64,000 nt of DNA from the IMG/VR virus record IMGVR_UViG_3300016466_000859, positions 1 through 64,000 of that record; one strand, given 5' to 3'. This DNA is from a virus. The translations under genes were made by a program, and so were the position numbers. Below, one piece after another: positions 1 through 64,000 of the stretch. Under the pieces are notes generated by a model. It was not told where the DNA came from and made no database searches. It saw only the letters and a program-made list of their open reading frames with translations. The first letter of the stretch is position 1. Every line of letters starts with the position of its first letter.

Positions 1-605
1 GCAAATGTCTTCATGGCTTCGGTGGTTTTTTTGAGTTCGGCGCTTAAAAAAGCGTTTGCGATCTTGGCCGCAGATGCCAGGGCATCGGCTGCTGCTTCGG
101 CGGCTGCGCCCATGCCTTTGAGCACACCTCCCACAAACGGAATACCTTCACCAAGCCCTTGTAAACCTTTGGAAGCGATCTTGGTTCCTTGATTCATCAT
201 GTCGATACCGACATTCAGCAAGCTGGCTCCGGTACCAATGGGATCGGCTGCAACTTGATCGTGCATTTTGCCCAAGCTCACGGCCAATCGCGTGGCATTC
301 ACTGCCATCGAGGCTGTAAACGCTGTGATGTCGCGACCCATTTGGACACCAGCATCGTGCCGGGCCTTTTCACGGCGCTTGCTGGCTTCTTCAGCAGTTT
401 CTTCGGCTTTAGTGAGTTTGTTGGTTTGGGCGGCAAGATCACTGGCGGCTTTGGCTGCATCGGCCTGGGCCTTGGCAGCAGCAGAACCTGATGCTTTGGG
501 ATCCATGGCTTTAAGTTGGGCCAGGATTTTTTCCATAACGGCTTCTGAGGCTACTCCCTCAACCTGTATCCTACCAACTCCGGGAACATCAATATTAACG
601 GCCAT
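1..605 (-). CDS. Probable tape measure protein, N-terminal 201 aa (runs off window start; absent from ORF track)
   Basis: ATG at 605 opens an uninterrupted frame MAVNIDVPGVGRIQVEGVASEAVMEKILAQLK...AAAEAAADALASAAKIANAF. It is Ala/Gly-rich and helical, follows a TATAAATA late promoter (657-664) and lies next to gp26/gp51-like chaperones. Confidence 0.55.
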   Translation of the reverse strand, partial: MAVNIDVPGVGRIQVEGVASEAVMEKILAQLKAMDPKASGSAAAKAQADAAKAASDLAAQTNKLTKAEETAEEASKRREKARHDAGVQMGRDITAFTASMAVNATRLAVSLGKMHDQVAADPIGTGASLLNVGIDMMNQGTKIASKGLQGLGEGIPFVGGVLKGMGAAAEAAADALASAAKIANAFLSAELKKTTEAMKTF

Positions 606-615
606 TTTATACGCT

Positions 616-623
616 TATAAATA
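616..623 (+). promoter_or_regulatory. T4-type late promoter TATAAATA for the gp26-like gene
   Basis: Exact match to the T4 gp55 consensus, 53 nt upstream of ATG 677. Confidence 0.75.
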
Positions 624-656
624 ATAGAGTCTACTAGAGACTCCGAGAGTCTACTG

Positions 657-664
657 TATTTATA
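657..664 (-). promoter_or_regulatory. T4-type late promoter TATAAATA for the tape-measure-like gene
   Basis: + strand TATTTATA is TATAAATA on the - strand, upstream of ATG 605. Confidence 0.75.
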
Positions 665-676
665 GGATCAAAAACC

Positions 677-1498
677 ATGTCAAATCCCTTAGCCAAACAT
701 TTCCGGCAGCCGGCCATCTATCTCAAACTACCCAGCGGTGGCAAATTCTGGCCCGAAGGCAGCATCGATCTCACTGCCACCGGTGAACTTCCGGTTTACC
801 CAATGACTATACGCGACGAAATAGCACTCAAGACACCGGATGCTCTCATGAACGGGCAAGGTGTCGCTGACATGATTCGCAGTTGCGTTCCCAATATCAA
901 AGATCCTTATGCTTGCCCCACTGTGGATCTTGATGCTGTGCTTATTTCCATCCGCTTGGCCAGTTACGGACAAGGCATGGACATTACCAGCACTTGTCAA
1001 GCCTGCAAGGAAACCAACGAGTCTTCGGTAAATCTTAATACTTTGTTGGATTCTGTGCGCATGTCTGGCTATGATGATGCCAACATCGACAGCTTGAAAT
1101 TTGAATTCAAACCCCAGACATTTCGAGATCTCAACAATGCCAACATGATCGCGTTTGAAGAACAGAGATTGCTGGAATTGGTTGGATCCGATCGAATCAG
1201 CGAGCAAGAAAAAAACAGTTTGTTCAAGGCCAGTTTCCTTAAATTGACCAATCTAAGTTTAGACAGCGTGGTCAACAGCATACGTTCAATAACTGTCGAC
1301 GGAGAACGTGTAACCGATCCTGTGATGATCCGAGAGTTTTTTGACAACTGTGATAGAAAGATCTATGACGATCTACGAGCACGCATAGATCAATTTAATG
1401 CTCAAAACAAAATTAAACCTTTGAAGTTGACTTGTGAACATTGCCAGGCCAATTACGAAACTGATCTCACATTTGATCAATCAAATTTTTTCGGATGA
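677..1498 (+). CDS. gp26: Baseplate hub assembly chaperone, T4 gp26-like
   Basis: N-terminal QPAIYLKLPSGGK...VYPMTIRDEIALKTPDAL pattern; two CxxC motifs (CQAC, CEHC); ends in NFFG. Confidence 0.7.
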   Translation: MSNPLAKHFRQPAIYLKLPSGGKFWPEGSIDLTATGELPVYPMTIRDEIALKTPDALMNGQGVADMIRSCVPNIKDPYACPTVDLDAVLISIRLASYGQGMDITSTCQACKETNESSVNLNTLLDSVRMSGYDDANIDSLKFEFKPQTFRDLNNANMIAFEEQRLLELVGSDRISEQEKNSLFKASFLKLTNLSLDSVVNSIRSITVDGERVTDPVMIREFFDNCDRKIYDDLRARIDQFNAQNKIKPLKLTCEHCQANYETDLTFDQSNFFG

Positions 1499-1725
1499 GG
1501 CTTTTGAGTCTGCGCTCTGACCAAGAAGTCATTGATTATCTCGATCGCTTGGAAAAAGATGCAAAAGCCCTAAAAAACGAAGCAATAAAACTGTGCTGGT
1601 ATATGAGAGGTTCTGTCAGCTACGATGATGCCATGTTACTGGGCAACCAAGATCGAGAACTCATGGCCAAGCTCATCAATGAAAATCTGGAAACAACTAA
1701 AAAATCCGGTCTACCATTTTTTTAA
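1495..1725 (+). CDS. Baseplate hub assembly protein, T4 gp51-like (possible frameshift extension of the gp26-like gene)
   Basis: ATGA overlap with the gp26-like stop; 76 aa with YMRGSVSYDDAMLL...DRELM helix pattern; position matches gp26/gp51. Confidence 0.55.
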   Translation: MRLLSLRSDQEVIDYLDRLEKDAKALKNEAIKLCWYMRGSVSYDDAMLLGNQDRELMAKLINENLETTKKSGLPFF

Positions 1726-1740
1726 TAAAGGTATCATGAC

Positions 1741-2475
1741 ATGAAAGTTGCAATAGTCACTCCCACCATTGGGTCAGAGAATCTCGAAAAATGCATCAAC
1801 AGCGTGCAGACTCAGATTTACACCGATGTCAAACACTATGTTTTCGTTGATGGGCATCAACATGAAGATCGAGTCAATGATATAATTAGCCGAGCACGCT
1901 TGTTTGACGTGCCGCTGGCTGTGTCGACGTTGGCCGAAAACGTCGGAGCAGGAGGTTGGTATGGACACAGAGTCTATGCCGCATGTTCATTTTTAGTCGA
2001 TGCCGATGTGATCTGCTATCTCGACGAGGACAATTGGTTCGAACCAAATCATGTGTTAGATCTCGTATCAACCATGGAAGAAAAAAGTCTCGATTGGGCT
2101 TATTCGTTACGCAAGATCATGGGCCCGTTGGGCAATGAAATCTGCAGGGACAACTGCGAAAGCCTAGGTCAGTGGCCCGCCTATGTGGGAGAAAATGTGT
2201 TTCATGTCGATACCTCTTGTTTCATGGTCAAGCGAGATATCGCCACTACTATTGGGCATGCGTGGTATTCACAGTGGGGTGCCGACCGTAGATTCTTTGC
2301 GGCATTGAAACAATACTTTCCCAAATTTGATACTTCAGGAACTTACAGCATGTGCTACCGTTTGGGTGGCAACGAAGGTTCAGTGCAAGAGGAATTTTTC
2401 CACCGTGGTAATAAAATCATGACCGAACGATATCCAGACAGTTTTCCTTGGGACCAGTCGGCGGTAGAATACTAA
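1741..2475 (+). CDS. Glycosyltransferase family 2
   Basis: MKVAIVTPTIG...CINSVQTQ...VFVDG N-terminus, YLDEDN DxD motif, VDTSCF, GADRRF. Confidence 0.8.
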   Translation: MKVAIVTPTIGSENLEKCINSVQTQIYTDVKHYVFVDGHQHEDRVNDIISRARLFDVPLAVSTLAENVGAGGWYGHRVYAACSFLVDADVICYLDEDNWFEPNHVLDLVSTMEEKSLDWAYSLRKIMGPLGNEICRDNCESLGQWPAYVGENVFHVDTSCFMVKRDIATTIGHAWYSQWGADRRFFAALKQYFPKFDTSGTYSMCYRLGGNEGSVQEEFFHRGNKIMTERYPDSFPWDQSAVEY

Positions 2476-2478
2476 AAC

Positions 2479-2504
2479 AAAACCGCCCCATGGGGCGGTT
2501 TTTT
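2479..2504. terminator. Bidirectional intrinsic terminator
   Basis: Perfect palindrome AAAACCGCCCCATGGGGCGGTTTT between convergent genes, with A/T tracts on both sides. Confidence 0.85.
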
Positions 2505-2520
2505 ACAACAACTGTCAATG

Positions 2521-2703
2521 TTATTTCTTGGCAGGTTCGGCTTTTTTCTCAGCTGGCTTGGCAGGGGCAGCGGCAGCAGGTTTAGCTTCCTCTTTCTTGG
2601 CAGGGGCAGCGGCAGCAGGTTTAGCTTCCTCTTTCTTGGCAGGTGCCTGAGCAAAAGCATTCACAGCAAACAAAGACGCAACAGCAAAGATAATCGATTT
2701 CAT
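2521..2703 (-). CDS. Small secreted Ala/Lys/Pro-rich protein
   Basis: Signal peptide MKSIIFAVASLFAVNAFA followed by repeats of PAKKEEAKPAAAA; SD AAGGA; TAAATA at 2758-2763 (-). Confidence 0.75.
   Translation of the reverse strand: MKSIIFAVASLFAVNAFAQAPAKKEEAKPAAAAPAKKEEAKPAAAAPAKPAEKKAEPAKK
2558..2643. repeat. 39-bp tandem repeat (2 full copies plus 8 bp) within the small secreted protein
   Basis: TTGGCAGGGGCAGCGGCAGCAGGTTTAGCTTCCTCTTTC at 2558 and 2597, then TTGGCAGG at 2636. Confidence 0.95.
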
Positions 2704-2783
2704 TTGGTTTTCCTTTAGTTGAAAAATTTACTATTTTGTTGGACGTCCCAACAATAATATTTAATCTGCGACCACTATCAGAA

Positions 2784-2815
2784 AAAAAGAATCGCCCCAA
2801 AAGGCGATTCTTTTT
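2784..2815 (-). terminator. Intrinsic terminator after pstS
   Basis: AAAAAGAATCGCC-CCAAAA-GGCGATTCTTTTT, a 13-bp stem with T/A tracts. Confidence 0.85.
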
Positions 2816-2841
2816 AACTGTTAGTACAATTGGCAGGTGAA

Positions 2842-3855
2842 TTATTTCAAGTTAATTTGGCTCCACACCCGCTCACGGATCTGCTGTTGCAAGCTCACAG
2901 GCAGATGCACGTAATCCAGTTCGGCGCTCATTTTGGCACCATTGCGGAAAGCCCAGTCAAAGAACTTGAGGGCATCCTGGCTGGCTCGCTTGTCAGCAGG
3001 ATCTCGGTACATGATAATAAAACTAGCGGACGAAACGGGCCAAGCGTTGGGATTGCGTTGGTCCACGATTGAAAGTCCCATTCCCGGCACCGAGAACCAG
3101 TCAGCACCATCAGCAGCGGCCGCGAATGTGGTGTCATCGGGAGCAACAAACTTACCGCTCTTGTTCTGTAGCAACATGAAGTTCATATTGTTCTTTTTCA
3201 CATAAGCATATTCCACATAACCAATAGATCCTTTGATACGGTTCACATTGGCTGCTACACCTTCGTTGCCCTTGCCACCTACTGAACTGGCAGCAGGCCA
3301 CTTCACAGCGGCTCCACGACCCACACGATCGGCCCACTCCTTGCTCACAGTGGTCAGATAATCGGTCCAGTTGAAGGTAGTTCCCGATCCATCAGCGCGA
3401 TGTACCACCGTGATATTTTCGTCGGGCAACCGCTTGCCGGGATTCAAGGCCACAAGTTTTGGGTCATTCCATTTGACGATGTTGCCCATGAACACTTCGG
3501 CCAGCACAGGTCCGGTGATGCGAAGTTCGCCAGGACGGAAGCCATCGAGATTGACCACGGGCACGGTACCACCGATGATGGCTGGAAACTGCACCTGACC
3601 ATTTTGGTCTAGATCCGAACCTTTTACAGGTGCGTCAGACGCACCAAAAGTCACTGTCTTGGCATTGATTTGACGGATACCCCCGGAAGAGCCGATAGAT
3701 TGGTAGTTGAGTCCTATACCAGTTTCTTGCTTGTAGGCTTCAGCCCACTTGGCGTAGATAGGATAAGGAAATGTGGCTCCAGCACCAGTGATGGTCTGGG
3801 CCTGTGCTGTCACAGTCATGACAGCCAGGAAAAATGCTGTGATATACTTGATCAA
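2842..3855 (-). CDS. pstS: Phosphate ABC transporter periplasmic binding protein PstS
   Basis: Signal peptide, then ITGAGATFPYP, YQSIGSSGGI, FGASDAP, HRADGSGTT, GSIGYVEY. Probable TTG start at 3855 with AGGAG 8 nt upstream (ORF track extends to 3888). Confidence 0.95.
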   Translation of the reverse strand: MIKYITAFFLAVMTVTAQAQTITGAGATFPYPIYAKWAEAYKQETGIGLNYQSIGSSGGIRQINAKTVTFGASDAPVKGSDLDQNGQVQFPAIIGGTVPVVNLDGFRPGELRITGPVLAEVFMGNIVKWNDPKLVALNPGKRLPDENITVVHRADGSGTTFNWTDYLTTVSKEWADRVGRGAAVKWPAASSVGGKGNEGVAANVNRIKGSIGYVEYAYVKKNNMNFMLLQNKSGKFVAPDDTTFAAAADGADWFSVPGMGLSIVDQRNPNAWPVSSASFIIMYRDPADKRASQDALKFFDWAFRNGAKMSAELDYVHLPVSLQQQIRERVWSQINLK

Positions 3856-3901
3856 TTTAGAATCTCCTATTAGAAAGTGCGATCGCACTAGGAAATACTT
3901 A

Positions 3902-3930
3902 GTGACAATTATATTACAATATTATGACAC
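3902..3930 (-). promoter_or_regulatory. Pho box (three 11-bp-spaced PhoB half-sites) upstream of pstS
   Basis: - strand GTGTCAT-AATA-TTGTAAT-ATAA-TTGTCAC; matches the CTGTCA(T/C) plus AT-rich 4-mer consensus with exact 11-bp period. Confidence 0.85.
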
Positions 3931-3937
3931 CGCCGCG

Positions 3938-4933
3938 TCATACGACGGGCACGAGGTGGTCGCGGAAAATTTCCCAGGCCCGCTGCCATGACCAACGTTC
4001 ACTGCCTTGCCAGACTTTTCGGCGGTTCAAGGCAATGGCCTGCTGGGTAGCCTGCCAGAGATCCGCGTGCATCACGCCGGTCACCCCGGGATCTATCACG
4101 TCTAAAGGACCCGGAGCCGGGTAGGCCGCCACTGGGGTTCCGCAGGCCATGGCTTCGATCATGACCAGTCCAAAGGTTTCCCAACGACTGGGGAACACGA
4201 AAGCATCGGCCATCTGATAGTAGGCAGCGAGATCTCTGCCGGTCTGAAAGCCCACGAACTCCACGTCAGGATAACGCTGTTCGTAATCTCGTCGCATAGG
4301 TCCATCTCCCACCATGATCTTCCTGTAGCCCGGTGCAGGCATCTGGAAGAAATCTGCTAGATTCTTTTCTTCGCTCACTCTGCTCACACATACCAACACA
4401 CCAGTGCCGGCATGGCCCAGTCTGGGCGTAAACGTGTCACGATCCACTCCCCGCGTCCAACTCACTACTTCACCATCAAATCCCCGATCCTGTAGTTCTG
4501 CCACCATGGTGTTGGTAGTCGTGAGCACACGGCCCGCATGGCGATGGAACCAACGCACATAACTCCAGGTGATGGCTTCAGGCACACCTACCAACTGATG
4601 TATGGCTTCAGGGAAGCGAGTATGATAAGCAGTATTGTAGCGATAGCCACGTTTTGAAAGATATTTTCTAGCAAACAGACCCAGAGGACCCTCCGTGGCG
4701 ATGTGGATATGATCCGCACTAGCCTCCTCAATCTTCTGGCCCATCTCCCTGGGAATGGCAATCTTGAGTTCGTTGTAGCCAGGACAATCAAAGTAGCGGA
4801 ACTGCCCGGGATCAATGTAAACAATGCGATATCCCGCCAGAACCGCATGAGCCTCGATGTTTTTGTAGGTGGTGACCACGCCATTGATCTGCTCCGGTAG
4901 ATTGTCTGTGATGATCAGGATTTTTTTTCGCAT
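3938..4933 (-). CDS. Glycosyltransferase family 4, Agt-like (putative glycosyl-diacylglycerol synthase)
   Basis: KILIITDNLPEQINGVVTT, HIATEGPLG, YHTRFPE, WTRGVD, VSRVSEEKN, FPSRWETFGLVMIEAMACGTPV. Start at 4933 preferred over 4972; adjacent to a PlcP-like gene. Confidence 0.85.
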   Translation of the reverse strand: MRKKILIITDNLPEQINGVVTTYKNIEAHAVLAGYRIVYIDPGQFRYFDCPGYNELKIAIPREMGQKIEEASADHIHIATEGPLGLFARKYLSKRGYRYNTAYHTRFPEAIHQLVGVPEAITWSYVRWFHRHAGRVLTTTNTMVAELQDRGFDGEVVSWTRGVDRDTFTPRLGHAGTGVLVCVSRVSEEKNLADFFQMPAPGYRKIMVGDGPMRRDYEQRYPDVEFVGFQTGRDLAAYYQMADAFVFPSRWETFGLVMIEAMACGTPVAAYPAPGPLDVIDPGVTGVMHADLWQATQQAIALNRRKVWQGSERWSWQRAWEIFRDHLVPVV

Positions 4934-5091
4934 CTGGTCTGTATCTGGAATGATCGGAATTTCAGTTCCCATCTGATGCTACTCGCGGCCTGCTGGCAGG
5001 CTTCCAGACTGGGCATCTCTATCTCTACCCTGCCGGGTACGTCTCGTGGATCGTTCACGTGAACCGCTATTATTATCAGTAGCCACATCAT
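4915..5091 (-). CDS. Hidden 58-aa protein overlapping the plcP-like 3' end and the GT4 start
   Basis: MMWLLIIIAVHVNDPRDVPGRVEIEMPSLEACQQAASSIRWELKFRSFQIQTRCEKKS; AGGAG SD at 5096-5100; stop overlaps the GT4 start; below the ORF track's 60-aa cutoff. Confidence 0.65.
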   Translation of the reverse strand: MMWLLIIIAVHVNDPRDVPGRVEIEMPSLEACQQAASSIRWELKFRSFQIQTRCEKKS

Positions 5092-5845
5092 CTTTCTCCT
5101 GAGTCCAGGTCACTATTTCCCAACGACCGTCGTGATGCTCTACTAGAGCTGTCATAGACTCTACCCAGTCTCCGTCATTCATGTAACGGATTCCGTTGAT
5201 GTCTTTGATTTCTGCATGATGTATGTGCCCGCAGATCACTCCGTCAAAACCTCGCTTCTTGCAGTAAGCAGCGAGATTGTTTTCAAATTGGAATATAAAG
5301 TCCACGGCTTTTTTGACACGAGCTTTGAGATATCGGCTCAAGCTCCAATATCCAAATCCCATGCGATGTCTTAGCCAATTGAATTTGCTGTTGAGGCTCA
5401 GCACAAAATCATAGGCTTTGTCGCCCAAGAAACTCAACCAAGGTGCCAGTCTGGTGATGCCATCGAATAGGTCACCGTGGGTGACCAAATAGTGCTGACC
5501 ATCCACTCCCACATGCTCGCACTGGTTGACTATTTCTACCATGCCAAAGCCAATGCCGTAGGGCATGAGAAGCCTAAGAAACTCGTCGTGATTGCCAGCA
5601 ACATATATGACTCGGGTGCCGCGTTTGGCATGCCCTAGAATGCGACGTATCACATTAGTATGGCTTTGTTTCCAACGCCATTTGTTTTGTTGTATCTTCC
5701 AGGCATCAATGATGTCGCCCACAAGATAAAGAGTTTCACAGGTATTGTGTTTGAGAAAGTTGTTGAGTTGTTCAGCTTTACAGTCTTTGGTACCAAGATG
5801 CACATCTGAGATGAATATAGTGCGATAGGTTTTTTCTTGCGGCAT
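4979..5845 (-). CDS. plcP: LpxH-like metallophosphoesterase, probably phospholipase C PlcP
   Basis: ISDVHLG, LVGDIIDAW, GNHDE (His where LpxH has GNRD), HGDLFD, ICGHIHH, NDGDWVES; adjacent to an Agt-like GT4 and pstS. Confidence 0.75.
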   Translation of the reverse strand: MPQEKTYRTIFISDVHLGTKDCKAEQLNNFLKHNTCETLYLVGDIIDAWKIQQNKWRWKQSHTNVIRRILGHAKRGTRVIYVAGNHDEFLRLLMPYGIGFGMVEIVNQCEHVGVDGQHYLVTHGDLFDGITRLAPWLSFLGDKAYDFVLSLNSKFNWLRHRMGFGYWSLSRYLKARVKKAVDFIFQFENNLAAYCKKRGFDGVICGHIHHAEIKDINGIRYMNDGDWVESMTALVEHHDGRWEIVTWTQEKDDVATDNNSGSRERSTRRTRQGRDRDAQSGSLPAGRE

Positions 5846-5851
5846 AGCACA

Positions 5852-5857
5852 TATTTA
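5852..5857 (-). promoter_or_regulatory. Late-promoter core TAAATA 6 nt upstream of the plcP-like ATG
   Basis: + strand TATTTA; the same hexamer precedes many structural genes in this window. Confidence 0.5.
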
Positions 5858-5888
5858 AACGATTTCTAGCTTTTGAAAATAACTTATT

Positions 5889-5906
5889 ATGACTTTGATG
5901 TTACAA
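5889..5906 (-). promoter_or_regulatory. Weaker Pho-box-like site upstream of the plcP-like gene
   Basis: - strand TTGTAAC-ATCA-AAGTCAT; two half-sites at 11-bp spacing, each 5/7 to consensus. Confidence 0.45.
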
Positions 5907-5953
5907 GATTCGCTTGCGCGAATCTATCGCTTTCGCTCAGTCGCTCAGCGATA
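5906..5953. repeat. Twin hairpin with four TCGCT/AGCGA repeats
   Basis: AGATTCGC-TTGC-GCGAATCT (5906-5925) abuts TATCGCT...AGCGATA (5925-5953); TCGCT at 5910, 5927, 5933 and 5941. Confidence 0.7.
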
Positions 5954-5984
5954 TTTTTTACTATCAGGTTATTGTTTGTTTTTA

Positions 5985-6376
5985 AGTATCATCCAGATTA
6001 ATCAGCCACACTTTGCCCGTTGCCGGGCAAAAATGGTATGCATCATCCGAGTAGCACAACCACTTAGCGTTGGGACTATCAGCATCTCTGCTGGCGCAGG
6101 CGGTCATCCGGTACCTGCTCATCCCGTCTTTGTATGACGGCGGGCACTGCAACATACGCTAACACATCGCAGAGCCGTGTGAGTTTTGTTAATCTCACAT
6201 CCTTTAGCCTTGAATAAAGAACATTTGTCTTACAGCGAAACTGGTTGAAGAAGGCGTATCCAGTCATCGTCCTGCGAAGGATAGTCGCTGTATGCTCGCG
6301 GCGGCGGCGAGACTTCGGTCCCCGTGACCCAAAGGTCCGGTTGTCATCGGCACACGTATTTGGCCTGTGCTAGCCT
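5985..6376 (-). ncRNA. Unassigned large structured RNA (~390 nt) directly downstream of the GIY-YIG gene
   Basis: GC-rich intergenic stretch with about 10 helices, GNRA tetraloops and two candidate pseudoknots (see findings); no credible ORF; matches no tRNA, tmRNA, RNase P or group II intron signature I recognise. Confidence 0.7.
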
Positions 6377-6820
6377 TTACTCGCTGAGAGGAGCCTGGAG
6401 TTTGCCCTTGATGTGGGAGCCATGTACACGGACTTGGATGTGTCCGTTATAGTAGTCGTTGGATTCTAAGACTTGGTGTCGGAATTGTTCGCGTGCCTCG
6501 ATGTAGCTGCATTCGGCCTTTGACTTGCAGTAGAAGAGTATCTCTCTAGTGAAGTTTTCTGGGCCCAAAGCTTCCACATCTCGATTGAGTTCGTCGTTGC
6601 TGCCGTAATAAGTTTGCCAGTCGCTTTCGATTTTGCCTTTGATTTTCTTGCGTTTCTTTTTGCCGTTTTTGAGTTTTACAGTCTTGTAAGTGGTTCTTGA
6701 GAATTTTGCCAGTTTTTTACCAATGTATTTCCTGCCCGAAATCTTGTTCGTGATGAGATAAACGAAGCCTATGCAGTCGTCGGGCAAGGTTTCTATGGGT
6801 GAATTCTCGAAAAGCCACAT
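6377..6820 (-). CDS. GIY-YIG family endonuclease (short, T4 Seg/EndoII-like)
   Basis: GFVYLITNKISGRKYIGKK, DWQTYYGS, FTREIL, EAREQF...YYNG; basic insertion KNGKKKRKKIKGK. Confidence 0.8.
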   Translation of the reverse strand: MWLFENSPIETLPDDCIGFVYLITNKISGRKYIGKKLAKFSRTTYKTVKLKNGKKKRKKIKGKIESDWQTYYGSNDELNRDVEALGPENFTREILFYCKSKAECSYIEAREQFRHQVLESNDYYNGHIQVRVHGSHIKGKLQAPLSE

Positions 6821-6849
6821 GTGCAGTCATAGTTATCTTTTTATCGCTC

Positions 6850-7320
6850 TCAGAGGTTTTTTTCATAGATCCATCCGAGATTTTCTGTTTCGTGTATCCA
6901 CGTGTAGATGGGAAACTGCACAGGCAATACCCATAAACCGTTCCAACCCAGGTAGTTGCTTTGTATCGATGGTTCCAGCACAATGCCCTGTTGTTCGCAA
7001 GTTTTTTGATAATCTTTAGGATACCTGGGCCAATATCTGGCCTGATGCATAAAACTATCAAAACTCATCTCTTCGAATGCCACGCTTTCAACAACGACGG
7101 CCTTGTCGAGGTTTTTTTCTACCACAGTGTCGTGGTCGTACTTGTTGTAAAACTCTACTATTAGCCTATGCACTCCTGCAGCACCAACAACACGGAAAGT
7201 TTTGTTGTGGGAATGATCTAGTGCGCCACGAAACAAAACCTGGCTGTCCCAGCTTATTTCAATCTCGGGACAATCGTCCCAGAACACCGGCTTCAATGAG
7301 ATATCAATGACGGTATCCAT
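6850..7320 (-). CDS. Hypothetical protein
   Basis: 156-aa ORF coupled to the upstream radical SAM gene; YLGWNGLW...PIYTWIH C-terminus. Confidence 0.65.
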   Translation of the reverse strand: MDTVIDISLKPVFWDDCPEIEISWDSQVLFRGALDHSHNKTFRVVGAAGVHRLIVEFYNKYDHDTVVEKNLDKAVVVESVAFEEMSFDSFMHQARYWPRYPKDYQKTCEQQGIVLEPSIQSNYLGWNGLWVLPVQFPIYTWIHETENLGWIYEKNL

Positions 7321-8611
7321 ATATCCTTAACCAATCTGTTGCTTCGGGTATGAAATCTTTGATGCTCTTGTTGTATAACTCATCCTGCTCGCTGAGTCGG
7401 GCTGCCATTTCCCGCCGTAGCATGTCGACGTCGCCGGGCTCGGCTTTCCGAAGATGACGTATCAAAGATTCTGCTTCGTTTTTCAGAGTTATTTCCACAT
7501 TGTTGGGATTTTTGGTATTGTTAAACTTTTCTCCTTTGACCACAATTGAATCAGCAAAATCTTGCAAATGTCTGATTGTAAATTCTTTGAGATTGACGGG
7601 CAAGAGATCTGACAGCATCCATCGAGGTCTATTTGGATAACTGGCATCAATGGGTATCCTGCGATCAAGTGCGTGTTGCAACAGTGTGTGGTATCTTAAC
7701 ACACTCAAAGCAGTGGGCACGGTGCGGAAAGTCCACTGCACCCGTGGCATAGATTCTCGCATGTGATCTACATTGCGTAAAATCTGCATGATGTCGGCGC
7801 CTTGTCTAAGATAGTCGTTGGCACGATCAGCAGTCTCTATACTGACTCCGATCTCCACACGATTAAATGTTTCGAGCTGTGCGCGATATTTGCTGTAATC
7901 TATGCTGCCATTGGTGGTAAAAGATAGATTAAGCCAAGACATTTTTTTATCAGCAAACATCCTCAATAGGTCACGGAAACTTTCGATCAATTCAGGCTCG
8001 CCTCCGATAATGTGCACCACACGCACATATTGATAGTTGGTGTCAAACCAGTCAACGAATCTTTGCCAGGCCACCGGATCTTGAGTCCATGTCTCTAACC
8101 GATAATCGTTTGCGATCCATCCCATCTTTCTTTGATCTTGTGCCACGCGACTGGAGGCTTCGGGCGGACAGAATTTACAGCTGAAATTACATGTGGTTCC
8201 GATGTTGAGGTGCAGGCTAGCGATGCGAGTAACTGTTTCTCCATCGTGGCCGCGGCTGTGATCAAAATACTGCTTGTGCGGACTTTGCTCGAAACTACGA
8301 TCGAATTTTTTGTGAAAGATCACAGATTTGAGATTTTCTTTTTGTCTCGCTGAAGTATAACCGGCTGCGTCTTTCATCTGGCACATGCGGCACATGGAAT
8401 CAACCGTGTCGCCCAATTTAATCAATCGCTTTTCACGCATCCTGGTACTGTTCCAGTAGTCGTCGATGCCGATTTTTTTGATATTCCACTCGCGACCCAG
8501 TTCGGTCATTATGATCTTGTCGTTTTGGCACCCACAGAGATCATAGCTGCCATCATGATTGATGTTGAGCTCAAACCAAGGTATGTTGCAGAATATGTCT
8601 TTATTGGCCAT
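7304..8611 (-). CDS. Radical SAM protein with N-terminal Twitch-like domain
   Basis: CNFSCKFC, IIGGEPEL, FTTNGS; N-terminal FCNIPWFEL...DLCGC...CRMC. Confidence 0.9.
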   Translation of the reverse strand: MANKDIFCNIPWFELNINHDGSYDLCGCQNDKIIMTELGREWNIKKIGIDDYWNSTRMREKRLIKLGDTVDSMCRMCQMKDAAGYTSARQKENLKSVIFHKKFDRSFEQSPHKQYFDHSRGHDGETVTRIASLHLNIGTTCNFSCKFCPPEASSRVAQDQRKMGWIANDYRLETWTQDPVAWQRFVDWFDTNYQYVRVVHIIGGEPELIESFRDLLRMFADKKMSWLNLSFTTNGSIDYSKYRAQLETFNRVEIGVSIETADRANDYLRQGADIMQILRNVDHMRESMPRVQWTFRTVPTALSVLRYHTLLQHALDRRIPIDASYPNRPRWMLSDLLPVNLKEFTIRHLQDFADSIVVKGEKFNNTKNPNNVEITLKNEAESLIRHLRKAEPGDVDMLRREMAARLSEQDELYNKSIKDFIPEATDWLRIYGYRH

Positions 8612-9584
8612 GCTTACATTTAAATCGGCATATGTCAGGAGGAAACATTTCCCATCTCATTTTCAGTTCTTGCCAGCAGGCATCGGCCAGCACAGCATCG
8701 AATCCTCGCTCTCGCACGTTGATGGTGTCGTGATACTTTTTCAAGAAATCGTTTTCCATGTAGCCGGATCCAAACCAAGCACAAGGAAAGAAACGCCCAT
8801 CCACACTGACAAAAGGCATCTGTGTACCGTTGAGGCACTTGGCCCAGTGATTGGTGTCTCGGATCGCCGGTGGAAAAGTATACCCACGGTGTAATTTAAC
8901 CACAAATTTTGAGTAGCTTTTTTCTTCTTTGTAGTCGCCCGGATCCAATGGATCGAACCCATCGGGATCCAAGTATCTGGGATCGTTGCTGCCAAATTTC
9001 ATGCTTTTTACGATGTCAAATTGATCAACACCCAAGGTTCGGGCAACACCTTTTATTTCTTCGAGTTTATGCATGTTGAACCTAAAAACAATGGTGCTCC
9101 AGCGCAGGTTCACATCGCTGTGTTTTTTTAGAATTTTGATACCCGAGACAATGGAATCCCAATCGCTGTTGACGCGATATATCCTATTGCTGTCGTGATC
9201 CCATCCATCTACACTGAATGTCACCCGATCGCGTTGGTCCAAGTTACTGCCAAGACGTTGCCACCAATTGGTGTCTTTGTAGCTGCCGTTGGTGACGATG
9301 TTGATTTGAGTGGTTTTAGATGTTTGTTTGATATATTCGATGATTTCTAGAAAATCTCTAGCATAGATAGGATCGCCGATATCACCGCAGAAACTCAAGT
9401 ATTTGATCTGCGACAAGATTTCTTGAGTGAACAGGTGCTGGAATTCGTTGAGACTGTAGTCTCGATTGATGTATGGATGATTCTCTGGCATTTCGGTGCG
9501 AGGACATCTAGGACATTTGAGCACACATTTAGAACTCAGCTCCACATGCAAATGCGTAAGGTCAAACACCAATGACCTCGACAT
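8601..9584 (-). CDS. Radical SAM protein with C-terminal Twitch/SPASM-like domain
   Basis: CVLKCPRC, FCGDIGDPIY, IVTNGS, FSVDG; C-terminal KCLNG...DGRFFPCAW...CRFKC. Start at 9584 or TTG 9572. Confidence 0.88.
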   Translation of the reverse strand: MSRSLVFDLTHLHVELSSKCVLKCPRCPRTEMPENHPYINRDYSLNEFQHLFTQEILSQIKYLSFCGDIGDPIYARDFLEIIEYIKQTSKTTQINIVTNGSYKDTNWWQRLGSNLDQRDRVTFSVDGWDHDSNRIYRVNSDWDSIVSGIKILKKHSDVNLRWSTIVFRFNMHKLEEIKGVARTLGVDQFDIVKSMKFGSNDPRYLDPDGFDPLDPGDYKEEKSYSKFVVKLHRGYTFPPAIRDTNHWAKCLNGTQMPFVSVDGRFFPCAWFGSGYMENDFLKKYHDTINVRERGFDAVLADACWQELKMRWEMFPPDICRFKCKHGQ

Positions 9585-11337
9585 CAGTGTTGTAGGTAGT
9601 GAAACCGTTTTCTTTGACCACATGCATGATGTTGTTGACACGTCCAGCCAATTCGTCTTTGTGAGACACTAACCATATGCTGCGATTCATGTCGCGGCTC
9701 ATTTTCTTGAGTATGGCCAAGGCGTTTTCCACGCCCGATGCATCCATGCCCGAGTCTACTAGCTCGTCAATGAATAGGAGATTAATAGGCTGGTAGAGCC
9801 CTTCCCAGACATCGCGGAATGCCCAGCTCAAGGAAAGTATCAATCTATTTCTTTCGCCGCGGCTGAGATTGTCAAAGTCCAGATCTCGGCCTAGCTCGGT
9901 GATTTCCACGGTGAGATCGTTTTGGAATTTCACTGTGTGCGGCAACCCAATACGGTCTAGATAGTAGCCAAGTCGCTGATTTAGATAAGCAAGATTCTGA
10001 TCGATGATGCGTTTGCGAACAAACGAATCTTTATTGGTCAACAGTTTTAACAGAAACTCCTGGTGGTCTTTGACACGTGATAGTTCATTGATGACATCAT
10101 AGCTGATCTCGCCCTTGGCAGCTTCGCTCATTTCTTCGATTTGTTCTCCGTAGGGATCTTGCTCGTTGCTTCGCGTGGCAAGATTGTTTTTGAGAGTATC
10201 CAGGGTATTGCGATGATTGAGTGCATCTTCTAGAGTATCGTAGAACACCTGCGGCGGATGACGCAAATCACCTAACTCTAATAATGCGGCCTTGATGGTT
10301 TTGATTTCATCGGTGATGGTCAGTGATTGCTGTTGTGATTCTGTCAGCGACGATTGCTTTTCTTTTAATATTTCATCTTGCTTGGCGTCGTGCAAATCCT
10401 GCCCACAGGCATAGCAACGATGTTCTCTGAGAGACGCGATTTCTTTTTCCAGTTTTGCTGCCAACTTGTTGAGACGATCTAAATCAGATTCGCCTTGCCG
10501 CTGGGCCTTGGCTAGATCTCCGCGGACTTTTTGTTCTTCGTTGAAAGCCGCGAGATCTCTGTGTGACTGAATTTCAGCATCAATGTCGATCTTTTCCAAT
10601 TCTGAAATTCCAGTCTGCATCTTGTCGCAGTCTTCATCGCGTTTGGCAACCCATAAACGCTGTCGTTTGCGCAAGCTCTCAATCTGCTCTTCGATCTTGG
10701 CGTTGGCTTCTTGTACCGCTCTGATGCGCATCTCTTCTTGTGCAATGGCATCTTTGGTGATCTTGATCTGCTCTTTGAGACTGTCGGCCTTTTCAGACAG
10801 CAAGGTAATGCCCAAGAGTTGCTCGATGATATTTCTTTGATCATTGGCTCTAAGCGCCAAGAACGGCTCGGTATAGGTGTTGAGAGCGACCACATGTTTG
10901 AACATTTCGTGCTCCATGCCCAGCATTCTTTCGATGTGGGCTTGGGTTTCTCGGCTGTCTCCCTGTGCGTCGTCGGTGATTTCCTGTTCGTTGCCGGCCA
11001 CCCAAAATTTCATGACGTTGGGTTTGCGCCCTCGTTCGATGCGATACTCAATTCCGTCCTTTTCAAACTCGATGGTGACTAACAGATTTTTACCATTGGT
11101 TTTGTTGATGAGATTGTCTTTTTTAATGTTGGTCAAGGCATTGCCGTAGAGAGCATAGCTCAAGGCATTGATGATGGTGGTTTTGCCTGTGCCGTTTCTC
11201 GCACCCGAATCGTCGCCACCTAGGTCTAAATTTTCGCCCAGAACCAACGTGAGATCTCTGCGATCAAAGTTTACTGCCTGCGTGGCATTGCCCACGCTCA
11301 TGAAGTTTTTTACAGACAGAGTTTTAATTTTGAACAT
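9562..11337 (-). CDS. gp46: Recombination endonuclease ATPase subunit (Rad50/SbcC-like, T4 gp46)
   Basis: KNFMSVGN, Walker A ARNGTGKT, coiled coil with CYAC zinc hook, LSRGE signature, FIDELVD, SH. Confidence 0.95.
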   Translation of the reverse strand: MFKIKTLSVKNFMSVGNATQAVNFDRRDLTLVLGENLDLGGDDSGARNGTGKTTIINALSYALYGNALTNIKKDNLINKTNGKNLLVTIEFEKDGIEYRIERGRKPNVMKFWVAGNEQEITDDAQGDSRETQAHIERMLGMEHEMFKHVVALNTYTEPFLALRANDQRNIIEQLLGITLLSEKADSLKEQIKITKDAIAQEEMRIRAVQEANAKIEEQIESLRKRQRLWVAKRDEDCDKMQTGISELEKIDIDAEIQSHRDLAAFNEEQKVRGDLAKAQRQGESDLDRLNKLAAKLEKEIASLREHRCYACGQDLHDAKQDEILKEKQSSLTESQQQSLTITDEIKTIKAALLELGDLRHPPQVFYDTLEDALNHRNTLDTLKNNLATRSNEQDPYGEQIEEMSEAAKGEISYDVINELSRVKDHQEFLLKLLTNKDSFVRKRIIDQNLAYLNQRLGYYLDRIGLPHTVKFQNDLTVEITELGRDLDFDNLSRGERNRLILSLSWAFRDVWEGLYQPINLLFIDELVDSGMDASGVENALAILKKMSRDMNRSIWLVSHKDELAGRVNNIMHVVKENGFTTYNTDVEVIGV

Positions 11338-11350
11338 GATCTATGATATT

Positions 11351-12949
11351 TTACACTAATCCCAGGGCTTGTGCGACCTCAGGATGCGCTGCGGAGAAAT
11401 CTTCTCCCCGCAGGTCATCTAGCTTTTTGATGTAATTGACAAACAAAGGATTGTCTGGTTGAGTGGCCGAATCCAATAAACCAATCACGGTGTCAATGAA
11501 TGGTTGTACCGCGGCATCGAACGTATGGTTGAGCAGTTTCTTTGCAGCGAGATCTGCGGCAGCCTTGGGAATTCTCAACAACGAAAGATGATCGGGATTA
11601 TAAAGCACACTGAAATGCAAATCTTCAAACTCGATTTCTTTGATCCAATCGCAGAGTTCGGGCAAATAATACACGTTCATGATGCTGATCACACATTGTA
11701 GATTTAAAATGGTATTTTCGTGTTTGTGAGCTTTGATATATTTCACGTTCTTTTCAATGACGTTCCAATCTGCTTTGTCACCGGGCCTTTGTATATTGAA
11801 TCGTTGTCCGATGTCGTCGATGCTGATGGCCAAATCTATCTTTTTAAAATGTTTCCATAGTTCCAATAGTCTGTCATTGATAATAGATCCATTGGTATTG
11901 TAGTGTATAGAGATATCCCCGGCAACACCGCGTTCTACCAAGGACTCAAGAGCACGAAGGTGATTTTTATCCAGTAAGGGTTCCCCACCAGCAAAATCAA
12001 AGTATTTCATCTGCGAATTTTCACCAACATTGGTCCATAACTGTTGACTATCATGAACCCATTTGCCTTTTTCTAATGCATCCCATGTTGAACTGCTTTT
12101 TCTCTGCGACATCGGAATCTGTTGCAAGATCTCTCCGGCAATTTTGCTGCTGCTTTTTGCCGAACAAATACGGCATTTGAAATTGCAGACATTGCCAAAA
12201 GACACAGACAGCATCTTGAGATTTTTTACATCGTCCTCTTCCCAGTTAATGGCCCGGCTGTCGTCACCGAACCGCAAAGCATACAATTGGCGTTTGCTGA
12301 CAGTGCCGCTTTCTTCTTCTTTCCAGCATCTCGAACAAGATTGTAATTTAGTTCCTTGACGGAAATGCTGTCGCAGAGTCTTCATGTATCGACTGTTATA
12401 GACATCTTCTAAGGAATCAACAGCGGGATCAAACAATGTGCCGTCTTCACGTGTCACTGCACCTTGATAAAAACAACACGGAGCAAATGTGCCCACTGGG
12501 CTGATATCTAGAGAATTCCACGGCAACGGACAAACTGTATCGGGCATACCAAATGCAGCCTTACTCTGTGTGATTTCCACAGGCTTCCAGTGGTCACCGT
12601 CGGAGTCGCTGTCAACGATGACAGTGGGTTCCGAATCATGTTTTACTTTGTTGTATGACTGTGCAACGATATCAACTTCTCGTGTACTTGGTACCACCAG
12701 CACCACAAAAAAATTTGGAATGTCAATGACTTTCAGCTGTCGATAAAAATCAAGAAAAAAATCTTCCAAGAGCTTTTCGTTGATCTGATCTCTGAGATAA
12801 AATACCAATCTTTCGTGATCTTGGTATTCTTCGCGTTTCAATGAACGTAGATTTAAATAAAAATCTCCCCAAGACATGTCAAAATATTCTGCAATGTCCC
12901 GACAGGAAATAACCGAATACTTTTCGTGTAATGTGTCCAATGCTGTCAT
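11351..12949 (-). CDS. Radical SAM protein with Twitch-like domain and extra N-terminal domain
   Basis: VCPLPW...APCC...CSRCW, CNFKCRIC, FAGGEPLL, YNTNGS; about 130 additional N-terminal aa. Confidence 0.9.
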   Translation of the reverse strand: MTALDTLHEKYSVISCRDIAEYFDMSWGDFYLNLRSLKREEYQDHERLVFYLRDQINEKLLEDFFLDFYRQLKVIDIPNFFVVLVVPSTREVDIVAQSYNKVKHDSEPTVIVDSDSDGDHWKPVEITQSKAAFGMPDTVCPLPWNSLDISPVGTFAPCCFYQGAVTREDGTLFDPAVDSLEDVYNSRYMKTLRQHFRQGTKLQSCSRCWKEEESGTVSKRQLYALRFGDDSRAINWEEDDVKNLKMLSVSFGNVCNFKCRICSAKSSSKIAGEILQQIPMSQRKSSSTWDALEKGKWVHDSQQLWTNVGENSQMKYFDFAGGEPLLDKNHLRALESLVERGVAGDISIHYNTNGSIINDRLLELWKHFKKIDLAISIDDIGQRFNIQRPGDKADWNVIEKNVKYIKAHKHENTILNLQCVISIMNVYYLPELCDWIKEIEFEDLHFSVLYNPDHLSLLRIPKAAADLAAKKLLNHTFDAAVQPFIDTVIGLLDSATQPDNPLFVNYIKKLDDLRGEDFSAAHPEVAQALGLV

Positions 12950-13962
12950 AGATTATGATAGATATTCAACAACAAAGCACGATCATACTGTTCCGATTCA
13001 ATATTGGTGATCTGATCTGCAACGATTTGATCCACGCTTTCAAAGGCGATCTGGGTAGTGGTTCCGCCTTCACTGACATCGGTGTTTTTATTTGGTATCA
13101 ATGTAAATTCTCTGAGACCGTATTGGGGCATAAACGTTTCTTTGAGGAATGTGGCTTCCTCGTAACTGATGTCAACATCGATGTTGACTCGGGCATGCAG
13201 TCCTTTAAACAACAAGGCGTCGGTATTTTTAAGTATGTTGGACAGTTGATAGACTCGGTATCTGGGCTGGTCCGGCCACGCATGAAACGTGGGCTCTTGC
13301 CCCCATTCTAAAATCATCATGCCTCTTTCGTCGTCGCCGGCGTCGGCGTAGTTGTGCGGGAAGCAGTTGCCGATGTAAGTGATATTTTTATTACTTTGTC
13401 GTTTATGGAAATGGCCGGTAAACATGTGATCAAATCCCCGGAAAGCATCGGCATTGATTTCGCCATGATCGGGCATCTGCACCATGGCATTCATGAAGTA
13501 GCCCGGCAGCTCAAAATGCCCAAACATATATTTGCCTTTCATTTTGGGCACACGTTTATGATCATCGCCTACTAGCCACGGCGCGATAACTACATCACCT
13601 TCAGAAAACCAGTCGTTGCAGATGTGTACATTAGGCAAGTGGCGTGCCCATTCCACACTCTGTATGTCTCTACGATCTCGATAGTAGAGATCGTGATTGC
13701 CGGGGATAAAGAATACCTGGCTGAAATTCTCATTGAGATGTTCCAGTGCTCGTAGACTGTAAGTCAAGGTCACGATGTTGATCGACGCACGATTGTTGTG
13801 CCAGTCGCCCAAGAACATGGCTGTTTCACAACCTTCTTCTCGTGCTTTGGCCGTGGCCCATTTTACAAATGCCAAACAATCGTCGTTGTGGAGTTGACTG
13901 TTAGACTTTAATCCAAAATGGATGTCGGTGAACACCGCAGCCTTGCGGAACAAGTTTGCCAT
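12946..13962 (-). CDS. gp47: Recombination endonuclease subunit (Mre11/SbcD-like, T4 gp47)
   Basis: FTDIHFG, LGDWHNNR, PGNHDLYY, GHFEL, GHFHKR phosphoesterase motifs. Confidence 0.93.
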   Translation of the reverse strand: MANLFRKAAVFTDIHFGLKSNSQLHNDDCLAFVKWATAKAREEGCETAMFLGDWHNNRASINIVTLTYSLRALEHLNENFSQVFFIPGNHDLYYRDRRDIQSVEWARHLPNVHICNDWFSEGDVVIAPWLVGDDHKRVPKMKGKYMFGHFELPGYFMNAMVQMPDHGEINADAFRGFDHMFTGHFHKRQSNKNITYIGNCFPHNYADAGDDERGMMILEWGQEPTFHAWPDQPRYRVYQLSNILKNTDALLFKGLHARVNIDVDISYEEATFLKETFMPQYGLREFTLIPNKNTDVSEGGTTTQIAFESVDQIVADQITNIESEQYDRALLLNIYHNL

Positions 13963-13968
13963 TGTTGA

Positions 13969-14859
13969 TTATTCCTCGTAGGAAGTAGATCCGCCGCCAC
14001 CGCCCCACGAACCTTGAGCTTGACGGGTGAAGCTGGGAGTGAGTCCGTTCATTTCTAGAATGTCGTCGCGCAGATTTTGATTGCGTTTTTCGATATTGAG
14101 CACACGAGTAAAACTGTTGGTGATGGCCGCTGTGTAGTAAGCGAAAGGGTTCTGGGATTTAGATTCGTCAAACTGCAAACCAATTTGGCTGAGCTGCAAC
14201 AAGGCCTGGCTGCGCATTTCGTCGTTGTAGGTATAACCACGCCAGTTCGAACGCATGGCGTATCTTTCACACAGCTTCAGGAACATGTGAGCTAATTTTG
14301 GAGTCATGGCGCCGTGATCGCGGGAAAAACAACCGGTGTCAAGGTCGCCCTGCCAGTGGCTTTTGCCCACACAGTAAGGCTCTCCTTCGTTGTTGAGCTT
14401 GAAATGTTGAAACGGAGGAAAGTTCACTTTCATGTATTTGGTGGGCTTATCGTTGTCGATCTCCAGATCATCATATTCGCTGTGCGGCTCTTCGTCTTCA
14501 AACAGCAGCGGCACCTTGGCATTCTTGGGTTTCTTTTTGCTGGTGTCTATGGGAATGTGATCCCATGTCATCACCCGGAACACCACATCAGTGTCGGCAA
14601 CATCTCGTAGCTTTACTTCGAACTCGTCGAGTTTGCGCTTGACACCATCTTCGGCCATGGCCTTTTCGTGGGCCAATTTGGCCAATCGATCGGCGCGGTT
14701 CCTCCGCGCTTCGAGCGTGTTCTTTTTGTTGATTTTCTTGATATCAGGCAAGATCATGTCGTAGTCAGCATCTTCTTTGGCAAGATAGCTGCAATAGGTG
14801 TTCTTGCTTTTGTGTATCTCTTTGAGTATGTCTTTGTTGTTGAGATAGTTGTGTTTCAT
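13969..14859 (-). CDS. gp55: Late-transcription sigma factor, T4 gp55-like
   Basis: MKHNYLNNKDIL N-terminus; NWRGYTYNDEMRSQAL, FDESKSQNPFAYYT...NSFTRVLNIEK; ATG at 14859 with AGGA SD. Confidence 0.88.
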   Translation of the reverse strand: MKHNYLNNKDILKEIHKSKNTYCSYLAKEDADYDMILPDIKKINKKNTLEARRNRADRLAKLAHEKAMAEDGVKRKLDEFEVKLRDVADTDVVFRVMTWDHIPIDTSKKKPKNAKVPLLFEDEEPHSEYDDLEIDNDKPTKYMKVNFPPFQHFKLNNEGEPYCVGKSHWQGDLDTGCFSRDHGAMTPKLAHMFLKLCERYAMRSNWRGYTYNDEMRSQALLQLSQIGLQFDESKSQNPFAYYTAAITNSFTRVLNIEKRNQNLRDDILEMNGLTPSFTRQAQGSWGGGGGSTSYEE

Positions 14860-14884
14860 GGGTTTCCTATAATAAGACCAGTTT

Positions 14885-14913
14885 ATATTAAGCGATAAAT
14901 ATTCAAAAAGCAA
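14885..14913 (-). promoter_or_regulatory. Sigma70-type promoter for the gp55-gp47-gp46 operon
   Basis: -35 TTGCTT (14913-14908), 17-bp spacer, -10 TAATAT (14890-14885). Confidence 0.6.
14896..14901 (+). promoter_or_regulatory. Late-promoter core TAAATA for the baseplate operon
   Basis: GATAAATA 29 nt upstream of ATG 14931; SD GAGG. Confidence 0.65.
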
Positions 14914-14930
14914 GAGGAAATGTAACCATT

Positions 14931-15803
14931 ATGGGAATACTCGATTCGGTCTCTGGATTTTTCAAAGGGGGAACAGCCAGCACGCCCACCTTTGGTACCG
15001 AAGATTTTATACCAGGAGTCACGGATGCTCCTGCCAAGCCCAAACTGCCGGGCATTGTTGATTCGGCTTTAAATCTATTTGATCCTAGCAACGCTCGTCG
15101 CAGTATTTCTGGTTTGCTCAAGGGCGGACTTTCTTCTCGAGGACCTGCTTCGACCACTATCGGATTCAACAGTTATGGCTCTGCTGGAGCATCAGACTGG
15201 AGAGTTCGTGTCAGCATCGCCGACCAAAGTGATTATTTTTATAACAGTTCCGATAACGGCATCATGGCTCCGTTGTTTACTGGGACAGGCCAGAGTGGTG
15301 TAATATTTCCTTACACTCCGTCAATCCAAGTGCAACACACCGCCAGATATGGCACATCCAAACTCACACATAGTAATTATGACGCTTATTTCTATGAAGG
15401 TTCAGAAATACAGGCCATCACTATATCGGGCGACTTCACTGTGCAGAATGACGTTGAAGCCAAGTACCTCATGGCCGCTGTTTACTTTTTCAGAGCCTGC
15501 ACCAAGATGTGGTTTGGTCAAGGAGAGCGAGCTGGTAACCCACCGCCGTTGGTGTTTCTAGACGGCTATGGTGATCATTATTTTCCGCATGTGAGTTGTG
15601 TGATAACAAATTTCTCCCACACTCTGCCCAACGATGTTGACTACATTGAAACCATGATTGATGGTGGATCAACTCGTGTGCCCACATCCAGTACCATAGC
15701 TGTGACATTACAACCGGTTGTCAGCAGAAACAAAGCTACACAGTTTAATCTTGACGAATTTGCTCGTGGAAGATTGCTGAGTGGACGAGGAGGCTTCCTA
15801 TAA
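14931..15803 (+). CDS. Baseplate/tail-tube initiator, gp48/gp54-like
   Basis: GVIFPYTPSIQ, ITISGDFTVQN, NPPPLVFLDGYG...CVITNFSHTLP tube-fold pattern; first gene of the baseplate block. Confidence 0.65.
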   Translation: MGILDSVSGFFKGGTASTPTFGTEDFIPGVTDAPAKPKLPGIVDSALNLFDPSNARRSISGLLKGGLSSRGPASTTIGFNSYGSAGASDWRVRVSIADQSDYFYNSSDNGIMAPLFTGTGQSGVIFPYTPSIQVQHTARYGTSKLTHSNYDAYFYEGSEIQAITISGDFTVQNDVEAKYLMAAVYFFRACTKMWFGQGERAGNPPPLVFLDGYGDHYFPHVSCVITNFSHTLPNDVDYIETMIDGGSTRVPTSSTIAVTLQPVVSRNKATQFNLDEFARGRLLSGRGGFL

Positions 15804-16102
15804 TGGCTTCCTACAACAAAAGCAGTCCCTATTACGAAACAAAAAACTACGGAAATTTCCTAGACATAATGCAGACGCGAAATTTCCGTAAATTGGCGTC
15901 TGACGTGAGGTATCAGATAGATCGTATCTATCAGTATCGCCCCGATTTGCTGGCCTATGATCTCTATGGTGATGCTTCGCTGTGGTGGGTGTTTGCTGTT
16001 CGCAATCCCAATACCATAAAAGATCCAGTGTTTGATTTCCGACCCGGGGTTGCTATATACATTCCCAAAAAAGAAACACTGATCGCCGATCTGGGGCTGT
16101 AA
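15803..16102 (+). CDS. gp53: Baseplate wedge LysM-like protein, gp53-like
   Basis: YQYRPDLLAYDLYGDASLWWVF...N...DPVFDF...IYIP. Confidence 0.8.
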   Translation: MASYNKSSPYYETKNYGNFLDIMQTRNFRKLASDVRYQIDRIYQYRPDLLAYDLYGDASLWWVFAVRNPNTIKDPVFDFRPGVAIYIPKKETLIADLGL

Positions 16103-16105
16103 TCA

Positions 16106-19100
16106 ATGAGCACCAGCGAAAAGTCTCTCCGTGCTGTCGAAACGGAAATCAATCAGATAAACACTGAACTCGAAGATGCCAATGCGGCCGTTAGGTCAAC
16201 AAAAAGAAAACTGGCATTATCCGCAGAAACCCCCGGTGCCGACCCTGGTCTTAGACAAGAGCTGCAAAATCGTTTGGCCAAACAGGAGGCAGAAGTTGCA
16301 GCACTTAACTCAAGATTGGCCTCTAAAGAAAAAGAAGCTGACGCTATCGCGGACGGTCAACCCACAGCTCAACCCACAGCTCAAGAAAATACCGCAGCAG
16401 CCAGTCAGACCGCAGAAACAGCGGTAAACAACGAAGAAGAATCCCCCGACTCCGACGAAGAGCTCGACGAAGAAGAGCTCGACGAAGAAGAGCTCGACGA
16501 AGAAGAGCAAGACAATCTTGAAAACGAAGACGAAGATCCCGACTCTGACGAAACCGAGGACGAAACCGGCACCGATTCTGTTGTGGGTTTTGACGAAGAT
16601 GGAAACCCCATTTACGAGTCCGACGAAACCGAAGATGAAACCGGGATAGATCAGGTCATAGGATTTGACAAGTATGGAAATCCTGTCTATGCCGGCGACG
16701 AAGTCGCAGATCAAGCTTCCTCGATTCCTGTTTATGTGCCAATGGATAATCCTTTGCATGATTATGCATCCTATACCTATAACGTCAGCTTGTTTGTGTT
16801 ATCCAGCGAAGAATACAATAGAGCTGTAACAGGAGTAGAAACATGGGACCGAGTTGGGCAGTGCTTGATCGGCGGCGCTGGCAGATTCAATGACACCAAT
16901 AGGCATCCTGCATTCCGTGACGACTTTTTCTTTGATGGTTTACGACTCACTACTGTGGTAGGACTCAATCAAAAAAGCAAATCCAGCAACGCCATTGATA
17001 TCACGTTCAATTTGATTGAACCGTATGGTCTCACTTTGCTCGACCGGATCATTGATGTGGCCGAAACAGTGAAACCACGATGCCGGAACTACCTCGAGCT
17101 TCCTTATATGTTACAGATTGATTTTTTTGGGTCAACCGACGACGGCGGTATGCCAAACCCCATTCCAGGCATAACAAAACGTCTTCCGATAAAAATAATC
17201 GAGTTAAAGATGAAAGTGGGCACCAAAGGCACCGAATATGCATTAAAAGCCATCCCATTTAATCATCAAGCACTCCAAGAAACCACAGCGTCGACGCCTA
17301 TCAATCTCGAAGTCGATGCCGCTACGGTCAAAGATTTTTTCGACGAAGGTGAAGCTGTGACCGTGACTGACACTACCGAAATCGCTGCTTATCGTGAAGC
17401 TATAAAACTCGATGTAATAAAATCAGATCCTGCGGTGCTAAAAATCTACGAAGCACGGTTGATTGAACTGGAAAAAGGAGCTCGTATCAAAGCCACCAGT
17501 TACACTGCAGGAGTCAATGCTTGGTATCAGCAGCAGCTGATAACCGGAGCAAGAAAATACACTGATCAGATAAGATTTGTAGTTGACGAAGAAATCGGTA
17601 AATCGTTGATTGTGATGCCCGATCGTAACGATCCAAGCAAAACTCCGGTGCCCGATCCAGGTACAGCAAAGGCGCGAGTGATCAATTCACCCAATGCCAG
17701 TGGGCCCGACTTCAACACGTCGGCATTTAGCATCAGCGCCGGTACGTCGGTGTTGAAATTGGTTGACATGGTCATGAGAAACAGTAGATATGTGCTGGAT
17801 CAGGTGTCGGATCCTGCCAGCAAAAGTGCTCAAGACATCGCGAACTCACGCGGTAAACCTTTGCTTTGGTACAAAGTAGTCCCCGAGATACAACTCAATC
17901 AATTCGACCCCAAGACCAATCGTTGGTCAAAGATTATAACATATCATATCAAAAAAATGATAGTCTACAACAGCAAACATCCGATGGGACCGCAATCCTT
18001 GCCCAATGGTGCTGTCAAACAATACGACTATCTCTACACCGGCTACAATCGAGATATTCTCGATTTCAGCATTGATTTTGATGCATTGTTTTATACTGCG
18101 GTTGAAGTAAACCGCGCCAGTTACCAGACTATTTCAGGAGCTGCATCTTCACCTGATACAGGAAGAGTCAATGACATACAAAATCCCAGCAATCCAGGAT
18201 CAATACAGCAATCTACTTACATTCCCATCCCAGATAATCCTGGCGCCAGTGCAGTACTAGACGGTAACCGAGACTCGGTGACAAAAACCGCATCTAGCAT
18301 ACAAAACAGTATCTACAGCAATGCGCGGGGAGACATGTTGAATCTGCGTATCAAGATCATTGGTGATCCGCATTTTATCAAACAAGACGACGTGTTGGTA
18401 AATCCTGCCGATAAAGATTACGAAAAACAAACCAACGAACAATTGATTCCAGGGGTAGGTAGTTTGGTCATGGACCGCGGAGAAATTTTTGTGCGGGTAA
18501 ATTTTCGCACTCCGGTTGACGTCGACGACAACACAGGTCTTCTAAGACAGGACGGAAAGTATATCGAAAGCAAGTTTTCGGGATTATATCGTTTGTTGAC
18601 AGTGGATTCAGAATTCCGTAGTGGCAAGTTTGAGCAGGTATTAAATATGGTTAGGATTTTCGAAGATATCCTGGAACCAGGTGTAGTTGTTGATGATAGG
18701 CAAGACGAATCGACCGCAGACAGAGACCAAGAAGGCACAGAAGCCAGCGACATCGATGACTCGTCGGGAGTAACTGGACTAGATGAGTCCACCGAAGACG
18801 AAACAGTCGAGGACGATGATTCGGGAATATCATCCTATGGCGAAGAAGACGATCCTTACGACCCCGATACAGCCATGGAGTCAGAGGAAACGGAAGAGGA
18901 TACCGAGGAACTTGAAGAGATTGCCGATTCAGATGTAGAAGAAGACATCGGTGATGTAGAAGAGCAACAAGCAACATCAACCGAACAGCAACCAGTAAAA
19001 ACATCGGCGCAGTTTGAAAATCAACGGCAGCTGACTCAAGAACAAAAAGTTCGAGCTCTCGAGAGCGAAGCGGCTCGCATAGACACAGAACTGGCTGATG

Positions 19101-19279
19101 CCGAAGCCAGTGTAAGATCCACTCAGAGGAAGTTGGAAAGATCAGCAGAAACTCCCAATGCCGATCCTGTTCTCCGGCAAGAATTACAAAATCGATTATC
19201 ACAACAGCAGGCCCAGGTCTCAAATCTAAAATCTCAATTGGCCGCCAAAGAGGCAGAAGCCGATAAAGCAGCGGAATAA
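16106..19279 (+). CDS. Baseplate hub protein (gp27/VgrG-N-like core) with acidic linkers and duplicated coiled-coil termini
   Basis: Lies between gp53- and gp5-like genes; core motifs NPLHDYASYTY, LIEPYG, IKIIGDP...IKQ, FSGLYRL...EFRSGKFEQVL. Confidence 0.6.
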   Translation: MSTSEKSLRAVETEINQINTELEDANAAVRSTKRKLALSAETPGADPGLRQELQNRLAKQEAEVAALNSRLASKEKEADAIADGQPTAQPTAQENTAAASQTAETAVNNEEESPDSDEELDEEELDEEELDEEEQDNLENEDEDPDSDETEDETGTDSVVGFDEDGNPIYESDETEDETGIDQVIGFDKYGNPVYAGDEVADQASSIPVYVPMDNPLHDYASYTYNVSLFVLSSEEYNRAVTGVETWDRVGQCLIGGAGRFNDTNRHPAFRDDFFFDGLRLTTVVGLNQKSKSSNAIDITFNLIEPYGLTLLDRIIDVAETVKPRCRNYLELPYMLQIDFFGSTDDGGMPNPIPGITKRLPIKIIELKMKVGTKGTEYALKAIPFNHQALQETTASTPINLEVDAATVKDFFDEGEAVTVTDTTEIAAYREAIKLDVIKSDPAVLKIYEARLIELEKGARIKATSYTAGVNAWYQQQLITGARKYTDQIRFVVDEEIGKSLIVMPDRNDPSKTPVPDPGTAKARVINSPNASGPDFNTSAFSISAGTSVLKLVDMVMRNSRYVLDQVSDPASKSAQDIANSRGKPLLWYKVVPEIQLNQFDPKTNRWSKIITYHIKKMIVYNSKHPMGPQSLPNGAVKQYDYLYTGYNRDILDFSIDFDALFYTAVEVNRASYQTISGAASSPDTGRVNDIQNPSNPGSIQQSTYIPIPDNPGASAVLDGNRDSVTKTASSIQNSIYSNARGDMLNLRIKIIGDPHFIKQDDVLVNPADKDYEKQTNEQLIPGVGSLVMDRGEIFVRVNFRTPVDVDDNTGLLRQDGKYIESKFSGLYRLLTVDSEFRSGKFEQVLNMVRIFEDILEPGVVVDDRQDESTADRDQEGTEASDIDDSSGVTGLDESTEDETVEDDDSGISSYGEEDDPYDPDTAMESEETEEDTEELEEIADSDVEEDIGDVEEQQATSTEQQPVKTSAQFENQRQLTQEQKVRALESEAARIDTELADAEASVRSTQRKLERSAETPNADPVLRQELQNRLSQQQAQVSNLKSQLAAKEAEADKAAE
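16454..16693 (+). repeat. Coding repeats: 15-nt ELDEE x3 and a 75-nt DETEDETG...GFD..GNP.Y duplication
   Basis: GACGAAGAAGAGCTC at 16466, 16481 and 16496 (partial); units starting at 16547 and 16622. Confidence 0.9.
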
Positions 19280-19288
19280 AGGACAACA

Positions 19289-21412
19289 ATGAGTACCGAA
19301 CGAAGATTAGGCAATAGAATACCCAAGTGGGCCAACAAAGACTCTGCCACCGGAGTTAAATTAGATCCGGGCCCGTTCGTTGGTGTGATCAAGAACAACC
19401 TGGATCCCACAAAGTCTGGTCGTCTACAAGTCTACATACCCGATCTCGGCGGCGATGAAACCAATGTGCAAAACTGGAGAACAGTGAGTTACGCTAGTCC
19501 GTTTTTTGGGGCAACCACACAGCCCGAGGCGACCCGGCTCACTGAATTTGAAAAGGTACATCATACTTACGGTATGTGGATGGTACCACCCGACATTGGC
19601 AATGAAGTGCTTTGCATATTCGTCAATGGTGATCCAGGCCGCGGCTATTGGTTTGCTTGCGTAAATAAAAATCTCAGCCATACTATGACGCCGGCCTTGG
19701 GCACCGACGGTCCGTTTGATACATCACGAGTAAAAAGCAATATCGTTAAAAATGCTCTGGCGCAAAAACAAACTCCCACCTTGCCTGCGGCTGAATTCAA
19801 TGAAAACGAACCGGCTAATATTTCCGACGGATTCTTGAACAACAAAAAAGCCATACACGAACCACAAGCCGAAATATTGATCAAGCAAGGACTTGACCGA
19901 GATCCGGTGCGTGGAGCGATAACCAGCTCTAGCCAGCGGGAAACTCCCAGCCAGGTATTTGGTATTTCTACTCCCGGTCGACCTGTGCCAGAGCAAGATC
20001 CTGCTCTAGACCCCAACTACGGACTCTTGTTAAATTCCGGCGAGATTGACGAATCAAAGTATGCTGTACGAGCAAGAGTAGGCGGACATAGCTTGGTCAT
20101 GGACGACGGCGAAATCGATTCTGGGCGCAATCAACTTGTGCGGTTGCGTACAGCCAGCGGACATCAGCTCTTGATGAATGACACAGAACGCATCATATAT
20201 CTAGCCAACAGCGACGGGTCTGTTTGGTTGGAATTCGCCGGTTCAGGACAGATCACGGCCTACGCCGGCGGCGGTATAAACCTACGCACCGACGGTGATT
20301 TTAACTTACACAGTGATGGTGATATAAATTTCCATGCCAAACGAAATTTTAATGTTCGTGCCGATGGAGCCATCGTACAAGATTCTCCCAAGATAACACT
20401 CAAGGCCACAGACAACTTTCTTGCCTATGGAGGCAAAGTTGAAATAGGCTCCGGCGGCAATCTTTTTATCAGTGCTGACAGCAAAGGCGAGTTTACCACA
20501 CAAGGTCCAATGGTATTGTCAGGGAGCCGCACAGACATTAATTCCTATCCGGGCGCTCGAGTTAAAGATCCTGGTAATATCAAACTCAATCAACACAATG
20601 ACACAGTAAGGGAAAGCGACGAGCATCCTTGGCAAACAGCCCCGGGGCAACTGTCATCGATTGTCAAGATCGCTCCCAGCCATGAACCCTGGCCTCGACA
20701 AAAAGGTAGCCCGCAAGGACAACCCACTCGTGGTGGCGAAGAAATCAACACTGGTCCTCCTCCAGCCAAGGTAGAAATACCTCCAGGGGAGCCCAGTGGC
20801 GATCCGGGTCCAGACTCAGCTCAAGGACAACCGGTCTCGGGTGCATTGGATCCCATGTGGTTAAACAAAGCCGATGCTCCCAATCCCCCTGGTGGAGTTG
20901 GACCACTCAGCCAATACGAAACAAAGTGTCTCATGGCGCAGATCGCTTACAGCGAATCGGCCTGGAACTACAAGGCCAAAAACAGCCTCAATTATGTGGG
21001 AAGATACCAAACTGGAGCAGCAGTACTCAGCGACCAAGGCTACATCAAAAAAGATTATTTTAAACAATACCGCAACGGAGCAGTCAACCAAGATGGCGCC
21101 TGGACCGGCAAAGATGGTATCAATAGTCTAGACGATTACTTCAACAGCAAAAGCGTGCAGGAAAATGTCATGTATTCCTTGATGCAAAGTAACTATAAGA
21201 CCATGGTTAGGATTGGAGCCATTAAGACCGGCGACAACAAAGAAACGGTGGCTGGTATGATACAAGTAGCACATCTCTTGGGCGCCGGCGGCGCCAAGCA
21301 ATGGCGATTTACCGCCGGTGGGTCGGACGCCAACGGAACCACTGGTGCAACCTATTATAACAAGGCTAGATATGCAGTAAGCACACTGGCCACTGGTTCT
21401 ACAGCGGCTTAA
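19289..21412 (+). CDS. gp5: Baseplate central spike, gp5-like, with C-terminal lysozyme/transglycosylase-like domain
   Basis: OB-fold DPTKSGRLQVYIP...GMWMVPPDIGNEV, beta-helix GGHSLVMDDG/SGHQLLMND; C-terminal AYSESAWNY...GRYQ. Confidence 0.8.
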   Translation: MSTERRLGNRIPKWANKDSATGVKLDPGPFVGVIKNNLDPTKSGRLQVYIPDLGGDETNVQNWRTVSYASPFFGATTQPEATRLTEFEKVHHTYGMWMVPPDIGNEVLCIFVNGDPGRGYWFACVNKNLSHTMTPALGTDGPFDTSRVKSNIVKNALAQKQTPTLPAAEFNENEPANISDGFLNNKKAIHEPQAEILIKQGLDRDPVRGAITSSSQRETPSQVFGISTPGRPVPEQDPALDPNYGLLLNSGEIDESKYAVRARVGGHSLVMDDGEIDSGRNQLVRLRTASGHQLLMNDTERIIYLANSDGSVWLEFAGSGQITAYAGGGINLRTDGDFNLHSDGDINFHAKRNFNVRADGAIVQDSPKITLKATDNFLAYGGKVEIGSGGNLFISADSKGEFTTQGPMVLSGSRTDINSYPGARVKDPGNIKLNQHNDTVRESDEHPWQTAPGQLSSIVKIAPSHEPWPRQKGSPQGQPTRGGEEINTGPPPAKVEIPPGEPSGDPGPDSAQGQPVSGALDPMWLNKADAPNPPGGVGPLSQYETKCLMAQIAYSESAWNYKAKNSLNYVGRYQTGAAVLSDQGYIKKDYFKQYRNGAVNQDGAWTGKDGINSLDDYFNSKSVQENVMYSLMQSNYKTMVRIGAIKTGDNKETVAGMIQVAHLLGAGGAKQWRFTAGGSDANGTTGATYYNKARYAVSTLATGSTAA

Positions 21413-21423
21413 ATATACATATC

Positions 21424-21801
21424 ATGACAATACTTTATCGTGGATTTAGCACACAAGATCGCAGTAAAAAATTCCGTGTCACCGAATTCGATCTGGTGCG
21501 CCAGGACCTGATCAATCACTTCCATATACGCAAAGGCGAAAAACTCATGAACCCAAACTTTGGTTCGATCATATGGAACACATTGTTTGAGCCATTGACA
21601 CAAGAAGTGCGCCAAGTCATCATCGATGACGTCAAAAAAATAGTATCCTATGACCCACGATTGGCCGTTGACCGCGTGACCATCGACGAATACGAACAAG
21701 GTATCCAGGTGCTGATAGATCTACGCTATGTAACCACTGATCAACGCAATATTTTACGATTGAAATTTGATCGTGAAAGTCAAAAAATGACCATGGCATA
21801 A
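21424..21801 (+). CDS. gp25: Baseplate wedge protein, gp25-like
   Basis: DLINHFHIRKGEKLMNPNFGS.IW..LFEP...YDPR; TAAATA at 21410-21415. Confidence 0.9.
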   Translation: MTILYRGFSTQDRSKKFRVTEFDLVRQDLINHFHIRKGEKLMNPNFGSIIWNTLFEPLTQEVRQVIIDDVKKIVSYDPRLAVDRVTIDEYEQGIQVLIDLRYVTTDQRNILRLKFDRESQKMTMA

Positions 21802-21848
21802 TAATAGCCGTTTTTTACTCACGGTAAATAACAAAAACGGTAAAGATT

Positions 21849-24800
21849 ATGGCCCTGACAACAAGACAAACAAATTTATTAGTCCAGCAAGACTGGACCA
21901 AGATCTATCAGACTTTCAAAGAAGCTGATTTCCAAAGCTACGACTTTGAAACACTGCGCAAGACCATGATCGATTACTTGCGCATCTACTATCCCGAGGA
22001 TTTCAACGACTTCTTAGAAAGCTCGGAGTATGTCGCTCTGATCGATTTAATTGCCTTCCTGGGGCAGAGCCTGGCTTTCCGCACCGATTTAAATGCCCGG
22101 GAAAATTTCATTGACACCGCTGAACGCAGGGATTCAGTACTAAAACTTGCAAGGATGATCAACTACAGCCCCAAGCGCAATATACCTGCTTCGGGCTTAT
22201 TGAAAATTGATTCAATATCAACCACAGAGTCCGTGACCGACAGCAACGGCACAGATCTCGCCAATCTTATCATTTCCTGGAACGACAGCACCAACGATAA
22301 CTGGCAAGAACAGTTTAATACAGTGTTGAACGCTGCCTTGGTCAACAGTCAGATTGTTGGGAAACCTGGCAACAGCCAGGTCATCAATAATATACGCACC
22401 GATGAATATTCTGTCAGCGTTGAACCAGGTACCGTTCCGGTTTATCGTTTTAGTTCAACAGTTGAAGGAGCCAACACAACATTTGAAGCGGTATCGGCTA
22501 CCACTGGCGGAGAAACCTACATCTACGAAGCTGAACCAAAGCCCACGGTCAAGTTTAACTTACTGTATCGCAACGACAATCTTGGAAACAGTTCCAACAA
22601 TACCGGCTATTTTGTTTATTTCAAACAGGGATCACTCAACAGTGTTGATTTTACCATCAACGAATCCTTGCCTAATAGAGTGATTAATATCAATTTTGAC
22701 AATATCAACAACACCGACACTTGGCTATATGCGTTGAATGCTCAAGGAGCAGTGACCGAAAACTGGTCCAAAGTGCCTGCTGTGGCCGGCATCAACATAG
22801 CCTATAACAAAAATTCTGATCGTAATCTTTATCAAATCAATAGCCGAGTTGGAGACCAAGTTGATTTGGTGTTTGGCGACGGCGCATTTGCCAACTCGCC
22901 GAGAGGTACGTTCCGATTCTATTATCGTCAGAGCAATGGCCTCACTTACAAAATCACACCCGATGAGATGCAAAACATCTCTATTCCCATCACATATGTG
23001 AGCCGCCTGGGTCGAATTGAAACATTGACTGTGCGTGCCAGCCTCAACTACACAGTGGCCAACGCCACTTCACGTGAAACCTTGGACGAAATACGTACCA
23101 AAGCACCACAGCAATACTACACACAGAACAGGATGATTACCGGCGAGGATTATAACATCTTGCCTTACACTGCATTCAGCACCGTGCTCAAAGCCAAAGC
23201 AGTGAATCGTACTAGTTCAGGTGTGAGTCGATTTCTTGATGTATTAGATGTCACGGGCAAATACAGTTCTACCAATATCTATGCCAGCGACGGAATACTC
23301 TATCGCGACGAGTATATCAAGGATTTCCGTTTTTCATTCCAGACCACCAACGAAATTTTCACGGTGATCTACAATCAGATAAAACCATTGATAAGTGGAA
23401 AGAGTCTGCAACACTATCATTACTCTAAGATAACCAGACCCGCATTGTCGGGACTTGTATGGGAGTCAACAGGTACATCCACCAATCTAAACACAGGTCG
23501 TTTGCGTTTTTCCAACAACAATACCATCGCTCCTGTTGGTGCAAACTCGTCAACATCGTTGAAATATTTGATCAATGGTGCCATGATACGGTTTGCAGCC
23601 GGAGCCGGAAAATATTTCACAGGGTCGGGAGAAATAGTCACCGGTGAGCCGCACAGAGAAACCGATCGACGTTATATCTATGCCGCGATTGTTCGCACCC
23701 AGCAAGACAACTCTTTGTCGTTGAATCAATTGGTTCCCAGTGGTGCTGTACCCGATGAAATCATTCCTGCTTTTAAAAACAATCTAACAGATCAGGTATC
23801 TTCGGACAATTTTATTAAAATTATTGCCGACTATGTCCGCACCTATAAGAATTTTGGCCTAAGATATGATGTCGATACCACGACGTGGCACATAATAGAA
23901 AACAATGATCTTGGTGGATCATCGTATTCAGAGTCTGATGCCGGTGACACCAGTGGTCGCGCTCTAGATTCTAGCTGGCTTGTGAAATTTACCTTTGATG
24001 GAACGCAGTACATAGTCGAACATCGTGGGCTCGATTATTATTTTGAAAGTCTTGTCGATACGAAATTTTATTTTGACGAAAGGGTCAAGGTATTCGACTC
24101 CCGCACCGGGCGAACTATCAATGACTTTATCAAAGTGCTGAGATTTAATACCGAGCCCGATTCTTCTCGGGCGTTGACCAATGATTTGTCTTGGTATGTT
24201 TTCAAAAGCATCGTTGAGTCAGACGGTTATGTCAACAACAGTAAAATATTATTGACTTTCCCCGACAGTGACAGTGATGGTGTGCCCGACAATCCCGATC
24301 TTTTTGAATTGATAGTGGCACCCAAAGTCAATCAAGAAGAAAAATTTGTGTTCTTTGTGGCTTCTACTTCTTCAGATCTATTCGAAGATTACCGTCCCGT
24401 GCCGGCCTCTTCTGTGATCGCCGGATTGTCTACTCGCGATGAGATACTGACTTCGCGAAGTCAGTATCCTGTTGGCCAGATATTTTACGCCAATTTAGAG
24501 AATAAATTCTATCGCTCATTGGCGGTACTCGAGGAAGTATTTAATTATCGGGCTCGCGTTGGAAGAGCAGACCTAAATTTCCAATATCGACACAACAGCC
24601 CAAACCAACGAAGGATTGATCCAAGTCCCAACAATATTGTAGATCTTTTTATATTGACAAAATCCTATGCCACTGACTACCTAGCATGGATCAAGGACTC
24701 TTCGAATACGGTTGTTAAGCCCAGCGAACCCACCAGCGAAAGTTTAAAATTGGAATTCAGTAGTCTTGAAAATTTCAAGGCCATGAGTGACACCATCATT

Positions 24801-25214
24801 TACAACTCGGCTAAATTTAAACCTATCTTTGGATCAAGAGCCGATTCAGCTCTTCGGGCCAAGTTTAAAGTGGTCAAGAATCCCAATCTCATCATCAGTG
24901 ACAGCGATATCAAAACGTCATTGATTGCAGCGGTCAATGCTTACTTTGATATAGCGAACTGGGATTTTGGCGAAACGTTTTATTTCTCAGAACTCAGTGC
25001 TTACCTACACAACCGCCTCAGCCCAGACATCGCATCGGTGGTCATTGTTGCTGCCGATAATAATGTGGCTTTTGGTAGCCTCTATCAGATAAATGCCGAA
25101 CCCGACGAGATTATAGTCTCGGCGGCCACAGTCGACGATGTAGAAATTATATCATCGATCACGGCATCGCAGCTCAACCAGATTTCAGCTGGGTTAAATA
25201 TTATAAACCAGTGA
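21849..25214 (+). CDS. gp6: Baseplate wedge protein, gp6-like
   Basis: DFETLRKTMIDYL, ENFIDTAERRDSV..LA..INY.P, VFGDG.F, ETLDEIRTKAPQQYYTQNRMITGEDY; TAAATA at 21825-21830. Confidence 0.88.
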   Translation: MALTTRQTNLLVQQDWTKIYQTFKEADFQSYDFETLRKTMIDYLRIYYPEDFNDFLESSEYVALIDLIAFLGQSLAFRTDLNARENFIDTAERRDSVLKLARMINYSPKRNIPASGLLKIDSISTTESVTDSNGTDLANLIISWNDSTNDNWQEQFNTVLNAALVNSQIVGKPGNSQVINNIRTDEYSVSVEPGTVPVYRFSSTVEGANTTFEAVSATTGGETYIYEAEPKPTVKFNLLYRNDNLGNSSNNTGYFVYFKQGSLNSVDFTINESLPNRVININFDNINNTDTWLYALNAQGAVTENWSKVPAVAGINIAYNKNSDRNLYQINSRVGDQVDLVFGDGAFANSPRGTFRFYYRQSNGLTYKITPDEMQNISIPITYVSRLGRIETLTVRASLNYTVANATSRETLDEIRTKAPQQYYTQNRMITGEDYNILPYTAFSTVLKAKAVNRTSSGVSRFLDVLDVTGKYSSTNIYASDGILYRDEYIKDFRFSFQTTNEIFTVIYNQIKPLISGKSLQHYHYSKITRPALSGLVWESTGTSTNLNTGRLRFSNNNTIAPVGANSSTSLKYLINGAMIRFAAGAGKYFTGSGEIVTGEPHRETDRRYIYAAIVRTQQDNSLSLNQLVPSGAVPDEIIPAFKNNLTDQVSSDNFIKIIADYVRTYKNFGLRYDVDTTTWHIIENNDLGGSSYSESDAGDTSGRALDSSWLVKFTFDGTQYIVEHRGLDYYFESLVDTKFYFDERVKVFDSRTGRTINDFIKVLRFNTEPDSSRALTNDLSWYVFKSIVESDGYVNNSKILLTFPDSDSDGVPDNPDLFELIVAPKVNQEEKFVFFVASTSSDLFEDYRPVPASSVIAGLSTRDEILTSRSQYPVGQIFYANLENKFYRSLAVLEEVFNYRARVGRADLNFQYRHNSPNQRRIDPSPNNIVDLFILTKSYATDYLAWIKDSSNTVVKPSEPTSESLKLEFSSLENFKAMSDTIIYNSAKFKPIFGSRADSALRAKFKVVKNPNLIISDSDIKTSLIAAVNAYFDIANWDFGETFYFSELSAYLHNRLSPDIASVVIVAADNNVAFGSLYQINAEPDEIIVSAATVDDVEIISSITASQLNQISAGLNIINQ

Positions 25215-25221
25215 AATAAAA

Positions 25222-28200
25222 ATGGCCACTACTAGAACGTTGAACTTTTTACCTGAGATTTTCAGGACCGACGCCAACAAAAAATTCTTGGCCGCCACCG
25301 TTGATCAATTGATCAGCGAACCAAATTTCAAGAAAATTAATGGCTACATTGGCCGTCGCGTTACACCCACATTTAAACCATCAGACAATTACATCAGCGA
25401 ACCTTCGGCTTCGCGGCAGAATTACCAGCTCGAGCCCTGCGTTGTTGTCAAGGACGCTTATGCCAACAGCGTTGATTTCTTTTCTTCATATCCTGATCTA
25501 CTACAAAAAATTGAATACTATGGTGGGATCGCCAATAACCACGATCGTTTGTTCCGCAACGAATTTTATACATTTGATGGGTGTTTTGACTTTGACAAGT
25601 TTATTAATTTCAACAACTATTACTGGATGCCCAATGGTCCTCAGGCTGTGAATGTATTTGCTGGTTCAGTTGACAATGAAGGAGAATACCAGGTCACACG
25701 CAATCTGTCTGTTGGTGGATTTAATTTTTCCGGCAAAGGAATCGAATCTAATCCTGTCATGATATTGAGTCGTGGAGGAACATATAGATTCCAGATAGAT
25801 CATCCAGAACATCGTTTCTGGATACAAAGTGAGCCAGGAATATCGGGCAAGAAAAAAACTCAACCTAATATTTCAACAAGAGATGTATTAGGGGTTTTAA
25901 ACAATGGCACAGATCAAGGAACAGTGACTTTCCGAGTGCCGCAGGCATCTGCTCAAGATAAGTTCACATCGATGACTATGGCCGCGGTGGCCGATCTTGC
26001 CACCGATATCAGTTACGTGGACCTACAGGACCACAGTCTAAGAGAATTTCTTAAAAACAATCCCGACGGCATCGACGGCTATCGAACTCCTTCTGACTTA
26101 GAAGGAAAATTTATAATATTCATCAATGAAGACATCGATGATGTGTTCTGGACCAACGATGAGATTTTTGATGTATATCCTTACGATGTCATTGTTTCTG
26201 AAACTGTTCCGGCGACAGCAAGACGTAATCTCTGGAGAATACAGTTAATTCCCAGCGGAAGAGATCATGTCATTAAGTTAACTCCATCAACCACAGTTGA
26301 AAAAAATCAAAAAGTTTTTGTTCGACGTGGCAAGGAAAATGCATCCAGAGAATTCTACACTGACTTTGATGGAATCTATCGAACCGTTCCCAACATCACA
26401 GCCAATTTGGATCGGCTTTTTTACCAAGACAGCCGAGACCCGTCTTTTGTTGGCGAAATACGCATAGTTGATCCTGATAATTTTGTCATTGATGTCAACA
26501 ATGACATTCTGGGCGAAAAAAATTATACCAGCCCCAATGGGGTAGAATTTACCAATGGTTTGAAAATAAGATTTGACAACAAAGTGATACCATCTGATTA
26601 TCGACTCAAAGAATTTTATGTCGAGGGTGTTGGTAAATCTATCAGACTCATTGAAACAAGCAAACTCATAAATCCCGAACCATATGCAAGTGATTTGGAG
26701 TCTCTGGATTACCTCACAATCAATCGTGGAAGCCAAGATCTCAATGCATGGTCACGCAGCAATCGTTGGTTCCACATTGACGTACTAAAAGCAACAGCCG
26801 CGTACAACAAAACCATTGGATTGCCCGATCAACAATATCGTGCCAATCGGCCTATCATTGAGTTTGACGCAGATCTACAATTATTTAATTTTGGTCGGCA
26901 AGGTCTACCACCCGTAGATTACCTAGATTTTTACGTCACCGATGCTTTTTCACAGATCGAAGGAAATGGCAAACAATACGATGCACTACAGCATTATGTC
27001 AAAGACGAAGTCGTGGTTCTCGAAAATAAAGTTTATCGGGCTCGAATCGATCTGCAGCAAATACCAGGCAACGACAGCAACTGGCAAAATCTCTATAATC
27101 TTCCTATTTACAGTGGAACACAGGCATATCGTCAAGACAATGTGGTAAGATACCTTGATCGTATCTATCGCGCTTTGACCGTGACCAGTGAAAATCTTCC
27201 TACCGATACCACTTATTGGGAACCCATAATATGGAATCGCGAAAACATCGATGAATTTGATGCGGAGATCGAATATCAGCAATTTGATGCGGTCTACTAC
27301 AACAACGAGTACTACGCCTGCATCTCTCCCAATGGGGCTTTGCAAATATCTCCTGACATTACCACCACCTGGAAAAAAGTCGATGTCTTTGTGGATTATT
27401 CAGAGAACATAGCCGATACGATATTGGAAAATCAGTATGCAGCCTGGCAAGGTAGATTATATCGGGCCGTGATGGACATCAAACAAGATCCTAGAAATAA
27501 CGATCTTTACTGGCAAAATATCATTGACATTGTTGATGGAAAATCCGTGATATTCGCCGGCGATGAAGATCCCACAGTGCGCAATACTGTTTATCGGTTA
27601 AGTATGGAGGACATTGGCAACGACGAGGACAGCGACGGAAATCCGATTCGTGTGCCGCATCTCACACCCAGCGAATTTACCGTGGAATCAAACAGTACGG
27701 TCATTGTGTTAGAAGGACTTAATGCCGGATTGAATTTCTGGTATGATGGCAATCAATGGAAACAAGGTCCGCAAAAATCTTCAGTGAACCAGGCACCATT
27801 GTTTGATGTTGTTGACGAAAATAACATCAGCTTTGGAAACCTAACCAGATACCCCAATTCAACCTTCGGCGGATCACGTATTTTTTCATATAAAACCGGC
27901 ACAGGAAAAATAGACAATGTGTTGGGCTTCCCATTGAGCTATCGAAATTTCAACAGCGTGGGAGATATAGAATTCAGCAACGATTTTGATAATTCGTCAA
28001 TGTCTTTCCTTGATGGCACACGAGAAAAAACAGTCAAGATCAACAGCGGTTATCTATTGAACTACATCGATCGCGAAGAGGCACAAACTAGAAATATCTG
28101 GGTCAAAGCCAAGGAAAAATCTCATCAGTACCAGATTTTTTCTCATGTGTTTGATGGCACAACCAATTATTTTGAAGTTGATATAGCCCCCAATGCCAGT

Positions 28201-31200
28201 CAGCAAACGCCGTTTATCAAGGTATTCATCAACAATGAACTAATCAAAGAATATCAATATGTCTATGAGGTAGTTGGCGCACGACAGGCCGTGCGTGTGC
28301 TTTCGTCTTTGCTGACCAATGGCGCCATAGTTGATATAATGATCTATTCTGACTCAACGTCGGAACTCGGCTATTACGAAGTGCCGATAAATTTAGACTA
28401 TAATTCTCAGAATTCTGATTTTGAGTATCTCACTCTGGGACAGCTAAAAAATCACATTACCAAGTTGGTTGAGAACACCAGGATCGCAAACCAAACAGAA
28501 GCTAAGTTTACTGGGTTCCGTGATGTGCAATTTAAAAATCACGGTGGAACCATATTACAGCATGCCAGCCCATCGATCTACAGTAACCTATTTCTAATCG
28601 ATAACGATGTCAATTTCATTGACAGTATCGACCTGGCAGCACGCGAGTACACAAAATTTAAAAATAAGTTTTTAGAAGCCGCCAACAAATTAACAACAGT
28701 TGACTTGAACAGAATTCCAGAAACTGTTGACGAAATAATCAAAACCATCAATGCTGTCAAGAATAGCTCGTTCCCGTGGCATTATTCGGACATGGTTCCT
28801 TACGGAGACAATCGCAGAGAATATCTAGATGTTGTAATCAATCCCGAGCTAAGGCAATTTGATTTACCAATGGTGTTCAATGACCAAGAGCTCAGCAATC
28901 GTGCGGTATTGGTGTATGTCAATAACAAGCAATTGGTCAAAGATCGAGACTATTATTTTCCACAAGATCGAACTGCTGTAATCATCAGTGAGGAGTACCC
29001 TCTTGAAGCCGATGATCAAATTAAAATAGTCGACTATCTTGACACCAATGGATGCTACGTTCCTGAGACTCCAAGCAAGCTAGGATTATATCCTAAATTT
29101 GTTCCTGGTAAATTGTATGACAGTACATATAGAGATCCAATATTTGTGATACAAGGCCATGACGGTTCACTGATTCCGTCGTTTGAGGATTATCGAGATG
29201 ATCTTCTCGTTGAGCTCGAGACTCGCATCTATAACAATATCAAACTCGACTATTATAAAGGTATTGCTAACATACATGATTTTATTCCAGGGAAATTCCG
29301 TGACACGGGATATACATTGACTGAATTTGATCGTGTGCTTTCTCGCAGTTTCTTGAAATGGGCCGGAAGCAATCAAGTTGATTATACCACGAACAAGAAT
29401 TTTGTTGCCAACGATCCCTGGACATGGAACTATTCAAAATATCGAGATACCATTGACGGAGGTAGAATACCCGGAGCATGGCGAGCTATTTTCAAGTATT
29501 TTTATGATACCGATCGCCCCAACACTCATCCTTGGGAGATGCTGGGATTTAGTTCACGACCAGACTGGTGGAACGAACGCTATGGCGCCGCACCCTACAC
29601 TGGCGGCAACTTGCTGTTATGGCAGGACCTCGCACAGGGATATATCCATGCTGGTCCACGGCAAGGTTATGATCAGAGATACGCGAGACCTTCTCTGCTG
29701 TCAATCATTCCAGTAGACGAATATGGTGCACTGAGATCACCTAGCCAATTTGCAGTCAGCAATTTCAATAGCAGCGATGCTGGTCGGGCGTTTTCGGTTG
29801 GCAATCAAGGTCCTGCCGAATCGGCCTGGAGGCGCAGCAGCGATTACCCGTTTGCCCTACAGCGCACCATGGCCCTTACACAACCAGCTTTTTATTTTGG
29901 TAGCCTATTTGACGTCAAAACATATAATCGAAACAACAAATTAGATCAGCTGGTTATTTCTGACACCCTAAGGCGTGTGACTCCATCGTCGATTAAAATA
30001 CACGGCGAAGTCGTTGATGGTCAAACTCAACTCACTGCCGGCTATCTAAATTGGATACGAGATTATGTAAAAAATCTCGGGCGAGACCCAGCGACGGTAT
30101 TGCGCCATAGATTTGATAATCTCGACGTGAGTTTAGGTTATCGAGTGGCCGGGTATACTGATAAAAATTACGTCAAGGTGCTGGCCGAACAAAGTTCGCC
30201 GTCATCGACCAACGATAGTATCATTGTACCCGATGAAAATTACACCGTACATCTTAATAAATCTAGCCCGCTGAAAAAAATAATCTATAGTGCAGTCATT
30301 GTTGAGAAAACCAACAATGGATACACGGTATCGGGCTACGATGTATCCAATCCTTATTTCACTATCATTCCGAGTCTAGCCAACAATAACGCCTATGTAG
30401 TTGACGTGATCAAACAAAGAGGAGTGATATATCGGGATTACCAAAATAAAAAAGTAATCGTCCCTTATGGATTTGAATTTACTTCACGACAGCAAGTGGT
30501 AGATTTCTTAATCAGTTACGGAAGATATCTCACTGGACAAGGAATTAAATTCACAGAAACCGATTCGGTGTTGTCCGCTAAAAAAGATTGGGTCCTTAGT
30601 GTCAAAGAATTTTTGCACTGGAGTCAGCAAGGATGGAGCAATGGTAACCTGATCATCTTGAGTCCAATCAAAGATGTTCTCAAAGTCAGCACACCCCTGG
30701 GTGTGGTTGACCATGTAGAAAACACCATCAACGGTAGTAAAATACTAGATCAGCAGTTTTCTACCATTAAGAATAATCAATTCACGGTAGTAAGATCCAA
30801 TAACGAATTTAAAATTTCTGTCATTGATGATCGTTCAATATGCTTTGCTGAACTCGAAGTGGTACAGTTTGAGCATGTGTTGATATTTGACAACAGCACC
30901 GTGTTCAATGACATCATTTATAAGCCTGAGCTAGGAAATCGGCAGTTCCGTTTGAAATTGGTAGGCAGCAAAACCAATGACTGGTCCGGTGAGCTTAACC
31001 CCCCGGGATTTGTTTACAATGCGTCAGATGTTGATCCTTGGTTGCCCGGTAAAGATTACAAAAAAGGTTCGATAGTAAACTTTAAAGAACAATATTATAC
31101 GGCGTTGGAAAATATCATAGCCGCGACAGAATTCAATCAGGCCCAATGGAGGCTGATTGAAAGATCTGCAATCAAGACCGGTCTTCTTCCCAACTTTGCT

Positions 31201-34200
31201 TACAATGCCCAAAAGTTTGAGGATATCTATGATATTGATAATGCTCCCGACGATTCTGACTTGCTAGAATATAGTGCCGGGCTTATCGGATTTCGTGAAC
31301 GAACATATCTCAGCGATTTTAGCCTTGACAATGTCAGCCAGGTCAAGTTCTATCAGGGATTTATCAAGGATAAAGGAACTCGTTCATCGGTAGATGCATT
31401 GACTACTGCTAAATTTAACAATGTCACCAGTGGCCTGGATCTCTATGAAGAATGGGCATTGAGGGTAGGTGAATACGGTGCGGTCGAAAGTGATGCACAG
31501 ATTGAAATTGTTCTAAATGACAATGAGTTTACCAATGATCCTTCGACTATAACATTGATAGACAATGCAGAATTGGCTGAAGCAGGTACTGTTGCGATCA
31601 AAGAAAAAGATCTTTATCGTAGGACTTCTCAGTATAAAAAAGATATATTTTTTAATCGCAGCGAAAGAACCGATACCTCGGGAGATATTTCCACAGCAGG
31701 GTTTGTTAACCTCGAGGATATCAGTGGTACAGTATTTGATATCAGGAATTTCAGTGAACTAGATAGCCTGTTACCACAGATCGGAAAAGGTTTCAAACTC
31801 TGGGTAGCCCGAGATTTTGACAACAACTGGAATGTATACCGCATCAGTGAAACTGATAACAATGTGTCATCGGCTATCTACGATCTAGATGATCAGATAT
31901 CTGTGACATTCGATAAACCACACGAACTCAAAGTCGGAGATGTTTTCGTGATCAAGAATCTTGATCCATTGGTTGATGGTTTTTATCAAGTCGCCTATGT
32001 CACGGATCTTTCGAGAGTTTCTGCAAGGCTTTATAAGAACCAATCGGAAATAAAGAAAACCAGAAGTTTTTCGGGCAACGGGGTTTATCTTGTCGCGAAA
32101 TCGATGCGCACCGAATCTTCCGCAAAAATCAATCAGATGTCTCCGTTAAATGGATGGTTAGTGGGAGACTGTGTCTGGGCAGATAACATCAATCACGATG
32201 GCCATTGGGGAGTTTATGAAAAAACTGATTCATGGAAATATCAAATTGAACTTCCTGTAGAAGCGTCAGACTTAGTAGGCGGGGATCGTTTCGGACATGC
32301 AGTTAAAATAAATTCCCAACGAGATCTTATTGTGGTTTCTTCTCCGGAATCCGGAGAAGGTAATATAAAAACTTTTGTAAAGCTCACCTCAGGGGAATTC
32401 AAGCAATCGTCCACTTTTAGACCGACTCTGTCGCTTGACACCGCTGGATTTGGTAAATCTGTCGATCTTGTTGACTATCGAGTAGCAGTGGGAGCACCTG
32501 CCAGTGACAGCGATCGGGGTCGTGTGTTTGTCTATAACTTCCGTGCCGAAAAACAAAAGTTTGATCTACAAGTTCTTTTTGCTCCGGATGCAAACCCAGG
32601 GGACCAATTTGGGCATTCGGTGTCACTGAGCCAAGATTCCCAATGGTTGTATATTGGTGCACCGGGCAAAGATACTGTTTATGTCTATCATTATGACACC
32701 AGCTTAACAGAACTTGGCACACATGTTTTAACTACCGAACCGGGACAAACAGATTATGTCTTGGATTTCTCTGTTGCCACAGCAGAATCAATCAAAGTGA
32801 TATCAGAGTTTGGGTTACCTGACTTGTTTATCGGCGATGGAGCCACCGACACCTTTACCTTGTCGGCAGGATTAGTAGGACGTCGACTGCAAGTCATAGT
32901 AAACAATCAGCTAATGCTGGCATCGGATTATGTCGTTGACGGAGATACATTGACGCTGAACTCTGTGCCAAACAACGGTAATGTCATTGTGGTTCGAATC
33001 AATCAGCCAGTGTTGTTACAGCCCGGAGTTGATTACACAGTCACTGAGACCGGTGAGCTGAGTTTGTCCAAAGACCCCGGAACTCTATCGATTGAGGTGC
33101 AGCAGGCATATCACTATAAATTAGTTGACGAATTAACAGGCACCGCCGGAAGCCAATTTGGACATACAGTAAAAACCAACCGCGATGGATCAGTGATTGC
33201 AATCGGAGCACCTAACAAAACAATCATCAACGGGGAAACTACCTACAACAACACTGGTGCCGGGTACATTTACACTCGCCGAGTTGAGGAGCAATCTCTC
33301 AAGGCTAACCGAAGCACTTATATACCATCGTCGGTGTCGATGCCTTTTGTTGACTTGTTCGTCAATGGCGTGCTGTTACATTCGGGCACCGATTACACAT
33401 TGAATAACAATGAAATCTTGTTATTGAGTCCATACGAAGCAGGCCAGGCGCTGACAATAAGCACCGCTCAATTTGATCTCCTGCAAGAGATTTTGAGTCC
33501 CGATTTGGTTGATCAAGGAAACTTTGGATTTTCTTTGGACATGGATCACAATGCAAAATCGATCTACATTGGCGCCCCTAATTATTATGATTCAGTCTAT
33601 AGCCAAGGAAAAGTCTATAGATTTACAATGAAATCAAAGTATTTTGGAAGCTCGGTTTCGCAGCTAGAAAATCCAGTAATAACTGCTGGATCAACAATAT
33701 ATGTAAACCGGATTCCGGTGACATTTACCGCGGCCACCGACAGTGGTGATACCACAGCCGGATCGATGGCCATAGATATCAATCGTTTGCCCGGAATAAC
33801 GGCTGCTGTAGACCAAGACGGAAGATTGGCGATTTCTACGATATCAAAAGTCAGTAAAGATCTTCAGTTAACCCCGGCTGGCGACGATACACTAGACCAA
33901 ATCGGATTTGATGCGTATGTATTAGATCAAGAAATACTAGAACCCGACTTCAACGAAGGAGCGTTTGGCAGCAATATCGTGGTAGACAGTCAAGGGGAAA
34001 CTGTATCAATCACAGGAAAAAATTCTTCGTTGACACAATCAATTACTTTTGACAGTGGACTTGGAGTTGCTGGGACAACATTTGACATTGGCACAACATT
34101 GTTCAACAAAATAGTTAACGGCAGCGGGGCGGTCTATCTATATGAATTGATCGACAATGGCCTTTCCGGAATCGACAATACTGGTTCGTTGATTTTTGCC

Positions 34201-37200
34201 AACAAGCTTTCGTTGCGAGAAGTATACCCCGGGGATGAGTTTGGATTTTCGGTGGGATTGCAGAAAGATTCAATGGTTGTTTCGTCTCCGGGATTTGATC
34301 CTTTGCCGTTGCCGGATCAATTTGATTTAAAAGTTGAGAATCTCGACGAGCTGTCGTGGATCGGGGTTAACGCCTTGACCATTGGTACAAGAGTACTGGT
34401 GGTGTCAGACATCAGCAACCGAGGATCTTGGTCAATTTGGACCTACAATGGCGCACAGTCCACAGATTTTCGTACAAATTTTGTGCGAGATGCCGCAGGA
34501 GTGATTAAAAACACGGGATCGGTGCATTTGTACACCAATCCGTTGTCTAAGAAAATATGGAATCTCAAGCGCAAACAAGATCCGGTTGTGGATCTCGATT
34601 CTGTGAATCGACTTGTTATTTACAACCGTGACAGCAATACCATCATAGCCAATCTGGATTACATTGATCCTGCCAAGGGTAAGATACTGGGAATCGCTGA
34701 ACAAGATATAGATTTCAAGACCGAGTTAGATCCTGCGATCTACACCAACGGCACTTCGGAAGTCGTAGTTGATCAAGGCATGAGATGGGGCGAGCAGCAA
34801 GTTGGGATGATCTGGTGGAATCTCAGCAAGGTTCGATATCTCGATTATGAACAAGATGACTTGGTTTATAGGACCAAGAATTGGGGAGCAACCTTTCCGG
34901 GATCTGAAATCGAAATCTGTGAGTGGGTGTCGAGCTCGGTCCCGCCTGATCAGTACACGTCACGTGGCGGTTCAGGAACTCCAAAATACAACAATCAGGC
35001 CTATGTGGTTGACACAGTGATAGACTCCCAGTCTGGAATTTTGAATCCTCGCTATTATTTTTGGGTCACAGGAAAGCAAGATGTTTCGGTGAGCCGAAAG
35101 CGCAACAGTTGTGCCGCCATTGCCGACATCATTGAAAACCCCAACCTCCAAGGAGTTCCATATGCTGGCATGTTAAAGAGCAATGCTCTTGCGCTCTACG
35201 GAATCAACGATTATTTGTCGGGAACGAGCGTTGTTTTGCAAATTGATTATGCCAATGTACCTAACTCAAATGTCATGCATACTGAATTTGAATTGGTGCA
35301 AGAAAACCGACGAGAAAGCGAAATACCCAACAAGATAGTCAACAAAATGGTTGATAGTTTGGCTGGCATTGACCGCATTGGCAATGTGGTTCCTGACCCC
35401 ACACTCAAAGACAACGAGCGAGTTGGTATCTCCTATCGACCACGACAAAACATGTTCCGGGACCGTGCCAGAGCACTAAGGAGCGTGATCGATTTTGTCA
35501 ATCGCATATTTTTAGCCTATCCAGTAGTAAGGCAATTTAATACCAATGGATTCTTTGGACAAGATCCTGTTCCAACTTCCTCGGGCTACGATCGCAAGGT
35601 TTCCACAGTAGACGAGCTTGGGTACATCAATACCGATGAAATTGATGTTGGGTATCGTGTATTGATAGAAAATGATTCTACCAATGATGGACTTTGGACG
35701 GTCTGGCGATTTAACGGTGCTCGCTTTGTGTTATCAAGAATACAGTCTTACAAAACCGATTTATATTGGGAATATCGTAATTGGTATGCCGACGGATTCG
35801 ATCCGTCAACAAAAATCACTTACACCGTAGATTACGAAAAAGATATCGGAGCAATTAATTTGCGTCCCGGGGATATCATTGATGTGAGATATGATCAACA
35901 AGGGCAAGGTGTAACATATCGAGTGCAAGATGATTTTTCTCTGCTTATGGTTGCGTTGGAAAATGGCACCATACAATTTTTACCCAACCTCTACAATATC
36001 AACAACGACGGAATGGGGTTTGATTCGTCAAATTTTGACAATGTGCGCTACGATAAAACTCCCGGTGTTGAAATACGACAAATATTAGAATCGATACGCA
36101 AGGATATATTTGTAGGCGAATTCAAGCAAGAATTTAATCGCATGTTCTTTGTGATGGTAAACTATTTGTTGACTGAGCAAAAACACGTGGACTGGATATT
36201 TAAAACCAGCTTTGTAAATATCGTTCATAAACTGCGAAAGCTAGATCAATACCCCAGCTTCGTCCGTGACAATCAAGATTATTACATTGATTATATCAAT
36301 GAAGTTAAACCGTATCGCACACAGATACGAGAATATCTACTGAACTATGACGGCATTGATATAGTTGACGGTAATGTCAGTGACTTTGATCTTCCGGCCT
36401 ACTATGACAAAATATTAGATCAATATCGGACCCCTATTGGAGAACGAGCCGGCGACGAAGATTTATTATCCGGCGTAGAATATCGTGCGTGGAACCAATC
36501 TCACCAATTGGTAGTTGATCGTATCATTGTCGAAAATCGCGGATCGGGATACACCGTGATTCCAGAAATAACCATTGAGGGAGGCGGAGGCCGCGGCGCC
36601 AAAGCAATCGCAACCATTGATTTTGACGGGCTGACATCGATAGTAGTTACCGATCCAGGTCGCGGGTACACATCCACTCCTCGTGTAGTAATCAATGGCA
36701 ATGGGTCGGGTGCTGTTGCATATCCATTGATGAAAAATGTACACATAGGCAACGATCAACCGGGATATAACCTAGTACGATCATTGAATTCAGTTGTCAA
36801 ATTGGATCGTATCGCCTATGACACTCAGATACCCGCATGGACAGCCAATTCTGAAATTTTTTCAGATCGTGTTTCTTATCTCAATGACATTTATAAAATA
36901 AATGAGTCAAACATTTATGTTGTCCCAGTACAGTTGTCGGGCATCGAAACATTTGACGTTGAACTTATCTCAACATTCCAGGTAGAAAACACTGACCTTA
37001 CTCCATCTACAGTGATCAACATTAACAATGTTGAGGCTATGTTTGGTATTGATTATAGCATTAACATGGATGATAATACCATTACCCTGCTGGACCCCCA
37101 GTTAGAGGACGAGGTGTCTATACGGTATGTTGGTGATGAAGGTGAGGATCTATACGAATTATTCTTGGTTGAAACACCTCGAGTGTACCAACTCAATAAA

Positions 37201-38853
37201 TCTGCCAAAGGATATCTCAATGACCTAGAAAATATTGAGTACAGAGTCTATCTTGGAGACCAGCTCCAACCGATGTCTCGCTATGAATTTTCCGAAGACC
37301 TCAAAACTCTTGAATTTGTTGACTACCCCACCCCGGGTCTACAAATCAAAGTAAATGTTGAAAACGATGTAATATTTGCTGTTTCGCCCGAAGATGTACC
37401 TGGAGCGATCTACAACAGCGATAGCGACAGTTGGAGCACAATCATCGAAGGTAAATTGACACCCATTGGTGGTATTGATGACATCGCGATCGGACAGCGT
37501 GTGCGCGGTTCAGGAATCAATAATTTCAACAACACTGTTGTGGTGCAGGAAAAAGATACCGACAGTGGTACTGTAAGACTGCAAAGCGAAACAAAGACAA
37601 AAACCGTACGCGGACAATGGGAAGGCAAAGAGTGGATACCAGGCGAAGAAATAACCTATAGAGATCCGGCTGTCTTGGTGCAAGGAAAAAATACCATCGA
37701 ATTGTTATATTTCATTAGCCCAATTGTCACAGAAAGATTCTTTGACTATCGAATATTCACTCGAGTCAATGGTAACGAGGCAGGGCACGCCATTGACCGT
37801 GCTGTGGCCTACTATCAACCAGTTGAAGGCGGGGAAGGGCAAGATCCTTCCCAAGTAATCAAAGGTATCACATATCCTGGAGTCCGTGTACAAGGTCTTC
37901 CATTTGAACAAGATGAAGAATTGAGTTCGGTGTCGGCTCTCATTGATTCGCATATCTCTAGTCGGTATCGAGATATTGCGCTTGGAACCAGGCCCGAAGA
38001 TATCACGATCACAGGCGGTGCTTATGTAGATCTTTACAGCAGTCATGCTCCCGAAGAACTGGTTCCGGGCATTATCTTTGACAGTTTGAACATGCAAGTT
38101 TTCACCAAACCTATCACTCCTTGGAGTTCGGGTGATGATGAAAGATTCGTAGGTGATGGGTCTACCACGGATTTCGTCTATACAAATAACCTGCTTAGAA
38201 ATTCAAATGCTGTGATTTTAGTAGGAAATCGGCCAGCGACAAAAGGAATTGATTATGTATTTTCTGGAAATAAAATAGTATTTGAAGAAGCTCCGCAAGC
38301 CGGCAAAGAGATTCGTGTAGTGGGTTTTGAGGTCACCGGCAAGCCATTGGCCTATAGGGTCTTCCATGACATGGCCGAGGATCGCAATTATTATCGTATC
38401 GCAGAAGCATATTCAACTACGCTGACTCGACCACTGGCAATCACCGACACAGAGATACATGTGGCAAACGCATCAGTGTTATCTCCGCCAACAAGTCGAC
38501 AGCCCGGGAGGTTGTTTGTGGGCGGCGAAATGATCACGTTCCTAGAACTGGATACCGTTAACAATCTTGTAAAACGCATACGCCGCGGCGTCAACGGAAC
38601 CGGAGCACCTGCTCTGCATGCAACCGGGAGAAGAGTAGTTGACGCCGGAGAAATACAACGACTTCCTGGTCAGGCCGACACCACACGCTGGCTAAACTCC
38701 TCGACAGAGTTTGGGTTCCGCGAAATCGGAGATTTTGATTATACCGGATACGACGAAGAAGATTTCGACGTACTCATACAGATTTCTGATGCTGCGTTAG
38801 TTCCCACCGAACAAGCTCGATTCCTTGCAAAATCGCCAGGATTTAACCGTTGA
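25222..38853 (+). CDS. Giant (4543 aa) baseplate/virion structural protein, gp7-like position
   Basis: Follows gp6; contains aromatic CBM5/12-like repeats, FG-GAP-like repeats (GDRFGHAV, GDQFGHSV, GSQFGHTV, GNFGFSL, GDEFGFSV) and V.N.GSGYT..P.I.I.GGGG.GA repeats. Confidence 0.7.
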   Translation: MATTRTLNFLPEIFRTDANKKFLAATVDQLISEPNFKKINGYIGRRVTPTFKPSDNYISEPSASRQNYQLEPCVVVKDAYANSVDFFSSYPDLLQKIEYYGGIANNHDRLFRNEFYTFDGCFDFDKFINFNNYYWMPNGPQAVNVFAGSVDNEGEYQVTRNLSVGGFNFSGKGIESNPVMILSRGGTYRFQIDHPEHRFWIQSEPGISGKKKTQPNISTRDVLGVLNNGTDQGTVTFRVPQASAQDKFTSMTMAAVADLATDISYVDLQDHSLREFLKNNPDGIDGYRTPSDLEGKFIIFINEDIDDVFWTNDEIFDVYPYDVIVSETVPATARRNLWRIQLIPSGRDHVIKLTPSTTVEKNQKVFVRRGKENASREFYTDFDGIYRTVPNITANLDRLFYQDSRDPSFVGEIRIVDPDNFVIDVNNDILGEKNYTSPNGVEFTNGLKIRFDNKVIPSDYRLKEFYVEGVGKSIRLIETSKLINPEPYASDLESLDYLTINRGSQDLNAWSRSNRWFHIDVLKATAAYNKTIGLPDQQYRANRPIIEFDADLQLFNFGRQGLPPVDYLDFYVTDAFSQIEGNGKQYDALQHYVKDEVVVLENKVYRARIDLQQIPGNDSNWQNLYNLPIYSGTQAYRQDNVVRYLDRIYRALTVTSENLPTDTTYWEPIIWNRENIDEFDAEIEYQQFDAVYYNNEYYACISPNGALQISPDITTTWKKVDVFVDYSENIADTILENQYAAWQGRLYRAVMDIKQDPRNNDLYWQNIIDIVDGKSVIFAGDEDPTVRNTVYRLSMEDIGNDEDSDGNPIRVPHLTPSEFTVESNSTVIVLEGLNAGLNFWYDGNQWKQGPQKSSVNQAPLFDVVDENNISFGNLTRYPNSTFGGSRIFSYKTGTGKIDNVLGFPLSYRNFNSVGDIEFSNDFDNSSMSFLDGTREKTVKINSGYLLNYIDREEAQTRNIWVKAKEKSHQYQIFSHVFDGTTNYFEVDIAPNASQQTPFIKVFINNELIKEYQYVYEVVGARQAVRVLSSLLTNGAIVDIMIYSDSTSELGYYEVPINLDYNSQNSDFEYLTLGQLKNHITKLVENTRIANQTEAKFTGFRDVQFKNHGGTILQHASPSIYSNLFLIDNDVNFIDSIDLAAREYTKFKNKFLEAANKLTTVDLNRIPETVDEIIKTINAVKNSSFPWHYSDMVPYGDNRREYLDVVINPELRQFDLPMVFNDQELSNRAVLVYVNNKQLVKDRDYYFPQDRTAVIISEEYPLEADDQIKIVDYLDTNGCYVPETPSKLGLYPKFVPGKLYDSTYRDPIFVIQGHDGSLIPSFEDYRDDLLVELETRIYNNIKLDYYKGIANIHDFIPGKFRDTGYTLTEFDRVLSRSFLKWAGSNQVDYTTNKNFVANDPWTWNYSKYRDTIDGGRIPGAWRAIFKYFYDTDRPNTHPWEMLGFSSRPDWWNERYGAAPYTGGNLLLWQDLAQGYIHAGPRQGYDQRYARPSLLSIIPVDEYGALRSPSQFAVSNFNSSDAGRAFSVGNQGPAESAWRRSSDYPFALQRTMALTQPAFYFGSLFDVKTYNRNNKLDQLVISDTLRRVTPSSIKIHGEVVDGQTQLTAGYLNWIRDYVKNLGRDPATVLRHRFDNLDVSLGYRVAGYTDKNYVKVLAEQSSPSSTNDSIIVPDENYTVHLNKSSPLKKIIYSAVIVEKTNNGYTVSGYDVSNPYFTIIPSLANNNAYVVDVIKQRGVIYRDYQNKKVIVPYGFEFTSRQQVVDFLISYGRYLTGQGIKFTETDSVLSAKKDWVLSVKEFLHWSQQGWSNGNLIILSPIKDVLKVSTPLGVVDHVENTINGSKILDQQFSTIKNNQFTVVRSNNEFKISVIDDRSICFAELEVVQFEHVLIFDNSTVFNDIIYKPELGNRQFRLKLVGSKTNDWSGELNPPGFVYNASDVDPWLPGKDYKKGSIVNFKEQYYTALENIIAATEFNQAQWRLIERSAIKTGLLPNFAYNAQKFEDIYDIDNAPDDSDLLEYSAGLIGFRERTYLSDFSLDNVSQVKFYQGFIKDKGTRSSVDALTTAKFNNVTSGLDLYEEWALRVGEYGAVESDAQIEIVLNDNEFTNDPSTITLIDNAELAEAGTVAIKEKDLYRRTSQYKKDIFFNRSERTDTSGDISTAGFVNLEDISGTVFDIRNFSELDSLLPQIGKGFKLWVARDFDNNWNVYRISETDNNVSSAIYDLDDQISVTFDKPHELKVGDVFVIKNLDPLVDGFYQVAYVTDLSRVSARLYKNQSEIKKTRSFSGNGVYLVAKSMRTESSAKINQMSPLNGWLVGDCVWADNINHDGHWGVYEKTDSWKYQIELPVEASDLVGGDRFGHAVKINSQRDLIVVSSPESGEGNIKTFVKLTSGEFKQSSTFRPTLSLDTAGFGKSVDLVDYRVAVGAPASDSDRGRVFVYNFRAEKQKFDLQVLFAPDANPGDQFGHSVSLSQDSQWLYIGAPGKDTVYVYHYDTSLTELGTHVLTTEPGQTDYVLDFSVATAESIKVISEFGLPDLFIGDGATDTFTLSAGLVGRRLQVIVNNQLMLASDYVVDGDTLTLNSVPNNGNVIVVRINQPVLLQPGVDYTVTETGELSLSKDPGTLSIEVQQAYHYKLVDELTGTAGSQFGHTVKTNRDGSVIAIGAPNKTIINGETTYNNTGAGYIYTRRVEEQSLKANRSTYIPSSVSMPFVDLFVNGVLLHSGTDYTLNNNEILLLSPYEAGQALTISTAQFDLLQEILSPDLVDQGNFGFSLDMDHNAKSIYIGAPNYYDSVYSQGKVYRFTMKSKYFGSSVSQLENPVITAGSTIYVNRIPVTFTAATDSGDTTAGSMAIDINRLPGITAAVDQDGRLAISTISKVSKDLQLTPAGDDTLDQIGFDAYVLDQEILEPDFNEGAFGSNIVVDSQGETVSITGKNSSLTQSITFDSGLGVAGTTFDIGTTLFNKIVNGSGAVYLYELIDNGLSGIDNTGSLIFANKLSLREVYPGDEFGFSVGLQKDSMVVSSPGFDPLPLPDQFDLKVENLDELSWIGVNALTIGTRVLVVSDISNRGSWSIWTYNGAQSTDFRTNFVRDAAGVIKNTGSVHLYTNPLSKKIWNLKRKQDPVVDLDSVNRLVIYNRDSNTIIANLDYIDPAKGKILGIAEQDIDFKTELDPAIYTNGTSEVVVDQGMRWGEQQVGMIWWNLSKVRYLDYEQDDLVYRTKNWGATFPGSEIEICEWVSSSVPPDQYTSRGGSGTPKYNNQAYVVDTVIDSQSGILNPRYYFWVTGKQDVSVSRKRNSCAAIADIIENPNLQGVPYAGMLKSNALALYGINDYLSGTSVVLQIDYANVPNSNVMHTEFELVQENRRESEIPNKIVNKMVDSLAGIDRIGNVVPDPTLKDNERVGISYRPRQNMFRDRARALRSVIDFVNRIFLAYPVVRQFNTNGFFGQDPVPTSSGYDRKVSTVDELGYINTDEIDVGYRVLIENDSTNDGLWTVWRFNGARFVLSRIQSYKTDLYWEYRNWYADGFDPSTKITYTVDYEKDIGAINLRPGDIIDVRYDQQGQGVTYRVQDDFSLLMVALENGTIQFLPNLYNINNDGMGFDSSNFDNVRYDKTPGVEIRQILESIRKDIFVGEFKQEFNRMFFVMVNYLLTEQKHVDWIFKTSFVNIVHKLRKLDQYPSFVRDNQDYYIDYINEVKPYRTQIREYLLNYDGIDIVDGNVSDFDLPAYYDKILDQYRTPIGERAGDEDLLSGVEYRAWNQSHQLVVDRIIVENRGSGYTVIPEITIEGGGGRGAKAIATIDFDGLTSIVVTDPGRGYTSTPRVVINGNGSGAVAYPLMKNVHIGNDQPGYNLVRSLNSVVKLDRIAYDTQIPAWTANSEIFSDRVSYLNDIYKINESNIYVVPVQLSGIETFDVELISTFQVENTDLTPSTVININNVEAMFGIDYSINMDDNTITLLDPQLEDEVSIRYVGDEGEDLYELFLVETPRVYQLNKSAKGYLNDLENIEYRVYLGDQLQPMSRYEFSEDLKTLEFVDYPTPGLQIKVNVENDVIFAVSPEDVPGAIYNSDSDSWSTIIEGKLTPIGGIDDIAIGQRVRGSGINNFNNTVVVQEKDTDSGTVRLQSETKTKTVRGQWEGKEWIPGEEITYRDPAVLVQGKNTIELLYFISPIVTERFFDYRIFTRVNGNEAGHAIDRAVAYYQPVEGGEGQDPSQVIKGITYPGVRVQGLPFEQDEELSSVSALIDSHISSRYRDIALGTRPEDITITGGAYVDLYSSHAPEELVPGIIFDSLNMQVFTKPITPWSSGDDERFVGDGSTTDFVYTNNLLRNSNAVILVGNRPATKGIDYVFSGNKIVFEEAPQAGKEIRVVGFEVTGKPLAYRVFHDMAEDRNYYRIAEAYSTTLTRPLAITDTEIHVANASVLSPPTSRQPGRLFVGGEMITFLELDTVNNLVKRIRRGVNGTGAPALHATGRRVVDAGEIQRLPGQADTTRWLNSSTEFGFREIGDFDYTGYDEEDFDVLIQISDAALVPTEQARFLAKSPGFNR

Positions 38854-38864
38854 TAAATAATATT

Positions 38865-39554
38865 ATGGAAAATAATCGCTCTCAGGACGAGATCAATATG
38901 GAAGATAAACACGCACAAACTCAGCCCCAACCCAATGATGTTGGTGGGGTGCATCTACAAGGACACATCAAAATTCATGATCCTGAATCGGGGGAAGTTT
39001 TTGTAGACAAACGCAACGCCATACATTACGAAAATATTTCTGAAGCCATAGCCTATAACTTGGCAAATAAAAATCAAGGATTCATATATGAAATGCATCT
39101 GGGCAACGGTGGCACTACTGTCAACGAAACCGGGGTAATAACCTATAACCCAGCTAATACCAATGCCCAAAACAGTTCCTTGTACAATGCCACCTACAGC
39201 AAGATCATTGATGATCTATCGGCGTCTAATAGAGATCCCTTGCGTAACAAAATGGAGATACGACACACTCCGGGAACGCCCTACACTGATATCTTGGTCA
39301 CCTGCTTGTTAGACTACGGCGAACCCGCTGATCAGGCGGCATTTGATACCACACAAGATCTCAGTGGATCGTATGTGTTTGACGAATTGGGTCTACGAGC
39401 CCGCAGTACCGACGGTACTGAAGGATTGACAACCACCGGTAAATTGTTAACGCATGTAGTTTTTCACCCAGTTCAAAAATCATTGAATCGACTGATACAG
39501 ATTGACTATACCGTGCGCATTCAGACCTTGACAAATCTCAGTGCGATTGGATAA
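38865..39554 (+). CDS. Putative baseplate/fibre attachment structural protein
   Basis: NAIHYEN, YVFDELGL, VVFHPVQKSLNRLIQIDYTVRI; TAAATA at 38854-38859. Start at 38865 or 38898. Confidence 0.55.
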   Translation: MENNRSQDEINMEDKHAQTQPQPNDVGGVHLQGHIKIHDPESGEVFVDKRNAIHYENISEAIAYNLANKNQGFIYEMHLGNGGTTVNETGVITYNPANTNAQNSSLYNATYSKIIDDLSASNRDPLRNKMEIRHTPGTPYTDILVTCLLDYGEPADQAAFDTTQDLSGSYVFDELGLRARSTDGTEGLTTTGKLLTHVVFHPVQKSLNRLIQIDYTVRIQTLTNLSAIG

Positions 39555-39560
39555 TGTGAC

Positions 39561-40751
39561 ATGGCCTATACCATAAACAAAAGCAACGGAGAAGTATTGA
39601 TAAGTTTGCCTGATGGCACACTTGATACTACTTTGGGTATTAACCTTGTGGGCAGAAATTATGTTGGGTATGGCGAACTCCACCAAGAAAATTTTGTAAG
39701 GCTGTTAGAAAATTTCGCCGATGATACTAGACCGTCTAGACCATTGGTTGGGCAACTGTGGTATGATACATCAATACAAGCTCTAAAATACTATAATGGT
39801 TCTACTTTTAAACCAATTTCAAACACCAGCGTATCGTCACAATCTCCTACCAACACGCAAGTTGGAGATGCTTGGTGGGATACTGCAAATCAAAAACTAC
39901 GAGTATGGAATGGTACCAGCTGGAGCGAGATAGGTCCTTTCGTCAACACATCTGGCTACACTACAGTCGATGATGCGAGGTCGTCGTTGAGTTTTGTAGC
40001 CGGGCGCGGAAACTATAACAGCTCAACAGGAACTTTTACGATACCCACCGACACCAGTCAGCTGATCAACGGCGCGGGTTACATCACTGTTGAACAGGCC
40101 AGAGACTCGTTAACATCGGGTACCGGTATTTCCTACAACAGAACCAATGGCAGTATATCAGTGAATCTGTCTGCTGGTACCGGAGTCACTGTTGTAGGAG
40201 AAAATATCTCCATTGGTCAAGACGTCAGCACCGACGCTACTCCGGCATTTGCTGGTATTGCCAAGTCCGGAAGTCCTGGAGTTGGTAACATTGGAACACC
40301 AGGAAATAGATTTGAAACAGTTTATGCAGAAGTTTTTTCGGGCACATCTACCACAGCACAGTATGCCGACGTGGCAGAAAGATTCCATTCTGACAAGAAA
40401 TATCATCCCGGCACCGTAGTGAGGTTAGGGGGGACTGCCGAAATTACCGCCGAGGATGAAGAAGCCAGTGATGAGGTTTTTGGAGTAATTTCAACAAGGC
40501 CAGCACACCTTATGAATGCCTCTGCCGGAACCAATGACACTCACCCCGCTGTGGCCATCAGTGGACGAGTACCGGTGCGTGTGGTTGGTACAGTACGTAA
40601 AGGACAACGTTTGATCAGTGCCGGCAACGGTGTTGCTCGAGGAGCGATGCCCAACGAAGTCACAGCACTCAACATCATCGGTCGTAGCCTAGAAGATAAA
40701 ACCTCCGACAGCGAAGGAGTTGTTGAAGCCATAGTACGACTCAATTCTTAA
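39561..40751 (+). CDS. Tail fibre-like protein (paralog 1) with C-terminal intramolecular-chaperone-like domain
   Basis: N-terminal GRNYVGYGE...ENFVRLLENFA...GQLWYD; C-terminal YADVAERF...GTVV.LGG...ISGRVPVRV.G. Confidence 0.7.
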   Translation: MAYTINKSNGEVLISLPDGTLDTTLGINLVGRNYVGYGELHQENFVRLLENFADDTRPSRPLVGQLWYDTSIQALKYYNGSTFKPISNTSVSSQSPTNTQVGDAWWDTANQKLRVWNGTSWSEIGPFVNTSGYTTVDDARSSLSFVAGRGNYNSSTGTFTIPTDTSQLINGAGYITVEQARDSLTSGTGISYNRTNGSISVNLSAGTGVTVVGENISIGQDVSTDATPAFAGIAKSGSPGVGNIGTPGNRFETVYAEVFSGTSTTAQYADVAERFHSDKKYHPGTVVRLGGTAEITAEDEEASDEVFGVISTRPAHLMNASAGTNDTHPAVAISGRVPVRVVGTVRKGQRLISAGNGVARGAMPNEVTALNIIGRSLEDKTSDSEGVVEAIVRLNS

Positions 40752-40766
40752 AGGGTCATTTGGCTC

Positions 40767-42110
40767 ATGTCGCAAGCAATAGTCAAATCAATATCGTCAG
40801 CAGGAGTCTTTGATATCACTGTGCCCGTGGGCTTCAAACCACGTGTCACATATCATCTATGGGGCGGCGGCGGCGGCGCCGGGGGACTTGATGGTAACGG
40901 ACCCGGTGGCAACGGAGCCGCCGGAGCTTACAGTACCGGAACTTTTACTATATCTACCGGAGACACGATACGAATTGCTGTCGGTGAAGGCGGAAGTGGC
41001 GGCGGGTCCAGTACCGGCGGCGGTTCAGGTCGGGGTGGCCGCAGCTTACAAGGCCATGGCGGCGGTCGTGGGGGCAATGCAGGAGGTTGGGGATGGAGTG
41101 GTGGTGGCGGTGGTGGCGGTGGCGCTTCCACCATCGCCCGTAACAGTTCTTTTATTGCTGTTTCAGGAGGTGGTGGCGGCGGCGGTGGCGGAAGTCATAA
41201 TAGATCTGCAGCTCCAGGAGAAAACTCACAGGTAACAGCTTCTGGTACTGCCGGACGCTCGGGCCAAGACATGCCCGGCGATGGTGGAGGCGGTGGCGGC
41301 GGCGGTGGCGGCCGCAACGGATACGGGCCAGTGTCAATAGTACCGATCTCTGTATATCCAGCACCATATCCTGTGTACCCTAGTTTTTTAAATGAACATG
41401 GGATATGGGACTCATCGCGTTCTTCGGGCTCATTTGATCAGACGTTCACTGTCAACTTTCCGGTGTCTGGAACTTACGTGTTCAGCGGCACTGCCGACAA
41501 TGCCTGTTATTTTTACATCGATGGATCATTGGTATTAAGCGGCAGCAACTGGGGACAGATCTATCGAGCATCAGTATCAGTTACGGCTGGATTTCACTCA
41601 GTGAGAGTGCTTGGTGTTAACTGGGGCGGCCCAGCCAGCATTGGGTTGCAAATAACGCAAGGCTCCACAGAAATATTCAGCACACGTCGCCCAGTGTCTT
41701 ACGGATCAGCAGTTGATGATGGCAACGGAGGTGGCCAAGGCGGAGCCTACGGCCCAGACAACAGCTACGGTGGTCGTGGTGGTTATACTGGTGCTGGTGG
41801 ACAGGCTGGCTCGGGCATATATCCATTGGGAACATCAAGTCAATATTGGGCATCTCCAGCCGGTATCGGTGGCAATGGCACCGGAGCGCCAGGCAAGCCC
41901 GGCCAAGCAGTGCTGATATTTGAATCGATTGGATTGGGTAAAACCAAAGTCGACGGTGAATGGCGCAACATAGAATCAGCTCTGATCAAGGTCAATGGAA
42001 CCTGGAGAAATATAACTGGTACTTGGGTAAAAGTCAACAATCAATGGCGAGAAATAGGTGGTTCTCCCAACAGTATAACAGTGATACAAAACAATCAACT
42101 TTACGGCTAA
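40767..42110 (+). CDS. Glycine-rich tail protein with PA14-like insert
   Basis: Poly-Gly tracts flank TADNACYFYIDG...GFHSVRV; C-terminal KV.G.WR repeats. Confidence 0.6.
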   Translation: MSQAIVKSISSAGVFDITVPVGFKPRVTYHLWGGGGGAGGLDGNGPGGNGAAGAYSTGTFTISTGDTIRIAVGEGGSGGGSSTGGGSGRGGRSLQGHGGGRGGNAGGWGWSGGGGGGGGASTIARNSSFIAVSGGGGGGGGGSHNRSAAPGENSQVTASGTAGRSGQDMPGDGGGGGGGGGGRNGYGPVSIVPISVYPAPYPVYPSFLNEHGIWDSSRSSGSFDQTFTVNFPVSGTYVFSGTADNACYFYIDGSLVLSGSNWGQIYRASVSVTAGFHSVRVLGVNWGGPASIGLQITQGSTEIFSTRRPVSYGSAVDDGNGGGQGGAYGPDNSYGGRGGYTGAGGQAGSGIYPLGTSSQYWASPAGIGGNGTGAPGKPGQAVLIFESIGLGKTKVDGEWRNIESALIKVNGTWRNITGTWVKVNNQWREIGGSPNSITVIQNNQLYG

Positions 42111-42132
42111 ATAGAGCATAGGTGACATTGAG

Positions 42133-43638
42133 ATGGATATTTTTAAAACAAACGGTAATTTATTAGTCAGCATCGTAGACGGAACTATAAATTCCCAGGT
42201 TACTCCTTTGCAGTTGCCGGGAAGAAACGTGGCCGGATACGGGCAAATACTCAATGAGAACCTGGTACATCTACTGGAAAATTTTGCGGATTCCGCAGAA
42301 CCCACAAATGGAATCGTGGGCCAACTTTGGTTTAACACAAGCACCAATCAAATCAACATAAAAACCCAGCAGGGATTTAGGCCTCTCAACGTTGCTTTTA
42401 AAAGTGGTGTCACTCCTCTCAATCCAAACGTTGGCGAATTTTGGTGGAATACCTCCACGGATCAACTTAAAATCTACAATGGATCGACCTGGCGATTGGT
42501 TGGTCCTGACTACGAAAGCAGCTGGCAAGAGACCGGGTTTTCATCGGTTCGTATCGCAGACACCAGCGGTATCGATCACTTAATAGTTAAATTGATGATT
42601 GGCGGAGTAGAACGCATGATCATCAGCAAAGATGCCGATTTTGTACCATCAACTCCCATTGTGGGGTTTTCGACTATACGCACTGGAATCAATGTTTCTT
42701 CTCAATTAACCTCTTTTCGATTCCGAGCCGCAGCCGACGACAGCGCCTCACTGGGCGGAGTTGACGCCAGTAACTATCTGCGCAAAGATCAAGATTCTTC
42801 AGTATCGGCAGTTTATAATCTAGAAAACGGCTTCACTGTGGGCCCATCGTCGGGCTCTGAAATAACAGTTAGCGAAGTCAATCTAGAGCAACATCTAGTC
42901 ATATCCAATAGCGTACCATCATCGCGTATCGACTTCAGAGTCAATGTCAATGGATCTCAATCCACTTCGTTGACCCTGTTGCCCAATGGTGAAGTGCGTC
43001 TACTCAATGATCCCATTGAGCCCTCTGGAGCGGCCACTAAAAATTACGTCGATCAATTGCACGATGAACTGACCGCAGCGATTTACGATGCAAATACCGG
43101 GCTGTTAAGCTATCTGATATCTAACGTCGACGCTCTGTCGGAACGCATCGGTAACAATTTAGATAGCATAGAATCCATACAGGACGATATAGTAAACCTT
43201 GATGCAAAAGTTGACACCAAAGCCAACATAGCCTCTCCGGCGTTGACAGGAAATCCTACGGCACCTACCCCGGCGGTTTCCAGTAACGATTCCAGCATCG
43301 CCACCACAGAATTTGTGACCACTGCCGATGACAATGTCAAAATATATGTAGATGCAGAAATAGAGGCCCTGCAAAGCACTGTCACTGGTTTTATCAATAC
43401 TGGGTTGGCACTGAAGTCTCCGATAGCTTCGCCAATTTTCACCGGAAATCCATCTGCACCTACTCCATCGGTGTCAACCAATAATACGCAACTGGCCAAT
43501 ACCGCCTGGGTGCGCAGCGTGATACAAGATCGAAGCGAGCAGGCGGCGTATTGGCAAGGCAGTCGTAAATTTGTGAGCACATCTGATCCAACAAATGCCA
43601 CCGGGGATAATGGAGATTTTTGGTTTAAGTACCAATAG
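42133..43638 (+). CDS. Tail fibre-like protein (paralog 2)
   Basis: Same N-terminal module (GRNVAGYGQ..NENLVHLLENFA); AATKNYVD; two ASP..TGNP.APTP...N...A.T..V fibre repeats; TAAATA at 42108-42113. Confidence 0.7.
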   Translation: MDIFKTNGNLLVSIVDGTINSQVTPLQLPGRNVAGYGQILNENLVHLLENFADSAEPTNGIVGQLWFNTSTNQINIKTQQGFRPLNVAFKSGVTPLNPNVGEFWWNTSTDQLKIYNGSTWRLVGPDYESSWQETGFSSVRIADTSGIDHLIVKLMIGGVERMIISKDADFVPSTPIVGFSTIRTGINVSSQLTSFRFRAAADDSASLGGVDASNYLRKDQDSSVSAVYNLENGFTVGPSSGSEITVSEVNLEQHLVISNSVPSSRIDFRVNVNGSQSTSLTLLPNGEVRLLNDPIEPSGAATKNYVDQLHDELTAAIYDANTGLLSYLISNVDALSERIGNNLDSIESIQDDIVNLDAKVDTKANIASPALTGNPTAPTPAVSSNDSSIATTEFVTTADDNVKIYVDAEIEALQSTVTGFINTGLALKSPIASPIFTGNPSAPTPSVSTNNTQLANTAWVRSVIQDRSEQAAYWQGSRKFVSTSDPTNATGDNGDFWFKYQ

Positions 43639-43679
43639 AATATGAGATAAATAAACACAATATCGGAGATTTTTAGAAG

Positions 43680-45197
43680 ATGCCCTACACAATCACAAAA
43701 ACAGACGGTACAACTATCACCGTTGATGACGGCGATACTAATGATAACAGTACCAGTTTGACTCTAATCGGCAAAAACTTCCCAGGATATGGGGTGTTTT
43801 TGAACCAAAATTTCGTCAGATTGCTGGAAAATTTTAGTAGCCAATCTAGCCCCGACACAGTGACTGGAAGCCCAGCATTGCAAGGACAACTGTGGTGGGA
43901 CAAAAGCAACAAACTACTCAAGGTCTACCAAGGTACCGACTGGAAGGTGATTTCTAGCTCAATGAGCTCGGCCAATCCTCCAGCCACTGATGTACCCGGC
44001 GATCTTTGGTGGGACACCGGCAACAGCCAGCTCAAAGTCTATCCCGGCGGTGTGGGTGCAGAATGGGTTACCATCGGCCCAGCATTTACCACGGCCACAG
44101 GACAAACTGGTGCACTGGCAGAAAATATCGCTGATAACACATCAAATGCCAACAACCTGCATTCCGTGATTAAGTTTTACATCGACAGCGACCTGGTAGC
44201 GATACTGAGCCAAGATGCAGAATTTACTCCTGCATCTTCGTCGGCCGCTCCGGGGTTTTCTGCGATCAAACCCGGATTCAACTTGTCTACCGCTATCGCA
44301 GGTCTCAAGTACAATGGCACCGCCACTTCGGCAGACTCGGTTGGTGGAATAGATCCCACTAACCTGGCCAGAAAAAATACTACCAACATATTCACTTCAC
44401 AACAACAAATTTCCAACACTTCGGGCCTGGTCATTGGCGACAATCAGCTGCAATTAAAAATTGAAACCAACGCACCTGTCATTAGCAGTCTTCAGTCTGG
44501 TGCAAACCTAACATTGAATACCCCAGGCAACAGTGCTCAACTGGTTCTTAGGAGCACTGGATTCGTGGAAGTTTCCGCCAACGTTGCCTCCGGTTCTAGC
44601 ACCACTGTGGCGACCAAAGGTTATGTTGACTCTTTCTTTGATGCCACTGGTGCCAGCGCCAGTCTCCGGAGAGATGGTAGCATAACCGTCAATGGTGTGC
44701 TGCGCCCCGAAACGGCGGCCACTGGGACCATTGACATTGGCACATCAGGAGCGAGATTCCGTACAGTGTTCGCCAACACTTTCTCGGGTCAGGCCAGCAC
44801 GGCACTTTACGCTGACTTGGCTGAAAGATTTGAGTCCGATTCGACCTACGAACCGGGCACCGTGGTAGAGTTGGGCGGAGTGGCCGAAATCACTAAAGTA
44901 GGGGATGAATTAAGCGAAAACGTGTTTGGAGTGATAAGTACTAGAGCAGCATATCTTATGAATGCCGGAGTTGGCACAGACGAAACGCATCCGCCCGTGG
45001 CCATCAGTGGACGAGTACCAGTGCGTGTGGTTGGTACAGTGCGAAAAGGCGATCGTTTGGTTTCAGCCGGCAATGGTCTGGCAAGAGCAGCCACCCGGTC
45101 AGAGATCACTCCTTGGAATGTCATTGGACGTGCGCTAACAAGTAAAAATACACTAGACGAGGGCACAGTAGAAGCCATCGTCAAATTGAATTCGTAA
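43680..45197 (+). CDS. Tail fibre-like protein (paralog 3) with C-terminal intramolecular-chaperone-like domain
   Basis: Same N-terminal module (GKNFPGYG..NQNFVRLLENFS); C-terminus YADLAERF...ISGRVPVRVVGTVRKG; TAAATA at 43648-43653. Confidence 0.7.
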   Translation: MPYTITKTDGTTITVDDGDTNDNSTSLTLIGKNFPGYGVFLNQNFVRLLENFSSQSSPDTVTGSPALQGQLWWDKSNKLLKVYQGTDWKVISSSMSSANPPATDVPGDLWWDTGNSQLKVYPGGVGAEWVTIGPAFTTATGQTGALAENIADNTSNANNLHSVIKFYIDSDLVAILSQDAEFTPASSSAAPGFSAIKPGFNLSTAIAGLKYNGTATSADSVGGIDPTNLARKNTTNIFTSQQQISNTSGLVIGDNQLQLKIETNAPVISSLQSGANLTLNTPGNSAQLVLRSTGFVEVSANVASGSSTTVATKGYVDSFFDATGASASLRRDGSITVNGVLRPETAATGTIDIGTSGARFRTVFANTFSGQASTALYADLAERFESDSTYEPGTVVELGGVAEITKVGDELSENVFGVISTRAAYLMNAGVGTDETHPPVAISGRVPVRVVGTVRKGDRLVSAGNGLARAATRSEITPWNVIGRALTSKNTLDEGTVEAIVKLNS

Positions 45198-45207
45198 GGA
45201 ATAAAAA

Positions 45208-46203
45208 ATGACATATTCGTCCGGTGGACTCATACAAGCACTAGATTACAATACATTTGTACAAGGTGGCGCATCAGTAAATCATTCCGTAGCAAATATC
45301 AACACCATATGGGGAGTAGGTACCGGAGACAAAGGATATGGACAAAGCACGACACTGTCCACGGTCACAGGTGGCAACGATCAAGTCACAGCCACCCAAT
45401 GGTCCACGTTGATCGCTCGTTTGAATTCCATGCTCACACACCAGAGTGGTGGTGGTTCGGGGATCACAGCTCCTACAGCCGGTACAACGATCGCATACCT
45501 TTCAGCTCTAGCAGGCAAAATCACCGACGCCAATACCAATCGTTTGTTGGCCAATGCCAATGGCACAGATGTTACAGGACAAGGATCTTCTACCAGCACC
45601 TGGAATACCAGCACTCCTACCACACACAGCTTTAGCCGTACCATAACTTTTAACTCAGCTGACAAAGCACGATACTTTTTCAATGCCGGTGGCAAGATCA
45701 TCATCAACTTTGCTGTCACTAACACATTGGGCAACAGCAAAGGCGCAGACTGGAAATCGTTCTTTGAGAGCAAAGTGGCTTCGATAGTGATCGGATCCAC
45801 CACCAATGGACGAACTGGCACCGGCGGCGGGTCGACCACATTGGCCACAGCATACGGTTATTGGAACGTGGGAACCAGCAATCGCACCATACTAGCCCTG
45901 ACATCCAACTCAGGCACAGCAGACTACGGTGGCAACACTCTGTCAGTGGGTCTCAAGACAAATGGAGTACAAGGTTCCAACGGCGATGTTGGCACAGCAC
46001 TGACCTTCCAAGTTGATCTCAACGACGTAGCTGCCGATACCAATACAGCACCAACCAACCCCAACCAACCTGGTGGTTCGGCTCCGGTTCAAGGTAACTT
46101 CGCAGACCAAATCAACATCGGAATCACTACCACATTTACTATCCGTCCTCCATCAACTGCCAACCTCACTGACACCTGGGGTTCTTCATACACCTACAGT
46201 TGA
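45208..46203 (+). CDS. Virion structural protein (Thr/Gly/Ser/Asn-rich)
   Basis: Last gene of the tail block before the terminator; beta-rich composition; SD AAGGA. Confidence 0.55.
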   Translation: MTYSSGGLIQALDYNTFVQGGASVNHSVANINTIWGVGTGDKGYGQSTTLSTVTGGNDQVTATQWSTLIARLNSMLTHQSGGGSGITAPTAGTTIAYLSALAGKITDANTNRLLANANGTDVTGQGSSTSTWNTSTPTTHSFSRTITFNSADKARYFFNAGGKIIINFAVTNTLGNSKGADWKSFFESKVASIVIGSTTNGRTGTGGGSTTLATAYGYWNVGTSNRTILALTSNSGTADYGGNTLSVGLKTNGVQGSNGDVGTALTFQVDLNDVAADTNTAPTNPNQPGGSAPVQGNFADQINIGITTTFTIRPPSTANLTDTWGSSYTYS

Positions 46204-46221
46204 TTGATTTAACCAAAAGAT

Positions 46222-46250
46222 CAAAAAAAGCGGCCCGGCCGCTTTTTTTG
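46222..46250 (+). terminator. Intrinsic terminator closing the structural block
   Basis: CAAAAAAAGCGGC-CCG-GCCGCTTTTTTTG. Confidence 0.85.
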
Positions 46251-46262
46251 TGATTGATTTCC

Positions 46263-46271
46263 TGTTATACT
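46263..46271 (+). promoter_or_regulatory. Extended -10 promoter (TGnTATACT) at the head of the modification operon
   Basis: TGT-TATACT ends 6 nt before ATG 46278; no -35 or SD. Confidence 0.5.
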
Positions 46272-46277
46272 AACGAA

Positions 46278-46592
46278 ATGAGCGACACCAATAAACTAGT
46301 AGAAACTGTGAAGCAGGCCACCGATTATCAGATAAATCGGCGCATCCTCAGGGAAAAAATACTGACTGAGTTGCATGTCACCTATAATGGGGGTATGTTT
46401 TTGGTGACTCGGGATCTCATGAGTTTTTTATCCACGTGGCCTGATAATAGATTATTCATTGAAGATATCTATGAAACTCCCATTGAAGTGGACCGAAATG
46501 AATTATTATCGCAATGCCAACAGCGATATCAGGCTGTAATGAATTCGTGGCACCAACAACATGCCGAATTACGAAAAATTAGGAAACTCTAG
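46278..46592 (+). CDS. Hypothetical protein (first gene of the modification operon)
   Basis: ATG at 46278; 104 aa; overlaps the next gene. Confidence 0.7.
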   Translation: MSDTNKLVETVKQATDYQINRRILREKILTELHVTYNGGMFLVTRDLMSFLSTWPDNRLFIEDIYETPIEVDRNELLSQCQQRYQAVMNSWHQQHAELRKIRKL

Positions 46593-47343
46593 AGGCGCGG
46601 TAATATTCGCCAACAACACCGATACAGTAGATTATCTTTCTATAGCTGAAACGAATGCCAGACTGATAGATCGACATCTAGGAATACCTACGACCATATT
46701 GACCACAGACACACATACTGGAGTCAACAGACGGTACGATGTCACTAATCAACGTGTGATCGAATGGAAAAATTTTGGAAGATCTCAGGCTCTAGACCTC
46801 AGTCCCTACGACGAGACACTGTTAATCGATGCTGATTATCTTGTATTAGATGATTCATTTGCCAAGGTCTTCGATACGCTCGGTGACTATGTGATACCCA
46901 ACAAGAATATCTATGTCACAGATCCTGATGCATGCGAAACCATGGGCGAATACAGCCTACCTTTTGTCTGGGCCACAGCGATATTTTTTAGGAAAACCTG
47001 TCGTGCTCGGGCACTGTTTGATATTGTTAAAATGATAGAAAAAAATTATTCCTATTATCGAACACTCTACAACATCAAGGACGGCAACTATCGCAACGAT
47101 TATGCGTTTGCCATAGCTCATTACGTGACCAATGGCTACGCTATATCTCGACGAGAATTCCTACCTTGGCCAATAATGACGATCCCCGGGGTGCTTGACA
47201 GCATTGATCTCGTCGACGGTAATCTTGTGATACGAACACCAACTCGTGCATATTTGTCTCCAAAACAAAGCATACACATACTCAGTAAAACCTATCTTCA
47301 GTCTACGAGATTTTTAAATTTCACGGAGCAAGCCCTTGCGTAA
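46561..47343 (+). CDS. GT-A fold glycosyltransferase-like protein
   Basis: GAVIFA...DYL.IA, LSPYDETLLIDADYL (DxD), WATAIFF, YRNDYAF. Confidence 0.65.
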   Translation: MPNYEKLGNSRGAVIFANNTDTVDYLSIAETNARLIDRHLGIPTTILTTDTHTGVNRRYDVTNQRVIEWKNFGRSQALDLSPYDETLLIDADYLVLDDSFAKVFDTLGDYVIPNKNIYVTDPDACETMGEYSLPFVWATAIFFRKTCRARALFDIVKMIEKNYSYYRTLYNIKDGNYRNDYAFAIAHYVTNGYAISRREFLPWPIMTIPGVLDSIDLVDGNLVIRTPTRAYLSPKQSIHILSKTYLQSTRFLNFTEQALA

Positions 47344-48202
47344 AAATCCACATCAAGCACAGCAAGGGTTTCTGACAATAGCTCAGAATTCTCCCACTGT
47401 GGACTATCTACGGTTGGCATATCTACAAGCACTAAATATCAAGTACACTCAAAAAAACAATCTTTACGCAGTCATAGTAGATTCAGACACTCACAAGTTG
47501 ATCACAGATCAACATCGTCGAGTATTTGATTTTGTGATTGAATTAGAAGAAGATCAAGCACAACACCAAGATTGGAAACTCAGCAACGAATGGCAGGCTT
47601 TCTGGCTCACTCCTTTCAAAGAGACCATCAAACTAGAGTCTGATTTATTGTTTACTCGCAGCATCGATCATTGGTGGTATGCTCTGCAGCAGAAAGATCT
47701 GGTGTTGAGTCATGGTTGTAAAAATTATTTGCAGGAACCTTCGTTGGCCCGTAAGTATCGTCTTACATTTGATGAAACAGATCTTCCTGACGTCTATAAT
47801 GGTCTCATGTATTTTCGTTTTTCAAAAACTGCCAGTGACTTTTTTCGTCTAGCTAAAAATATTTTTTCGGACTGGACGTCGGTGAGGGATCAATGTTTGA
47901 CGAATTGCAGAGACGAGAATCCAACCACAGATGTTGTTTATGCTTTGGCAGCAGAAATCGTTGGAAGAGAGAATTGCACGATACCCAGCATGGATTTTGT
48001 AAACTTTGTACACATGAAACCGGGCATACAGAATTGGTCAGATTCGCAGAGCTGGCAAGACTATGTGATATCGGAATTTGATTCAGGAATGATACGAGTA
48101 AACAATATCAACCAATATCATCCATTCCACTACCAGGATAAAAGTTTTGCCACGCAAGAAATAATCGAGTACTATGAGCAACGAATTGCCGGCCCTGCTT
48201 GA
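47336..48202 (+). CDS. GT-A fold glycosyltransferase-like protein (paralog)
   Basis: GFLTIAQN...DYLRLA, LTPFKETIKLESDLLF, YNGLMYF, TDVVYALA, FVHMK; TTG start with GGAG. Confidence 0.6.
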   Translation: MRKNPHQAQQGFLTIAQNSPTVDYLRLAYLQALNIKYTQKNNLYAVIVDSDTHKLITDQHRRVFDFVIELEEDQAQHQDWKLSNEWQAFWLTPFKETIKLESDLLFTRSIDHWWYALQQKDLVLSHGCKNYLQEPSLARKYRLTFDETDLPDVYNGLMYFRFSKTASDFFRLAKNIFSDWTSVRDQCLTNCRDENPTTDVVYALAAEIVGRENCTIPSMDFVNFVHMKPGIQNWSDSQSWQDYVISEFDSGMIRVNNINQYHPFHYQDKSFATQEIIEYYEQRIAGPA

Positions 48203-48533
48203 GGCTTTTGGAAATCTTCCATCGGTAGAATCGGCCTCACCCGAGTACCGATTATACTACAACGACGACGGAACTCCGTTGTCAATGAGTTCTGGTGACT
48301 TTCCTGACAGCGGCAAGTACATACAGATTCCTAAGGAAATCTACGATCGGCCCAATTATGCCGCTATGCGAGTAGTCAATGAGAAACTAATTTTTATTGA
48401 GAATGTACTGTACCATCAGCAGAGTCTACAAAAAGGCGGAGATCGTTTTCGCACAGTCAAAGGGCACGCCAATATTTTAGTTGACGAAACATATCAAGGA
48501 GAAACAGAAACATATGGCTTCAAGAATCATTGA
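48174..48533 (+). CDS. Hypothetical protein
   Basis: 119-aa ORF overlapping both neighbours; EYRLYYNDDG motif. Confidence 0.65.
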   Translation: MSNELPALLEAFGNLPSVESASPEYRLYYNDDGTPLSMSSGDFPDSGKYIQIPKEIYDRPNYAAMRVVNEKLIFIENVLYHQQSLQKGGDRFRTVKGHANILVDETYQGETETYGFKNH

Positions 48534-49446
48534 TGTCGCCGACATAGATTGCATCTATCTCAGCTACGACGAGCCACAGAAAGAAGCGTTCTGGATCAAG
48601 ATACAGAACATGGTGCCTTGGGCCCGGCGTGTGGACGGAGTCAAAGGATCGGACGCCGCGCATAAAGCCGCGGCTGCCAAGTCAGACACAGACTTTTTCG
48701 TGCTGATCGACGGCGACAACTTGCCCGATGCCGACTTCTTTAACTTGCAGTTGGCCATCGGCGATGGCGAGGAAGATGCTGCCTTCCGTTGGAAAGCCCG
48801 CAATCACATCAATGGTCTCATGTACGGCAACGGTGGCATGAGCGTGTGGAGCAAACGGTTTGTCGAGGACATGCGCACACACGAAGCGTCAGATGGCACA
48901 GATCGCACAGCAGTGGAGTTCTGTTTCGAACCCAAATACTTTGCCATGCACAACTGCCACTCTACCACTTATCCCAATGGCAGTCCTTACCAGGCCTGGC
49001 GTGCCGGCTTCCGCGAGGGCGTCAAGATGTGTTTGGACAAAGGACGCCGGCCATCCATGCAAGAGTTTGACGACTCGGTGCAACGACGCAACTTCGATCA
49101 TCTCTGTATCTGGCAGAGCGTGGGCCGCGATGTAGAAAACGGCATCTGGGCCATCGCCGGTGCAAGGCTAGGTACTACTATGACCATGATACACGAATGG
49201 GATCATAGGAAGGTACAGGACTTTGACGAACTCAAGTCAATTTGGGAAGATTGTGTCAAAGATCTCGATCCCGAAGAATTGGCCGCCAAGGAAGGTCAAC
49301 TGTTACGCAGCCGTTTAGGCATGCCCATCGCGGAACTGGATGCAGAACAGAGCAGATTCTTCAAGCATCACTATTCCACAGGACACCGCAACTTGGACAT
49401 GATGACCAAAGAAATCGATGTTATCCGTAGGATCGAGGGTTGGTAA
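48514..49446 (+). CDS. Glycosyltransferase-like protein
   Basis: IYLSYDEP, RVDGVKGSDAAHKAAA, VLIDGDN (DxD), NGLMYGNGG; ATG at 48514 with AAGGAG. Confidence 0.6.
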   Translation: MASRIIDVADIDCIYLSYDEPQKEAFWIKIQNMVPWARRVDGVKGSDAAHKAAAAKSDTDFFVLIDGDNLPDADFFNLQLAIGDGEEDAAFRWKARNHINGLMYGNGGMSVWSKRFVEDMRTHEASDGTDRTAVEFCFEPKYFAMHNCHSTTYPNGSPYQAWRAGFREGVKMCLDKGRRPSMQEFDDSVQRRNFDHLCIWQSVGRDVENGIWAIAGARLGTTMTMIHEWDHRKVQDFDELKSIWEDCVKDLDPEELAAKEGQLLRSRLGMPIAELDAEQSRFFKHHYSTGHRNLDMMTKEIDVIRRIEGW

Positions 49447-49685
49447 TGGCACAGGGTTCTCTCTGGAAGATAGTCAAGATCCTTCCCACAGACTACAAGG
49501 ATTATGGTGGCGAAATAGAACGTTGGGCAGACAGCAAAGAAGACTATCCTGACTGCTCATCGGGTTGTAGACATTGGTGGGCTTTAGATGCAGATTGGGG
49601 AGTATGCCGAAATCCTCGCAGTGCCAGGGCCGGGCTGCTGACCTGGGAACACCAGGCTGGATATGATTGCTGGGAACATGATTAA
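49446..49685 (+). CDS. Small Cys/Trp-rich protein
   Basis: TAATG overlap; DCSSGC...DWGVCRNPRS.RAGLLTWEHQAG.DC. Confidence 0.65.
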   Translation: MAQGSLWKIVKILPTDYKDYGGEIERWADSKEDYPDCSSGCRHWWALDADWGVCRNPRSARAGLLTWEHQAGYDCWEHD

Positions 49686-49696
49686 AATTCATCGAA

Positions 49697-51112
49697 ATGG
49701 GAATAATGAATAAAGGTGATGAAGCGGTAGGTACAAAGAGCAAGTTTATGGCTTCAGCCGAGTGGATGCGAGAAAACCTCGGCGAAGGATTCTGCTTGGC
49801 CAAATGGAAACAAGTGAGTCTACACTTGCCCACCGGACTCAACAACTCCTGTTATCATCCTCCGTTGCATCACATTGATCCAGCACCACTCAAAGACAAT
49901 CCTGGCGCCCTGCACAACACCGAGCACAAAAAACAACAACGTGTGATCATGTTGCGAAACGAGCGACCCAGTGAGTGTCAATACTGCTGGAACATCGAAG
50001 ACACCGGCAATCTCAGTGATCGACATTATCGATCCGGAGAACCCTGGGCTGCCGATGACTATGAAGCTATCCGTGCCAGCACTGGCGCCGAAGACTGGAT
50101 TCCCAGTTATGTGGAAGTCAATTTCAACCATGCCTGCAACCTGGCCTGCTCTTACTGTAGTCCGCAGTTCTCCTCGTCTTGGCAAGCGGAAGTAGATAAA
50201 TGGGGAGCTTGGCCTACATCTACTCCGCACAATGCGCCCGAGCACTTCCAAGGACGCAATCGTCCTATCCCACACAGCCAAGAGAATCCCTATGTGGATG
50301 CGTTCTGGGAATGGTGGCCGCAACTGTATCCCCGACTTAAACATTTCCGCATGACCGGCGGTGAGCCACTCATGGATCGCAACACATACCGAGTTTTCGA
50401 TTACGTGTTGGCCCTGCCCAATCCCGAACTACACCTCAATGTCACGTCTAACTTTTCCGTAGAACTCAAATTGTTTGAGAAATATCTTGACTATGTGAAA
50501 CGCTTGTGCGGCACACAGATCGAACACTTCATGCAGTATGTGAGCCTCGACACCGGCGAGCCCCAGCATGCCGAATACATCAGGCACGGACTCAACTTCC
50601 GTCGCATGTGGGATTATGTGCATCGTTACTTGGATGAGATCCCTTATCGCAACAGCCTCACATTCATCATTACCATGAACAATCTGTCAGTGCTGGGCAT
50701 ACAACGGCAGTTGGAATGGATATTGGATCTGCGCCGTATGTATAGCAAGACCTATCAGCGTGTGTGGTTTGACACACCCTTGTTGCGGCAGCCTCGGTGG
50801 CAGAGCCTACAGATACTGCCCCCGGTCTATGCCGATCGTCTCGAGCGTGTGGCAGACTGGATGGAACTCAACATGGAAAGGCCCGAGGATCCCTTCCATG
50901 GCTTCAAAGACTACGAAGTGCAAAGGATGCGTCGCGACATCGCTTGGATGCGCGAAGGACAGAAACTGGATCACGATTACATCGTAGCACAGCGAGCCGA
51001 CTTCTATCGTTTCTTCAACGAACACGACAAGCGCCGCAGCACTGATTTTGAGCGCACCTTCCCTGAGATGCGTGAATTCTGGCAGGAGTGTAGATACCAT
51101 GCCCAACGATAA
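49697..51112 (+). CDS. Radical SAM protein, N-terminal Twitch-like domain
   Basis: FCLAKW...SCYHP...CQYCW; CNLACSYC; TGGEPLM. Confidence 0.92.
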   Translation: MGIMNKGDEAVGTKSKFMASAEWMRENLGEGFCLAKWKQVSLHLPTGLNNSCYHPPLHHIDPAPLKDNPGALHNTEHKKQQRVIMLRNERPSECQYCWNIEDTGNLSDRHYRSGEPWAADDYEAIRASTGAEDWIPSYVEVNFNHACNLACSYCSPQFSSSWQAEVDKWGAWPTSTPHNAPEHFQGRNRPIPHSQENPYVDAFWEWWPQLYPRLKHFRMTGGEPLMDRNTYRVFDYVLALPNPELHLNVTSNFSVELKLFEKYLDYVKRLCGTQIEHFMQYVSLDTGEPQHAEYIRHGLNFRRMWDYVHRYLDEIPYRNSLTFIITMNNLSVLGIQRQLEWILDLRRMYSKTYQRVWFDTPLLRQPRWQSLQILPPVYADRLERVADWMELNMERPEDPFHGFKDYEVQRMRRDIAWMREGQKLDHDYIVAQRADFYRFFNEHDKRRSTDFERTFPEMREFWQECRYHAQR

Positions 51113-52184
51113 ATTCTGTGTAAGACCTTTCATGCACAGTCTCGTTGACACTGCCGGCAGGTTCCGAGTATGTTGCCGTATTGATTCAAAATCCGGATAT
51201 AACATCAATAAACACACAGTCAAGGAATGGTGGAACAGCGACTATCTCAATGACATACGTGATCGCATGCGCCAAGGCAAAGATTTACCCGAGTGCTGGA
51301 GATGCCACAAACAAGAAGAATACGGTGCCACAAGTTTTCGAGAAACCAGCAATCAAGAATGGCCCGATATCGGCGATGTAGTAGATTTCCCCATTGATTG
51401 GGAGATACAAATCACCAATCTTTGTAATTTAAAATGCATGATGTGTAATCCTTGGTCCAGCAGCCAAGTCCTAGTTGAGGAAAACAAAATATTCGAAGTC
51501 AACTGGGACCAAAAAAATTATGATTGGGATGAATCATCGGCAGATAAAATCAAAGCTATATTTGAGTCAGGGAACAGCTTCGTGATACGCGGAGGGGAAC
51601 CCTTTATGGTTCCGTGGCTCAAAAAACTGGTGAGAGAAATTTCCAGTAGAAAAAGTTTTTTGATCAATACAAATGCCACTCGATTTGATAGAGAATGGTT
51701 TGATATTTTATCGGGGCATGATATAAGAATGAGTGTCAGCATAGATGCGGTCGGAGATCTAAATCACTATATTCGCTATCCCAGCAAATGGCAAGATATA
51801 TTGGATAATTTAGATGTGATGAGAAAGTTACCTGGAGCCAATGTGTTCTTGAACACCTGTGTCCAAAATTTAAATGTGCTACATTTAGATAAACTGATAA
51901 ACTGGGCATTCTCGCAAGGTTTATTTGTAAATCTCGATGTATTAACTAGTCCAAAACACTTTCAGCCTTCGTGTTTGCCCGTAGAATTAGCAGAGTCGGC
52001 CAAGAATAGACTGTTATCTGTTGACGATTCGAACTCTCGCGGGCTTAACGGAATAGTTAACCTTTTGTCTAGTCCAGATACTTCACATTGGGATGAATTT
52101 GTCAAGCATGTTCAGATTAGAGATAGACATCGTGGTGTAAATGTAGTAAACTATGTACCCGAGATGGAGCCATATTTTGCCTAG
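51099..52184 (+). CDS. Radical SAM protein, N-terminal Twitch-like domain
   Basis: FCVRPF...VCC...CWRC; CNLKCMMC; RGGEPF; INTNAT; ATG at 51099 with AGGAG. Confidence 0.92.
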   Translation: MPNDKFCVRPFMHSLVDTAGRFRVCCRIDSKSGYNINKHTVKEWWNSDYLNDIRDRMRQGKDLPECWRCHKQEEYGATSFRETSNQEWPDIGDVVDFPIDWEIQITNLCNLKCMMCNPWSSSQVLVEENKIFEVNWDQKNYDWDESSADKIKAIFESGNSFVIRGGEPFMVPWLKKLVREISSRKSFLINTNATRFDREWFDILSGHDIRMSVSIDAVGDLNHYIRYPSKWQDILDNLDVMRKLPGANVFLNTCVQNLNVLHLDKLINWAFSQGLFVNLDVLTSPKHFQPSCLPVELAESAKNRLLSVDDSNSRGLNGIVNLLSSPDTSHWDEFVKHVQIRDRHRGVNVVNYVPEMEPYFA

Positions 52185-53529
52185 ATCACCCAACGAAACA
52201 GATTTAGAATTCCGCAAGCGAGTACTTGATTCTAAGAGCGCCAGCTTCTGCGGAGCCAAGTGGTACAACGCTACCATATGGTTGGGCTCAGGCATGACCA
52301 CGAGCTGCCATCACCCTCCGGCACATTTTGTTCCTGTGGAAGCCATACAGCGTAATCCCAAGGCCTTGCACAACAGTGACGAAAAGAAAAACGATCGGGC
52401 GATGATGCAACGGGGAGAACGTCCACCCGGCTGTGAATACTGCTGGAAGATCGAAGACATGGGTCGCGATGCTGTTTCAGATCGTGTCTATAAAAGCGTA
52501 ATCTACACCGACGAGGAACTCAATGAAGCATATCTACTACCCACCGCTGCGGACGCAAATCTACGCACTCTCGAAATCAGTTTCGACCGCACTTGCCAAT
52601 TGGCTTGTAGCTACTGTAATCCTGCTTTCTCTAGTACATGGGTTAAGGACATTCGAACCCGAGGGCCTTATATCGACCTCGTTAGTGATGGTAGGAATCA
52701 CTTCACTCATGATCACGCTAGTGCTCAGCTTTATCGATATGGTGAAGTCAATCCGTATATTGAGGCATTTTTCCGCTGGTGGGAAACCGACCTACATAAG
52801 ACGCTTAGAGAGCTACGAATCACCGGTGGCGAACCACTCATGTCCGGCTACACCTGGCAGCTCATTGACTGGTTCAAACAGAACCGTGGAAAGAGCTCCA
52901 CACGGCTAGCCATCAATTCAAACTTGGCCATGGATTCGGAAAAGATCCAAGAACTCCTAGACGCTTGTGGAGGCATTGAGTTGGATATCTATACTTCCAA
53001 CGAGGCCCTACATTCGCAGGCCGAATACATCAGAGACGGACTCCAATGGGATCAATGGCAGACCAACATGCGTTTGTTGGCCTCCAGTGGTAGGCTGCGT
53101 GGCTTACACAACATGTGTACTATAAATGCCCTGTGCTTGGAAAGCCTGCCCGAGTTCCTGGACTTCCTGATAGAGATGAAACAGGAGTTTGGCAGAGACT
53201 TTCCCAATTTTACGTTAAATATCTTGCGTTTTCCGTCGTTCCAAAGCCCCTTGGTGTTGCCCGACGATATCCGTGAGCATCACAAAGGGAGACTGGTTGA
53301 GTGGATGGTCCGACACAAAGGCTACAACTATCTACATCAGCATGAAATCAATCATGTACTAAGATTGATCGATTATCTAGATGTAGTCAAAACTCCGCAC
53401 CGTGAGACTTTTGAGCGCCCGGCCTTGCACAACGACTTCCGCAAGTTCTACGAGCAATACGATCAGCGTAGGGGTAAAAATTTCTCTGAGACATTTCCCG
53501 GTCTAGCCGATTGGTATACAAAACTATGA
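52177..53529 (+). CDS. Radical SAM protein, N-terminal Twitch-like domain
   Basis: FCGAKW...SCHHP...CEYCW; CQLACSYC; TGGEPLM; probable TTG start at 52177 after GGAG. Confidence 0.92.
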   Translation: MPRSPNETDLEFRKRVLDSKSASFCGAKWYNATIWLGSGMTTSCHHPPAHFVPVEAIQRNPKALHNSDEKKNDRAMMQRGERPPGCEYCWKIEDMGRDAVSDRVYKSVIYTDEELNEAYLLPTAADANLRTLEISFDRTCQLACSYCNPAFSSTWVKDIRTRGPYIDLVSDGRNHFTHDHASAQLYRYGEVNPYIEAFFRWWETDLHKTLRELRITGGEPLMSGYTWQLIDWFKQNRGKSSTRLAINSNLAMDSEKIQELLDACGGIELDIYTSNEALHSQAEYIRDGLQWDQWQTNMRLLASSGRLRGLHNMCTINALCLESLPEFLDFLIEMKQEFGRDFPNFTLNILRFPSFQSPLVLPDDIREHHKGRLVEWMVRHKGYNYLHQHEINHVLRLIDYLDVVKTPHRETFERPALHNDFRKFYEQYDQRRGKNFSETFPGLADWYTKL

Positions 53530-54857
53530 GTGACACCAAAGAATTCTACAACAAGGGCTACGACTACAACAGTCGTGCTCCTTATTTCGCAGATCGAAAA
53601 GATCTTACTCCCGAGGAATGGCGCCGATTGACCGAGAGCGATACATTCTGTATGTTGCCATGGGTACACATGCATGCCTTTCCTGATGGACGTGCTTATC
53701 CTTGCTGCCTCAGCGACTACTGGCATCCTGTAGGAGACCTGCGCAAGAACACCATGGAGGAAGTCTGGAACCAGGACGCTTATCGGACCATGCGCAAAAA
53801 CATGTTACAGGACAAACCCTGTAAAGAATGTACCAAGTGCTACGAGCAAGAGAAGGCCGGATTCTTCAGCATGAGATATGATGCTAACAGGAACTACGGG
53901 CATCATATCGCAGAAGTAGATCAAACTGCTCCCGACGGCGAGCATCCTGACTTCAAGATACGCTATTGGGACGTAAGGTTCAGCAACCTTTGTAATATGC
54001 GATGTCGCAGTTGTGGTCCCATCTTTAGTTCGAACTGGTTCAACGATCATGTCAAGATGTATGGCGTAGTTCCTGATGTGCTCAAACGTCCCATGGCCCG
54101 GGTGGAATACACCACCGGCGACGAAGATGGCATGCTGGCACAGATGGAGCCGCATGTTCCTTATCTCGAACAAGTCTACTTCGCGGGCGGCGAACCTTTG
54201 ATCATGAAAGAGCATTACTACATGCTGGAGAAGTTGATTGAAGCCGGTAAGACTGATGTAAGACTGATCTACAACACCAACTTCTCAGAACTACGCTACA
54301 AAGACAAGCATGTGTTTGAGTTCTGGAAACACTTTAAGACAGTCAACGTGGGCGCCAGCTTGGATGCTTCGGGCACTAGAGCCGAACTCATGCGCAAAGG
54401 CACCCAATGGTCACAGACTGTTGATAATCGCCGCAGGATGATGGAAGAAGTGCCGCACGTGGATTTCTACGTCAGCGCCACGGTATCATCGATGAACGTG
54501 CTACACGTCTTAGACTTCCATCGTGAGTGGAGTGACCTGGGATTGATACAACCCAAGGATTTCAATGTCAACATCTGTCAAAGTCCCGAGTGGTATAGGA
54601 TCGACATCTTCCCCGAAGAGTTCAAGAAATCAGTGATCGAACCCGCGTACCGTCGACACATTGAATGGTTGGATCCACAAGATACATTGCGCCGTGCCAC
54701 TACCGGATTCGAAAGCGCCATCAACTTTATGTTGAGCACCAATAACAGCCATTTGCTTCCACGCTGGCGAGAAGAAACAGACAAGTTGGACCATGTCCGT
54801 GGCGAAGATTTCTGGGCCACTTTCCCTGAACTAGGAGTGTTACGTGACGCTACCTAA
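53526..54857 (+). CDS. Radical SAM protein, N-terminal Twitch-like domain
   Basis: FCMLPW...PCC...CTKC; CNMRCRSC; FAGGEPLI; YNTNFS; ATGA overlap. Confidence 0.93.
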   Translation: MSDTKEFYNKGYDYNSRAPYFADRKDLTPEEWRRLTESDTFCMLPWVHMHAFPDGRAYPCCLSDYWHPVGDLRKNTMEEVWNQDAYRTMRKNMLQDKPCKECTKCYEQEKAGFFSMRYDANRNYGHHIAEVDQTAPDGEHPDFKIRYWDVRFSNLCNMRCRSCGPIFSSNWFNDHVKMYGVVPDVLKRPMARVEYTTGDEDGMLAQMEPHVPYLEQVYFAGGEPLIMKEHYYMLEKLIEAGKTDVRLIYNTNFSELRYKDKHVFEFWKHFKTVNVGASLDASGTRAELMRKGTQWSQTVDNRRRMMEEVPHVDFYVSATVSSMNVLHVLDFHREWSDLGLIQPKDFNVNICQSPEWYRIDIFPEEFKKSVIEPAYRRHIEWLDPQDTLRRATTGFESAINFMLSTNNSHLLPRWREETDKLDHVRGEDFWATFPELGVLRDAT

Positions 54858-56058
54858 GACTATATGTATGCTACCTTGGATGAGCATCGAGACTTCGCCA
54901 ATGGGAACAGCGAGACCGTGCTGCTTGGCTGACGAAGAAATCACAGATCCCAACGGAGAAAAATACGATCTCAATGTCACAACTTTGCGCGAGATCTATG
55001 ACAGCGAATACATGCAGAATCTACGACGTCAGTTCCGGCAGGGCAAAAAGCCTGCTACCTGTAATCGTTGCTGGGAAGAAGAGGCCGCCGGCCGCACAAG
55101 CAAACGTATACACAGCCAAGTACGACTCAAAGAATTGTACAAACAAGTGGATTGGGAGAACGATAAGCCAGACCAACTGTGGTTTGTGGATCTCAAACTC
55201 GGAAACATCTGCAATCTCAAATGTCGCATCTGCGGATCCTGGAGTTCTAGCAAGTGGGCCGAAGAAGAGATGAACTACTTGCCCAAGACCGTGGACAAGA
55301 AAACACACATCGCTTACACATGGCTCCGGCAAGGACAATGGCCCAGGAAGACCGAGACGTTCTGGGACGACCTGCGCAGCCTGCTGCCTAACATACGCTA
55401 CTTTGAGTTCACCGGCGGGGAACCATGGCTGATCCAGGAACACATTGACCTTCTCAAGTTTGCAGCTGACTCTGGTGACAGCCATCACATCGATATACAC
55501 TACAACACCAATGCCACCCAGTGGCCCAATGATCTCGTTGGCGTATGGAAACACTTTGGTCGTGTAGACATCGCATTCAGCATCGACAACGTGGGTGAGA
55601 GATTTGAATATGAACGTTTTCCTGCCAATTGGATCAAAGCCAACGAGATCGTAGACGCTGTGCATGACTTACAGAAAGCCAACACCAATATCACTACCCA
55701 ACTGTGTTTCACACTGAACATACAGAACGTCTACTACCTCGACGAGTTGCTGGCTTGGGCCGACACCAAAGGTTTTGGTAATGTTTATTTTAATATGTTG
55801 CACAGTCCCAGCAGGATGAGCATACAGTCAATGACACCACAGGCGCAGGAGTTGGTGATCAATAAACTGCAAAGCGTCCAGTGGCGATCCGAATACCAGC
55901 GTGAAGTCGACAATGTCATCAACTTCATACGCAACGGATCGGGCAGCGACGGACGAGAATTCTGTAGGCTCATGAAGCAGACTGATGCTTATCGAAAACA
56001 GGATTTCCGTGTAACACACGCCGAGATTGCCGAGGCCATGGGCTATGAAGAAACCTGA
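54844..56058 (+). CDS. Radical SAM protein, N-terminal Twitch-like domain
   Basis: ICMLPW...PCC...CNRCW; CNLKCRIC; FTGGEPWL; YNTNAT; GTG start with AGGAG. Confidence 0.93.
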   Translation: MTLPKTICMLPWMSIETSPMGTARPCCLADEEITDPNGEKYDLNVTTLREIYDSEYMQNLRRQFRQGKKPATCNRCWEEEAAGRTSKRIHSQVRLKELYKQVDWENDKPDQLWFVDLKLGNICNLKCRICGSWSSSKWAEEEMNYLPKTVDKKTHIAYTWLRQGQWPRKTETFWDDLRSLLPNIRYFEFTGGEPWLIQEHIDLLKFAADSGDSHHIDIHYNTNATQWPNDLVGVWKHFGRVDIAFSIDNVGERFEYERFPANWIKANEIVDAVHDLQKANTNITTQLCFTLNIQNVYYLDELLAWADTKGFGNVYFNMLHSPSRMSIQSMTPQAQELVINKLQSVQWRSEYQREVDNVINFIRNGSGSDGREFCRLMKQTDAYRKQDFRVTHAEIAEAMGYEET

Positions 56059-57349
56059 ACATCGCCCCGATACCTTGTGCATGGCTCCATGGACCCACAC
56101 ATACTTGAGTCCACAGACCGAGCGTCGTATGTGCTGTGCCAGTCGTGAGCCTGCACAGAACTTCCAGCAATATATTGACACGGCCGCAGGTACCGGCCGA
56201 TACATTCCCATCACTTTGGAAGAGCATTGGAACGGCGAGCACATGCGAAGCGTGCGCCGCAGGATGATGAAGGGTGAGACTTTGCCTGAGTGCGATGTAT
56301 GTAACAGCAAGCTCTTGAACACAGATGTTTACCGTAGCTATTTTAATCATCTTTTCGGACATAAGTACAATAGCATATGGGACTTGACAGATGAGTCGGG
56401 TCACACCACTATGCGGCCCGTGAGTTGGGATTACAGGTTTTCCAACTTGTGTAACTTCAAATGTAGAACCTGTGGAGACATGTTAAGCAGTGCTTGGGAA
56501 AGCGAGCAACGCCAACACAACATGATCGATTGGACCAACCCCAAAAATCAGTGGATGGTTCCTGATATCAAAAAACAGATTGAACGTTTTCAAAATGAAC
56601 AGGTAGAGGCCGAGTTTTCACAGGCCGTTGAGGAACACCGAGTCGAGGAAGTGTACTGGGTAGGCGGCGAGCCGCTCATGTACGAACAGCATTGGCGATA
56701 CATGAAACGTATCGTGGACTTGGGAGATGGACAAAATGTTTACGCTAGATACAACACAAATCTTAGTCGCGTCGACTATCGCGGCATCAATTTGTATAGG
56801 GATATTCTTAGTAGGTTACGGGATTGGCAAATCTGTGCAAGCATCGACGGATCGGGCCGAATTGGAGAGTATATTCGAACAGGTCTTGATTTTGGTAAAT
56901 GGCTTGAGAACTTCAAGCAAGGAATTGAGATCAGTAGTCACCGCCGCCAGATGCGTCTTGACTTCACTCTTACACTCCCGGGTCTCTTCGAAGTTCGACG
57001 GATGACACAGCTCGGGCGGGAACTGGGTGTTGACACGTTGGCCAAAGTCATATTCAGTTTCTCGCCTGACATCATACTCAGCCCCTCGGCATTGCCCAGA
57101 GAGCTATTGGAACCTTGGTTAGACGAACTCATACCTGACACACATGGGGCTATGCAGGACTTATTGGTACAACTAAAATCCCGCCCCACGTTCCAGGAAC
57201 AGTGGCCCGATCAATGGCAAGCAGGTCTTGCAAAAGGCAAAGCCCGTGTGTTAAAATTAGAAGAAATAAGGAATGATCGATTTACCATGGACGACATACT
57301 CCGTGAGCGTCCGGCGATACACCAATGGTGGAGAAACATAGATGTCTGA
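56045..57349 (+). CDS. Radical SAM protein, N-terminal Twitch-like domain
   Basis: LCMAPW...MCC...CDVC; CNFKCRTC; WVGGEPLM; YNTNLS. Confidence 0.93.
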   Translation: MKKPEHRPDTLCMAPWTHTYLSPQTERRMCCASREPAQNFQQYIDTAAGTGRYIPITLEEHWNGEHMRSVRRRMMKGETLPECDVCNSKLLNTDVYRSYFNHLFGHKYNSIWDLTDESGHTTMRPVSWDYRFSNLCNFKCRTCGDMLSSAWESEQRQHNMIDWTNPKNQWMVPDIKKQIERFQNEQVEAEFSQAVEEHRVEEVYWVGGEPLMYEQHWRYMKRIVDLGDGQNVYARYNTNLSRVDYRGINLYRDILSRLRDWQICASIDGSGRIGEYIRTGLDFGKWLENFKQGIEISSHRRQMRLDFTLTLPGLFEVRRMTQLGRELGVDTLAKVIFSFSPDIILSPSALPRELLEPWLDELIPDTHGAMQDLLVQLKSRPTFQEQWPDQWQAGLAKGKARVLKLEEIRNDRFTMDDILRERPAIHQWWRNIDV

Positions 57350-57539
57350 ATTTTTACAAACTCTATCTCGTATGTGGAATACCGTACTGACTAATATCGC
57401 AAACACCAGTCTTGAAACTTGGATGATATTATTAGGTATATTTGCGATCTGGGCGGTGTTTGCTTTTTTCATTGTCAGAGATCATCTTAAAAATCCTGGA
57501 AAATACAACGATAGTGATAAATTTATACCACCTTATTAA
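57342..57539 (+). CDS. Small single-pass membrane protein
   Basis: 65 aa with TM segment WMILLGIFAIWAVFAFFIV; overlaps the upstream stop and abuts the next start. Confidence 0.6.
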   Translation: MSEFLQTLSRMWNTVLTNIANTSLETWMILLGIFAIWAVFAFFIVRDHLKNPGKYNDSDKFIPPY

Positions 57540-58610
57540 ATGAAAAAAATCAAAGTGGTGTTGAGAGATCCTCTCAACAAAAAACACGAATTTGACTATA
57601 ATATAGAAGTCGATCAACACGCCATGGCCGTAAGATGGTATGACGCCTTGCGGGATCTTGTACGCAATAATAATTACCTAGAAAAGAACTTTTGTTTTTT
57701 GGGATTTCCCGACACGGCCAGAGACCTTGGATATCTCTGCAAAGAATTAAACTGGGCCAAAGATCGTATCAATGAGTTTTTTGATGATTACAAAATCGAA
57801 GAAGACTATTCTCTCGACACCATGCGGCACGGATTAGATCCCAATCAAAATTTGATGAATGTGTTGCACAATCATTTTGAGGTATTGCAGGGAACAGTAT
57901 GGGGACTCAGTGATTATTACAAACGAGCTGATTACGAAACCAAGTTTGCTATAAGGCAATTAAACAATATCTGCCACGAAGCAGAAAGCCTTATGCTGAG
58001 CCAACGCAAGCAGGTTGAAGCACCAGAATGGGTGCGTCCGAGCCAGATCACTACTTTCCTCAACTCTCCGAGATTTGAATACCCAGCAGAGCATAAAAAA
58101 ATATTCGATGAGACCCGATACGACAGGACGTTTGGCACGGTATATCAGCACTGGACACAGATCGGAAAAACTCTCTATGAAGTCTACATCGACGAAGGAG
58201 GAAAAGATATAGATCGTGCCACGTGCGAAGCTATCACACATTTAAGATATTACTCCGGAGAATTTGATATCGAATGGGCACGAGATGTCACTTATGGCGG
58301 CGAATATCCTTGGCACACAAAAAGAATGACTGGATTCCGAGAATGGTTGTTACGCAACGGATTTGACCTCGACAATGTTGAATATAATTACGGTTACCAC
58401 AGTGTGGGTCAGGTCAATCTCAAAGAAAGTTTTGGCACCGATGATTATCTAGTTGTCTGGAGTGTGTTAGGACAGCACCTTGATATCTACAAAATAGAAA
58501 TGGAAGATATCACGACTGTCTACGATTATTGTTGGACCGACACCGACTATTATCAACAACAGATTGAAAGATTGCGACCGGGTTATGACTATAGTAGCAG
58601 GAGGTTGTAG
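57540..58610 (+). CDS. Hypothetical protein
   Basis: 356-aa ORF in the operon; His-rich motifs LHNHFE, LNNICHEAE. Confidence 0.75.
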   Translation: MKKIKVVLRDPLNKKHEFDYNIEVDQHAMAVRWYDALRDLVRNNNYLEKNFCFLGFPDTARDLGYLCKELNWAKDRINEFFDDYKIEEDYSLDTMRHGLDPNQNLMNVLHNHFEVLQGTVWGLSDYYKRADYETKFAIRQLNNICHEAESLMLSQRKQVEAPEWVRPSQITTFLNSPRFEYPAEHKKIFDETRYDRTFGTVYQHWTQIGKTLYEVYIDEGGKDIDRATCEAITHLRYYSGEFDIEWARDVTYGGEYPWHTKRMTGFREWLLRNGFDLDNVEYNYGYHSVGQVNLKESFGTDDYLVVWSVLGQHLDIYKIEMEDITTVYDYCWTDTDYYQQQIERLRPGYDYSSRRL

Positions 58611-59157
58611 TTTCGTCTGGGGCAGTGAATTGCCCGATAGCCCACACGGTGGGGTCAACGGATACAGCAGGTCCACTTTTCCGGCCCTGTTAGCCAAAGA
58701 CAGTTATGTGTGTTTGGCCTATCCGGGCATAGGAAATCGTGAAATATCAAAACGTGTCAGAGATTATCTAGTCCGTGCGAGAACAGATCAATTGATCGTG
58801 ATGGTATGCTGGACTTGGCCCGGCAGAGATGGAACTATAAACAGCAACGATGCTATATTGGATCTACAGAGGTATCTCGAACACTACAAGATACCCTATA
58901 TTTTCACCTGCGCAGATAATTGTATAAAAACAGACAATGCAGAGATAAAGTGGGAAGAATGGTTTTGGTTTCCACCCGGTGACCCGCCTTACCAGACATC
59001 GACCCCGAGAGGTTTTTACCAGTGGGCTCGCGAAAATAAATATCTAGTAGGTCCCGAACATCATCCGCTAATTGAAGCGCATCAAGATGCTGCCAAACTA
59101 ATCCAAGGAAAATTCGATGAATTGGTTAAAAAGATTGATAAATCGCGTCAAAATTGA
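58585..59157 (+). CDS. SGNH/GDSL-like protein
   Basis: GGCSFVWG block I, AYPGIGN, C-terminal HHPLIEAH; ATG at 58585. Confidence 0.55.
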   Translation: MTIVAGGCSFVWGSELPDSPHGGVNGYSRSTFPALLAKDSYVCLAYPGIGNREISKRVRDYLVRARTDQLIVMVCWTWPGRDGTINSNDAILDLQRYLEHYKIPYIFTCADNCIKTDNAEIKWEEWFWFPPGDPPYQTSTPRGFYQWARENKYLVGPEHHPLIEAHQDAAKLIQGKFDELVKKIDKSRQN

Positions 59158-59218
59158 AATACAATATCGCAAGAAACTCAAAGAGATGCGCAAGCGAGAT
59201 CCGTTTATCTACAAATGA
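59117..59218 (+). CDS. Hidden 33-aa basic peptide
   Basis: MNWLKRLINRVKIEIQYRKKLKEMRKRDPFIYK; AAGGA SD at 59105-59109; its stop forms the ATGA overlap with the next gene. Confidence 0.6.
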   Translation: MNWLKRLINRVKIEIQYRKKLKEMRKRDPFIYK

Positions 59219-59769
59219 TATTGGTAAATGGTGACAGCTTCACAGCCGGCGAAGAAAGCACCGTGGCATGGCCAGACCTTGTTGCTGATACAGTAAATAT
59301 AGCTACACCAGGAGCCGGCAACGATCATATAGTTTCCAGCACGATCGTACATATTGAAACTTATGGGAACATCGATCGTGCTATAATAGCTTGGACTACT
59401 CCACATCGCATAACAGTCAGTGGAAAGCATCTCACTCCCACTAGCCAAAAAAAATATGGTAAGCTAGTCGACGAAGTGTTTTGCGATTGGGATGAATCGT
59501 GGGCTTGGCGACAGTTTCATGCTTCTGTGGCAGCATTGCATGGTTATCTTGAGCACAAAAGAATACCACATTTCTTTGTGAGCACGTTTGGCATACCAGC
59601 TAATACCATCCGCGAATGTATATATTGGATGGAGTGGGGCACCGAAGGTATGATAGAATGGATGGGCGACTGCCCAAAAGGTCCCGGTGGGCACCCGCTG
59701 GAACTTGGACATCAACGAATAGCAGGAAAAATCAATGAGTATATTAGGAGTATCGGCTGGGTTTCATGA
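59215..59769 (+). CDS. SGNH/GDSL-like protein
   Basis: VNGDSFTAG, ATPGAGND, GGHPLELGH. Confidence 0.6.
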   Translation: MILVNGDSFTAGEESTVAWPDLVADTVNIATPGAGNDHIVSSTIVHIETYGNIDRAIIAWTTPHRITVSGKHLTPTSQKKYGKLVDEVFCDWDESWAWRQFHASVAALHGYLEHKRIPHFFVSTFGIPANTIRECIYWMEWGTEGMIEWMGDCPKGPGGHPLELGHQRIAGKINEYIRSIGWVS

Positions 59770-61264
59770 TGCCGCAGTGAGTCTAGTAGACAGCTCGGGG
59801 AATATTTTATTCGCCGGACACAGCGAACGTTACAGCAAAATTAAAAACGACGCCAATATCTGTTCAACATTGTTGGCAGACATACCTACCAAGGTAAATC
59901 ATATAGCATATTATGAAAAGCCTTGGTTGAAACAATTACGTCAGCTCTATTCAGGGCAGGGCGTTGAGTGGAAAAAGATAGATACCGAGACTATACTCAG
60001 GGCACAGCTCGGAGAGTGGATCACTCAACAAATACCCGGTATCAATATATTCCAGGAAATTATGTTCGATGATGACATTCCATCGATCAGCAGCCACCGT
60101 CATCATCTCAGCCATGCCGCGGCCGGCTTTCAAACTAGTCCTTATCAAGATGCCACTGTGGTAGTCTGTGACGCCATTGGCGAGTGGGACACAACATCGA
60201 TCTATCATGCCTACTACGATGATCTCGGTATCGCTAGATATAAAAAACTTTGGTCACAGAAATATCCACACAGTCTGGGCATGTTCTATTCGGCGTTTAC
60301 TAAACGTGTGGGACTACGACCCATGGACGAAGAATACATACTCATGGGCATGGCGGCCTGGGGTAAGAATATTTGGTTTAATCGTATCTACGATGAACAA
60401 ATCAAGGACATCGCCAACCTCACATTCAAGAACAATCTGCACCTGGGAGTTGACGACAATTACCTTGATATTGCCACCAACGAAGATATTGCTGCCAGTG
60501 TACAAGAGATCACTGAGTGGGCTGTTTGTAGGATCATGGAACGGGCTCGCACTTTAGGGAAAAGTGAAAATCTAGTTTATATGGGAGGAGTAGCCCTCAA
60601 CTGTCTTGCCAATCGGCTCTTGGGCAAGTACTATTCCAATATCTGGATCATGCCCAATCCCGGCGATGCTGGAAGTAGTTTAGGAGCGGCTGCTTTGGCG
60701 TACAAACGAAAATTAAATTGGCAAGATGCCTATCTCGGACATGTAATTTCGGGACCTTATCCGGTCAAAGGCTTGCTCGATGAACTATTATCAGCTAAAA
60801 TAGTAGGCGTGGCGTCTGGTGCCGCCGAGTTTGGACCACGAGCATTGGGAAATCGTAGCCTCCTAGCTGATCCCAGAGAAAAAGATATAAAGGATCGTGT
60901 CAATGAAATTAAACAACGTCAACGATTTAGACCCTTTGCCCCAGTCATACTGGCTGAGATGGTGGATGACTACTTTGATATGCCTCCTGGCTGGGTGGAT
61001 AGCGATTATATGCAAGTTGTCGCTCGGTGCCGTCATCCTGAGCTTTACCCTGCTATATGTCATGTTGATGGCACCAGCCGAGTACAGACGGTACCAAAGG
61101 ATTCAAGATCGGGCATCCGACAACTCTTAGAGCAATGGTATGTGATGACTGGGTGTCCTATGCTGTTAAATACATCATTGAACATCCGCGGAGAGCCAAT
61201 GGTCAACGATCGAGTTGATGCCGATCGGTTCGAGAAACTTTATGGAATAAAGGTGATATCATGA
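59735..61264 (+). CDS. Carbamoyltransferase (NodU/CmcH/TobZ family)
   Basis: GFHDAAVSL, HHLSHAA, DAIGEW, MGMAAWG, GGVALNC, GDAGSSLGA, EFGPRALGNRS, RFRPFAP, HVDGTSRVQTV, LLNTSLN. Confidence 0.95.
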   Translation: MSILGVSAGFHDAAVSLVDSSGNILFAGHSERYSKIKNDANICSTLLADIPTKVNHIAYYEKPWLKQLRQLYSGQGVEWKKIDTETILRAQLGEWITQQIPGINIFQEIMFDDDIPSISSHRHHLSHAAAGFQTSPYQDATVVVCDAIGEWDTTSIYHAYYDDLGIARYKKLWSQKYPHSLGMFYSAFTKRVGLRPMDEEYILMGMAAWGKNIWFNRIYDEQIKDIANLTFKNNLHLGVDDNYLDIATNEDIAASVQEITEWAVCRIMERARTLGKSENLVYMGGVALNCLANRLLGKYYSNIWIMPNPGDAGSSLGAAALAYKRKLNWQDAYLGHVISGPYPVKGLLDELLSAKIVGVASGAAEFGPRALGNRSLLADPREKDIKDRVNEIKQRQRFRPFAPVILAEMVDDYFDMPPGWVDSDYMQVVARCRHPELYPAICHVDGTSRVQTVPKDSRSGIRQLLEQWYVMTGCPMLLNTSLNIRGEPMVNDRVDADRFEKLYGIKVIS

Positions 61265-62097
61265 CACAGCGTATTTTAATAATGGGTCTACCCGGTGCCG
61301 GTAAAACTACATTAGCACAAACCTTGAAAAAGTATATTGAAGAAAATTCAGCATTTTTCCAGCCGCAGGCCGAAGCCCTGTACGGCAGTTATGCCACAGT
61401 GGAGTGGTTCAACGCCGATGAGGTAAGAAAGCGATTCAATGACTGGGATTTTAGCCACGAAGGACGCATACGTCAAAGCCACAGGATGCGCGAGCTGGCC
61501 GATAAAAGCAGTGCAGATTTTGTCATTTGCGATTTTGTGGCTCCACTGATTGAGATGCGACACAATTACAAGGCCGATTGGACGGTATGGGTTGACACTA
61601 TCGATCAAGGTCGGTTTGAAGATACCAATAGAATGTTCGCAGAACCCGATGTTTATGATTTTCGCATCACGGAAAAAAATGCAGAGAAATGGGCGGCATT
61701 TATAGGCGAGCACATATTAGAAAATCGACGGAGACCAGTGTTTGACTGGCGTCGAGAAACCGTGCAGATGTTGGGTCGTTGGCAACCTTGGCACCCGGGC
61801 CATCGTGCTTTGTTTGAAAGGCTGATTGCACGCACAGGACAGGTAGTGATACAGATAAGAGATGTTCAAGGCTGGCAAGGCAGCAATCCCTTTGATGTTA
61901 ACCAAGTCAAAGGATTTATTAAAAGAGACCTTGATCCACTCTATCAAGGTCAATTTGAAATAATGCTGGTACCCAATATCGTACACATTGGTTGGGGAAG
62001 AGGTGTTGGATATACCAGTGGCGAAGAAACATTTGACGAAAGCATCACGGACATCAGTGCCACAAAAATTCGTAAAGCCATGGGCTATGACAAATGA
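61261..62097 (+). CDS. Fusion of adenylyl-sulfate-kinase-like P-loop domain and HxGH nucleotidyltransferase domain
   Basis: GLPGAGKT, NADEVR, DFS.EGR.RQ..R; C-terminal LGRWQPWHPGH...ISATKIR. Confidence 0.75.
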   Translation: MTQRILIMGLPGAGKTTLAQTLKKYIEENSAFFQPQAEALYGSYATVEWFNADEVRKRFNDWDFSHEGRIRQSHRMRELADKSSADFVICDFVAPLIEMRHNYKADWTVWVDTIDQGRFEDTNRMFAEPDVYDFRITEKNAEKWAAFIGEHILENRRRPVFDWRRETVQMLGRWQPWHPGHRALFERLIARTGQVVIQIRDVQGWQGSNPFDVNQVKGFIKRDLDPLYQGQFEIMLVPNIVHIGWGRGVGYTSGEETFDESITDISATKIRKAMGYDK

Positions 62098-62312
62098 TCG
62101 ACACCAAGAAAAGAAGTCTAGTAAAGACCTTGAGCTGGAGGTTAACCGGTAGCTTTGCTACCTTCTTGATATCTTATCTCATTTCGGGAAACTTTGCGAT
62201 CGCTTCGTCGATTGCAGCCGTGCAGATAGTGGCAAACACGATACTTTACTATCTACATGAAAGGATCTGGGATCGCATCAATTGGGGCAGGAAAGGCACC
62301 AGTTTAAATTAG
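62094..62312 (+). CDS. DUF2061-like small membrane protein
   Basis: RSLVKTLSWR, YYLHERIW.RI.WG. Confidence 0.8.
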   Translation: MIDTKKRSLVKTLSWRLTGSFATFLISYLISGNFAIASSIAAVQIVANTILYYLHERIWDRINWGRKGTSLN

Positions 62313-63411
62313 ACTTTAATTCTTGCCATGCTCGATTCAACAGCTCTCCACTTTCCAGGAGCCTGTAATTGTGTTCCAATGTGTCTCGCATTTCATGCAA
62401 CAGGTTGGTGAGTTCACGGTCGCTGAGTGAACATATGTTTTTTACTATCTCAACAACAGCTTGTAGGCGATGGATGGGATTTTGTATCTGGTCATAACTT
62501 TCATCCCACCAACGATCAAACGTTCGGAATCCATAACTTTTTAAATAGGCAAGATTGTTGGCCGGTGCAAGCAGAACAAACGGTTGTCGTGCGATAATGG
62601 GCTTGAATATTTTTTCTGTGAGATGATGCTTTTGATCCCAGTAGCAGGTCTCTGTGACGATGTGCAAGAAACTTTCCATGTTTTCTCGTACGGCGCCTAA
62701 GGTCATACTACCATTGGGTATTGCATCCTTTCCCGAGTCAATCCTGAGAGGAAAATCCACTCCGTCTAAATATTCTGCGCATCGATAGGCATAATCTTGA
62801 TCGATTTTATATTGGTTGATAGACTGTTGCAGATTATCTCGGTAATGTCCATATATCGGACACGAATCACTGTAGCTGATGTGTCCTTGATCAATTAGGC
62901 CAGCCGCGGCCAGCTCGGCTACCAATATGCTACGGTAAACTCTGGCGCCTCCTGTGAGTCTGTTAAATGTAATATATTTTTTCCTGACTTCTCGCTGCAG
63001 GGGATCTTTGATTGAAGCATCAAAACGATAACCACGATACCAGTCCGAGGCAGCAAACACATGAAAAAACGAATAGCAGTCTTGGAAACGATACCGCATC
63101 AAAAAACGATTTTTATCTTGACTTTCTTGTTCGGTATTAAGTAAAATAACACGTTGATCTGTGATGTTTAATTCTTGTAGTATGTGATCAAACAATTGAT
63201 TGTTGAACCCCCAAATCAAAGGTTCCTGATCATAACAAATGATCAATGGTCCGCGTTGTTGAGGTCCAAGATCTGGACGATCATCGGCTAATATCTCGAT
63301 GTTGCTGGGATCAGTACTGCCAAACGGATAAAGATAAACCAGCCTGGGGTCGTCGCATAAAGTTTTAGCGTACTGCCAGATATTGTGGTAGTGATTATGG
63401 ATATTATACAT
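62278..63411 (-). CDS. Hypothetical protein (sugar-modification-cluster type)
   Basis: 377 aa; YITFNR, FLHIVTET, LTEKIFKPI, FRTFDRWWDESYD; overlaps the DUF2061 gene convergently by 35 nt. Confidence 0.75.
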   Translation of the reverse strand: MYNIHNHYHNIWQYAKTLCDDPRLVYLYPFGSTDPSNIEILADDRPDLGPQQRGPLIICYDQEPLIWGFNNQLFDHILQELNITDQRVILLNTEQESQDKNRFLMRYRFQDCYSFFHVFAASDWYRGYRFDASIKDPLQREVRKKYITFNRLTGGARVYRSILVAELAAAGLIDQGHISYSDSCPIYGHYRDNLQQSINQYKIDQDYAYRCAEYLDGVDFPLRIDSGKDAIPNGSMTLGAVRENMESFLHIVTETCYWDQKHHLTEKIFKPIIARQPFVLLAPANNLAYLKSYGFRTFDRWWDESYDQIQNPIHRLQAVVEIVKNICSLSDRELTNLLHEMRDTLEHNYRLLESGELLNRAWQELKSNLNWCLSCPN

Positions 63412-64000
63412 GTTTGATGTTTTTTATTTTGGATCAAAGCCAGGCTTGTTTGAATATGAACAGCCAGCCAGTGATCTAGATGATGCTGCCAGGAAGAGCA
63501 GGACTCGACTCTGCTGGTATATTTATGGTGGCAACGATTACACAAATTTTGATTTCGATTGGCGGCCGGCTCCTTGGGAGCAAGATTTCATACAAGTATT
63601 TCCCAGTCAATGGCAACGCGACGGTGGTGTTTATCTTGTAAATCCACAAACCGTGCATGCCCGGCAGTGGAAATTCCAAACTAGTCAATGCATCACTAGA
63701 TTGCCTTGTCGAGAAAACTGGACCATCCCTGACAACATAGATGAAAAGTCCGTGGACTTCAGCTGGCATCCAGACCCAATAGATCCACCTTACATCTATC
63801 ACTTTCCCAGCGAATGGCAATCTAGTTCGGGGTTGATGTATTCTGTGCCAGGCGCAACCGAAGTTAGATTTGAAGACACAGTGCCCGGGGAATCTTTGTC
63901 GAAGGTCTTGGATATCTTTTTTGTAGATCATTACAACAATCAAAGCGTCACACGGTGGGAAAAGTTATCTGCAAGATATCCACATGCACAAAAGATACGT
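63410..64000 (+). CDS. Hypothetical protein, N-terminal 197 aa (runs off window end; absent from ORF track)
   Basis: Open frame MFDVFYFGSKPGLFEYEQ...FDFDWRPAPWEQ...DFSWHPDPIDPPYIYHFPSEWQ, Trp/Pro-rich with a repeated FPSxWQ motif. Confidence 0.7.
   Translation, partial: MFDVFYFGSKPGLFEYEQPASDLDDAARKSRTRLCWYIYGGNDYTNFDFDWRPAPWEQDFIQVFPSQWQRDGGVYLVNPQTVHARQWKFQTSQCITRLPCRENWTIPDNIDEKSVDFSWHPDPIDPPYIYHFPSEWQSSSGLMYSVPGATEVRFEDTVPGESLSKVLDIFFVDHYNNQSVTRWEKLSARYPHAQKIR

Follow-up and report, generated by a model that had tools for sequence, protein, structure and literature searches.

The window analysed here, a 64,000-nt stretch of viral DNA, carries what is probably the proteobacterial operon for lipid renovation under phosphate starvation, in a phage-borne copy that is linked to a gene for phosphate uptake. 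Reading of its ORFs revealed three co-oriented genes on the minus strand: a plcP-like metallophosphoesterase gene (4979-5845), an agt-like gene for a GT4 glycosyltransferase (3938-4972) and pstS (2842-3888). The sequence-only reading had described a metallophosphoesterase with a GNHD motif, a GT4 and PstS in one orientation, and all three were found where it had placed them. It had also read the first two as a PlcP-Agt pair coupled to PstS. That assignment is supported, at the level of sequence, by the failure of the esterase in LpxH models, the clade and motifs of the GT4, the gene order and the conserved upstream boxes. The identities given to PlcP, Agt and PstS were supported; the account had to be amended for a catalytic Glu in the GT4, a 58-aa ORF between the enzymes and a TAAATA box in the promoter.

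Locus and phage context

By its sequence context the locus lies within a very large freshwater T4-like phage genome. It is flanked on one side by a T4 baseplate gene and on the other by gp46/gp47, gp55, gp5 and gp6 together with tail-fibre genes. The full IMG/VR virus record that holds it is 130,947 bp in length. A freshwater betaproteobacterium is the probable host. Directly 3′ of pstS a hairpin followed by a T-run (2782-2815, minus strand) was read from the sequence; it is likely to mark the end of the transcription unit and was not among the output of a consensus scan.

The esterase is PlcP-like and distinct from LpxH

The plcP-like gene encodes a protein of 288 aa that matches Pfam Metallophos and has the motifs DVH, GD..D, GNHD, HGD and GHIHH. 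Its seven metal ligands (D14, H16, D44, N85, H123, H207 and H209) were invariant across 29 homologues and match those of PaLpxH (D8, H10, D41, N79, H114, H195 and H197) (PMC5016852). The conserved core covers approximately residues 1-250, followed by a low-complexity tail that is overlapped by the 58-aa ORF. In the predicted model the fold is LpxH-like, residues 126-198 form a helical insertion and the tail has a pLDDT <50. LpxH has the same fold and metal ligands and also a helical insertion that binds lipid, and the top 25 PDB matches, the nearest solved fold included, were all LpxH. Public annotation likewise names the homologues LpxH, as in two cultured phages discussed below and in atlas cluster names, and viral AMG catalogues enter such genes as 'lpxH' under LPS biosynthesis. 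These points would suit an esterase that is an LpxH-type UDP-2,3-diacylglucosamine hydrolase and a GT4 that is an LPS-core transferase, the two jointly modifying host lipid A/LPS.

We consider that reading very improbable. The esterase failed both LpxH equivalog models by a wide margin, with 49.2 bits against NF003743 (cut-off 134) and 37.8 bits against TIGR01854 (cut-off 190). It was only 17-21% identical to the solved LpxH structures, and phmmer gave E = 2e-4. Its insertion domain differs from that of LpxH and is aromatic-rich, a property described for the non-LpxH paralogue PaLpxH2 (PMC5016852). True LpxH can also coexist with the homologue: the gammaproteobacterial genomes G002 and G005 each encode a true LpxH (249 and 290 bits) plus a separate esterase homologue (40-45 bits) that adjoins a GT4. 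Of 301 genomes sampled from the alphaproteobacterial class, 108 contained a homologue, and none of the three alphaproteobacterial genomes tested with the LpxH models had a protein over cut-off. In the esterase tree a very long branch separates LpxH. The sequence-only reading had named an enzyme that groups with and behaves as LpxH as fatal to its proposal; the grouping is contradicted by model scores, tree and coexisting true LpxH.

On these comparisons the esterase belongs to a paralogue family distinct from true LpxH. We regard it as PlcP-like, and membership in this family predicts an Mn-type enzyme that cleaves PE, PG or PC to diacylglycerol. The tie to characterised PlcP/Agt systems (SMc00171, PA3219, MED193, HTCC7211 and Atu2297) is one of motifs, synteny and identity ranges.

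The glycosyltransferase falls in the Agt clade

The agt-like gene encodes 344 aa, with a probable real start at Met14 (position 4933), and the protein contains the Pfam domains PF13439 (Glyco_transf_4) and PF00534 (Glycos_transf_1). Its predicted GT-B model had a pLDDT of 91.7, the closest folds being the retaining GT4s BshA, MshA and PimB'. In a tree with the E. coli enzymes WaaG and WaaB as outgroup, all plcP-adjacent GT4s fell together on one side with an SH-aLRT of 98, and the phage clade was nested within them. The window GT4 was very distant from both of these LPS enzymes, which also argues against a role in LPS-core synthesis. Identity to bacterial members of the clade was 35-43%, compared with <25% between the Agt clade and other GT4s (PMC8231724).

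The Agt/GTcp clade is marked by the motifs GRVAxEKN (Arg190 and Lys195 of GTcp) and FPSxTDTFG (Asp256) (PMC8231724), and both were present in the bacterial plcP-adjacent GT4s retrieved here. In the window protein the first motif reads SRVSEEKN, in which R198, E202 and K203 are invariant and only the first Gly is changed to Ser, as in most phage copies. His90 (in HIATEGP), R174 (in TRGVD, with T173) and W329 are also invariant; their GTcp counterparts are the catalytic His104, the diacylglycerol-binding Thr162-Arg163 and Trp320 (PMC8231724). The second motif reads FPSRWETFG, with Glu in place of the clade-specific catalytic Asp256 and Trp in place of Thr; the T, F and G are retained, as is the later Glu. 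The substitution D256E lowered GTcp activity by >90% (PMC8231724). According to the tree the change from Asp to Glu arose once inside the phage GT4 clade, whose basal copies retain Asp. Phage copies with Glu form a subclade that is conserved and has diversified, and three of the bacterial GT4s adjacent to plcP show the same change. We assign the protein to the Agt clade on motifs and tree, and transfer of a glucosyl or glucuronosyl group to diacylglycerol is the predicted activity.

A conserved 58-aa ORF between the enzymes

The list of three genes in the sequence-only reading was correct as far as it went but missed a 58-aa ORF on the same strand (4915-5091) that shares nucleotides with both neighbours, plcP at its 3′ end and agt at its 5′ end. 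Its product starts with a hydrophobic helix, contains two conserved Cys and had no match in Pfam or NCBIfam. By tblastn the ORF was conserved in 78 of 80 related phage loci at 42-75% identity, and was found in no bacterial locus outside the phage clade. This membrane protein is probably a third component of the module.

PstS

The pstS product scored 384 bits with NF008171 (cut-off 339) and 363 bits with TIGR00975 (cut-off 205) and matched phrog_5385. The longest ORF begins at GTG 3888. The true start is probably TTG 3855, behind AGGAG, giving a protein of 337 aa (2842-3855) with a hydrophobic N-terminus and a putative signal peptide that ends AQA|Q. Identity to native Polynucleobacter PstS was 59-61% in five of six genomes and 55% in the sixth. 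Estimates of dN/dS were ∼0.04-0.05 for plcP and 0.10-0.20 for agt and are upper limits (at most 0.05-0.2), with synonymous sites saturated; the sequence comparisons place plcP, agt and pstS alike under strong purifying selection.

Pho-box-like repeats and a late-promoter-like element

The proposal that Pho-box-like sites stand at both heads of the locus was borne out in form and phase. Before pstS, three half-sites in 11-bp phase (TGTCAT, TGTAAT and TGTCAC; 3902-3929, minus strand) lie within the 49 nt that separate agt from pstS and make two exact, overlapping matches to TGTMAY-N5-TGTMAY. Before plcP, the direct repeat TGTAAC-N5-AGTCAT (5889-5905, minus strand; ∼44-60 nt upstream of the start) has the same 11-bp phase and one mismatch to this pattern. 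Within the window by itself the repeat was not above chance, with 7 sites at one mismatch or fewer compared with 5.8 expected. Its significance comes from a count over both strands of 80 related phage loci (1.69 Mb in all), which gave 64 exact sites. Of the 80 loci, 41 had at least one exact site upstream of plcP, and pstS was preceded by one in 7 of 10; only 14 sites lay elsewhere, none of them upstream of agt. The enrichment before plcP and pstS was ∼300-fold, and conservation of the boxes extends over hundreds of related phages.

From these data we propose the repeats as candidate sites for host PhoB, a reading based on sequence. Their spacing and phase equal those of native Polynucleobacter Pho boxes and of the P. 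aeruginosa box, the consensus CTGTCAT-N4-CTGTCAT upstream of plcP-agt1. The native Polynucleobacter plcP and pstS genes have phased boxes of the TGTCAT type, such as TGTCAT-N5-CGTCAT upstream of pstS. In the phages the repeat is mostly TGTAAT or TGTAAC in place of TGTCAT. In addition, a TAAATA box resembling the -10 element of T4 late promoters lies at 5852-5857 (minus strand), 7-12 nt ahead of the ATG that starts plcP. A consensus built from 39 distinct related promoters shows a conserved TAAATA, which is the core element in T4-like late promoters, 11-12 nt downstream of the repeat (∼22 nt in a subset).

Since the repeat is mostly TGTAAT and stands upstream of TAAATA, it could instead serve a phage regulator or be an upstream element of some T4-type late promoters, and expression would then simply be late whatever the phosphate level. 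The phage encodes a late sigma of the gp55 type, which is not known to contact PhoB. We judge this alternative rather unlikely, though it deserves weight. It does not readily account for the near confinement of the repeat to plcP and pstS, which are both canonical members of the Pho regulon, nor for the spacing and phase shared with bacterial Pho boxes. Moreover, some phage copies are exact TGTCAT, and the pstS site of the window includes exact TGTCAT and TGTCAC. Cyanophage pstS, according to work attributed to Zeng and Chisholm in 2012, is reportedly under PhoB control.

Distribution in phages and bacteria

At least 599 IMG/VR contigs encode an esterase 75-87% identical to the window copy. 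Among the best 80 of these, 35 had a GT4 as the next gene and 41 had a GT2, and PstS lay within 6 kb of the esterase in 10. These counts supply the co-occurrence in phage genomes that the sequence-only reading had proposed as a check, and they agree with it. The phage clades were monophyletic in the trees of both enzymes. In bacteria the esterase was directly followed by an Agt-type GT4 in 15 of 80 loci, in all six small alphaproteobacterial genomes and in all seven Polynucleobacter genomes examined, where the pair with its Pho boxes is native. Identity to the bacterial homologues was 43-62% for PlcP and 35-43% for Agt, the range seen between characterised members of the two families (46-51% among PlcPs and 35-43% among Agts; PMC9239053).

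Proposed function of the module

In a phosphate-starved host, phosphorylated PhoB would bind the 11-bp-phased repeats before plcP and pstS. The PlcP-like enzyme, Mn-type and with a lipid-binding helical cap, would cleave the phospho-head groups off host glycerophospholipids to leave diacylglycerol, as expected from its family. The Agt-clade GT4 would then glycosylate the diacylglycerol to a phosphorus-free glycolipid that replaces phospholipid, so that the membrane may hold until lysis. The membrane protein encoded between the enzymes would probably act as a third component. Freed phospho-head groups could enter host metabolism and help to build the phage genome, which is very large. PlcP releases these groups instead of free phosphate, and another phosphatase or pathway of the host would be needed. 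Secreted PstS would boost phosphate capture by host PstCAB, as established for cyanophage pstS. With the enzyme pair and PstS behind starvation-type sites, the phage can probably draw phosphorus from the host membrane.

The same biochemistry may benefit the phage through a changed envelope: exclusion of other phages, altered receptors, stability of the starved-cell membrane or the timing of lysis. In bacteria, lipid remodelling alters the protein content of the membrane as well as phage attachment and grazing (PMC9804370, PMC9938194, PMC9457565). The operon includes the phage-only membrane protein, and genes for a desaturase, a GDSL-lipase and an alpha/beta-hydrolase adjoin the pair in related phages. 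However, the linkage of the pair to pstS and the starvation-type repeat common to both point to phosphorus economy, and we think it unlikely that the benefit is envelope change in place of phosphorus supply. The two benefits are not mutually exclusive.

Returning to phosphorus supply, a broader and more tentative possibility is that large freshwater phages carry a phage-adapted, three-part lipid-renovation machine (PlcP, the 58-aa protein and a GT4 or GT2) behind a hybrid promoter of host PhoB sites and a late box. Late in the infection of phosphate-starved cells it might channel a substantial part of the phosphorus in the host membrane into virion DNA and remodel the surface lipids of the host. 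If so, viral infection would help to drive the shifts from phospholipid to glycolipid that have been measured in waters poor in phosphorus.

Comparison with known systems

Bacterial PlcP-Agt operons are known from S. meliloti (SMc00171), Phaeobacter MED193, SAR11 HTCC7211 (PlcP/GTcp), P. aeruginosa (PA3219-PA3218), B. cenocepacia (BCAL2364-2365) and M. trichosporium OB3b. They have in common an LpxH-like Mn-type metallophosphoesterase gene directly followed by an Agt-clade GT4 gene, an upstream Pho box and the motifs described above (PMC8231724, PMC9239053, PMC13691135). In contrast, the present pair is encoded by a T4-like phage, is joined with pstS in one co-oriented block without dagK, and has the overprinted phage-only ORF between its genes. 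Its GT4 has Glu for the catalytic Asp, its promoter adds the T4-late TAAATA box, and in half of the related phages a GT2 replaces the GT4.

Like cyanophages with pstS/phoA behind Pho boxes and pelagimyophages with pstS (PMC12379486), this T4-like myovirus from a nutrient-poor water body encodes a PstS of host type that bears a signal peptide, and a Pho-box-type site stands upstream of the gene. Here, however, pstS is coupled to a membrane-lipid pathway, beyond uptake or an external phosphatase. A literature search found no paper describing PlcP-Agt in a phage, in keeping with the earlier remark that this is not a characterised phage system.

Homologous esterases do occur in two cultured T4-like phages, both annotated LpxH and neither followed by a GT4: Mosig_00120 of Pelagibacter phage Mosig EXVC030M (49% identity) and the 'UDP-2,3-diacylglucosamine diphosphatase' of Synechococcus phage S-SRM01 (37% identity). 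The Mosig genome announcement does not discuss Mosig_00120. The gene lies head to head with Mosig pstS, and in the tree its product groups with other bacteria than the freshwater phage clade does.

Layout of the module in the phage genome

The virus record comprises 130,947 bp, of which the window is the first 64 kb, and was rated 37% complete by CheckV, which implies a genome of ~350 kb. Its gene content marks the source phage as a T4-like myovirus: a baseplate protein of T4 type is encoded at 677-1498, and gp47 and gp46 (SbcCD-like), a gp55-type late sigma factor, gp5 and gp6 baseplate proteins and tail-fibre genes are also present. The minus strand of the stretch that separates the baseplate gene from the gp46/47 block carries the three co-oriented genes that a sequence-only reading had described, which encode a metallophosphoesterase of 288 aa (plcP-like; 4979-5845), a GT4 glycosyltransferase of 344 aa (agt-like; 3938-4972) and PstS. 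The longest PstS ORF spans 2842-3888 and scored 384 bits against an NCBIfam equivalog model with a cut-off of 339; its real start is most likely a TTG at 3855, which is preceded by AGGAG and yields a signal peptide. A hairpin followed by a T-run was read from the sequence 3′ of pstS.

The esterase is related to PlcP and distinct from LpxH

The sole solved relative of the esterase found by sequence was LpxH (E = 2e-4), and the best 25 PDB matches of its AlphaFold model (pLDDT 81) were all LpxH, at 17-21% identity. The model consists of a catalytic core with an aromatic-rich helical insertion at residues 126-198, and the seven metal ligands are invariant across 29 homologues. We reject identity with LpxH on the basis of model scores, coexistence with true LpxH, distribution and phylogeny. 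The esterase scored 49 and 38 bits against LpxH equivalog models whose cut-offs are 134 and 190. Two gammaproteobacterial genomes encode an esterase homologue (40-45 bits) beside a GT4 and a true LpxH (249 and 290 bits) elsewhere. The three alphaproteobacterial genomes tested have the esterase homologue only, and a homologue at 33-60% identity was present in 108 of 301 genomes sampled from the class of the alphaproteobacterium Hirschia litorea; one of the 108 (G245) is unpublished, and none of our conclusions depends on it. In the esterase tree LpxH is separated by a very long branch.

The esterase gene is directly followed by a GT4 gene in 15 of 80 bacterial loci, in all six small alphaproteobacterial genomes examined and in all seven Polynucleobacter genomes examined. 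Polynucleobacter belongs to the same family as Burkholderia. In Burkholderia, plcP-agt-dagK is needed for the formation of MGDG and GADG (PMC13691135). The window proteins share 43-62% (esterase) and 35-43% (GT4) identity with bacterial homologues, and characterised PlcPs and Agts share 46-51% and 35-43%, respectively, among themselves (PMC9239053). The window proteins were likened to the characterised ones by motifs, synteny and these identity ranges. A search of small alphaproteobacterial genomes for the GTcp of HTCC7211, based on its published length and residue numbering, gave no exact fit.

The glycosyltransferase falls in the Agt clade

According to Wei et al., the Agt/GTcp clade is marked by the motifs GRVAxEKN and FPSxTDTFG, by a His104-Asp256 dyad in which Asp takes the place of the usual GT4 Glu, and by the DAG-binding residues Thr162, Arg163 and Trp320; the GTcp mutant D256E loses >90% of its activity (PMC8231724). 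In the bacterial loci analysed, the GT4s encoded after the esterase contain GRVAVEKN and FPSxTDTFG. The window GT4 has SRVSEEKN and FPSRWETFG together with the His, Thr-Arg and Trp of the clade, and differs in one defining residue, Asp being replaced by Glu. In the GT4 tree, all plcP-adjacent GT4s group together, distant from E. coli WaaG and WaaB, and those of phages make up a single clade (SH-aLRT 99). Basal phage members retain Asp, and Trp-Glu is found in a derived subclade that has diversified (27 rows, the window included); the same Asp to Glu change occurs in three bacterial plcP-adjacent GT4s. Purifying selection acts on the Glu form (dN/dS 0.10-0.20), which makes it likely that the enzyme is active, and it may have a different rate or sugar preference.

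Distribution among phages

An esterase at 75-87% identity was found on at least 599 IMG/VR contigs, some of which span 207-525 kb, and gene neighbours were counted in the best 80 of these relatives. The contigs stem from samples of phosphorus-limited lakes. The next gene encodes a GT4 in 35 of the 80 loci; in 41 (for example locus L012:6601-7320) it encodes a 239-aa transferase of the GT2 family, unrelated to the GT4 and weakly matching GT21. PstS lies within 6 kb of the esterase in 10 of the 80, and esterase, GT4 and PstS are all present in five. In one related phage locus, L015, the gene order is exactly that of the window, with GT4 and PstS 87% and 72% identical. This steady pairing of the esterase with some glycosyltransferase is consistent with diacylglycerol as a product in need of glycosylation. 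Another GT2-family glycosyltransferase, at 1741-2475 (plus strand) in the window and convergent on the module, shows no relationship to the GT2 found in place of Agt elsewhere among the phages. Recurrent neighbours in related phages were a fatty-acid desaturase, a DUF454 protein, GDSL-lipase-like and alpha/beta-hydrolase-like proteins and a peroxiredoxin; the present record (131 kb) yielded no fatty-acid desaturase. Between the window and other phage esterases, synonymous sites are saturated and dN is 0.08-0.14 over the esterase core. A blastn search of the module region against the phage collection returned weak pstS matches only.

Two conserved Cys residues and a hydrophobic N-terminus mark a 58-aa ORF (4915-5091, minus strand) that overprints both the esterase tail, modelled with low confidence, and the beginning of the GT4. 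It is kept in 78 of the 80 phage loci, with GT4 or GT2 alike. We found no family match for it, and bacterial plcP-agt loci that lie outside the phage clade lack it.

More distant esterases occur in cultured phages and differ in being without the paired glycosyltransferase: that of Pelagibacter phage Mosig (49% identity) stands head to head with the pstS of Mosig, and that of Synechococcus phage S-SRM01 is 37% identical. Both are annotated as LpxH, and Atlas clusters of the esterase family are likewise mostly viral and named LpxH.

A bacterial source was considered for the closest matches and rejected. Copies at 71-82% identity in Haliscomenobacter, Polynucleobacter, Fischerella, Bacteroidia and Gammaproteobacteria MAGs nest within the phage clade, and two of them bear the phage-only 58-aa ORF. 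The Polynucleobacter MAG has the phage-type copy on a 6-kb contig and a native copy at 53% as well; the phage type is absent from the other 80 genomes of the genus. The short MAG contigs (L084-L089) are probably mis-binned phage DNA. Recent capture from Polynucleobacter was also rejected: the native enzyme of that genus shares 48-54% identity with phage PlcP, and Hyphomonadaceae enzymes share 55-62%.

Pho-box-like sites and late-promoter-type elements

Pho-box-like sites had been claimed at both heads of the module, and phased repeats are indeed present there: TGTCAT-N5-TGTAAT-N5-TGTCAC at 3902-3929 in the agt-pstS gap and TGTAAC-N5-AGTCAT at 5889-5905 before the esterase. The pattern TGT[AC]A[CT]-N5-TGT[AC]A[CT] occurs at 64 sites in the 1.69 Mb of the best 80 phage loci. 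At least one exact repeat lies within 150 nt 5′ of the esterase in 41 of the 80 loci and 5′ of pstS in 7 of 10, and 14 of the 64 sites lie elsewhere, three of these being miscalled esterase starts. No repeat was found 5′ of GT4 in the 80 loci, as expected where GT4 shares an operon with the esterase.

A conserved TAAATA, the core of T4-type late promoters, follows the repeat at 11-12 nt in most promoters and at ~22 nt in a subset, shortly ahead of the start codon; before the window plcP it lies at 5852-5857, and the same phage encodes the gp55-type sigma factor. In Polynucleobacter, up to four half-sites resembling TGTCAT stand in phase ahead of the native plcP, and the native pstS has TGTCAT-N5-CGTCAT in front of it. 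In P. aeruginosa, the Pho box of plcP-agt1 has the consensus CTGTCAT-N4-CTGTCAT. We infer from these patterns that the phage sites are PhoB sites grafted onto a late promoter.

In related phages the same Pho-box-type repeat heads a few other genes (L025:5104-5842, L058:3315-4047, L070:5708-6371, L041:7908-8868 and L028:4016-4518). Their products are a 194-232-aa protein whose N-terminus reads MRLE.LAARL, another metallophosphoesterase and a secreted protein. A phage Pho regulon might extend to these genes. On six Polynucleobacter chromosomes (L183-L188), an exact TGTAAT-N5-TGTCAT lies ~900 nt 5′ of native plcP on the opposite strand, heading a divergent gene that adjoins the native plcP-agt operon; native pstS is ~17-23 kb away.

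Host of the phage

A Polynucleobacter-1 RNA (Rfam RF01718, 99 bits) lies at 6230-6375 on the minus strand, ~385 nt 5′ of plcP, and at the same position in a related phage locus (L005, 5450-5595). Its authors place the motif in Burkholderiales, fresh water and estuaries; its presence hints at a Burkholderiales host or at a phage-borne motif. Betaproteobacterial-type or permuted tmRNAs occur a few kb from plcP in related phages (L015:3918-4242, L054:488-876, L012:3983-4451 and L021:3837-4131). Phage PstS shares 59-61% identity with the native protein of five of the six Polynucleobacter genomes compared and 55% with that of the remaining one, and the G+C content of the window is ~46%. Together, the RNA, the tmRNA type, PstS identity and G+C point to a freshwater betaproteobacterial host. 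Within the genus of the Polynucleobacter MAG (G307), the esterase query matched 75 of 81 genomes, mostly as a full-length native copy at 48-54% identity, so during infection the phage module would supplement a host function or stand in for it. Related phages also have arrays of about 20 tRNAs a few kb from plcP (L010:7422-10920).

Significance of a phage PlcP-Agt pair

To our knowledge, the phosphate-stress genes described in phages serve uptake or the use of organic phosphorus outside the cell (pstS, phoA), apart from phoH, for which no role is known. Phage genes for drawing phosphorus out of the host membrane itself would form a new class of auxiliary metabolic gene. With a genome of ~350 kb, each virion has a large phosphorus demand, and phospholipids are a sizeable phosphorus pool of the cell. 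Our literature search found no description of a phage PlcP-Agt; phage pstS itself is already published for pelagimyophages (PMC12379486). The original observation was confirmed and its interpretation supported to the level that sequence analysis allows: the family placement of the two proteins, as judged from sequence, synteny and identity ranges, is firm, and the enzyme activities, PhoB control and a phosphorus-supply purpose are putative.

The esterase family is common, being present on at least 599 IMG/VR contigs and in cultured Pelagibacter and Synechococcus phages. Viral "lpxH" has been presented as a lipopolysaccharide auxiliary metabolic gene in Lake Baikal viral metatranscriptomes and Mediterranean viromes; since the family is filed under lipopolysaccharide synthesis, surveys of such genes misread it. 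The module also bears on how glycolipid-to-phospholipid ratios are interpreted as indicators of phosphorus stress in lakes and oceans, as well as on surface interactions between phage and host.

Other genes of the phage

Just 3′ of pstS, a small secreted protein is encoded at 2521-2718 (minus strand), with a signal peptide followed by PAKKEEAKPAAAA repeats; it has a terminator to itself at 2479-2502. A SegE-like GIY-YIG homing endonuclease (6377-6820, minus strand) lies immediately 5′ of the Polynucleobacter-1 RNA and the module, and could be the carrier of the module among T4-like phages. Three radical-SAM-domain ORFs (7304-8611, 8601-9641 and 11351-12949, minus strand) are interspersed among the gp46/gp47 recombination nuclease genes, and a single ORF of 4,543 aa occupies 25222-38853 (plus strand) within the baseplate/tail-fibre region. 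A Nol-like carbamoyltransferase is encoded at 59735-61264, and a PhoH gene lies beyond the window on the same contig (G000:C1:128434-129060).

What the first reader, a model, noticed from the sequence alone, without database searches (positions are those of the whole stretch)
5985..6376. Unassigned ~390-nt multi-domain RNA with two candidate pseudoknots
Seen (- strand pairings, + coordinates): long-range closing stem UAGCACA/UGUGCUA (6366-72 with 6052-58); UACAGCGA/UCGCUGUA (6285-92 with 6231-38) enclosing ACUGG/CCAGU, whose loop GCCUU (6251-55) can pair with AAGGC (6207-11); UGUGAG/CUCACA; a hairpin loop UUAGCGU (6156-62) complementary to ACGCUAA (6064-70); CCGUC/GACGG; GCAGG/CCUGC; CAGCA-GAGA-UGCUG and UUUGCCCG-GCAA-CGGGCAAA with GNRA loops. 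Inference: this density of helices, tetraloops and pseudoknots is typical of large ribozyme-like or RNP RNAs (HEARO, GOLLD, ROOL scale), but it fits no class I recognise.
Basis: partly seen in the sequence, partly recalled or inferred. Interest (0 to 1): 0.88.

Follow-up and report, generated by a model that had tools for sequence, protein, structure and literature searches.

The report
Full-length Polynucleobacter-1 phage RNA
The gene-free stretch behind a small nuclease gene of this uncultured T4-like freshwater phage encodes a real, multiply knotted RNA of about 390-470 bases, but its first third is the orphan Rfam motif Polynucleobacter-1 and much of the rest was already drawn in that motif's 2010 alignment; what is still unexplained is a 7-letter word that it carries twice, always identical.

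Summary
On 129 distinct relatives, 78% of cells in the 3' domain are paired against 41-47% for slid controls, with 0 of 500 shuffles as good.

It is not unassigned. Window 6230-6375 (- strand) matches Rfam RF01718, Polynucleobacter-1, full length at 99.3 bits (cut-off 37). The raw 2010 alignment of that motif already annotates a 3' "tail" with helices and a pseudoknot.

The RNA lies after gp46 in hundreds of uncultured T4-like phage contigs. It usually follows a 142-147-aa GIY-YIG gene, sometimes a PD-(D/E)XK gene or no nuclease. It also sits in nuclease-free integrase islands of Polynucleobacter chromosomes, so a nuclease guide is unlikely.

Its oddest feature is two 7-nt boxes, GGAUGAU here: one in a hairpin loop, one in the 3' tail. 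They are identical in 129 of 129 RNAs although the word changed dozens of times.

Function is unknown. My best guess (about 20%) is an RNA II-like R-loop or primer element. This scan has already found the same RNA in many other genomes.

The parts
6377..6820 (-). 147-aa GIY-YIG-only nuclease gene (SegE-like domain, no DNA-binding domain). It is the usual upstream neighbour of the RNA.
   Evidence: Pfam PF19835, E = 3e-34, covering residues 2-128. Best PHROG is phrog_447. At least 597 viral contigs encode relatives at 70-86% identity.
5986..6376 (-). Core of the structured RNA: the 5' domain and 3' domain through the second box.
   Evidence: nhmmer finds the whole length in 36 loci and the 3' 250 nt in 69 of 80 GIY-YIG loci. 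Covariation is shown.
6230..6375 (-). 5' domain, which is Rfam RF01718 Polynucleobacter-1 (helices P1-P6).
   Evidence: cmscan gives 99.3 bits against a gathering score of 37, model positions 1-141 of 141. P1-P6 pair counts on 80 sequences are.
6252..6255 (-). PK0, 5' strand: the GCCU in the P6 loop, which pairs with 6207-6210.
   Evidence: Compensatory variants GCC/GGC, GCU/AGC, ACCU/AGGU and UCC/GGG. This contact ties the Rfam domain to the 3' domain.
6207..6210 (-). PK0, 3' strand: the AGGC of the conserved AAGGC linker.
6143..6176 (-). P8, a long hairpin whose loop (6157-6162) forms PK2.
   Evidence: helix 2: 12 pairs, all with changes on both sides.
6064..6069 (-). PK2, 3' strand, which pairs with the P8 loop at 6157-6162.
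   Evidence: helix 3: 88.5% paired. Mutual information between columns 54 and 141 is.
6134..6138 (-). PK1, 5' strand (GUCAU). It pairs with 6103-6107 (AUGAC) in the P10 loop.
   Evidence: GC:80, UA:79, UA:57/CG:23, GC:63/AU:14. Also, helix 4.
6096..6118 (-). P10 hairpin with the near-invariant loop GGUACCGG...ACCGCC.
   Evidence: helix 6 (99.2% paired). Invariant columns are listed.
6072..6125 (-). P9 (6121-6125 with 6072-6076), which encloses P10 and the variable insert P11 (6080-6093).
   Evidence: helix 5: pair types GC:38 CG:26 GU:25 UA:10 AU:6 at one pair.
6034..6062 (-). P12 hairpin, which presents box R1 in its loop.
   Evidence: The box is enclosed by at least 3 bp in 118 of 127 sequences. 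Compensating stems can be seen.
6042..6048 (-). Box R1 (GGAUGAU).
   Evidence: Identical to R2 in 129 of 129 sequences at columns 160/214 and 164/218.
6012..6031 (-). P13, an 8-bp hairpin with a GCAA loop, lying between the boxes.
   Evidence: helix 12: 94% paired, with UA:56/CG:45, GC:68/AU:40 and CG:87/GC:34.
5988..5994 (-). Box R2 (GGAUGAU), 54 nt after R1. Sequence conservation ends just beyond it.
   Evidence: There is no conserved hairpin around it.
5906..5953 (-). Two downstream hairpins (5925-5953 and 5906-5925) with GAGCGA repeats and a GCAA loop. They are possibly the 3' end of the transcript or a DNA-level signal.
   Evidence: Read. Equivalent hairpins follow the RNA in phage loci and in all Polynucleobacter island copies.

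Best explanation
SHOWN. This is the full-length form of the Polynucleobacter-1 RNA, Rfam RF01718. It is one RNA gene of about 390 nt, or about 470 nt with the two trailing hairpins. It consists of the catalogued 5' domain (P1-P6) joined through pseudoknot PK0 to a 3' domain (P7-P13) that has two further pseudoknots. It is carried once in the 131 kb held of this uncultured T4-like freshwater phage.

The RNA is an autonomous, conserved gene. The small GIY-YIG nuclease gene in front of it is a frequent neighbour, probably a freestanding homing-type endonuclease parked beside a conserved sequence, and not an obligate partner.

INFERRED, about 20%. The two boxes carry an arbitrary, fast-changing word that must always match, and no third partner for it exists. 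They therefore most likely read each other through the complementary strand. In this model the R1 loop of the nascent RNA pairs with the template DNA strand of R2, as an upstream RNA segment contacts downstream template DNA in ColE1 RNA II. This would seed a persistent RNA-DNA hybrid that serves as a primer or origin signal. The integrase islands of Polynucleobacter would have copied that signal.

The 0.8 confidence given below applies to the identity and autonomy claims only.
For: Identity. RF01718 matches full length at 99.3 bits and matches 14 related loci at 48-120 bits. PK0 links the Rfam domain to the 3' domain by compensatory changes. The 3' domain shows strong covariation.

Phage context. 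Synteny runs from an SbcC/gp46-like gene, through variable radical-SAM genes and the nuclease gene, to the RNA, followed by convergent baseplate genes. The held part of the genome has one copy.

Autonomy:
- The RNA follows a PD-(D/E)XK gene (PF24608) instead of GIY-YIG in L106, L118, L127 and L155.
- It follows a MazG-like or amidoligase-like gene in L108 and L172.
- An extra ORF separates the nuclease gene from the RNA in about 9 loci.
- The GIY-YIG family occurs in 445 cultured T4-like phages. None of those records matches the RNA by blastn, and in the four loci inspected the gene is followed directly by coding genes.
- 13 of 121 Polynucleobacter genomes carry the RNA. In the nine copies inspected it lies in islands with a 188-aa tyrosine recombinase and an AAA ATPase and no GIY-YIG.

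Boxes:
- They are identical in 129 of 129 sequences, with at least 14 words in the main set and further ones in outliers.
- On a tree of the rest of the RNA, parsimony gives 34, 23 and 19 changes at box positions 1, 5 and 7, in both boxes each time.
- No complementary partner was found in the RNA or its locus.
- R1 lies in a hairpin loop and R2 in an unstructured stretch.
- 3 of 9 island copies have mismatched boxes, so identity is selected rather than automatic.

Transcription hint. A 190-nt metatranscriptome contig, 98% identical, spans the end of the ORF and the start of the RNA.
Against: There is no direct evidence of function. The RNA ends are not mapped, and the only RNA-library evidence is one low-depth contig that could be DNA carry-over.

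Against the R-loop idea:
- The 30 nt after R2 are not purine-rich (0.53 against a background of 0.54).
- GC skew shows nothing.
- Known T4 origins do not use ornate RNAs (my own knowledge).
- Three conserved pseudoknots would suit a protein-binding or catalytic RNA just as well.
- A 7-bp RNA-DNA contact is short.

The tight linkage to nuclease genes of two unrelated folds (most of the 91 pattern-found RNA loci with upstream sequence) remains unexplained by simple neighbourhood.
Confidence: 0.8

Rival explanations
1. Regulatory or sponge RNA. The folded body is a scaffold, and the two boxes are twin binding sites for one reader: a dimeric protein, or two copies of a trans nucleic acid.
For: Two identical single-stranded sites 47-74 nt apart resemble dual-site RNA decoys. 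The ornate conserved fold suits protein binding. R1 is displayed in a loop.
Against: The word changes dozens of times between close relatives, always in both boxes. A protein reader would have to change specificity each time. A trans RNA reader would tolerate G/A differences between the boxes through wobble pairs, yet none is seen in 129 sequences. No copy of the box word elsewhere in the 131-kb genome, on either strand, shares a recognisable context with the boxes.
Confidence: 0.25
2. DNA-level element. The boxes are recombination or homing sites, for example the 7-bp overlap of a tyrosine-recombinase core site, which must be identical between partner sites, or the cleavage and immunity sites of the neighbouring endonuclease.
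For: An identity requirement on an arbitrary 6-8-bp word is the hallmark of tyrosine-recombinase overlap regions (my own knowledge). The Polynucleobacter island copies sit about 1 kb from a small tyrosine recombinase. Nuclease genes of two unrelated folds flank the RNA in phages. One natural variant, L086, lacks R1 to P13 and keeps a single box.
Against: No recombinase gene was seen in the phage loci. Spacing of 47-74 bp is too short for excision. The arms around R1 co-vary as a hairpin rather than being conserved as protein-binding arms. The RNA fold around the boxes is under selection.
Confidence: 0.1
3. Ribonucleoprotein nuclease. The RNA guides or scaffolds the domain-only GIY-YIG (or PD-(D/E)XK) nuclease, with the boxes acting as programmable specificity elements.
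For: The nuclease lacks a DNA-binding domain. The RNA starts 1-2 nt after its stop codon. The linkage holds down to 38% protein identity. The boxes are variable words set in a constant scaffold.
Against: The RNA occurs without any nuclease gene in phages (L108, L172) and in the 9 Polynucleobacter island copies inspected. The same protein family is present in 445 cultured phages, none of which matches the RNA by blastn. Two unrelated nuclease folds would both have to bind the RNA. Extra ORFs are tolerated between the gene and the RNA.
Confidence: 0.06
4. Self-splicing or self-cleaving ribozyme, for example a degenerate group I intron carrying its homing endonuclease.
For: GIY-YIG genes are typical of phage group I introns (my own knowledge). 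The fold is pseudoknotted. Short R- and S-like strings occur in this window.
Against: No group I, group II, hammerhead or other ribozyme family appears even at E <= 10 with lax filters, or at gathering score in 40 related loci. No interrupted host gene flanks the element. The R/S-like strings are not conserved in relatives. No contig joins across R1-R2 in the runs laid, which is a weak observation.
Confidence: 0.03

Closest known systems
Polynucleobacter-1 RNA motif (Rfam RF01718; Weinberg et al. 2010, Genome Biol 11:R31, PMC2864571)
   Same: The 5' 146 nt match the model full length at 99.3 bits. The position just downstream of a GOS11034-type gene, shown here to be a GIY-YIG nuclease, is the same. 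The habitat (fresh water, Polynucleobacter) is the same. The 2010 raw alignment already shows a 3' 'tail' with helices and a 7-bp pseudoknot.
   Different: The Rfam model stops at 141 nt. I did not find the following described: the loop-linker pseudoknot PK0, PK1, the P12/P13 module, the twin boxes, the T4-like phage carriers (the 2010 text found none in purified phages), or the alternative 5' domain in about half of the loci, which Rfam does not detect.
ColE1 RNA II, the plasmid replication preprimer
   Same: A long, folded, cis-acting transcript in which an upstream RNA segment contacts downstream template DNA to fix a persistent hybrid that RNase H turns into a primer. That logic would explain why two same-sense boxes must be identical. 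This is a resemblance in logic only, drawn from my own knowledge.
   Different: There is no sequence or fold similarity and no Rfam link. No antisense RNA I equivalent was seen. No hybrid, primer or origin activity has been shown here. The host is a T4-like phage.
T4 SegB and the T4 tRNA / stable-RNA gene cluster
   Same: A freestanding GIY-YIG homing endonuclease gene embedded beside conserved structured-RNA genes of a T4-type phage (my own knowledge; compare PMC13096335, found and not read).
   Different: SegB has a DNA-binding part and its neighbours are tRNAs. The nuclease here is domain-only, and homing has not been tested.
   Same: Size class, several pseudoknots, and links to phages or mobile elements.
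   Different: No model of these families matches. No IscB or TnpB gene is present. The fold is different.

Membership tests
Rfam RF01718 Polynucleobacter-1 | Score at or above the curated gathering score, over the whole model | tested here: met
   99.3 bits against 37, model positions 1-141 of 141, E = 3e-20 on the 64-kb window.
Rfam RF01718 Polynucleobacter-1 | Consensus helices formed and co-varying | tested here: met
   In the cmscan alignment the consensus helices are formed. On 80 relatives P1 is 100% paired with compensation, and P3, P4 and P6 are at least 93% paired.
Rfam RF01718 Polynucleobacter-1 | Lies downstream of a GOS11034-type gene (2010 supplement) | tested here: met
   It starts 1-2 nt after the stop codon of the GIY-YIG gene. 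The same arrangement holds in 69 of 80 loci. That GOS11034 is this GIY-YIG family is inferred, not tested.
Rfam RF01718 Polynucleobacter-1 | Optional 3' 'tail' with pseudoknot, as in the 2010 raw alignment | tested here: met
   The tail helices and PK2 are present and co-vary. The tail annotation was seen.
Group I intron (RF00028) carrying a GIY-YIG homing endonuclease | Match to the intron core model, and an interrupted host gene | tested here: not met
   No match at E <= 10. The flanking genes are unrelated to each other and vary between loci.
RNA-guided nuclease RNAs (HEARO/omega RNA type) | Obligate linkage of the RNA to its effector gene, and a match to the RNA family | tested here: not met
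   No Rfam match. The RNA is found without a nuclease gene, and none of the 445 cultured-phage records that carry the nuclease matches the RNA.
ColE1 RNA II-type preprimer | Persistent RNA-DNA hybrid and RNase H-made primer at an origin | not testable with these tools
   Only the logic of same-sense box identity fits. Purine content and GC skew give no support.

The most novel reading that the evidence does not exclude
The twin boxes are a self-referential RNA-DNA recognition device. The R1 loop of the nascent RNA pairs with the template strand of R2 and locks a persistent R-loop. That would make this ornate RNA the preprimer of a replication origin of giant T4-like freshwater phages, an origin that small integrase islands of Polynucleobacter have copied in order to be replicated by the phage.
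Probability: 0.15. Interest if true: 0.8.

Novelty: new member of a known kind. Interest (0 to 1): 0.42.

Why it matters
Polynucleobacter-1 has sat in Rfam since 2010 as a 141-nt orphan "sRNA". This work and the earlier follow-ups of this scan show four things:
- The catalogued motif is only the head of a much larger, triply knotted RNA.
- The RNA is common in uncultured T4-like freshwater phages.
- It is not tied to its nuclease neighbour.
- It carries an unusual signal: two boxes that co-vary by identity rather than by complementarity.

That signal gives a clean experimental handle. One can mutate one box, the other, or both. If the boxes read each other through the DNA template, this would be a new kind of phage origin or primer RNA. 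If not, the work still corrects the family model and the "NAD synthetase" misannotation of the neighbouring gene family.

Tried and rejected
- Third partner for the boxes: exact direct and reverse-complement 7-mers were searched over whole loci. None sits at a consistent offset.
- Apparent third copy in the P5/P6 region: it does not co-vary with the boxes.
- Mutual information of the box columns against all columns gives only the sister box.
- Other occurrences of the word in the 131-kb genome share no context with the boxes.
- A conserved ORF through the boxes is ruled out, because the spacing of 47-74 nt is not kept in frame.
- Purine richness after R2: none.
- GC skew: uninformative.
- Promoter and terminator scan: nothing on the RNA strand next to the RNA.
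- blastn of the RNA against 50,697 cultured phage records: no match.
- Public reads: the contigs laid show no joint between R1 and R2. The RNA run covers only 6318-6507 and a 37-nt conserved core from a relative. Uncovered parts say nothing.
- The hammerhead-like string in the trailing hairpins (UGAUGAG...CGAAA) has no substrate strand and gave no Rfam hit.
- Group I-like R/S strings in this window are not conserved.
- mafft-qinsi was not installed.
- No covariance model was built, because the domains exceed the practical calibration size.

Full report
COORDINATES. The RNA is on the minus strand. I use N = 6381 minus the window coordinate, so N1 is window 6380.

WHAT IS THERE. The window is the first 64 kb of a 130,947-base IMG/VR virus record that CheckV rates 37% complete.

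- ORF 6377-6820 (-) is a 147-aa protein made of a SegE-type GIY-YIG domain and nothing else (PF19835, E = 3e-34).
- The stretch from its stop codon to the next large ORF (4979-5845) holds no ORF longer than 62 aa on the RNA strand.

KNOWN FAMILY. cmscan against Rfam 15 finds one family in the whole window: RF01718, Polynucleobacter-1, at 6230-6375 (-). The score is 99.3 bits against a gathering score of 37, covering model positions 1-141 of 141. With lax filters, nothing else in 5700-7400 reaches E below 0.4.

The only paper in the library that names the motif is Weinberg et al. 2010 (PMC2864571).
- Its supplement says the RNAs lie downstream of GOS11034 genes, which may be related to PSSM2_218 of cyanophage P-SSM2.
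- It says the 3' half is not always detected.
- It says none was seen in a purified phage.
- Its raw Stockholm file carries sequence well past the Rfam model, as far as the second box described below.
- That file annotates a "tail" subfamily with extra helices and a 7-bp pseudoknot.

RELATIVES AND CONTEXT.

In the 80 loci kept, iterated nhmmer finds the RNA just 3' of the gene in 69; six of the other eleven loci are cut off within about 160 nt after the gene. There are two forms.
- Full length: Rfam hits of 48-120 bits.
- Alternative 5' domain: a shorter, different 5' domain that Rfam does not detect, joined to the same 3' 250 nt.

The gene order is conserved:
1. an SbcC/gp46-like gene (phrog_77, E = 7e-106);
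2. a variable set of radical-SAM and other genes;
3. the nuclease gene;
4. the RNA;
5. usually convergent baseplate-hub and other genes.

These are T4-like phages. Some contigs reach 337-347 kb.

A scan that did not depend on the protein used the near-invariant P10 loop as a DNA pattern. It gave 120 loci, of which 91 hold the RNA.
- Most have a GIY-YIG gene (38-86% identity) directly upstream.
- L106, L118, L127 and L155 have a PD-(D/E)XK nuclease (PF24608) there instead. In L106 an RNase H gene lies between it and the RNA.
- L108 has a MazG-like gene upstream and L172 an amidoligase-like gene, with no nuclease.
- In about nine loci an ORF of 238-356 aa sits between the nuclease gene and the RNA.

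The GIY-YIG family itself occurs once per genome in 445 cultured T4-like phages: cyanophages, Sinorhizobium phiM12, Methylophilales phage Melnitz, Acidovorax ACP17. It is often mislabelled "NAD synthetase". None of the 50,697 cultured phage records matches the RNA by blastn, and in the four loci inspected the gene is followed directly by coding genes.

MAG contigs labelled Polynucleobacter (87% protein identity), Haliscomenobacter and Bacteroidetes carry the pair too. These are probably binned phage DNA.

Thirteen of 121 Polynucleobacter species genomes have RF01718 on the chromosome, some of them twice. The nine copies I fetched are full-length RNAs. None has a GIY-YIG gene. All share one neighbourhood: a divergent DUF6641 gene, a 188-aa tyrosine recombinase, an AAA ATPase and unknown genes. 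That is a small integrative island.

STRUCTURE.

5' domain, tested on 80 distinct full-length sequences:

| Helix | Positions | Result |
|---|---|---|
| P1 | N11-15 / N27-31 | 100% paired; AU:59/GC:20, AU:63/CG:15 |
| P3 | N70-73 / N83-86 | holds |
| P4 | N91-96 / N143-148 | holds |
| P6 | N116-121 / N137-142 | holds |

It is not compensated: AU:59 against CU:13, and CG:45 against CU:21. It is a chance complement in this window.

3' domain, tested on alignment A1 (129 distinct sequences). My structure gives 78.2% of cells paired against 41-47% for slid partners. The covariation score is 0.323 against 0.06-0.10, and 0 of 500 shuffles reach it.
- Supported helices: P7, P8, P9, P10 and P13.

Pseudoknots:
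It physically ties the Rfam domain to the tail.
- PK1 (N243-247 with N274-278, inside the P10 loop) is new here. Its pairs are UA:57/CG:23 and GC:63/AU:14.

THE TWIN BOXES. The strongest covariation in the whole 3' domain is not complementary. It is identity between two same-sense segments about 54 nt apart:

| Columns | Letters observed |
|---|---|
| 160 / 214 | GG:69, AA:59, UU:1 |
| 164 / 218 | GG:66, AA:62, CC:1 |
| 166 / 220 | UU:96, AA:31, GG:1 |

The single mismatch at columns 166/220 is an alignment slip.

- Each box is a 7-nt word, GGAUGAU here: R1 at 6042-6048 and R2 at 5988-5994.
- R1 is preceded by A-CUC and R2 by A-UCU. Up to three more upstream letters are often shared.
- At least 14 words occur in the main set. 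More occur in outliers and in the islands.
- On a tree built from the rest of the domain, parsimony needs 34, 23 and 19 changes at box positions 1, 5 and 7, each time in both boxes. Randomly shuffled labels need 44.
- No complementary or third partner was found in the RNA, the locus or the 131-kb genome.
- R1 sits in the loop of a hairpin whose stem compensates. It is enclosed by at least 3 bp in 118 of 127 sequences.
- R2 lies in a stretch with no folding signal. Conservation ends just after it.
- In the bacterial islands 3 of 9 copies have mismatched boxes. Identity is therefore selected in phages, not automatic.
- One phage variant, L086, lacks R1 to P13 and keeps a single box.

EXPRESSION. 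Twenty public runs from nine studies hold the stretch or part of it. Nineteen are DNA metagenomes (lagoon, freshwater, aquaculture) and one is an RNA library.

The metatranscriptome has a 190-nt contig, 98% identical, spanning 6318-6507. That covers the end of the nuclease ORF and the first 58 nt of the RNA. It hints at co-transcription, but depth is low and DNA carry-over cannot be excluded.

No sigma-70-like promoter or intrinsic terminator lies on the RNA strand next to the RNA.

Two further hairpins (5906-5953) follow the RNA. They carry GAGCGA repeats and a GNRA loop. Equivalent hairpins follow the RNA in other phages and in every island copy, so the unit may extend to about 470 nt.

HOW IT MAY WORK.

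Shown: it is an autonomous, strongly constrained RNA gene of a phage lineage and of islands in a likely host genus.

The nuclease gene is probably a homing-type neighbour, for three reasons:
- two unrelated nuclease folds occupy the same slot;
- some RNAs have no nuclease gene;
- the protein family is widespread in cultured phages whose records do not match the RNA.

Inferred: an arbitrary word that must be the same twice, that has no outside partner, and that sits once in a loop and once in an open stretch is most simply read through the complementary strand. The R1 loop would pair with the template DNA of R2. This is the logic by which ColE1 RNA II fixes its persistent hybrid (my own knowledge). 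It would make the RNA a primer or origin element, and it would explain why integrase islands copy it.

I put this at about 20%. Nothing tested here supports it beyond the logic, and purine content and GC skew give no help.

Rivals:
- a twin-site decoy for one reader (about 25%);
- a DNA-level recombination or homing site (about 10%);
- a nuclease RNP (about 6%);
- a ribozyme (about 3%).

EARLIER WORK OF THIS SCAN. After my own analysis I looked up earlier notes. The same RNA has been followed up in at least fifteen other genomes, with the same reading: an extended Polynucleobacter-1 "twin-box" RNA whose reader is unknown.

One note proposed a replication signal and reported the nuclease-free Polynucleobacter islands. 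I re-tested the islands and they hold.

VERDICT. This is a real RNA and a member of a known orphan family. The remaining interest lies in the unexplained twin boxes and the unknown function.

Noticed in passing
window 5906-5953 (-); L230-L238; tails of L017, L032, L038: Two hairpins follow the RNA everywhere. The first has a loop with repeated AGCGA and reads like a hammerhead enzyme strand (UGAUGAG..CGAAA), but it has no substrate strand and gave no Rfam hit. The second is a 7-8-bp stem with a small loop. They are conserved from phages to the Polynucleobacter islands.
   Followed up: partly
L230-L238 (Polynucleobacter chromosomes, e.g. G039:C1:2130772-2130906): 13 of 121 Polynucleobacter genomes carry the RNA. 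In the nine copies inspected it lies in a conserved island of about 7 kb with a 188-aa tyrosine recombinase, an AAA ATPase, DUF6641 and unknown genes. Some genomes hold two copies (G113 has them 18 kb apart). 3 of 9 copies have mismatched boxes. The island looks like a possible phage satellite.
   Followed up: partly
L106, L118, L127, L155: A PD-(D/E)XK nuclease of about 170 aa (PF24608, phrog_244 RusA-like) replaces the GIY-YIG gene directly upstream of the RNA. In L106 an RNase H gene lies between it and the RNA.
   Followed up: partly
L005, L006, L008, L010, L038 and about 30 other loci: About half of the phage loci have a different, shorter 5' domain of about 110 nt that RF01718 does not detect. 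It is joined to the same 3' domain. Its fold was not worked out.
   Followed up: no
L086:8244-8760: A natural deletion variant. The RNA runs from the P9 3' strand straight into box R2 and lacks the PK2 3' strand, R1 and P13.
   Followed up: no
window 6377-6820 (-); H1-H30: The small GIY-YIG family (phrog_447) is annotated 'NAD synthetase' in many GenBank T4-like phage records. It has a GIY-YIG domain (PF19835) and the name looks like a propagated error.
   Followed up: partly
window 7304-11337 (-) and L002-L081: The interval between the gp46-like gene and the nuclease gene is hypervariable. It holds one to three radical-SAM/SPASM genes and other cassettes in different combinations.
   Followed up: no
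L003, L004, L022, L025, L034, L043, L053, L073, L078: An extra ORF of 238-356 aa (clusters 19, 23, 36) is inserted between the GIY-YIG gene and the RNA. In other loci the same ORF families lie downstream of the RNA on the other strand.
   Followed up: no
window 5940-5952 (+): A terminator-like hairpin with a T-run on the + strand, antisense to the first trailing hairpin. It could stop transcripts running into the RNA gene from the other side.
   Followed up: no

Follow-up and report, generated by a model that had tools for sequence, protein, structure and literature searches.

A 16-kb operon of N-terminal-twitch radical SAM enzymes in giant freshwater phages: a candidate pathway for building and tailoring a glycan

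The radical SAM enzymes of this locus are built like NF033640 (N_Twi_rSAM): a domain with a Cys cluster comes first, at the N terminus, and CX3CX2C and GGEP come after it. NF033640 is a catalogue entry for which a literature search found no paper on the function or substrate of any member. In profile comparisons their N-terminal domain also aligns with the auxiliary-cluster twitch domain of BtrN (2-deoxy-scyllo-inosamine dehydrogenase; E 2e-4), and the context here is rich in sugar enzymes. However, the twitch domain is C-terminal in BtrN and N-terminal here (a permuted domain order), and there is no specific relationship between the radical SAM cores. A first-pass annotation of this DNA had proposed an oxidised or epimerised product. 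Because the twitch domain alone resembles BtrN, BtrN-like chemistry serves as an analogy only.

In the systems that produce mycobacteriophage capsid and tail-tube glycans, and in that of PBCV-1 A64R, glycosyltransferase (GT) genes adjoin structural genes, as they do here, and the fold modelled for g05 (Table 1) matches chlorovirus PBCV-1 A64R with probability 1.00. To our knowledge, the mycobacteriophage and chlorovirus glycosylation systems consist of transferases only and lack modules of the radical SAM, SGNH or carbamoyl kind. Mycobacteriophage virion glycosylation is among the subjects cited in PMC12619734.

Sets of a NodU/TobZ carbamoyltransferase with DUF5989 resemble the locus in that a very small protein with a PF(I/V)Y end and a GDSL/SGNH protein adjoin the carbamoyltransferase. 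The phage micropeptide has no membrane helix and is unmatched by the DUF5989 model, whereas the corresponding radical SAM neighbours in L121 and L136 are true DUF5989 proteins. In O-antigen/capsule ABC clusters of Bacteroidota, the radical SAM family occurs beside GDSL, GT2, GT4, sugar-nucleotide enzymes and PhyH; these clusters have one radical SAM gene and the exporter Wzt, whereas the phage has six or more and no exporter. A phage carbamoyltransferase that acts on 5-hydroxymethylcytosine (5hmC) belongs to the same two-domain family as g17 (PMC8670742). In that system an Asp177 thymidylate-synthase homologue, MazG-like and deaminase genes lie alongside; where contigs are unmodified, the genes reported next to the carbamoyltransferase include group 1 glycosyltransferases (Yang et al. 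2021, PMC8670742). Asp177 (E. coli position 177) is that of a dCMP hydroxymethylase; in contrast, the homologue near the present operon has Asn177 and DHFR beside it, and the neighbours of g17 are sugar enzymes.

The window analysed here is the stretch of 64,000 nucleotides at positions 1 to 64,000 of IMG/VR record IMGVR_UViG_3300016466_000859 (131 kb, ~37% of the genome). Its radical SAM operon forms a single co-oriented unit of ~16 kb (46278-62312) on the + strand, immediately 3' of the tail-fibre block. Between these positions are 19 + strand ORFs of at least 65 aa. Their 18 junctions comprise 15 overlaps (1-35 nt), one abutting pair and two gaps of 11 and 57 nt, the longer of which is occupied by an extra 33-aa ORF. 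The first-pass description of about 20 co-oriented, overlap-joined genes after the tail block was therefore accurate. A strong terminator precedes the operon and none comparable was found within it, which together with the overlapping junctions argues for a single unit. All operon genes are under purifying selection (dN/dS 0.02-0.21; 0.02-0.13 in conserved ones), and not under the relaxed selection that had been named as evidence against a working pathway. Given these values and a gene order repeated in 55 viral contigs, the operon is not a product of chance.

Table 1. Features of the radical SAM operon and its flanks, in window coordinates.
Feature	Position	Strand	Remarks
Bidirectional intrinsic terminator	46222..46250	.	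13-pair stem, T runs on both strands; between tail-fibre block and operon
g01	46278..46592	+	104 aa, conserved first gene; in 37 related loci; dN/dS 0.07
g02, GT8-like GT-A glycosyltransferase	46561..47343	+	D90-x-D92 invariant
g03, GT8-like (glycogenin-like) glycosyltransferase	47336..48202	+	Profile match to glycogenin-1 structures; phrog_1903
g04	48174..48533	+	119 aa; kept in 29 loci, 26-91% identity
g05, GT-A fold glycosyltransferase	48514..49446	+	D66-G67-D68 invariant; AF2 model pLDDT 84.7
g06, Cys-rich ORF	49446..49685	+	79 aa; lineage-specific, only in closest relative L051
g07, N-terminal-twitch radical SAM	49697..51112	+	NF033640 300 bits; subfamily with C-x-H-P-P twitch
g08, N-twitch radical SAM	51099..52184	+	NF033640 281 bits; variable slot
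g09, N-twitch radical SAM, C-H-H-P-P subfamily	52153..53529	+	NF033640 295 bits
g10, N-twitch radical SAM	53526..54857	+	NF033640 396 bits; most canonical member
g11, N-twitch radical SAM	54844..56058	+	NF033640 336 bits
g12, N-twitch radical SAM	56045..57349	+	NF033640 283 bits
g13, ORF with one hydrophobic helix	57342..57539	+	65 aa; poorly conserved, L051 and L010 only; dN/dS 0.21
g14	57540..58610	+	356 aa, conserved; AF2 model pLDDT 86.9
g15, SGNH-type protein	58585..59157	+	GGCSF here, GGDSF in relatives
Micropeptide gene	59117..59218	+	33 aa; basic helix, invariant tail R-D-P-F-I-Y-K
g16, SGNH-type protein	59215..59769	+	GDSF, GAGND, ELGH
g17, NodU/TobZ-family O-carbamoyltransferase	59735..61264	+	Both Pfam domains
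g18, P-loop kinase fused to HxGH/ISAT nucleotidyltransferase	61261..62097	+	Pfam, NCBIfam
g19, DUF2061 small membrane protein	62094..62312	+	PF09834 77 bits
Convergent gene	62278..63411	-	377 aa; paralogues inside operon in L016, L023, L040, L045
742-aa gene, start	63410..64000 (to record 65638)	+	C-terminal part g05-like GT-A, hhalign 97.9%

The enzymes encoded by g07-g12 score 280.7-396 bits against NF033640 (curated cut-off 170 bits), each alignment running from model positions 1-3 to 388-398, and three more genes in the record lie far above the cut-off. Counts of six radical SAM genes in the operon and nine in the window are upheld; eight of the nine are of the N-twitch type. The CX3CX2C cluster motif and the SAM-binding GGEP are invariant across seven paralogues, in which four invariant Cys precede the radical SAM motif. 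Both are kept in the 214 orthologues checked, with one exception that lacks GGEP (g07 orthologues: 37/37). Pfam locates SPASM on the N-terminal side of Radical_SAM in four of the six operon enzymes. The subfamilies are divergent (16-29% identity), with five or six present as a fixed set. g07 clusters with bacterial L078_12859 (support 99), g09 is 50% identical to RsoM2USA_202 and falls in a clade with L073 and L078 (support 98), and L078_7401 is sister to g12 (support 100). The g11 clade includes a window paralogue (11351-12949, - strand), L078_11208 and L074_2332. The five core paralogues represent ancient subfamilies, and the arrays of Bdellovibrio-type bacteria contain a separate orthologue of each. 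The first-pass annotation makes no mention of such bacterial arrays. True orthologues of g08 occur in only 7 loci. More than 7000 homologues of g10 were found at E <= 1e-10, and its family comprises 10068 clusters at 50% identity, 1485 of them at E < 1e-30.

Three GT-like proteins had been proposed, and each retains that assignment, by profile for g03, by paralogy for g02 and by modelled fold for g05; single-sequence Pfam searches gave nothing for any of them. The g03 profile matches glycogenin-1 structures (E 8e-6, positions 6-114), so that GT8 similarity includes the nucleotide-sugar-binding N-terminal half, and extends to g02 via g03 (hhalign to the g03 family 98.9%, E 1.6e-17). The Pfam GT8 family (PF01501) reached E 0.0018 in one orthologue, below the gathering threshold. 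A single Asp (D103) is invariant in g03, versus the D-x-D (D90, D92) of g02. g05 is the best conserved operon gene outside the radical SAM set (dN/dS 0.02-0.04). Foldseek matched its model to RmlT, hyaluronan synthase, PBCV-1 A64R and SunS (E 3e-4 to 4e-3, probability 0.84-1.0) with low TM-scores (0.26-0.42), and the class assignment is at the fold level only.

We confirmed the SGNH pair (g15 and g16): the blocks GDSF, GxSND and ExxH are present, with G6, S8, H160 and H166 invariant and GxSND and ExxH conserved across 26 aligned sequences, and the family matches GDSL structure 4rsh at E 2e-4. In L074, a protein that Pfam assigns to DUF6071 is similar to g16 (hhalign 98.8%). The carbamoyltransferase assignment of g17 is secure, with PF02543 (Carbam_trans_N) at 127 bits (E 1e-36; cut-off 24 bits) and PF16861 (Carbam_trans_C) at 167 bits (E 4e-49; cut-off 27 bits). 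The protein is 44% identical to RsoM2USA_199, and was rejected as the NodU equivalog itself (136 bits vs 1000 required). g18 had been read as an APS-kinase fusion. A fused P-loop kinase is indeed encoded, but the Pfam APS_kinase match is weak (28.8 bits vs a cut-off of 21.1) and stands among ten other P-loop families, and the APS kinase equivalog TIGR00455 gives 21.6 bits vs a cut-off of 138.7. A PAPS synthase, which would also have an ATP sulfurylase domain, is not supported either: over its C-terminal 110 aa, g18 looks like small HxGH nucleotidyltransferases and unlike a sulfurylase. In many relatives the two halves are separate genes. DUF2061, as in g19, is fused to a g16-type SGNH domain in relatives P0272 and P0273.

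The micropeptide gene, overlooked in the first-pass annotation, is preceded by AAGGAA 8 nt upstream of its ATG, and its stop overlaps the ATG of g16. It was found in 42/42 related loci covering the spot, with 8 invariant positions across 27 distinct sequences, and lies directly ahead of SGNH and carbamoyltransferase genes in 35 of them. DUF5989 (PF19451) was considered as its family and rejected: the model matched nothing in RsoM2USA, in the L046 record or in the record that holds the window, and scored 78 and 67 bits in the bacterial controls (L121, L136). What the two share is only their position, a basic N-terminal region and the tail PF(I/V)Y. Pfam and PHROG searches gave no match for g01 and no family match for g04. 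Foldseek returned no match for the g14 model, which may resemble cyclophilin-like barrels (VIA Z ~8).

The island extends beyond 62312, the limit given to it in the first-pass annotation. Pfam, PHROG and PDB searches with the convergent 377-aa gene were empty. After the 742-aa gene come a seventh N-twitch radical SAM gene and then, on the opposite strand and 4.5 kb downstream of the operon, genes for a DegT aminotransferase and an NDP-sugar epimerase/dehydratase (Pfam). Thus, of the two kinds of gene that the first-pass annotation had suggested seeking elsewhere in the genome, NDP-sugar genes are present; for dCMP hydroxymethylase, the record, with its ~37% of the genome, holds only a thymidylate-synthase homologue with Asn177.

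The same operon was found in 55 IMG/VR contigs. In 40-odd of these its gene order behind the tail-fibre gene is the same; a distant group with identities of 35-44% is among them. Directly behind a tail-fibre-like gene, the cultured Ralstonia phage RsoM2USA has g02, g03, g05 and a g07-type radical SAM gene. The set of radical SAM, SGNH, peptide and carbamoyltransferase genes is found in RsoM2USA and L074 as well, and marine virus AG-345-D19 combines radical SAM and carbamoyltransferase genes. In Crocinitomicaceae L080, a single family member lies amid GT2, UDP-glucose dehydrogenase, epimerase, GT4, GDSL, PhyH and Wzt. The 128 bacterial neighbour proteins of the radical SAM family include 10 PhyH, 5 GT1, 4 GT2 and 2 carbamoyltransferases, and one radical SAM homologue is fused to GT2.

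We consider the chances about even that the operon is a glycan building-and-tailoring pathway of a giant freshwater myovirus clade. This reading is the best supported because three GT-fold proteins, two SGNH proteins and an O-carbamoyltransferase accompany the radical SAM enzymes here and in relatives, and it gains support from the radical SAM family member in a Wzt-type polysaccharide cluster of Bacteroidota and from the sugar-nucleotide genes, extra GT-A domain and seventh radical SAM gene found shortly after the operon. The tailored-glycan assembly line of the first-pass annotation survives in this form, but not its sulfation, which relied on the weak P-loop match of g18 (no ATP sulfurylase or sulfotransferase was found), nor DNA as a target. 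Our literature search found no study of the pathway, in agreement with the earlier statement that it is uncharacterised.

Several observations count against a glycan and for modification of a peptide or protein, in which the radical SAM set would act on a polypeptide, either a virion protein or, as precursor or scaffold, the PFIYK peptide of 33 aa, and the transferases would decorate it afterwards, as in mycofactocin or glycocins. Twitch/SPASM radical SAM enzymes are mostly peptide maturases, with a peptide as the more frequent substrate, and the NCBIfam side matches of the operon enzymes are peptide maturases too. Among ten long homologues examined, six carry fused TPR repeats and one carries fused ankyrin repeats, both usually protein-binding, and the bacterial array L078, with eight radical SAM genes between obg and rplU, has no glycosyltransferase among its neighbours. 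The glycan reading is further weakened by GTs that fall below Pfam thresholds and by the nearest solved radical SAM core, 8vpo, a structure that a paper on RiPP cyclopropyl synthases cites. A peptide product would also suit the invariant Tyr-containing tail of the micropeptide, its position between two radical SAM genes in L062 (a locus without carbamoyltransferase), and the fold match of g05 to the peptide S-glycosyltransferase SunS. However, general Pfam, PHROG and NCBIfam searches recognised no peptidase, exporter/transporter or RRE in the operon, and g06 and g13, the remaining small ORFs, lack conservation. Moreover, the micropeptide tends to keep company with the SGNH/carbamoyltransferase genes: it usually lies just ahead of them, its bacterial counterparts are the DUF5989 proteins that flank carbamoyltransferases, and it is absent from the carbamoyltransferase-free radical SAM arrays L078 and L073. 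We regard peptide or protein modification as rather unlikely, and it is distinctly improbable that the micropeptide, through its C-terminal F-I-Y-K, is the scaffold or precursor on which the five to six radical SAM subfamilies, the transferases and the carbamoyltransferase make a glycosylated peptide-derived small molecule or cofactor comparable to mycofactocin or PQQ. If true, the latter would mean a phage-encoded RiPP-like product that predatory Bdellovibrio-type bacteria share.

RsoM2USA divides the operon content into two modules (GT; carbamoyltransferase) ~90 kb apart, so these modules need not serve one product. At least two independent co-transcribed modules could be present, one of GTs with a g07-type radical SAM enzyme and another of SGNH, peptide and carbamoyltransferase with a g09-type enzyme, plus unrelated auxiliaries such as the kinase-nucleotidyltransferase, which might act in nucleotide or NAD salvage. 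In keeping with this, relatives differ in g08 and in the slots that separate g11 from g12, the carbamoyltransferase is absent from 3 covered loci, the g18 halves have weak NMN adenylyltransferase matches, and identity to L010 versus L051 alternates gene by gene, which suggests recombination. Yet both modules lie in the same order within one terminator-free operon in ~40 contigs, and bacteria, too, have the five radical SAM subfamilies together as a set; we think separate modules unlikely. Very improbable, in our view, is hypermodification of DNA or nucleotides, in which the carbamoyltransferase, kinase and transferases would decorate a hydroxymethylated base (e.g., to 5-carbamoyloxymethylcytosine or glycosylated bases). 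The published 5hmC enzyme, the P-loop kinase and a thymidylate synthase homologue 7.5 kb away favour it, but this homologue, the only one in the record, has GVPFNIASY (Asn177) and PPCH (His147) and is followed by DHFR, and is thus an ordinary dUMP enzyme. In addition, no dCMP deaminase or nucleotide hydroxymethylase was found among the annotated ORFs of the record (~37% of the genome), and the group 1 glycosyltransferase-type flanks of carbamoyltransferases on unmodified contigs are closer to the operon context (PMC8670742).

For the glycan pathway, we infer each chemical step, the order of steps and the target; the families, conservation, co-occurrence and selection are observed. g02, g03 and g05 would transfer sugars from nucleotide sugars to a cytoplasmic acceptor. 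The five or six N-twitch radical SAM enzymes, from different old subfamilies, may then edit the sugar or its precursor separately; precedents for C-H abstraction lead to oxidation, epimerisation, dehydration or C-C bond formation. The two SGNH enzymes could attach or strip acyl groups, the carbamoyltransferase would O-carbamoylate a hydroxyl, probably with the 33-aa PFIYK peptide, and the kinase-nucleotidyltransferase may turn a building block into an activated nucleotide derivative. As the acceptor, we slightly favour a protein of the virion, for example the tail fibres, because the position of the operon is fixed, the enzymes all look cytoplasmic and no flippase or exporter is encoded. The DUF2061-SGNH fusion in relatives, a membrane link, would suit the host envelope as target no less than the virion.

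Since RsoM2USA is cultured and holds reduced versions of both modules, the question is open to bench testing. Identification of the product would assign a chemistry to the whole, very large NF033640-type family, and would reveal either a virion or host-surface glycan of a new kind, made by radical chemistry, or a new peptide-derived product. The phages concerned form a giant-phage clade that is very common in freshwater metagenomes, judging by the close homologues of g10, and that devotes at least 16 kb to this radical SAM family.

The source is a giant myovirus, represented by a record of 130,947 bp (CheckV completeness 37%) of which the window covers the first 64 kb. Its + strand encodes, between 16 and 46 kb, a baseplate hub, a baseplate wedge protein, a virion protein of 4543 aa and four proteins resembling tail fibres. 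The virion protein is the product of a single ORF, with the baseplate wedge gene on one side and the fibre genes on the other; the fibre proteins upstream of the operon are encoded at 39561-46203. The nearest cultured relative for the operon genes examined is RsoM2USA, a Ralstonia phage of 344 kb. The first-pass annotation described a co-oriented operon joined by overlaps and placed after the tail block, and this is borne out: there are 19 + strand ORFs (g01 to g19, in order), overlaps occur at 15 of the 18 junctions, and no terminator comparable to that preceding the operon was identified within it. The island extends beyond the last ORF. This part includes a convergent gene of an unassigned family, which has paralogues located within the operons of relatives, and genes encoding a protein whose GT-A domain resembles g05, a seventh radical SAM enzyme, an aminotransferase (DegT) and an NDP-sugar epimerase/dehydratase. 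The convergent gene has no PDB match by profile search and no Pfam match among 14 homologues; its stretch ...TE...HLTEKIFKP... is reminiscent of GT10 fucosyltransferases, an unsupported likeness.

Positions of the operon and associated features (window coordinates unless stated otherwise)
Feature	Coordinates	Strand	Remark
Radical SAM genes interleaved with SbcC/Rad50-like and Mre11-like phosphoesterase genes	7304-12949	-	Comprises the next three rows
N-terminal-twitch radical SAM gene	7304-8611	-	Outside the operon
Radical SAM gene	8601-9641	-	Lacks a twitch domain
N-terminal-twitch radical SAM gene	11351-12949	-	N-terminal extension of 130 aa
4543-aa virion protein	25222-38853	+	Single ORF
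Terminator	46222-46250		13-bp stem; precedes operon
Operon, g01-g19	46278-62312	+	19 ORFs
Radical SAM genes g07-g12	49697-57349	+	Six genes
33-aa ORF	59117-59218	+	Occupies the one sizeable gap between operon genes; overlooked in the first-pass annotation, found by listing small ORFs
Convergent gene	62278-63411		Unassigned family
Second DUF2061-like frame	record 93507-93701	-	Beyond the window
RsoM2USA counterpart of 33-aa ORF	L001:14014-14136 (~record 125891-126013)	-	Unannotated; between genes _201 and _200

Each of the six proteins g07-g12 scores 280-396 bits against the NCBIfam model NF033640 (twitch domain-containing radical SAM protein), for which the cut-off is 170 bits. In four of the six, a SPASM-type domain precedes the radical SAM core according to Pfam, and the N-terminal domain profile of the family aligns with the twitch domain of BtrN (E 2e-4), which is C-terminal in that enzyme whereas it is N-terminal in the phage enzymes. 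The paralogues are only 16-29% identical to one another, with four N-terminal Cys, CX3CX2C and GGEP common to all, and CX3CX2C is kept by all orthologues checked. In the subclass formed by g07 and g09, another residue takes the place of the second Cys in the CC pair, giving C-(Y/H)-H-P-P. Among the radical SAM genes outside the operon, that at 11351-12949 encodes an N-terminal extension with the motif ...RI.F..D...LN.IDISNFFV... that matches no Pfam family; the same extension, of roughly 130 aa, occurs in about 15 of the 150 best family representatives (P0128, P0138 and P0145 among them).

The family is large (10068 clusters at 50% identity, 1485 of these with E below 1e-30) and among genomes is found most often in Bdellovibrionota, Bacteroidota and Elusimicrobiota. 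Tandem arrays are frequent, as on a Bacteriovoracaceae chromosome with eight copies in one array flanked by obg and rplU. In the tree, g07, g09 and g12 each cluster with a separate bacterial-array gene (support 98-100), as do g10 and g11 less tightly. Thus, the operon paralogues are old subfamilies travelling as a set, not recent duplicates. N-terminal-twitch radical SAM genes lie on at least 15 contigs of the Elusimicrobia MAG MJ-2014_bin-0981 (L088, L138 and 13 further loci). On some of these contigs six to eight copies stand in tandem, each of them about 40% identical to g10, an expansion that differs in style from the phage set. A single copy occurs in a Crocinitomicaceae polysaccharide cluster with GT2, UDP-glucose dehydrogenase, epimerase, GT4, a GDSL protein, PhyH dioxygenases and the O-antigen transporter Wzt, and a number of these families are also neighbours at 5 to 9 other loci, most of them from Bacteroidota. 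The commonest families among 128 neighbour proteins are PhyH, further radical SAM proteins, GT1, GT2, methyltransferases and carbamoyltransferase. Comparison by hhalign of the unassigned bacterial-array neighbours with the phage families gave one link only, the SGNH protein of bacterial locus L074.

Single-sequence Pfam and PHROG searches with ten non-radical-SAM operon proteins matched nothing except phrog_1903, and assignments for most of the blank proteins came from orthologue alignments. The g03 profile matches glycogenin (GT8; E 8e-6), and g02 is paralogous to g03 (hhalign 98.9%). The predicted model of g05 (pLDDT 84.7) has a GT-A fold, with DGD invariant, and matches RmlT, hyaluronan synthase, the chlorovirus capsid-glycan transferase A64R and SunS. 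The SGNH proteins g15 and g16 have invariant GDS, GxSND and ExxH blocks, and g17 is a two-domain carbamoyltransferase of the NodU/TobZ type. For g14 there was no match by PDB profile search or Foldseek and no usable match in the ESM Atlas; its VIA Z of ~8 to cyclophilin-like barrels is within the noise range. The APS-kinase fusion proposed from the sequence alone stands in part: g18 combines a P-loop kinase with a second domain, a short HxGH nucleotidyltransferase (many relatives encode the two halves separately), but the APS-kinase label is weak and a sulfurylase is absent. The small membrane domain protein g19 (DUF2061) is fused to a g16-type SGNH domain in relatives, and part of the system is therefore tied to the membrane. 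DUF2061 was rejected as an APS-kinase partner, given that its longer forms carry the SGNH domain and not the kinase. The second DUF2061-like frame is 30-37% identical to the g19 relatives P0272 and P0273.

The 33-aa ORF is preceded by AAGGAA 8 nt before its ATG, and its stop codon and the start codon of g16 overlap in the sequence ATGA. Every one of the 42 related loci with coverage of this site encodes the peptide, as 27 distinct sequences with W3, Y17 and the tail R-D-P-F-I-Y invariant, and its gene is followed by a g16-type SGNH gene in 31 loci and by a carbamoyltransferase gene in 4. The RsoM2USA frame, where the deposited annotation has no gene, encodes ...KIRDQIRKQDPFIYK. At two bacterial loci, a true DUF5989 protein (78 and 67 bits) ending APFIYSLF or TPFVYTLF flanks the carbamoyltransferase that neighbours the radical SAM gene; the phage peptide gives no hit with the DUF5989 model. 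The candidates g06 and g13 were dismissed as RiPP precursors, as neither is conserved.

One viral-contig scan yielded 55 related loci, about 40 of which keep the order tail fibre, x45, g01-g05, g07, g09-g12, g14, (g15), peptide, g16, g17, g18. Relatives differ in g08 and in what lies between g11 and g12. A distant group (35-44% identity) has g02, g03, g05, g07 and g10 at the corresponding position after the fibre gene. Relaxed selection, which the first-pass annotation named as evidence against its reading, was not found, since dN/dS in the conserved operon genes is 0.02-0.13 relative to the two closest relatives. The nearer of these changes gene by gene (g09 is 95% identical in L010 vs 83% in L051, and g01-g04 are closer to L051), so the alignments suggest recombination within the operon. 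Contigs binned into MAGs of Polynucleobacter, Legionellales and Haliscomenobacter match at 50-93% identity; one (L066) carries g09/g10, and three (L067, L069, L070) carry the operon, L069 with tail-fibre genes in addition. They look like mis-binned phage contigs, and the Polynucleobacter contig may hint at the phage host.

The best-supported reading, to which we give about an even chance, is that the operon is a pathway for building and tailoring a glycan, because the transferases, SGNH proteins and carbamoyltransferase are sugar-pathway classes that co-occur with the radical SAM family in phages and bacteria. The acceptor could be a virion protein, given the fixed position behind the fibre genes, the cytoplasmic-looking enzymes and the absence of an exporter, or the host envelope, given the membrane link through DUF2061. 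It is possible, though doubtful, that the radical SAM system acts instead on a peptide or protein, as the TPR and ankyrin fusions of homologues (six and one of ten long homologues examined, with a GT2 fusion in another one), the preference for peptides usual among SPASM and twitch enzymes and the invariant tail of the 33-aa peptide would allow. However, no peptidase or exporter was recognised in the operon, and the peptide mostly accompanies the SGNH and carbamoyltransferase genes rather than those for radical SAM enzymes.

In RsoM2USA there are two reduced modules about 90 kb apart, one with g02-like, g03-like and g05-like genes, a g07-type radical SAM gene and a second g05-like gene after a tail-fibre-like gene, and the other with SGNH, g09-type radical SAM, SGNH, peptide, SGNH and carbamoyltransferase genes. 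We consider it rather unlikely that the operon is two modules and not one pathway. A role in DNA modification, which the first-pass annotation had left as an option, is very improbable: the published 5hmC carbamoyltransferase is accompanied by a thymidylate synthase homologue with Asp177 (PMC8670742), whereas the thymidylate synthase near the operon is of the ordinary Asn177/His147 type and adjoins DHFR.

Literature searches found no paper describing what N-terminal-twitch radical SAM enzymes (NF033640) do, and none on these phage operons. Genes of the operon type go unmentioned in the RsoM2USA paper, and 12 radical SAM genes of a marine T4-like genome were simply counted in one survey (PMC5332604). 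We regard the island as a putative tailoring gene cluster assembled from known enzyme classes.
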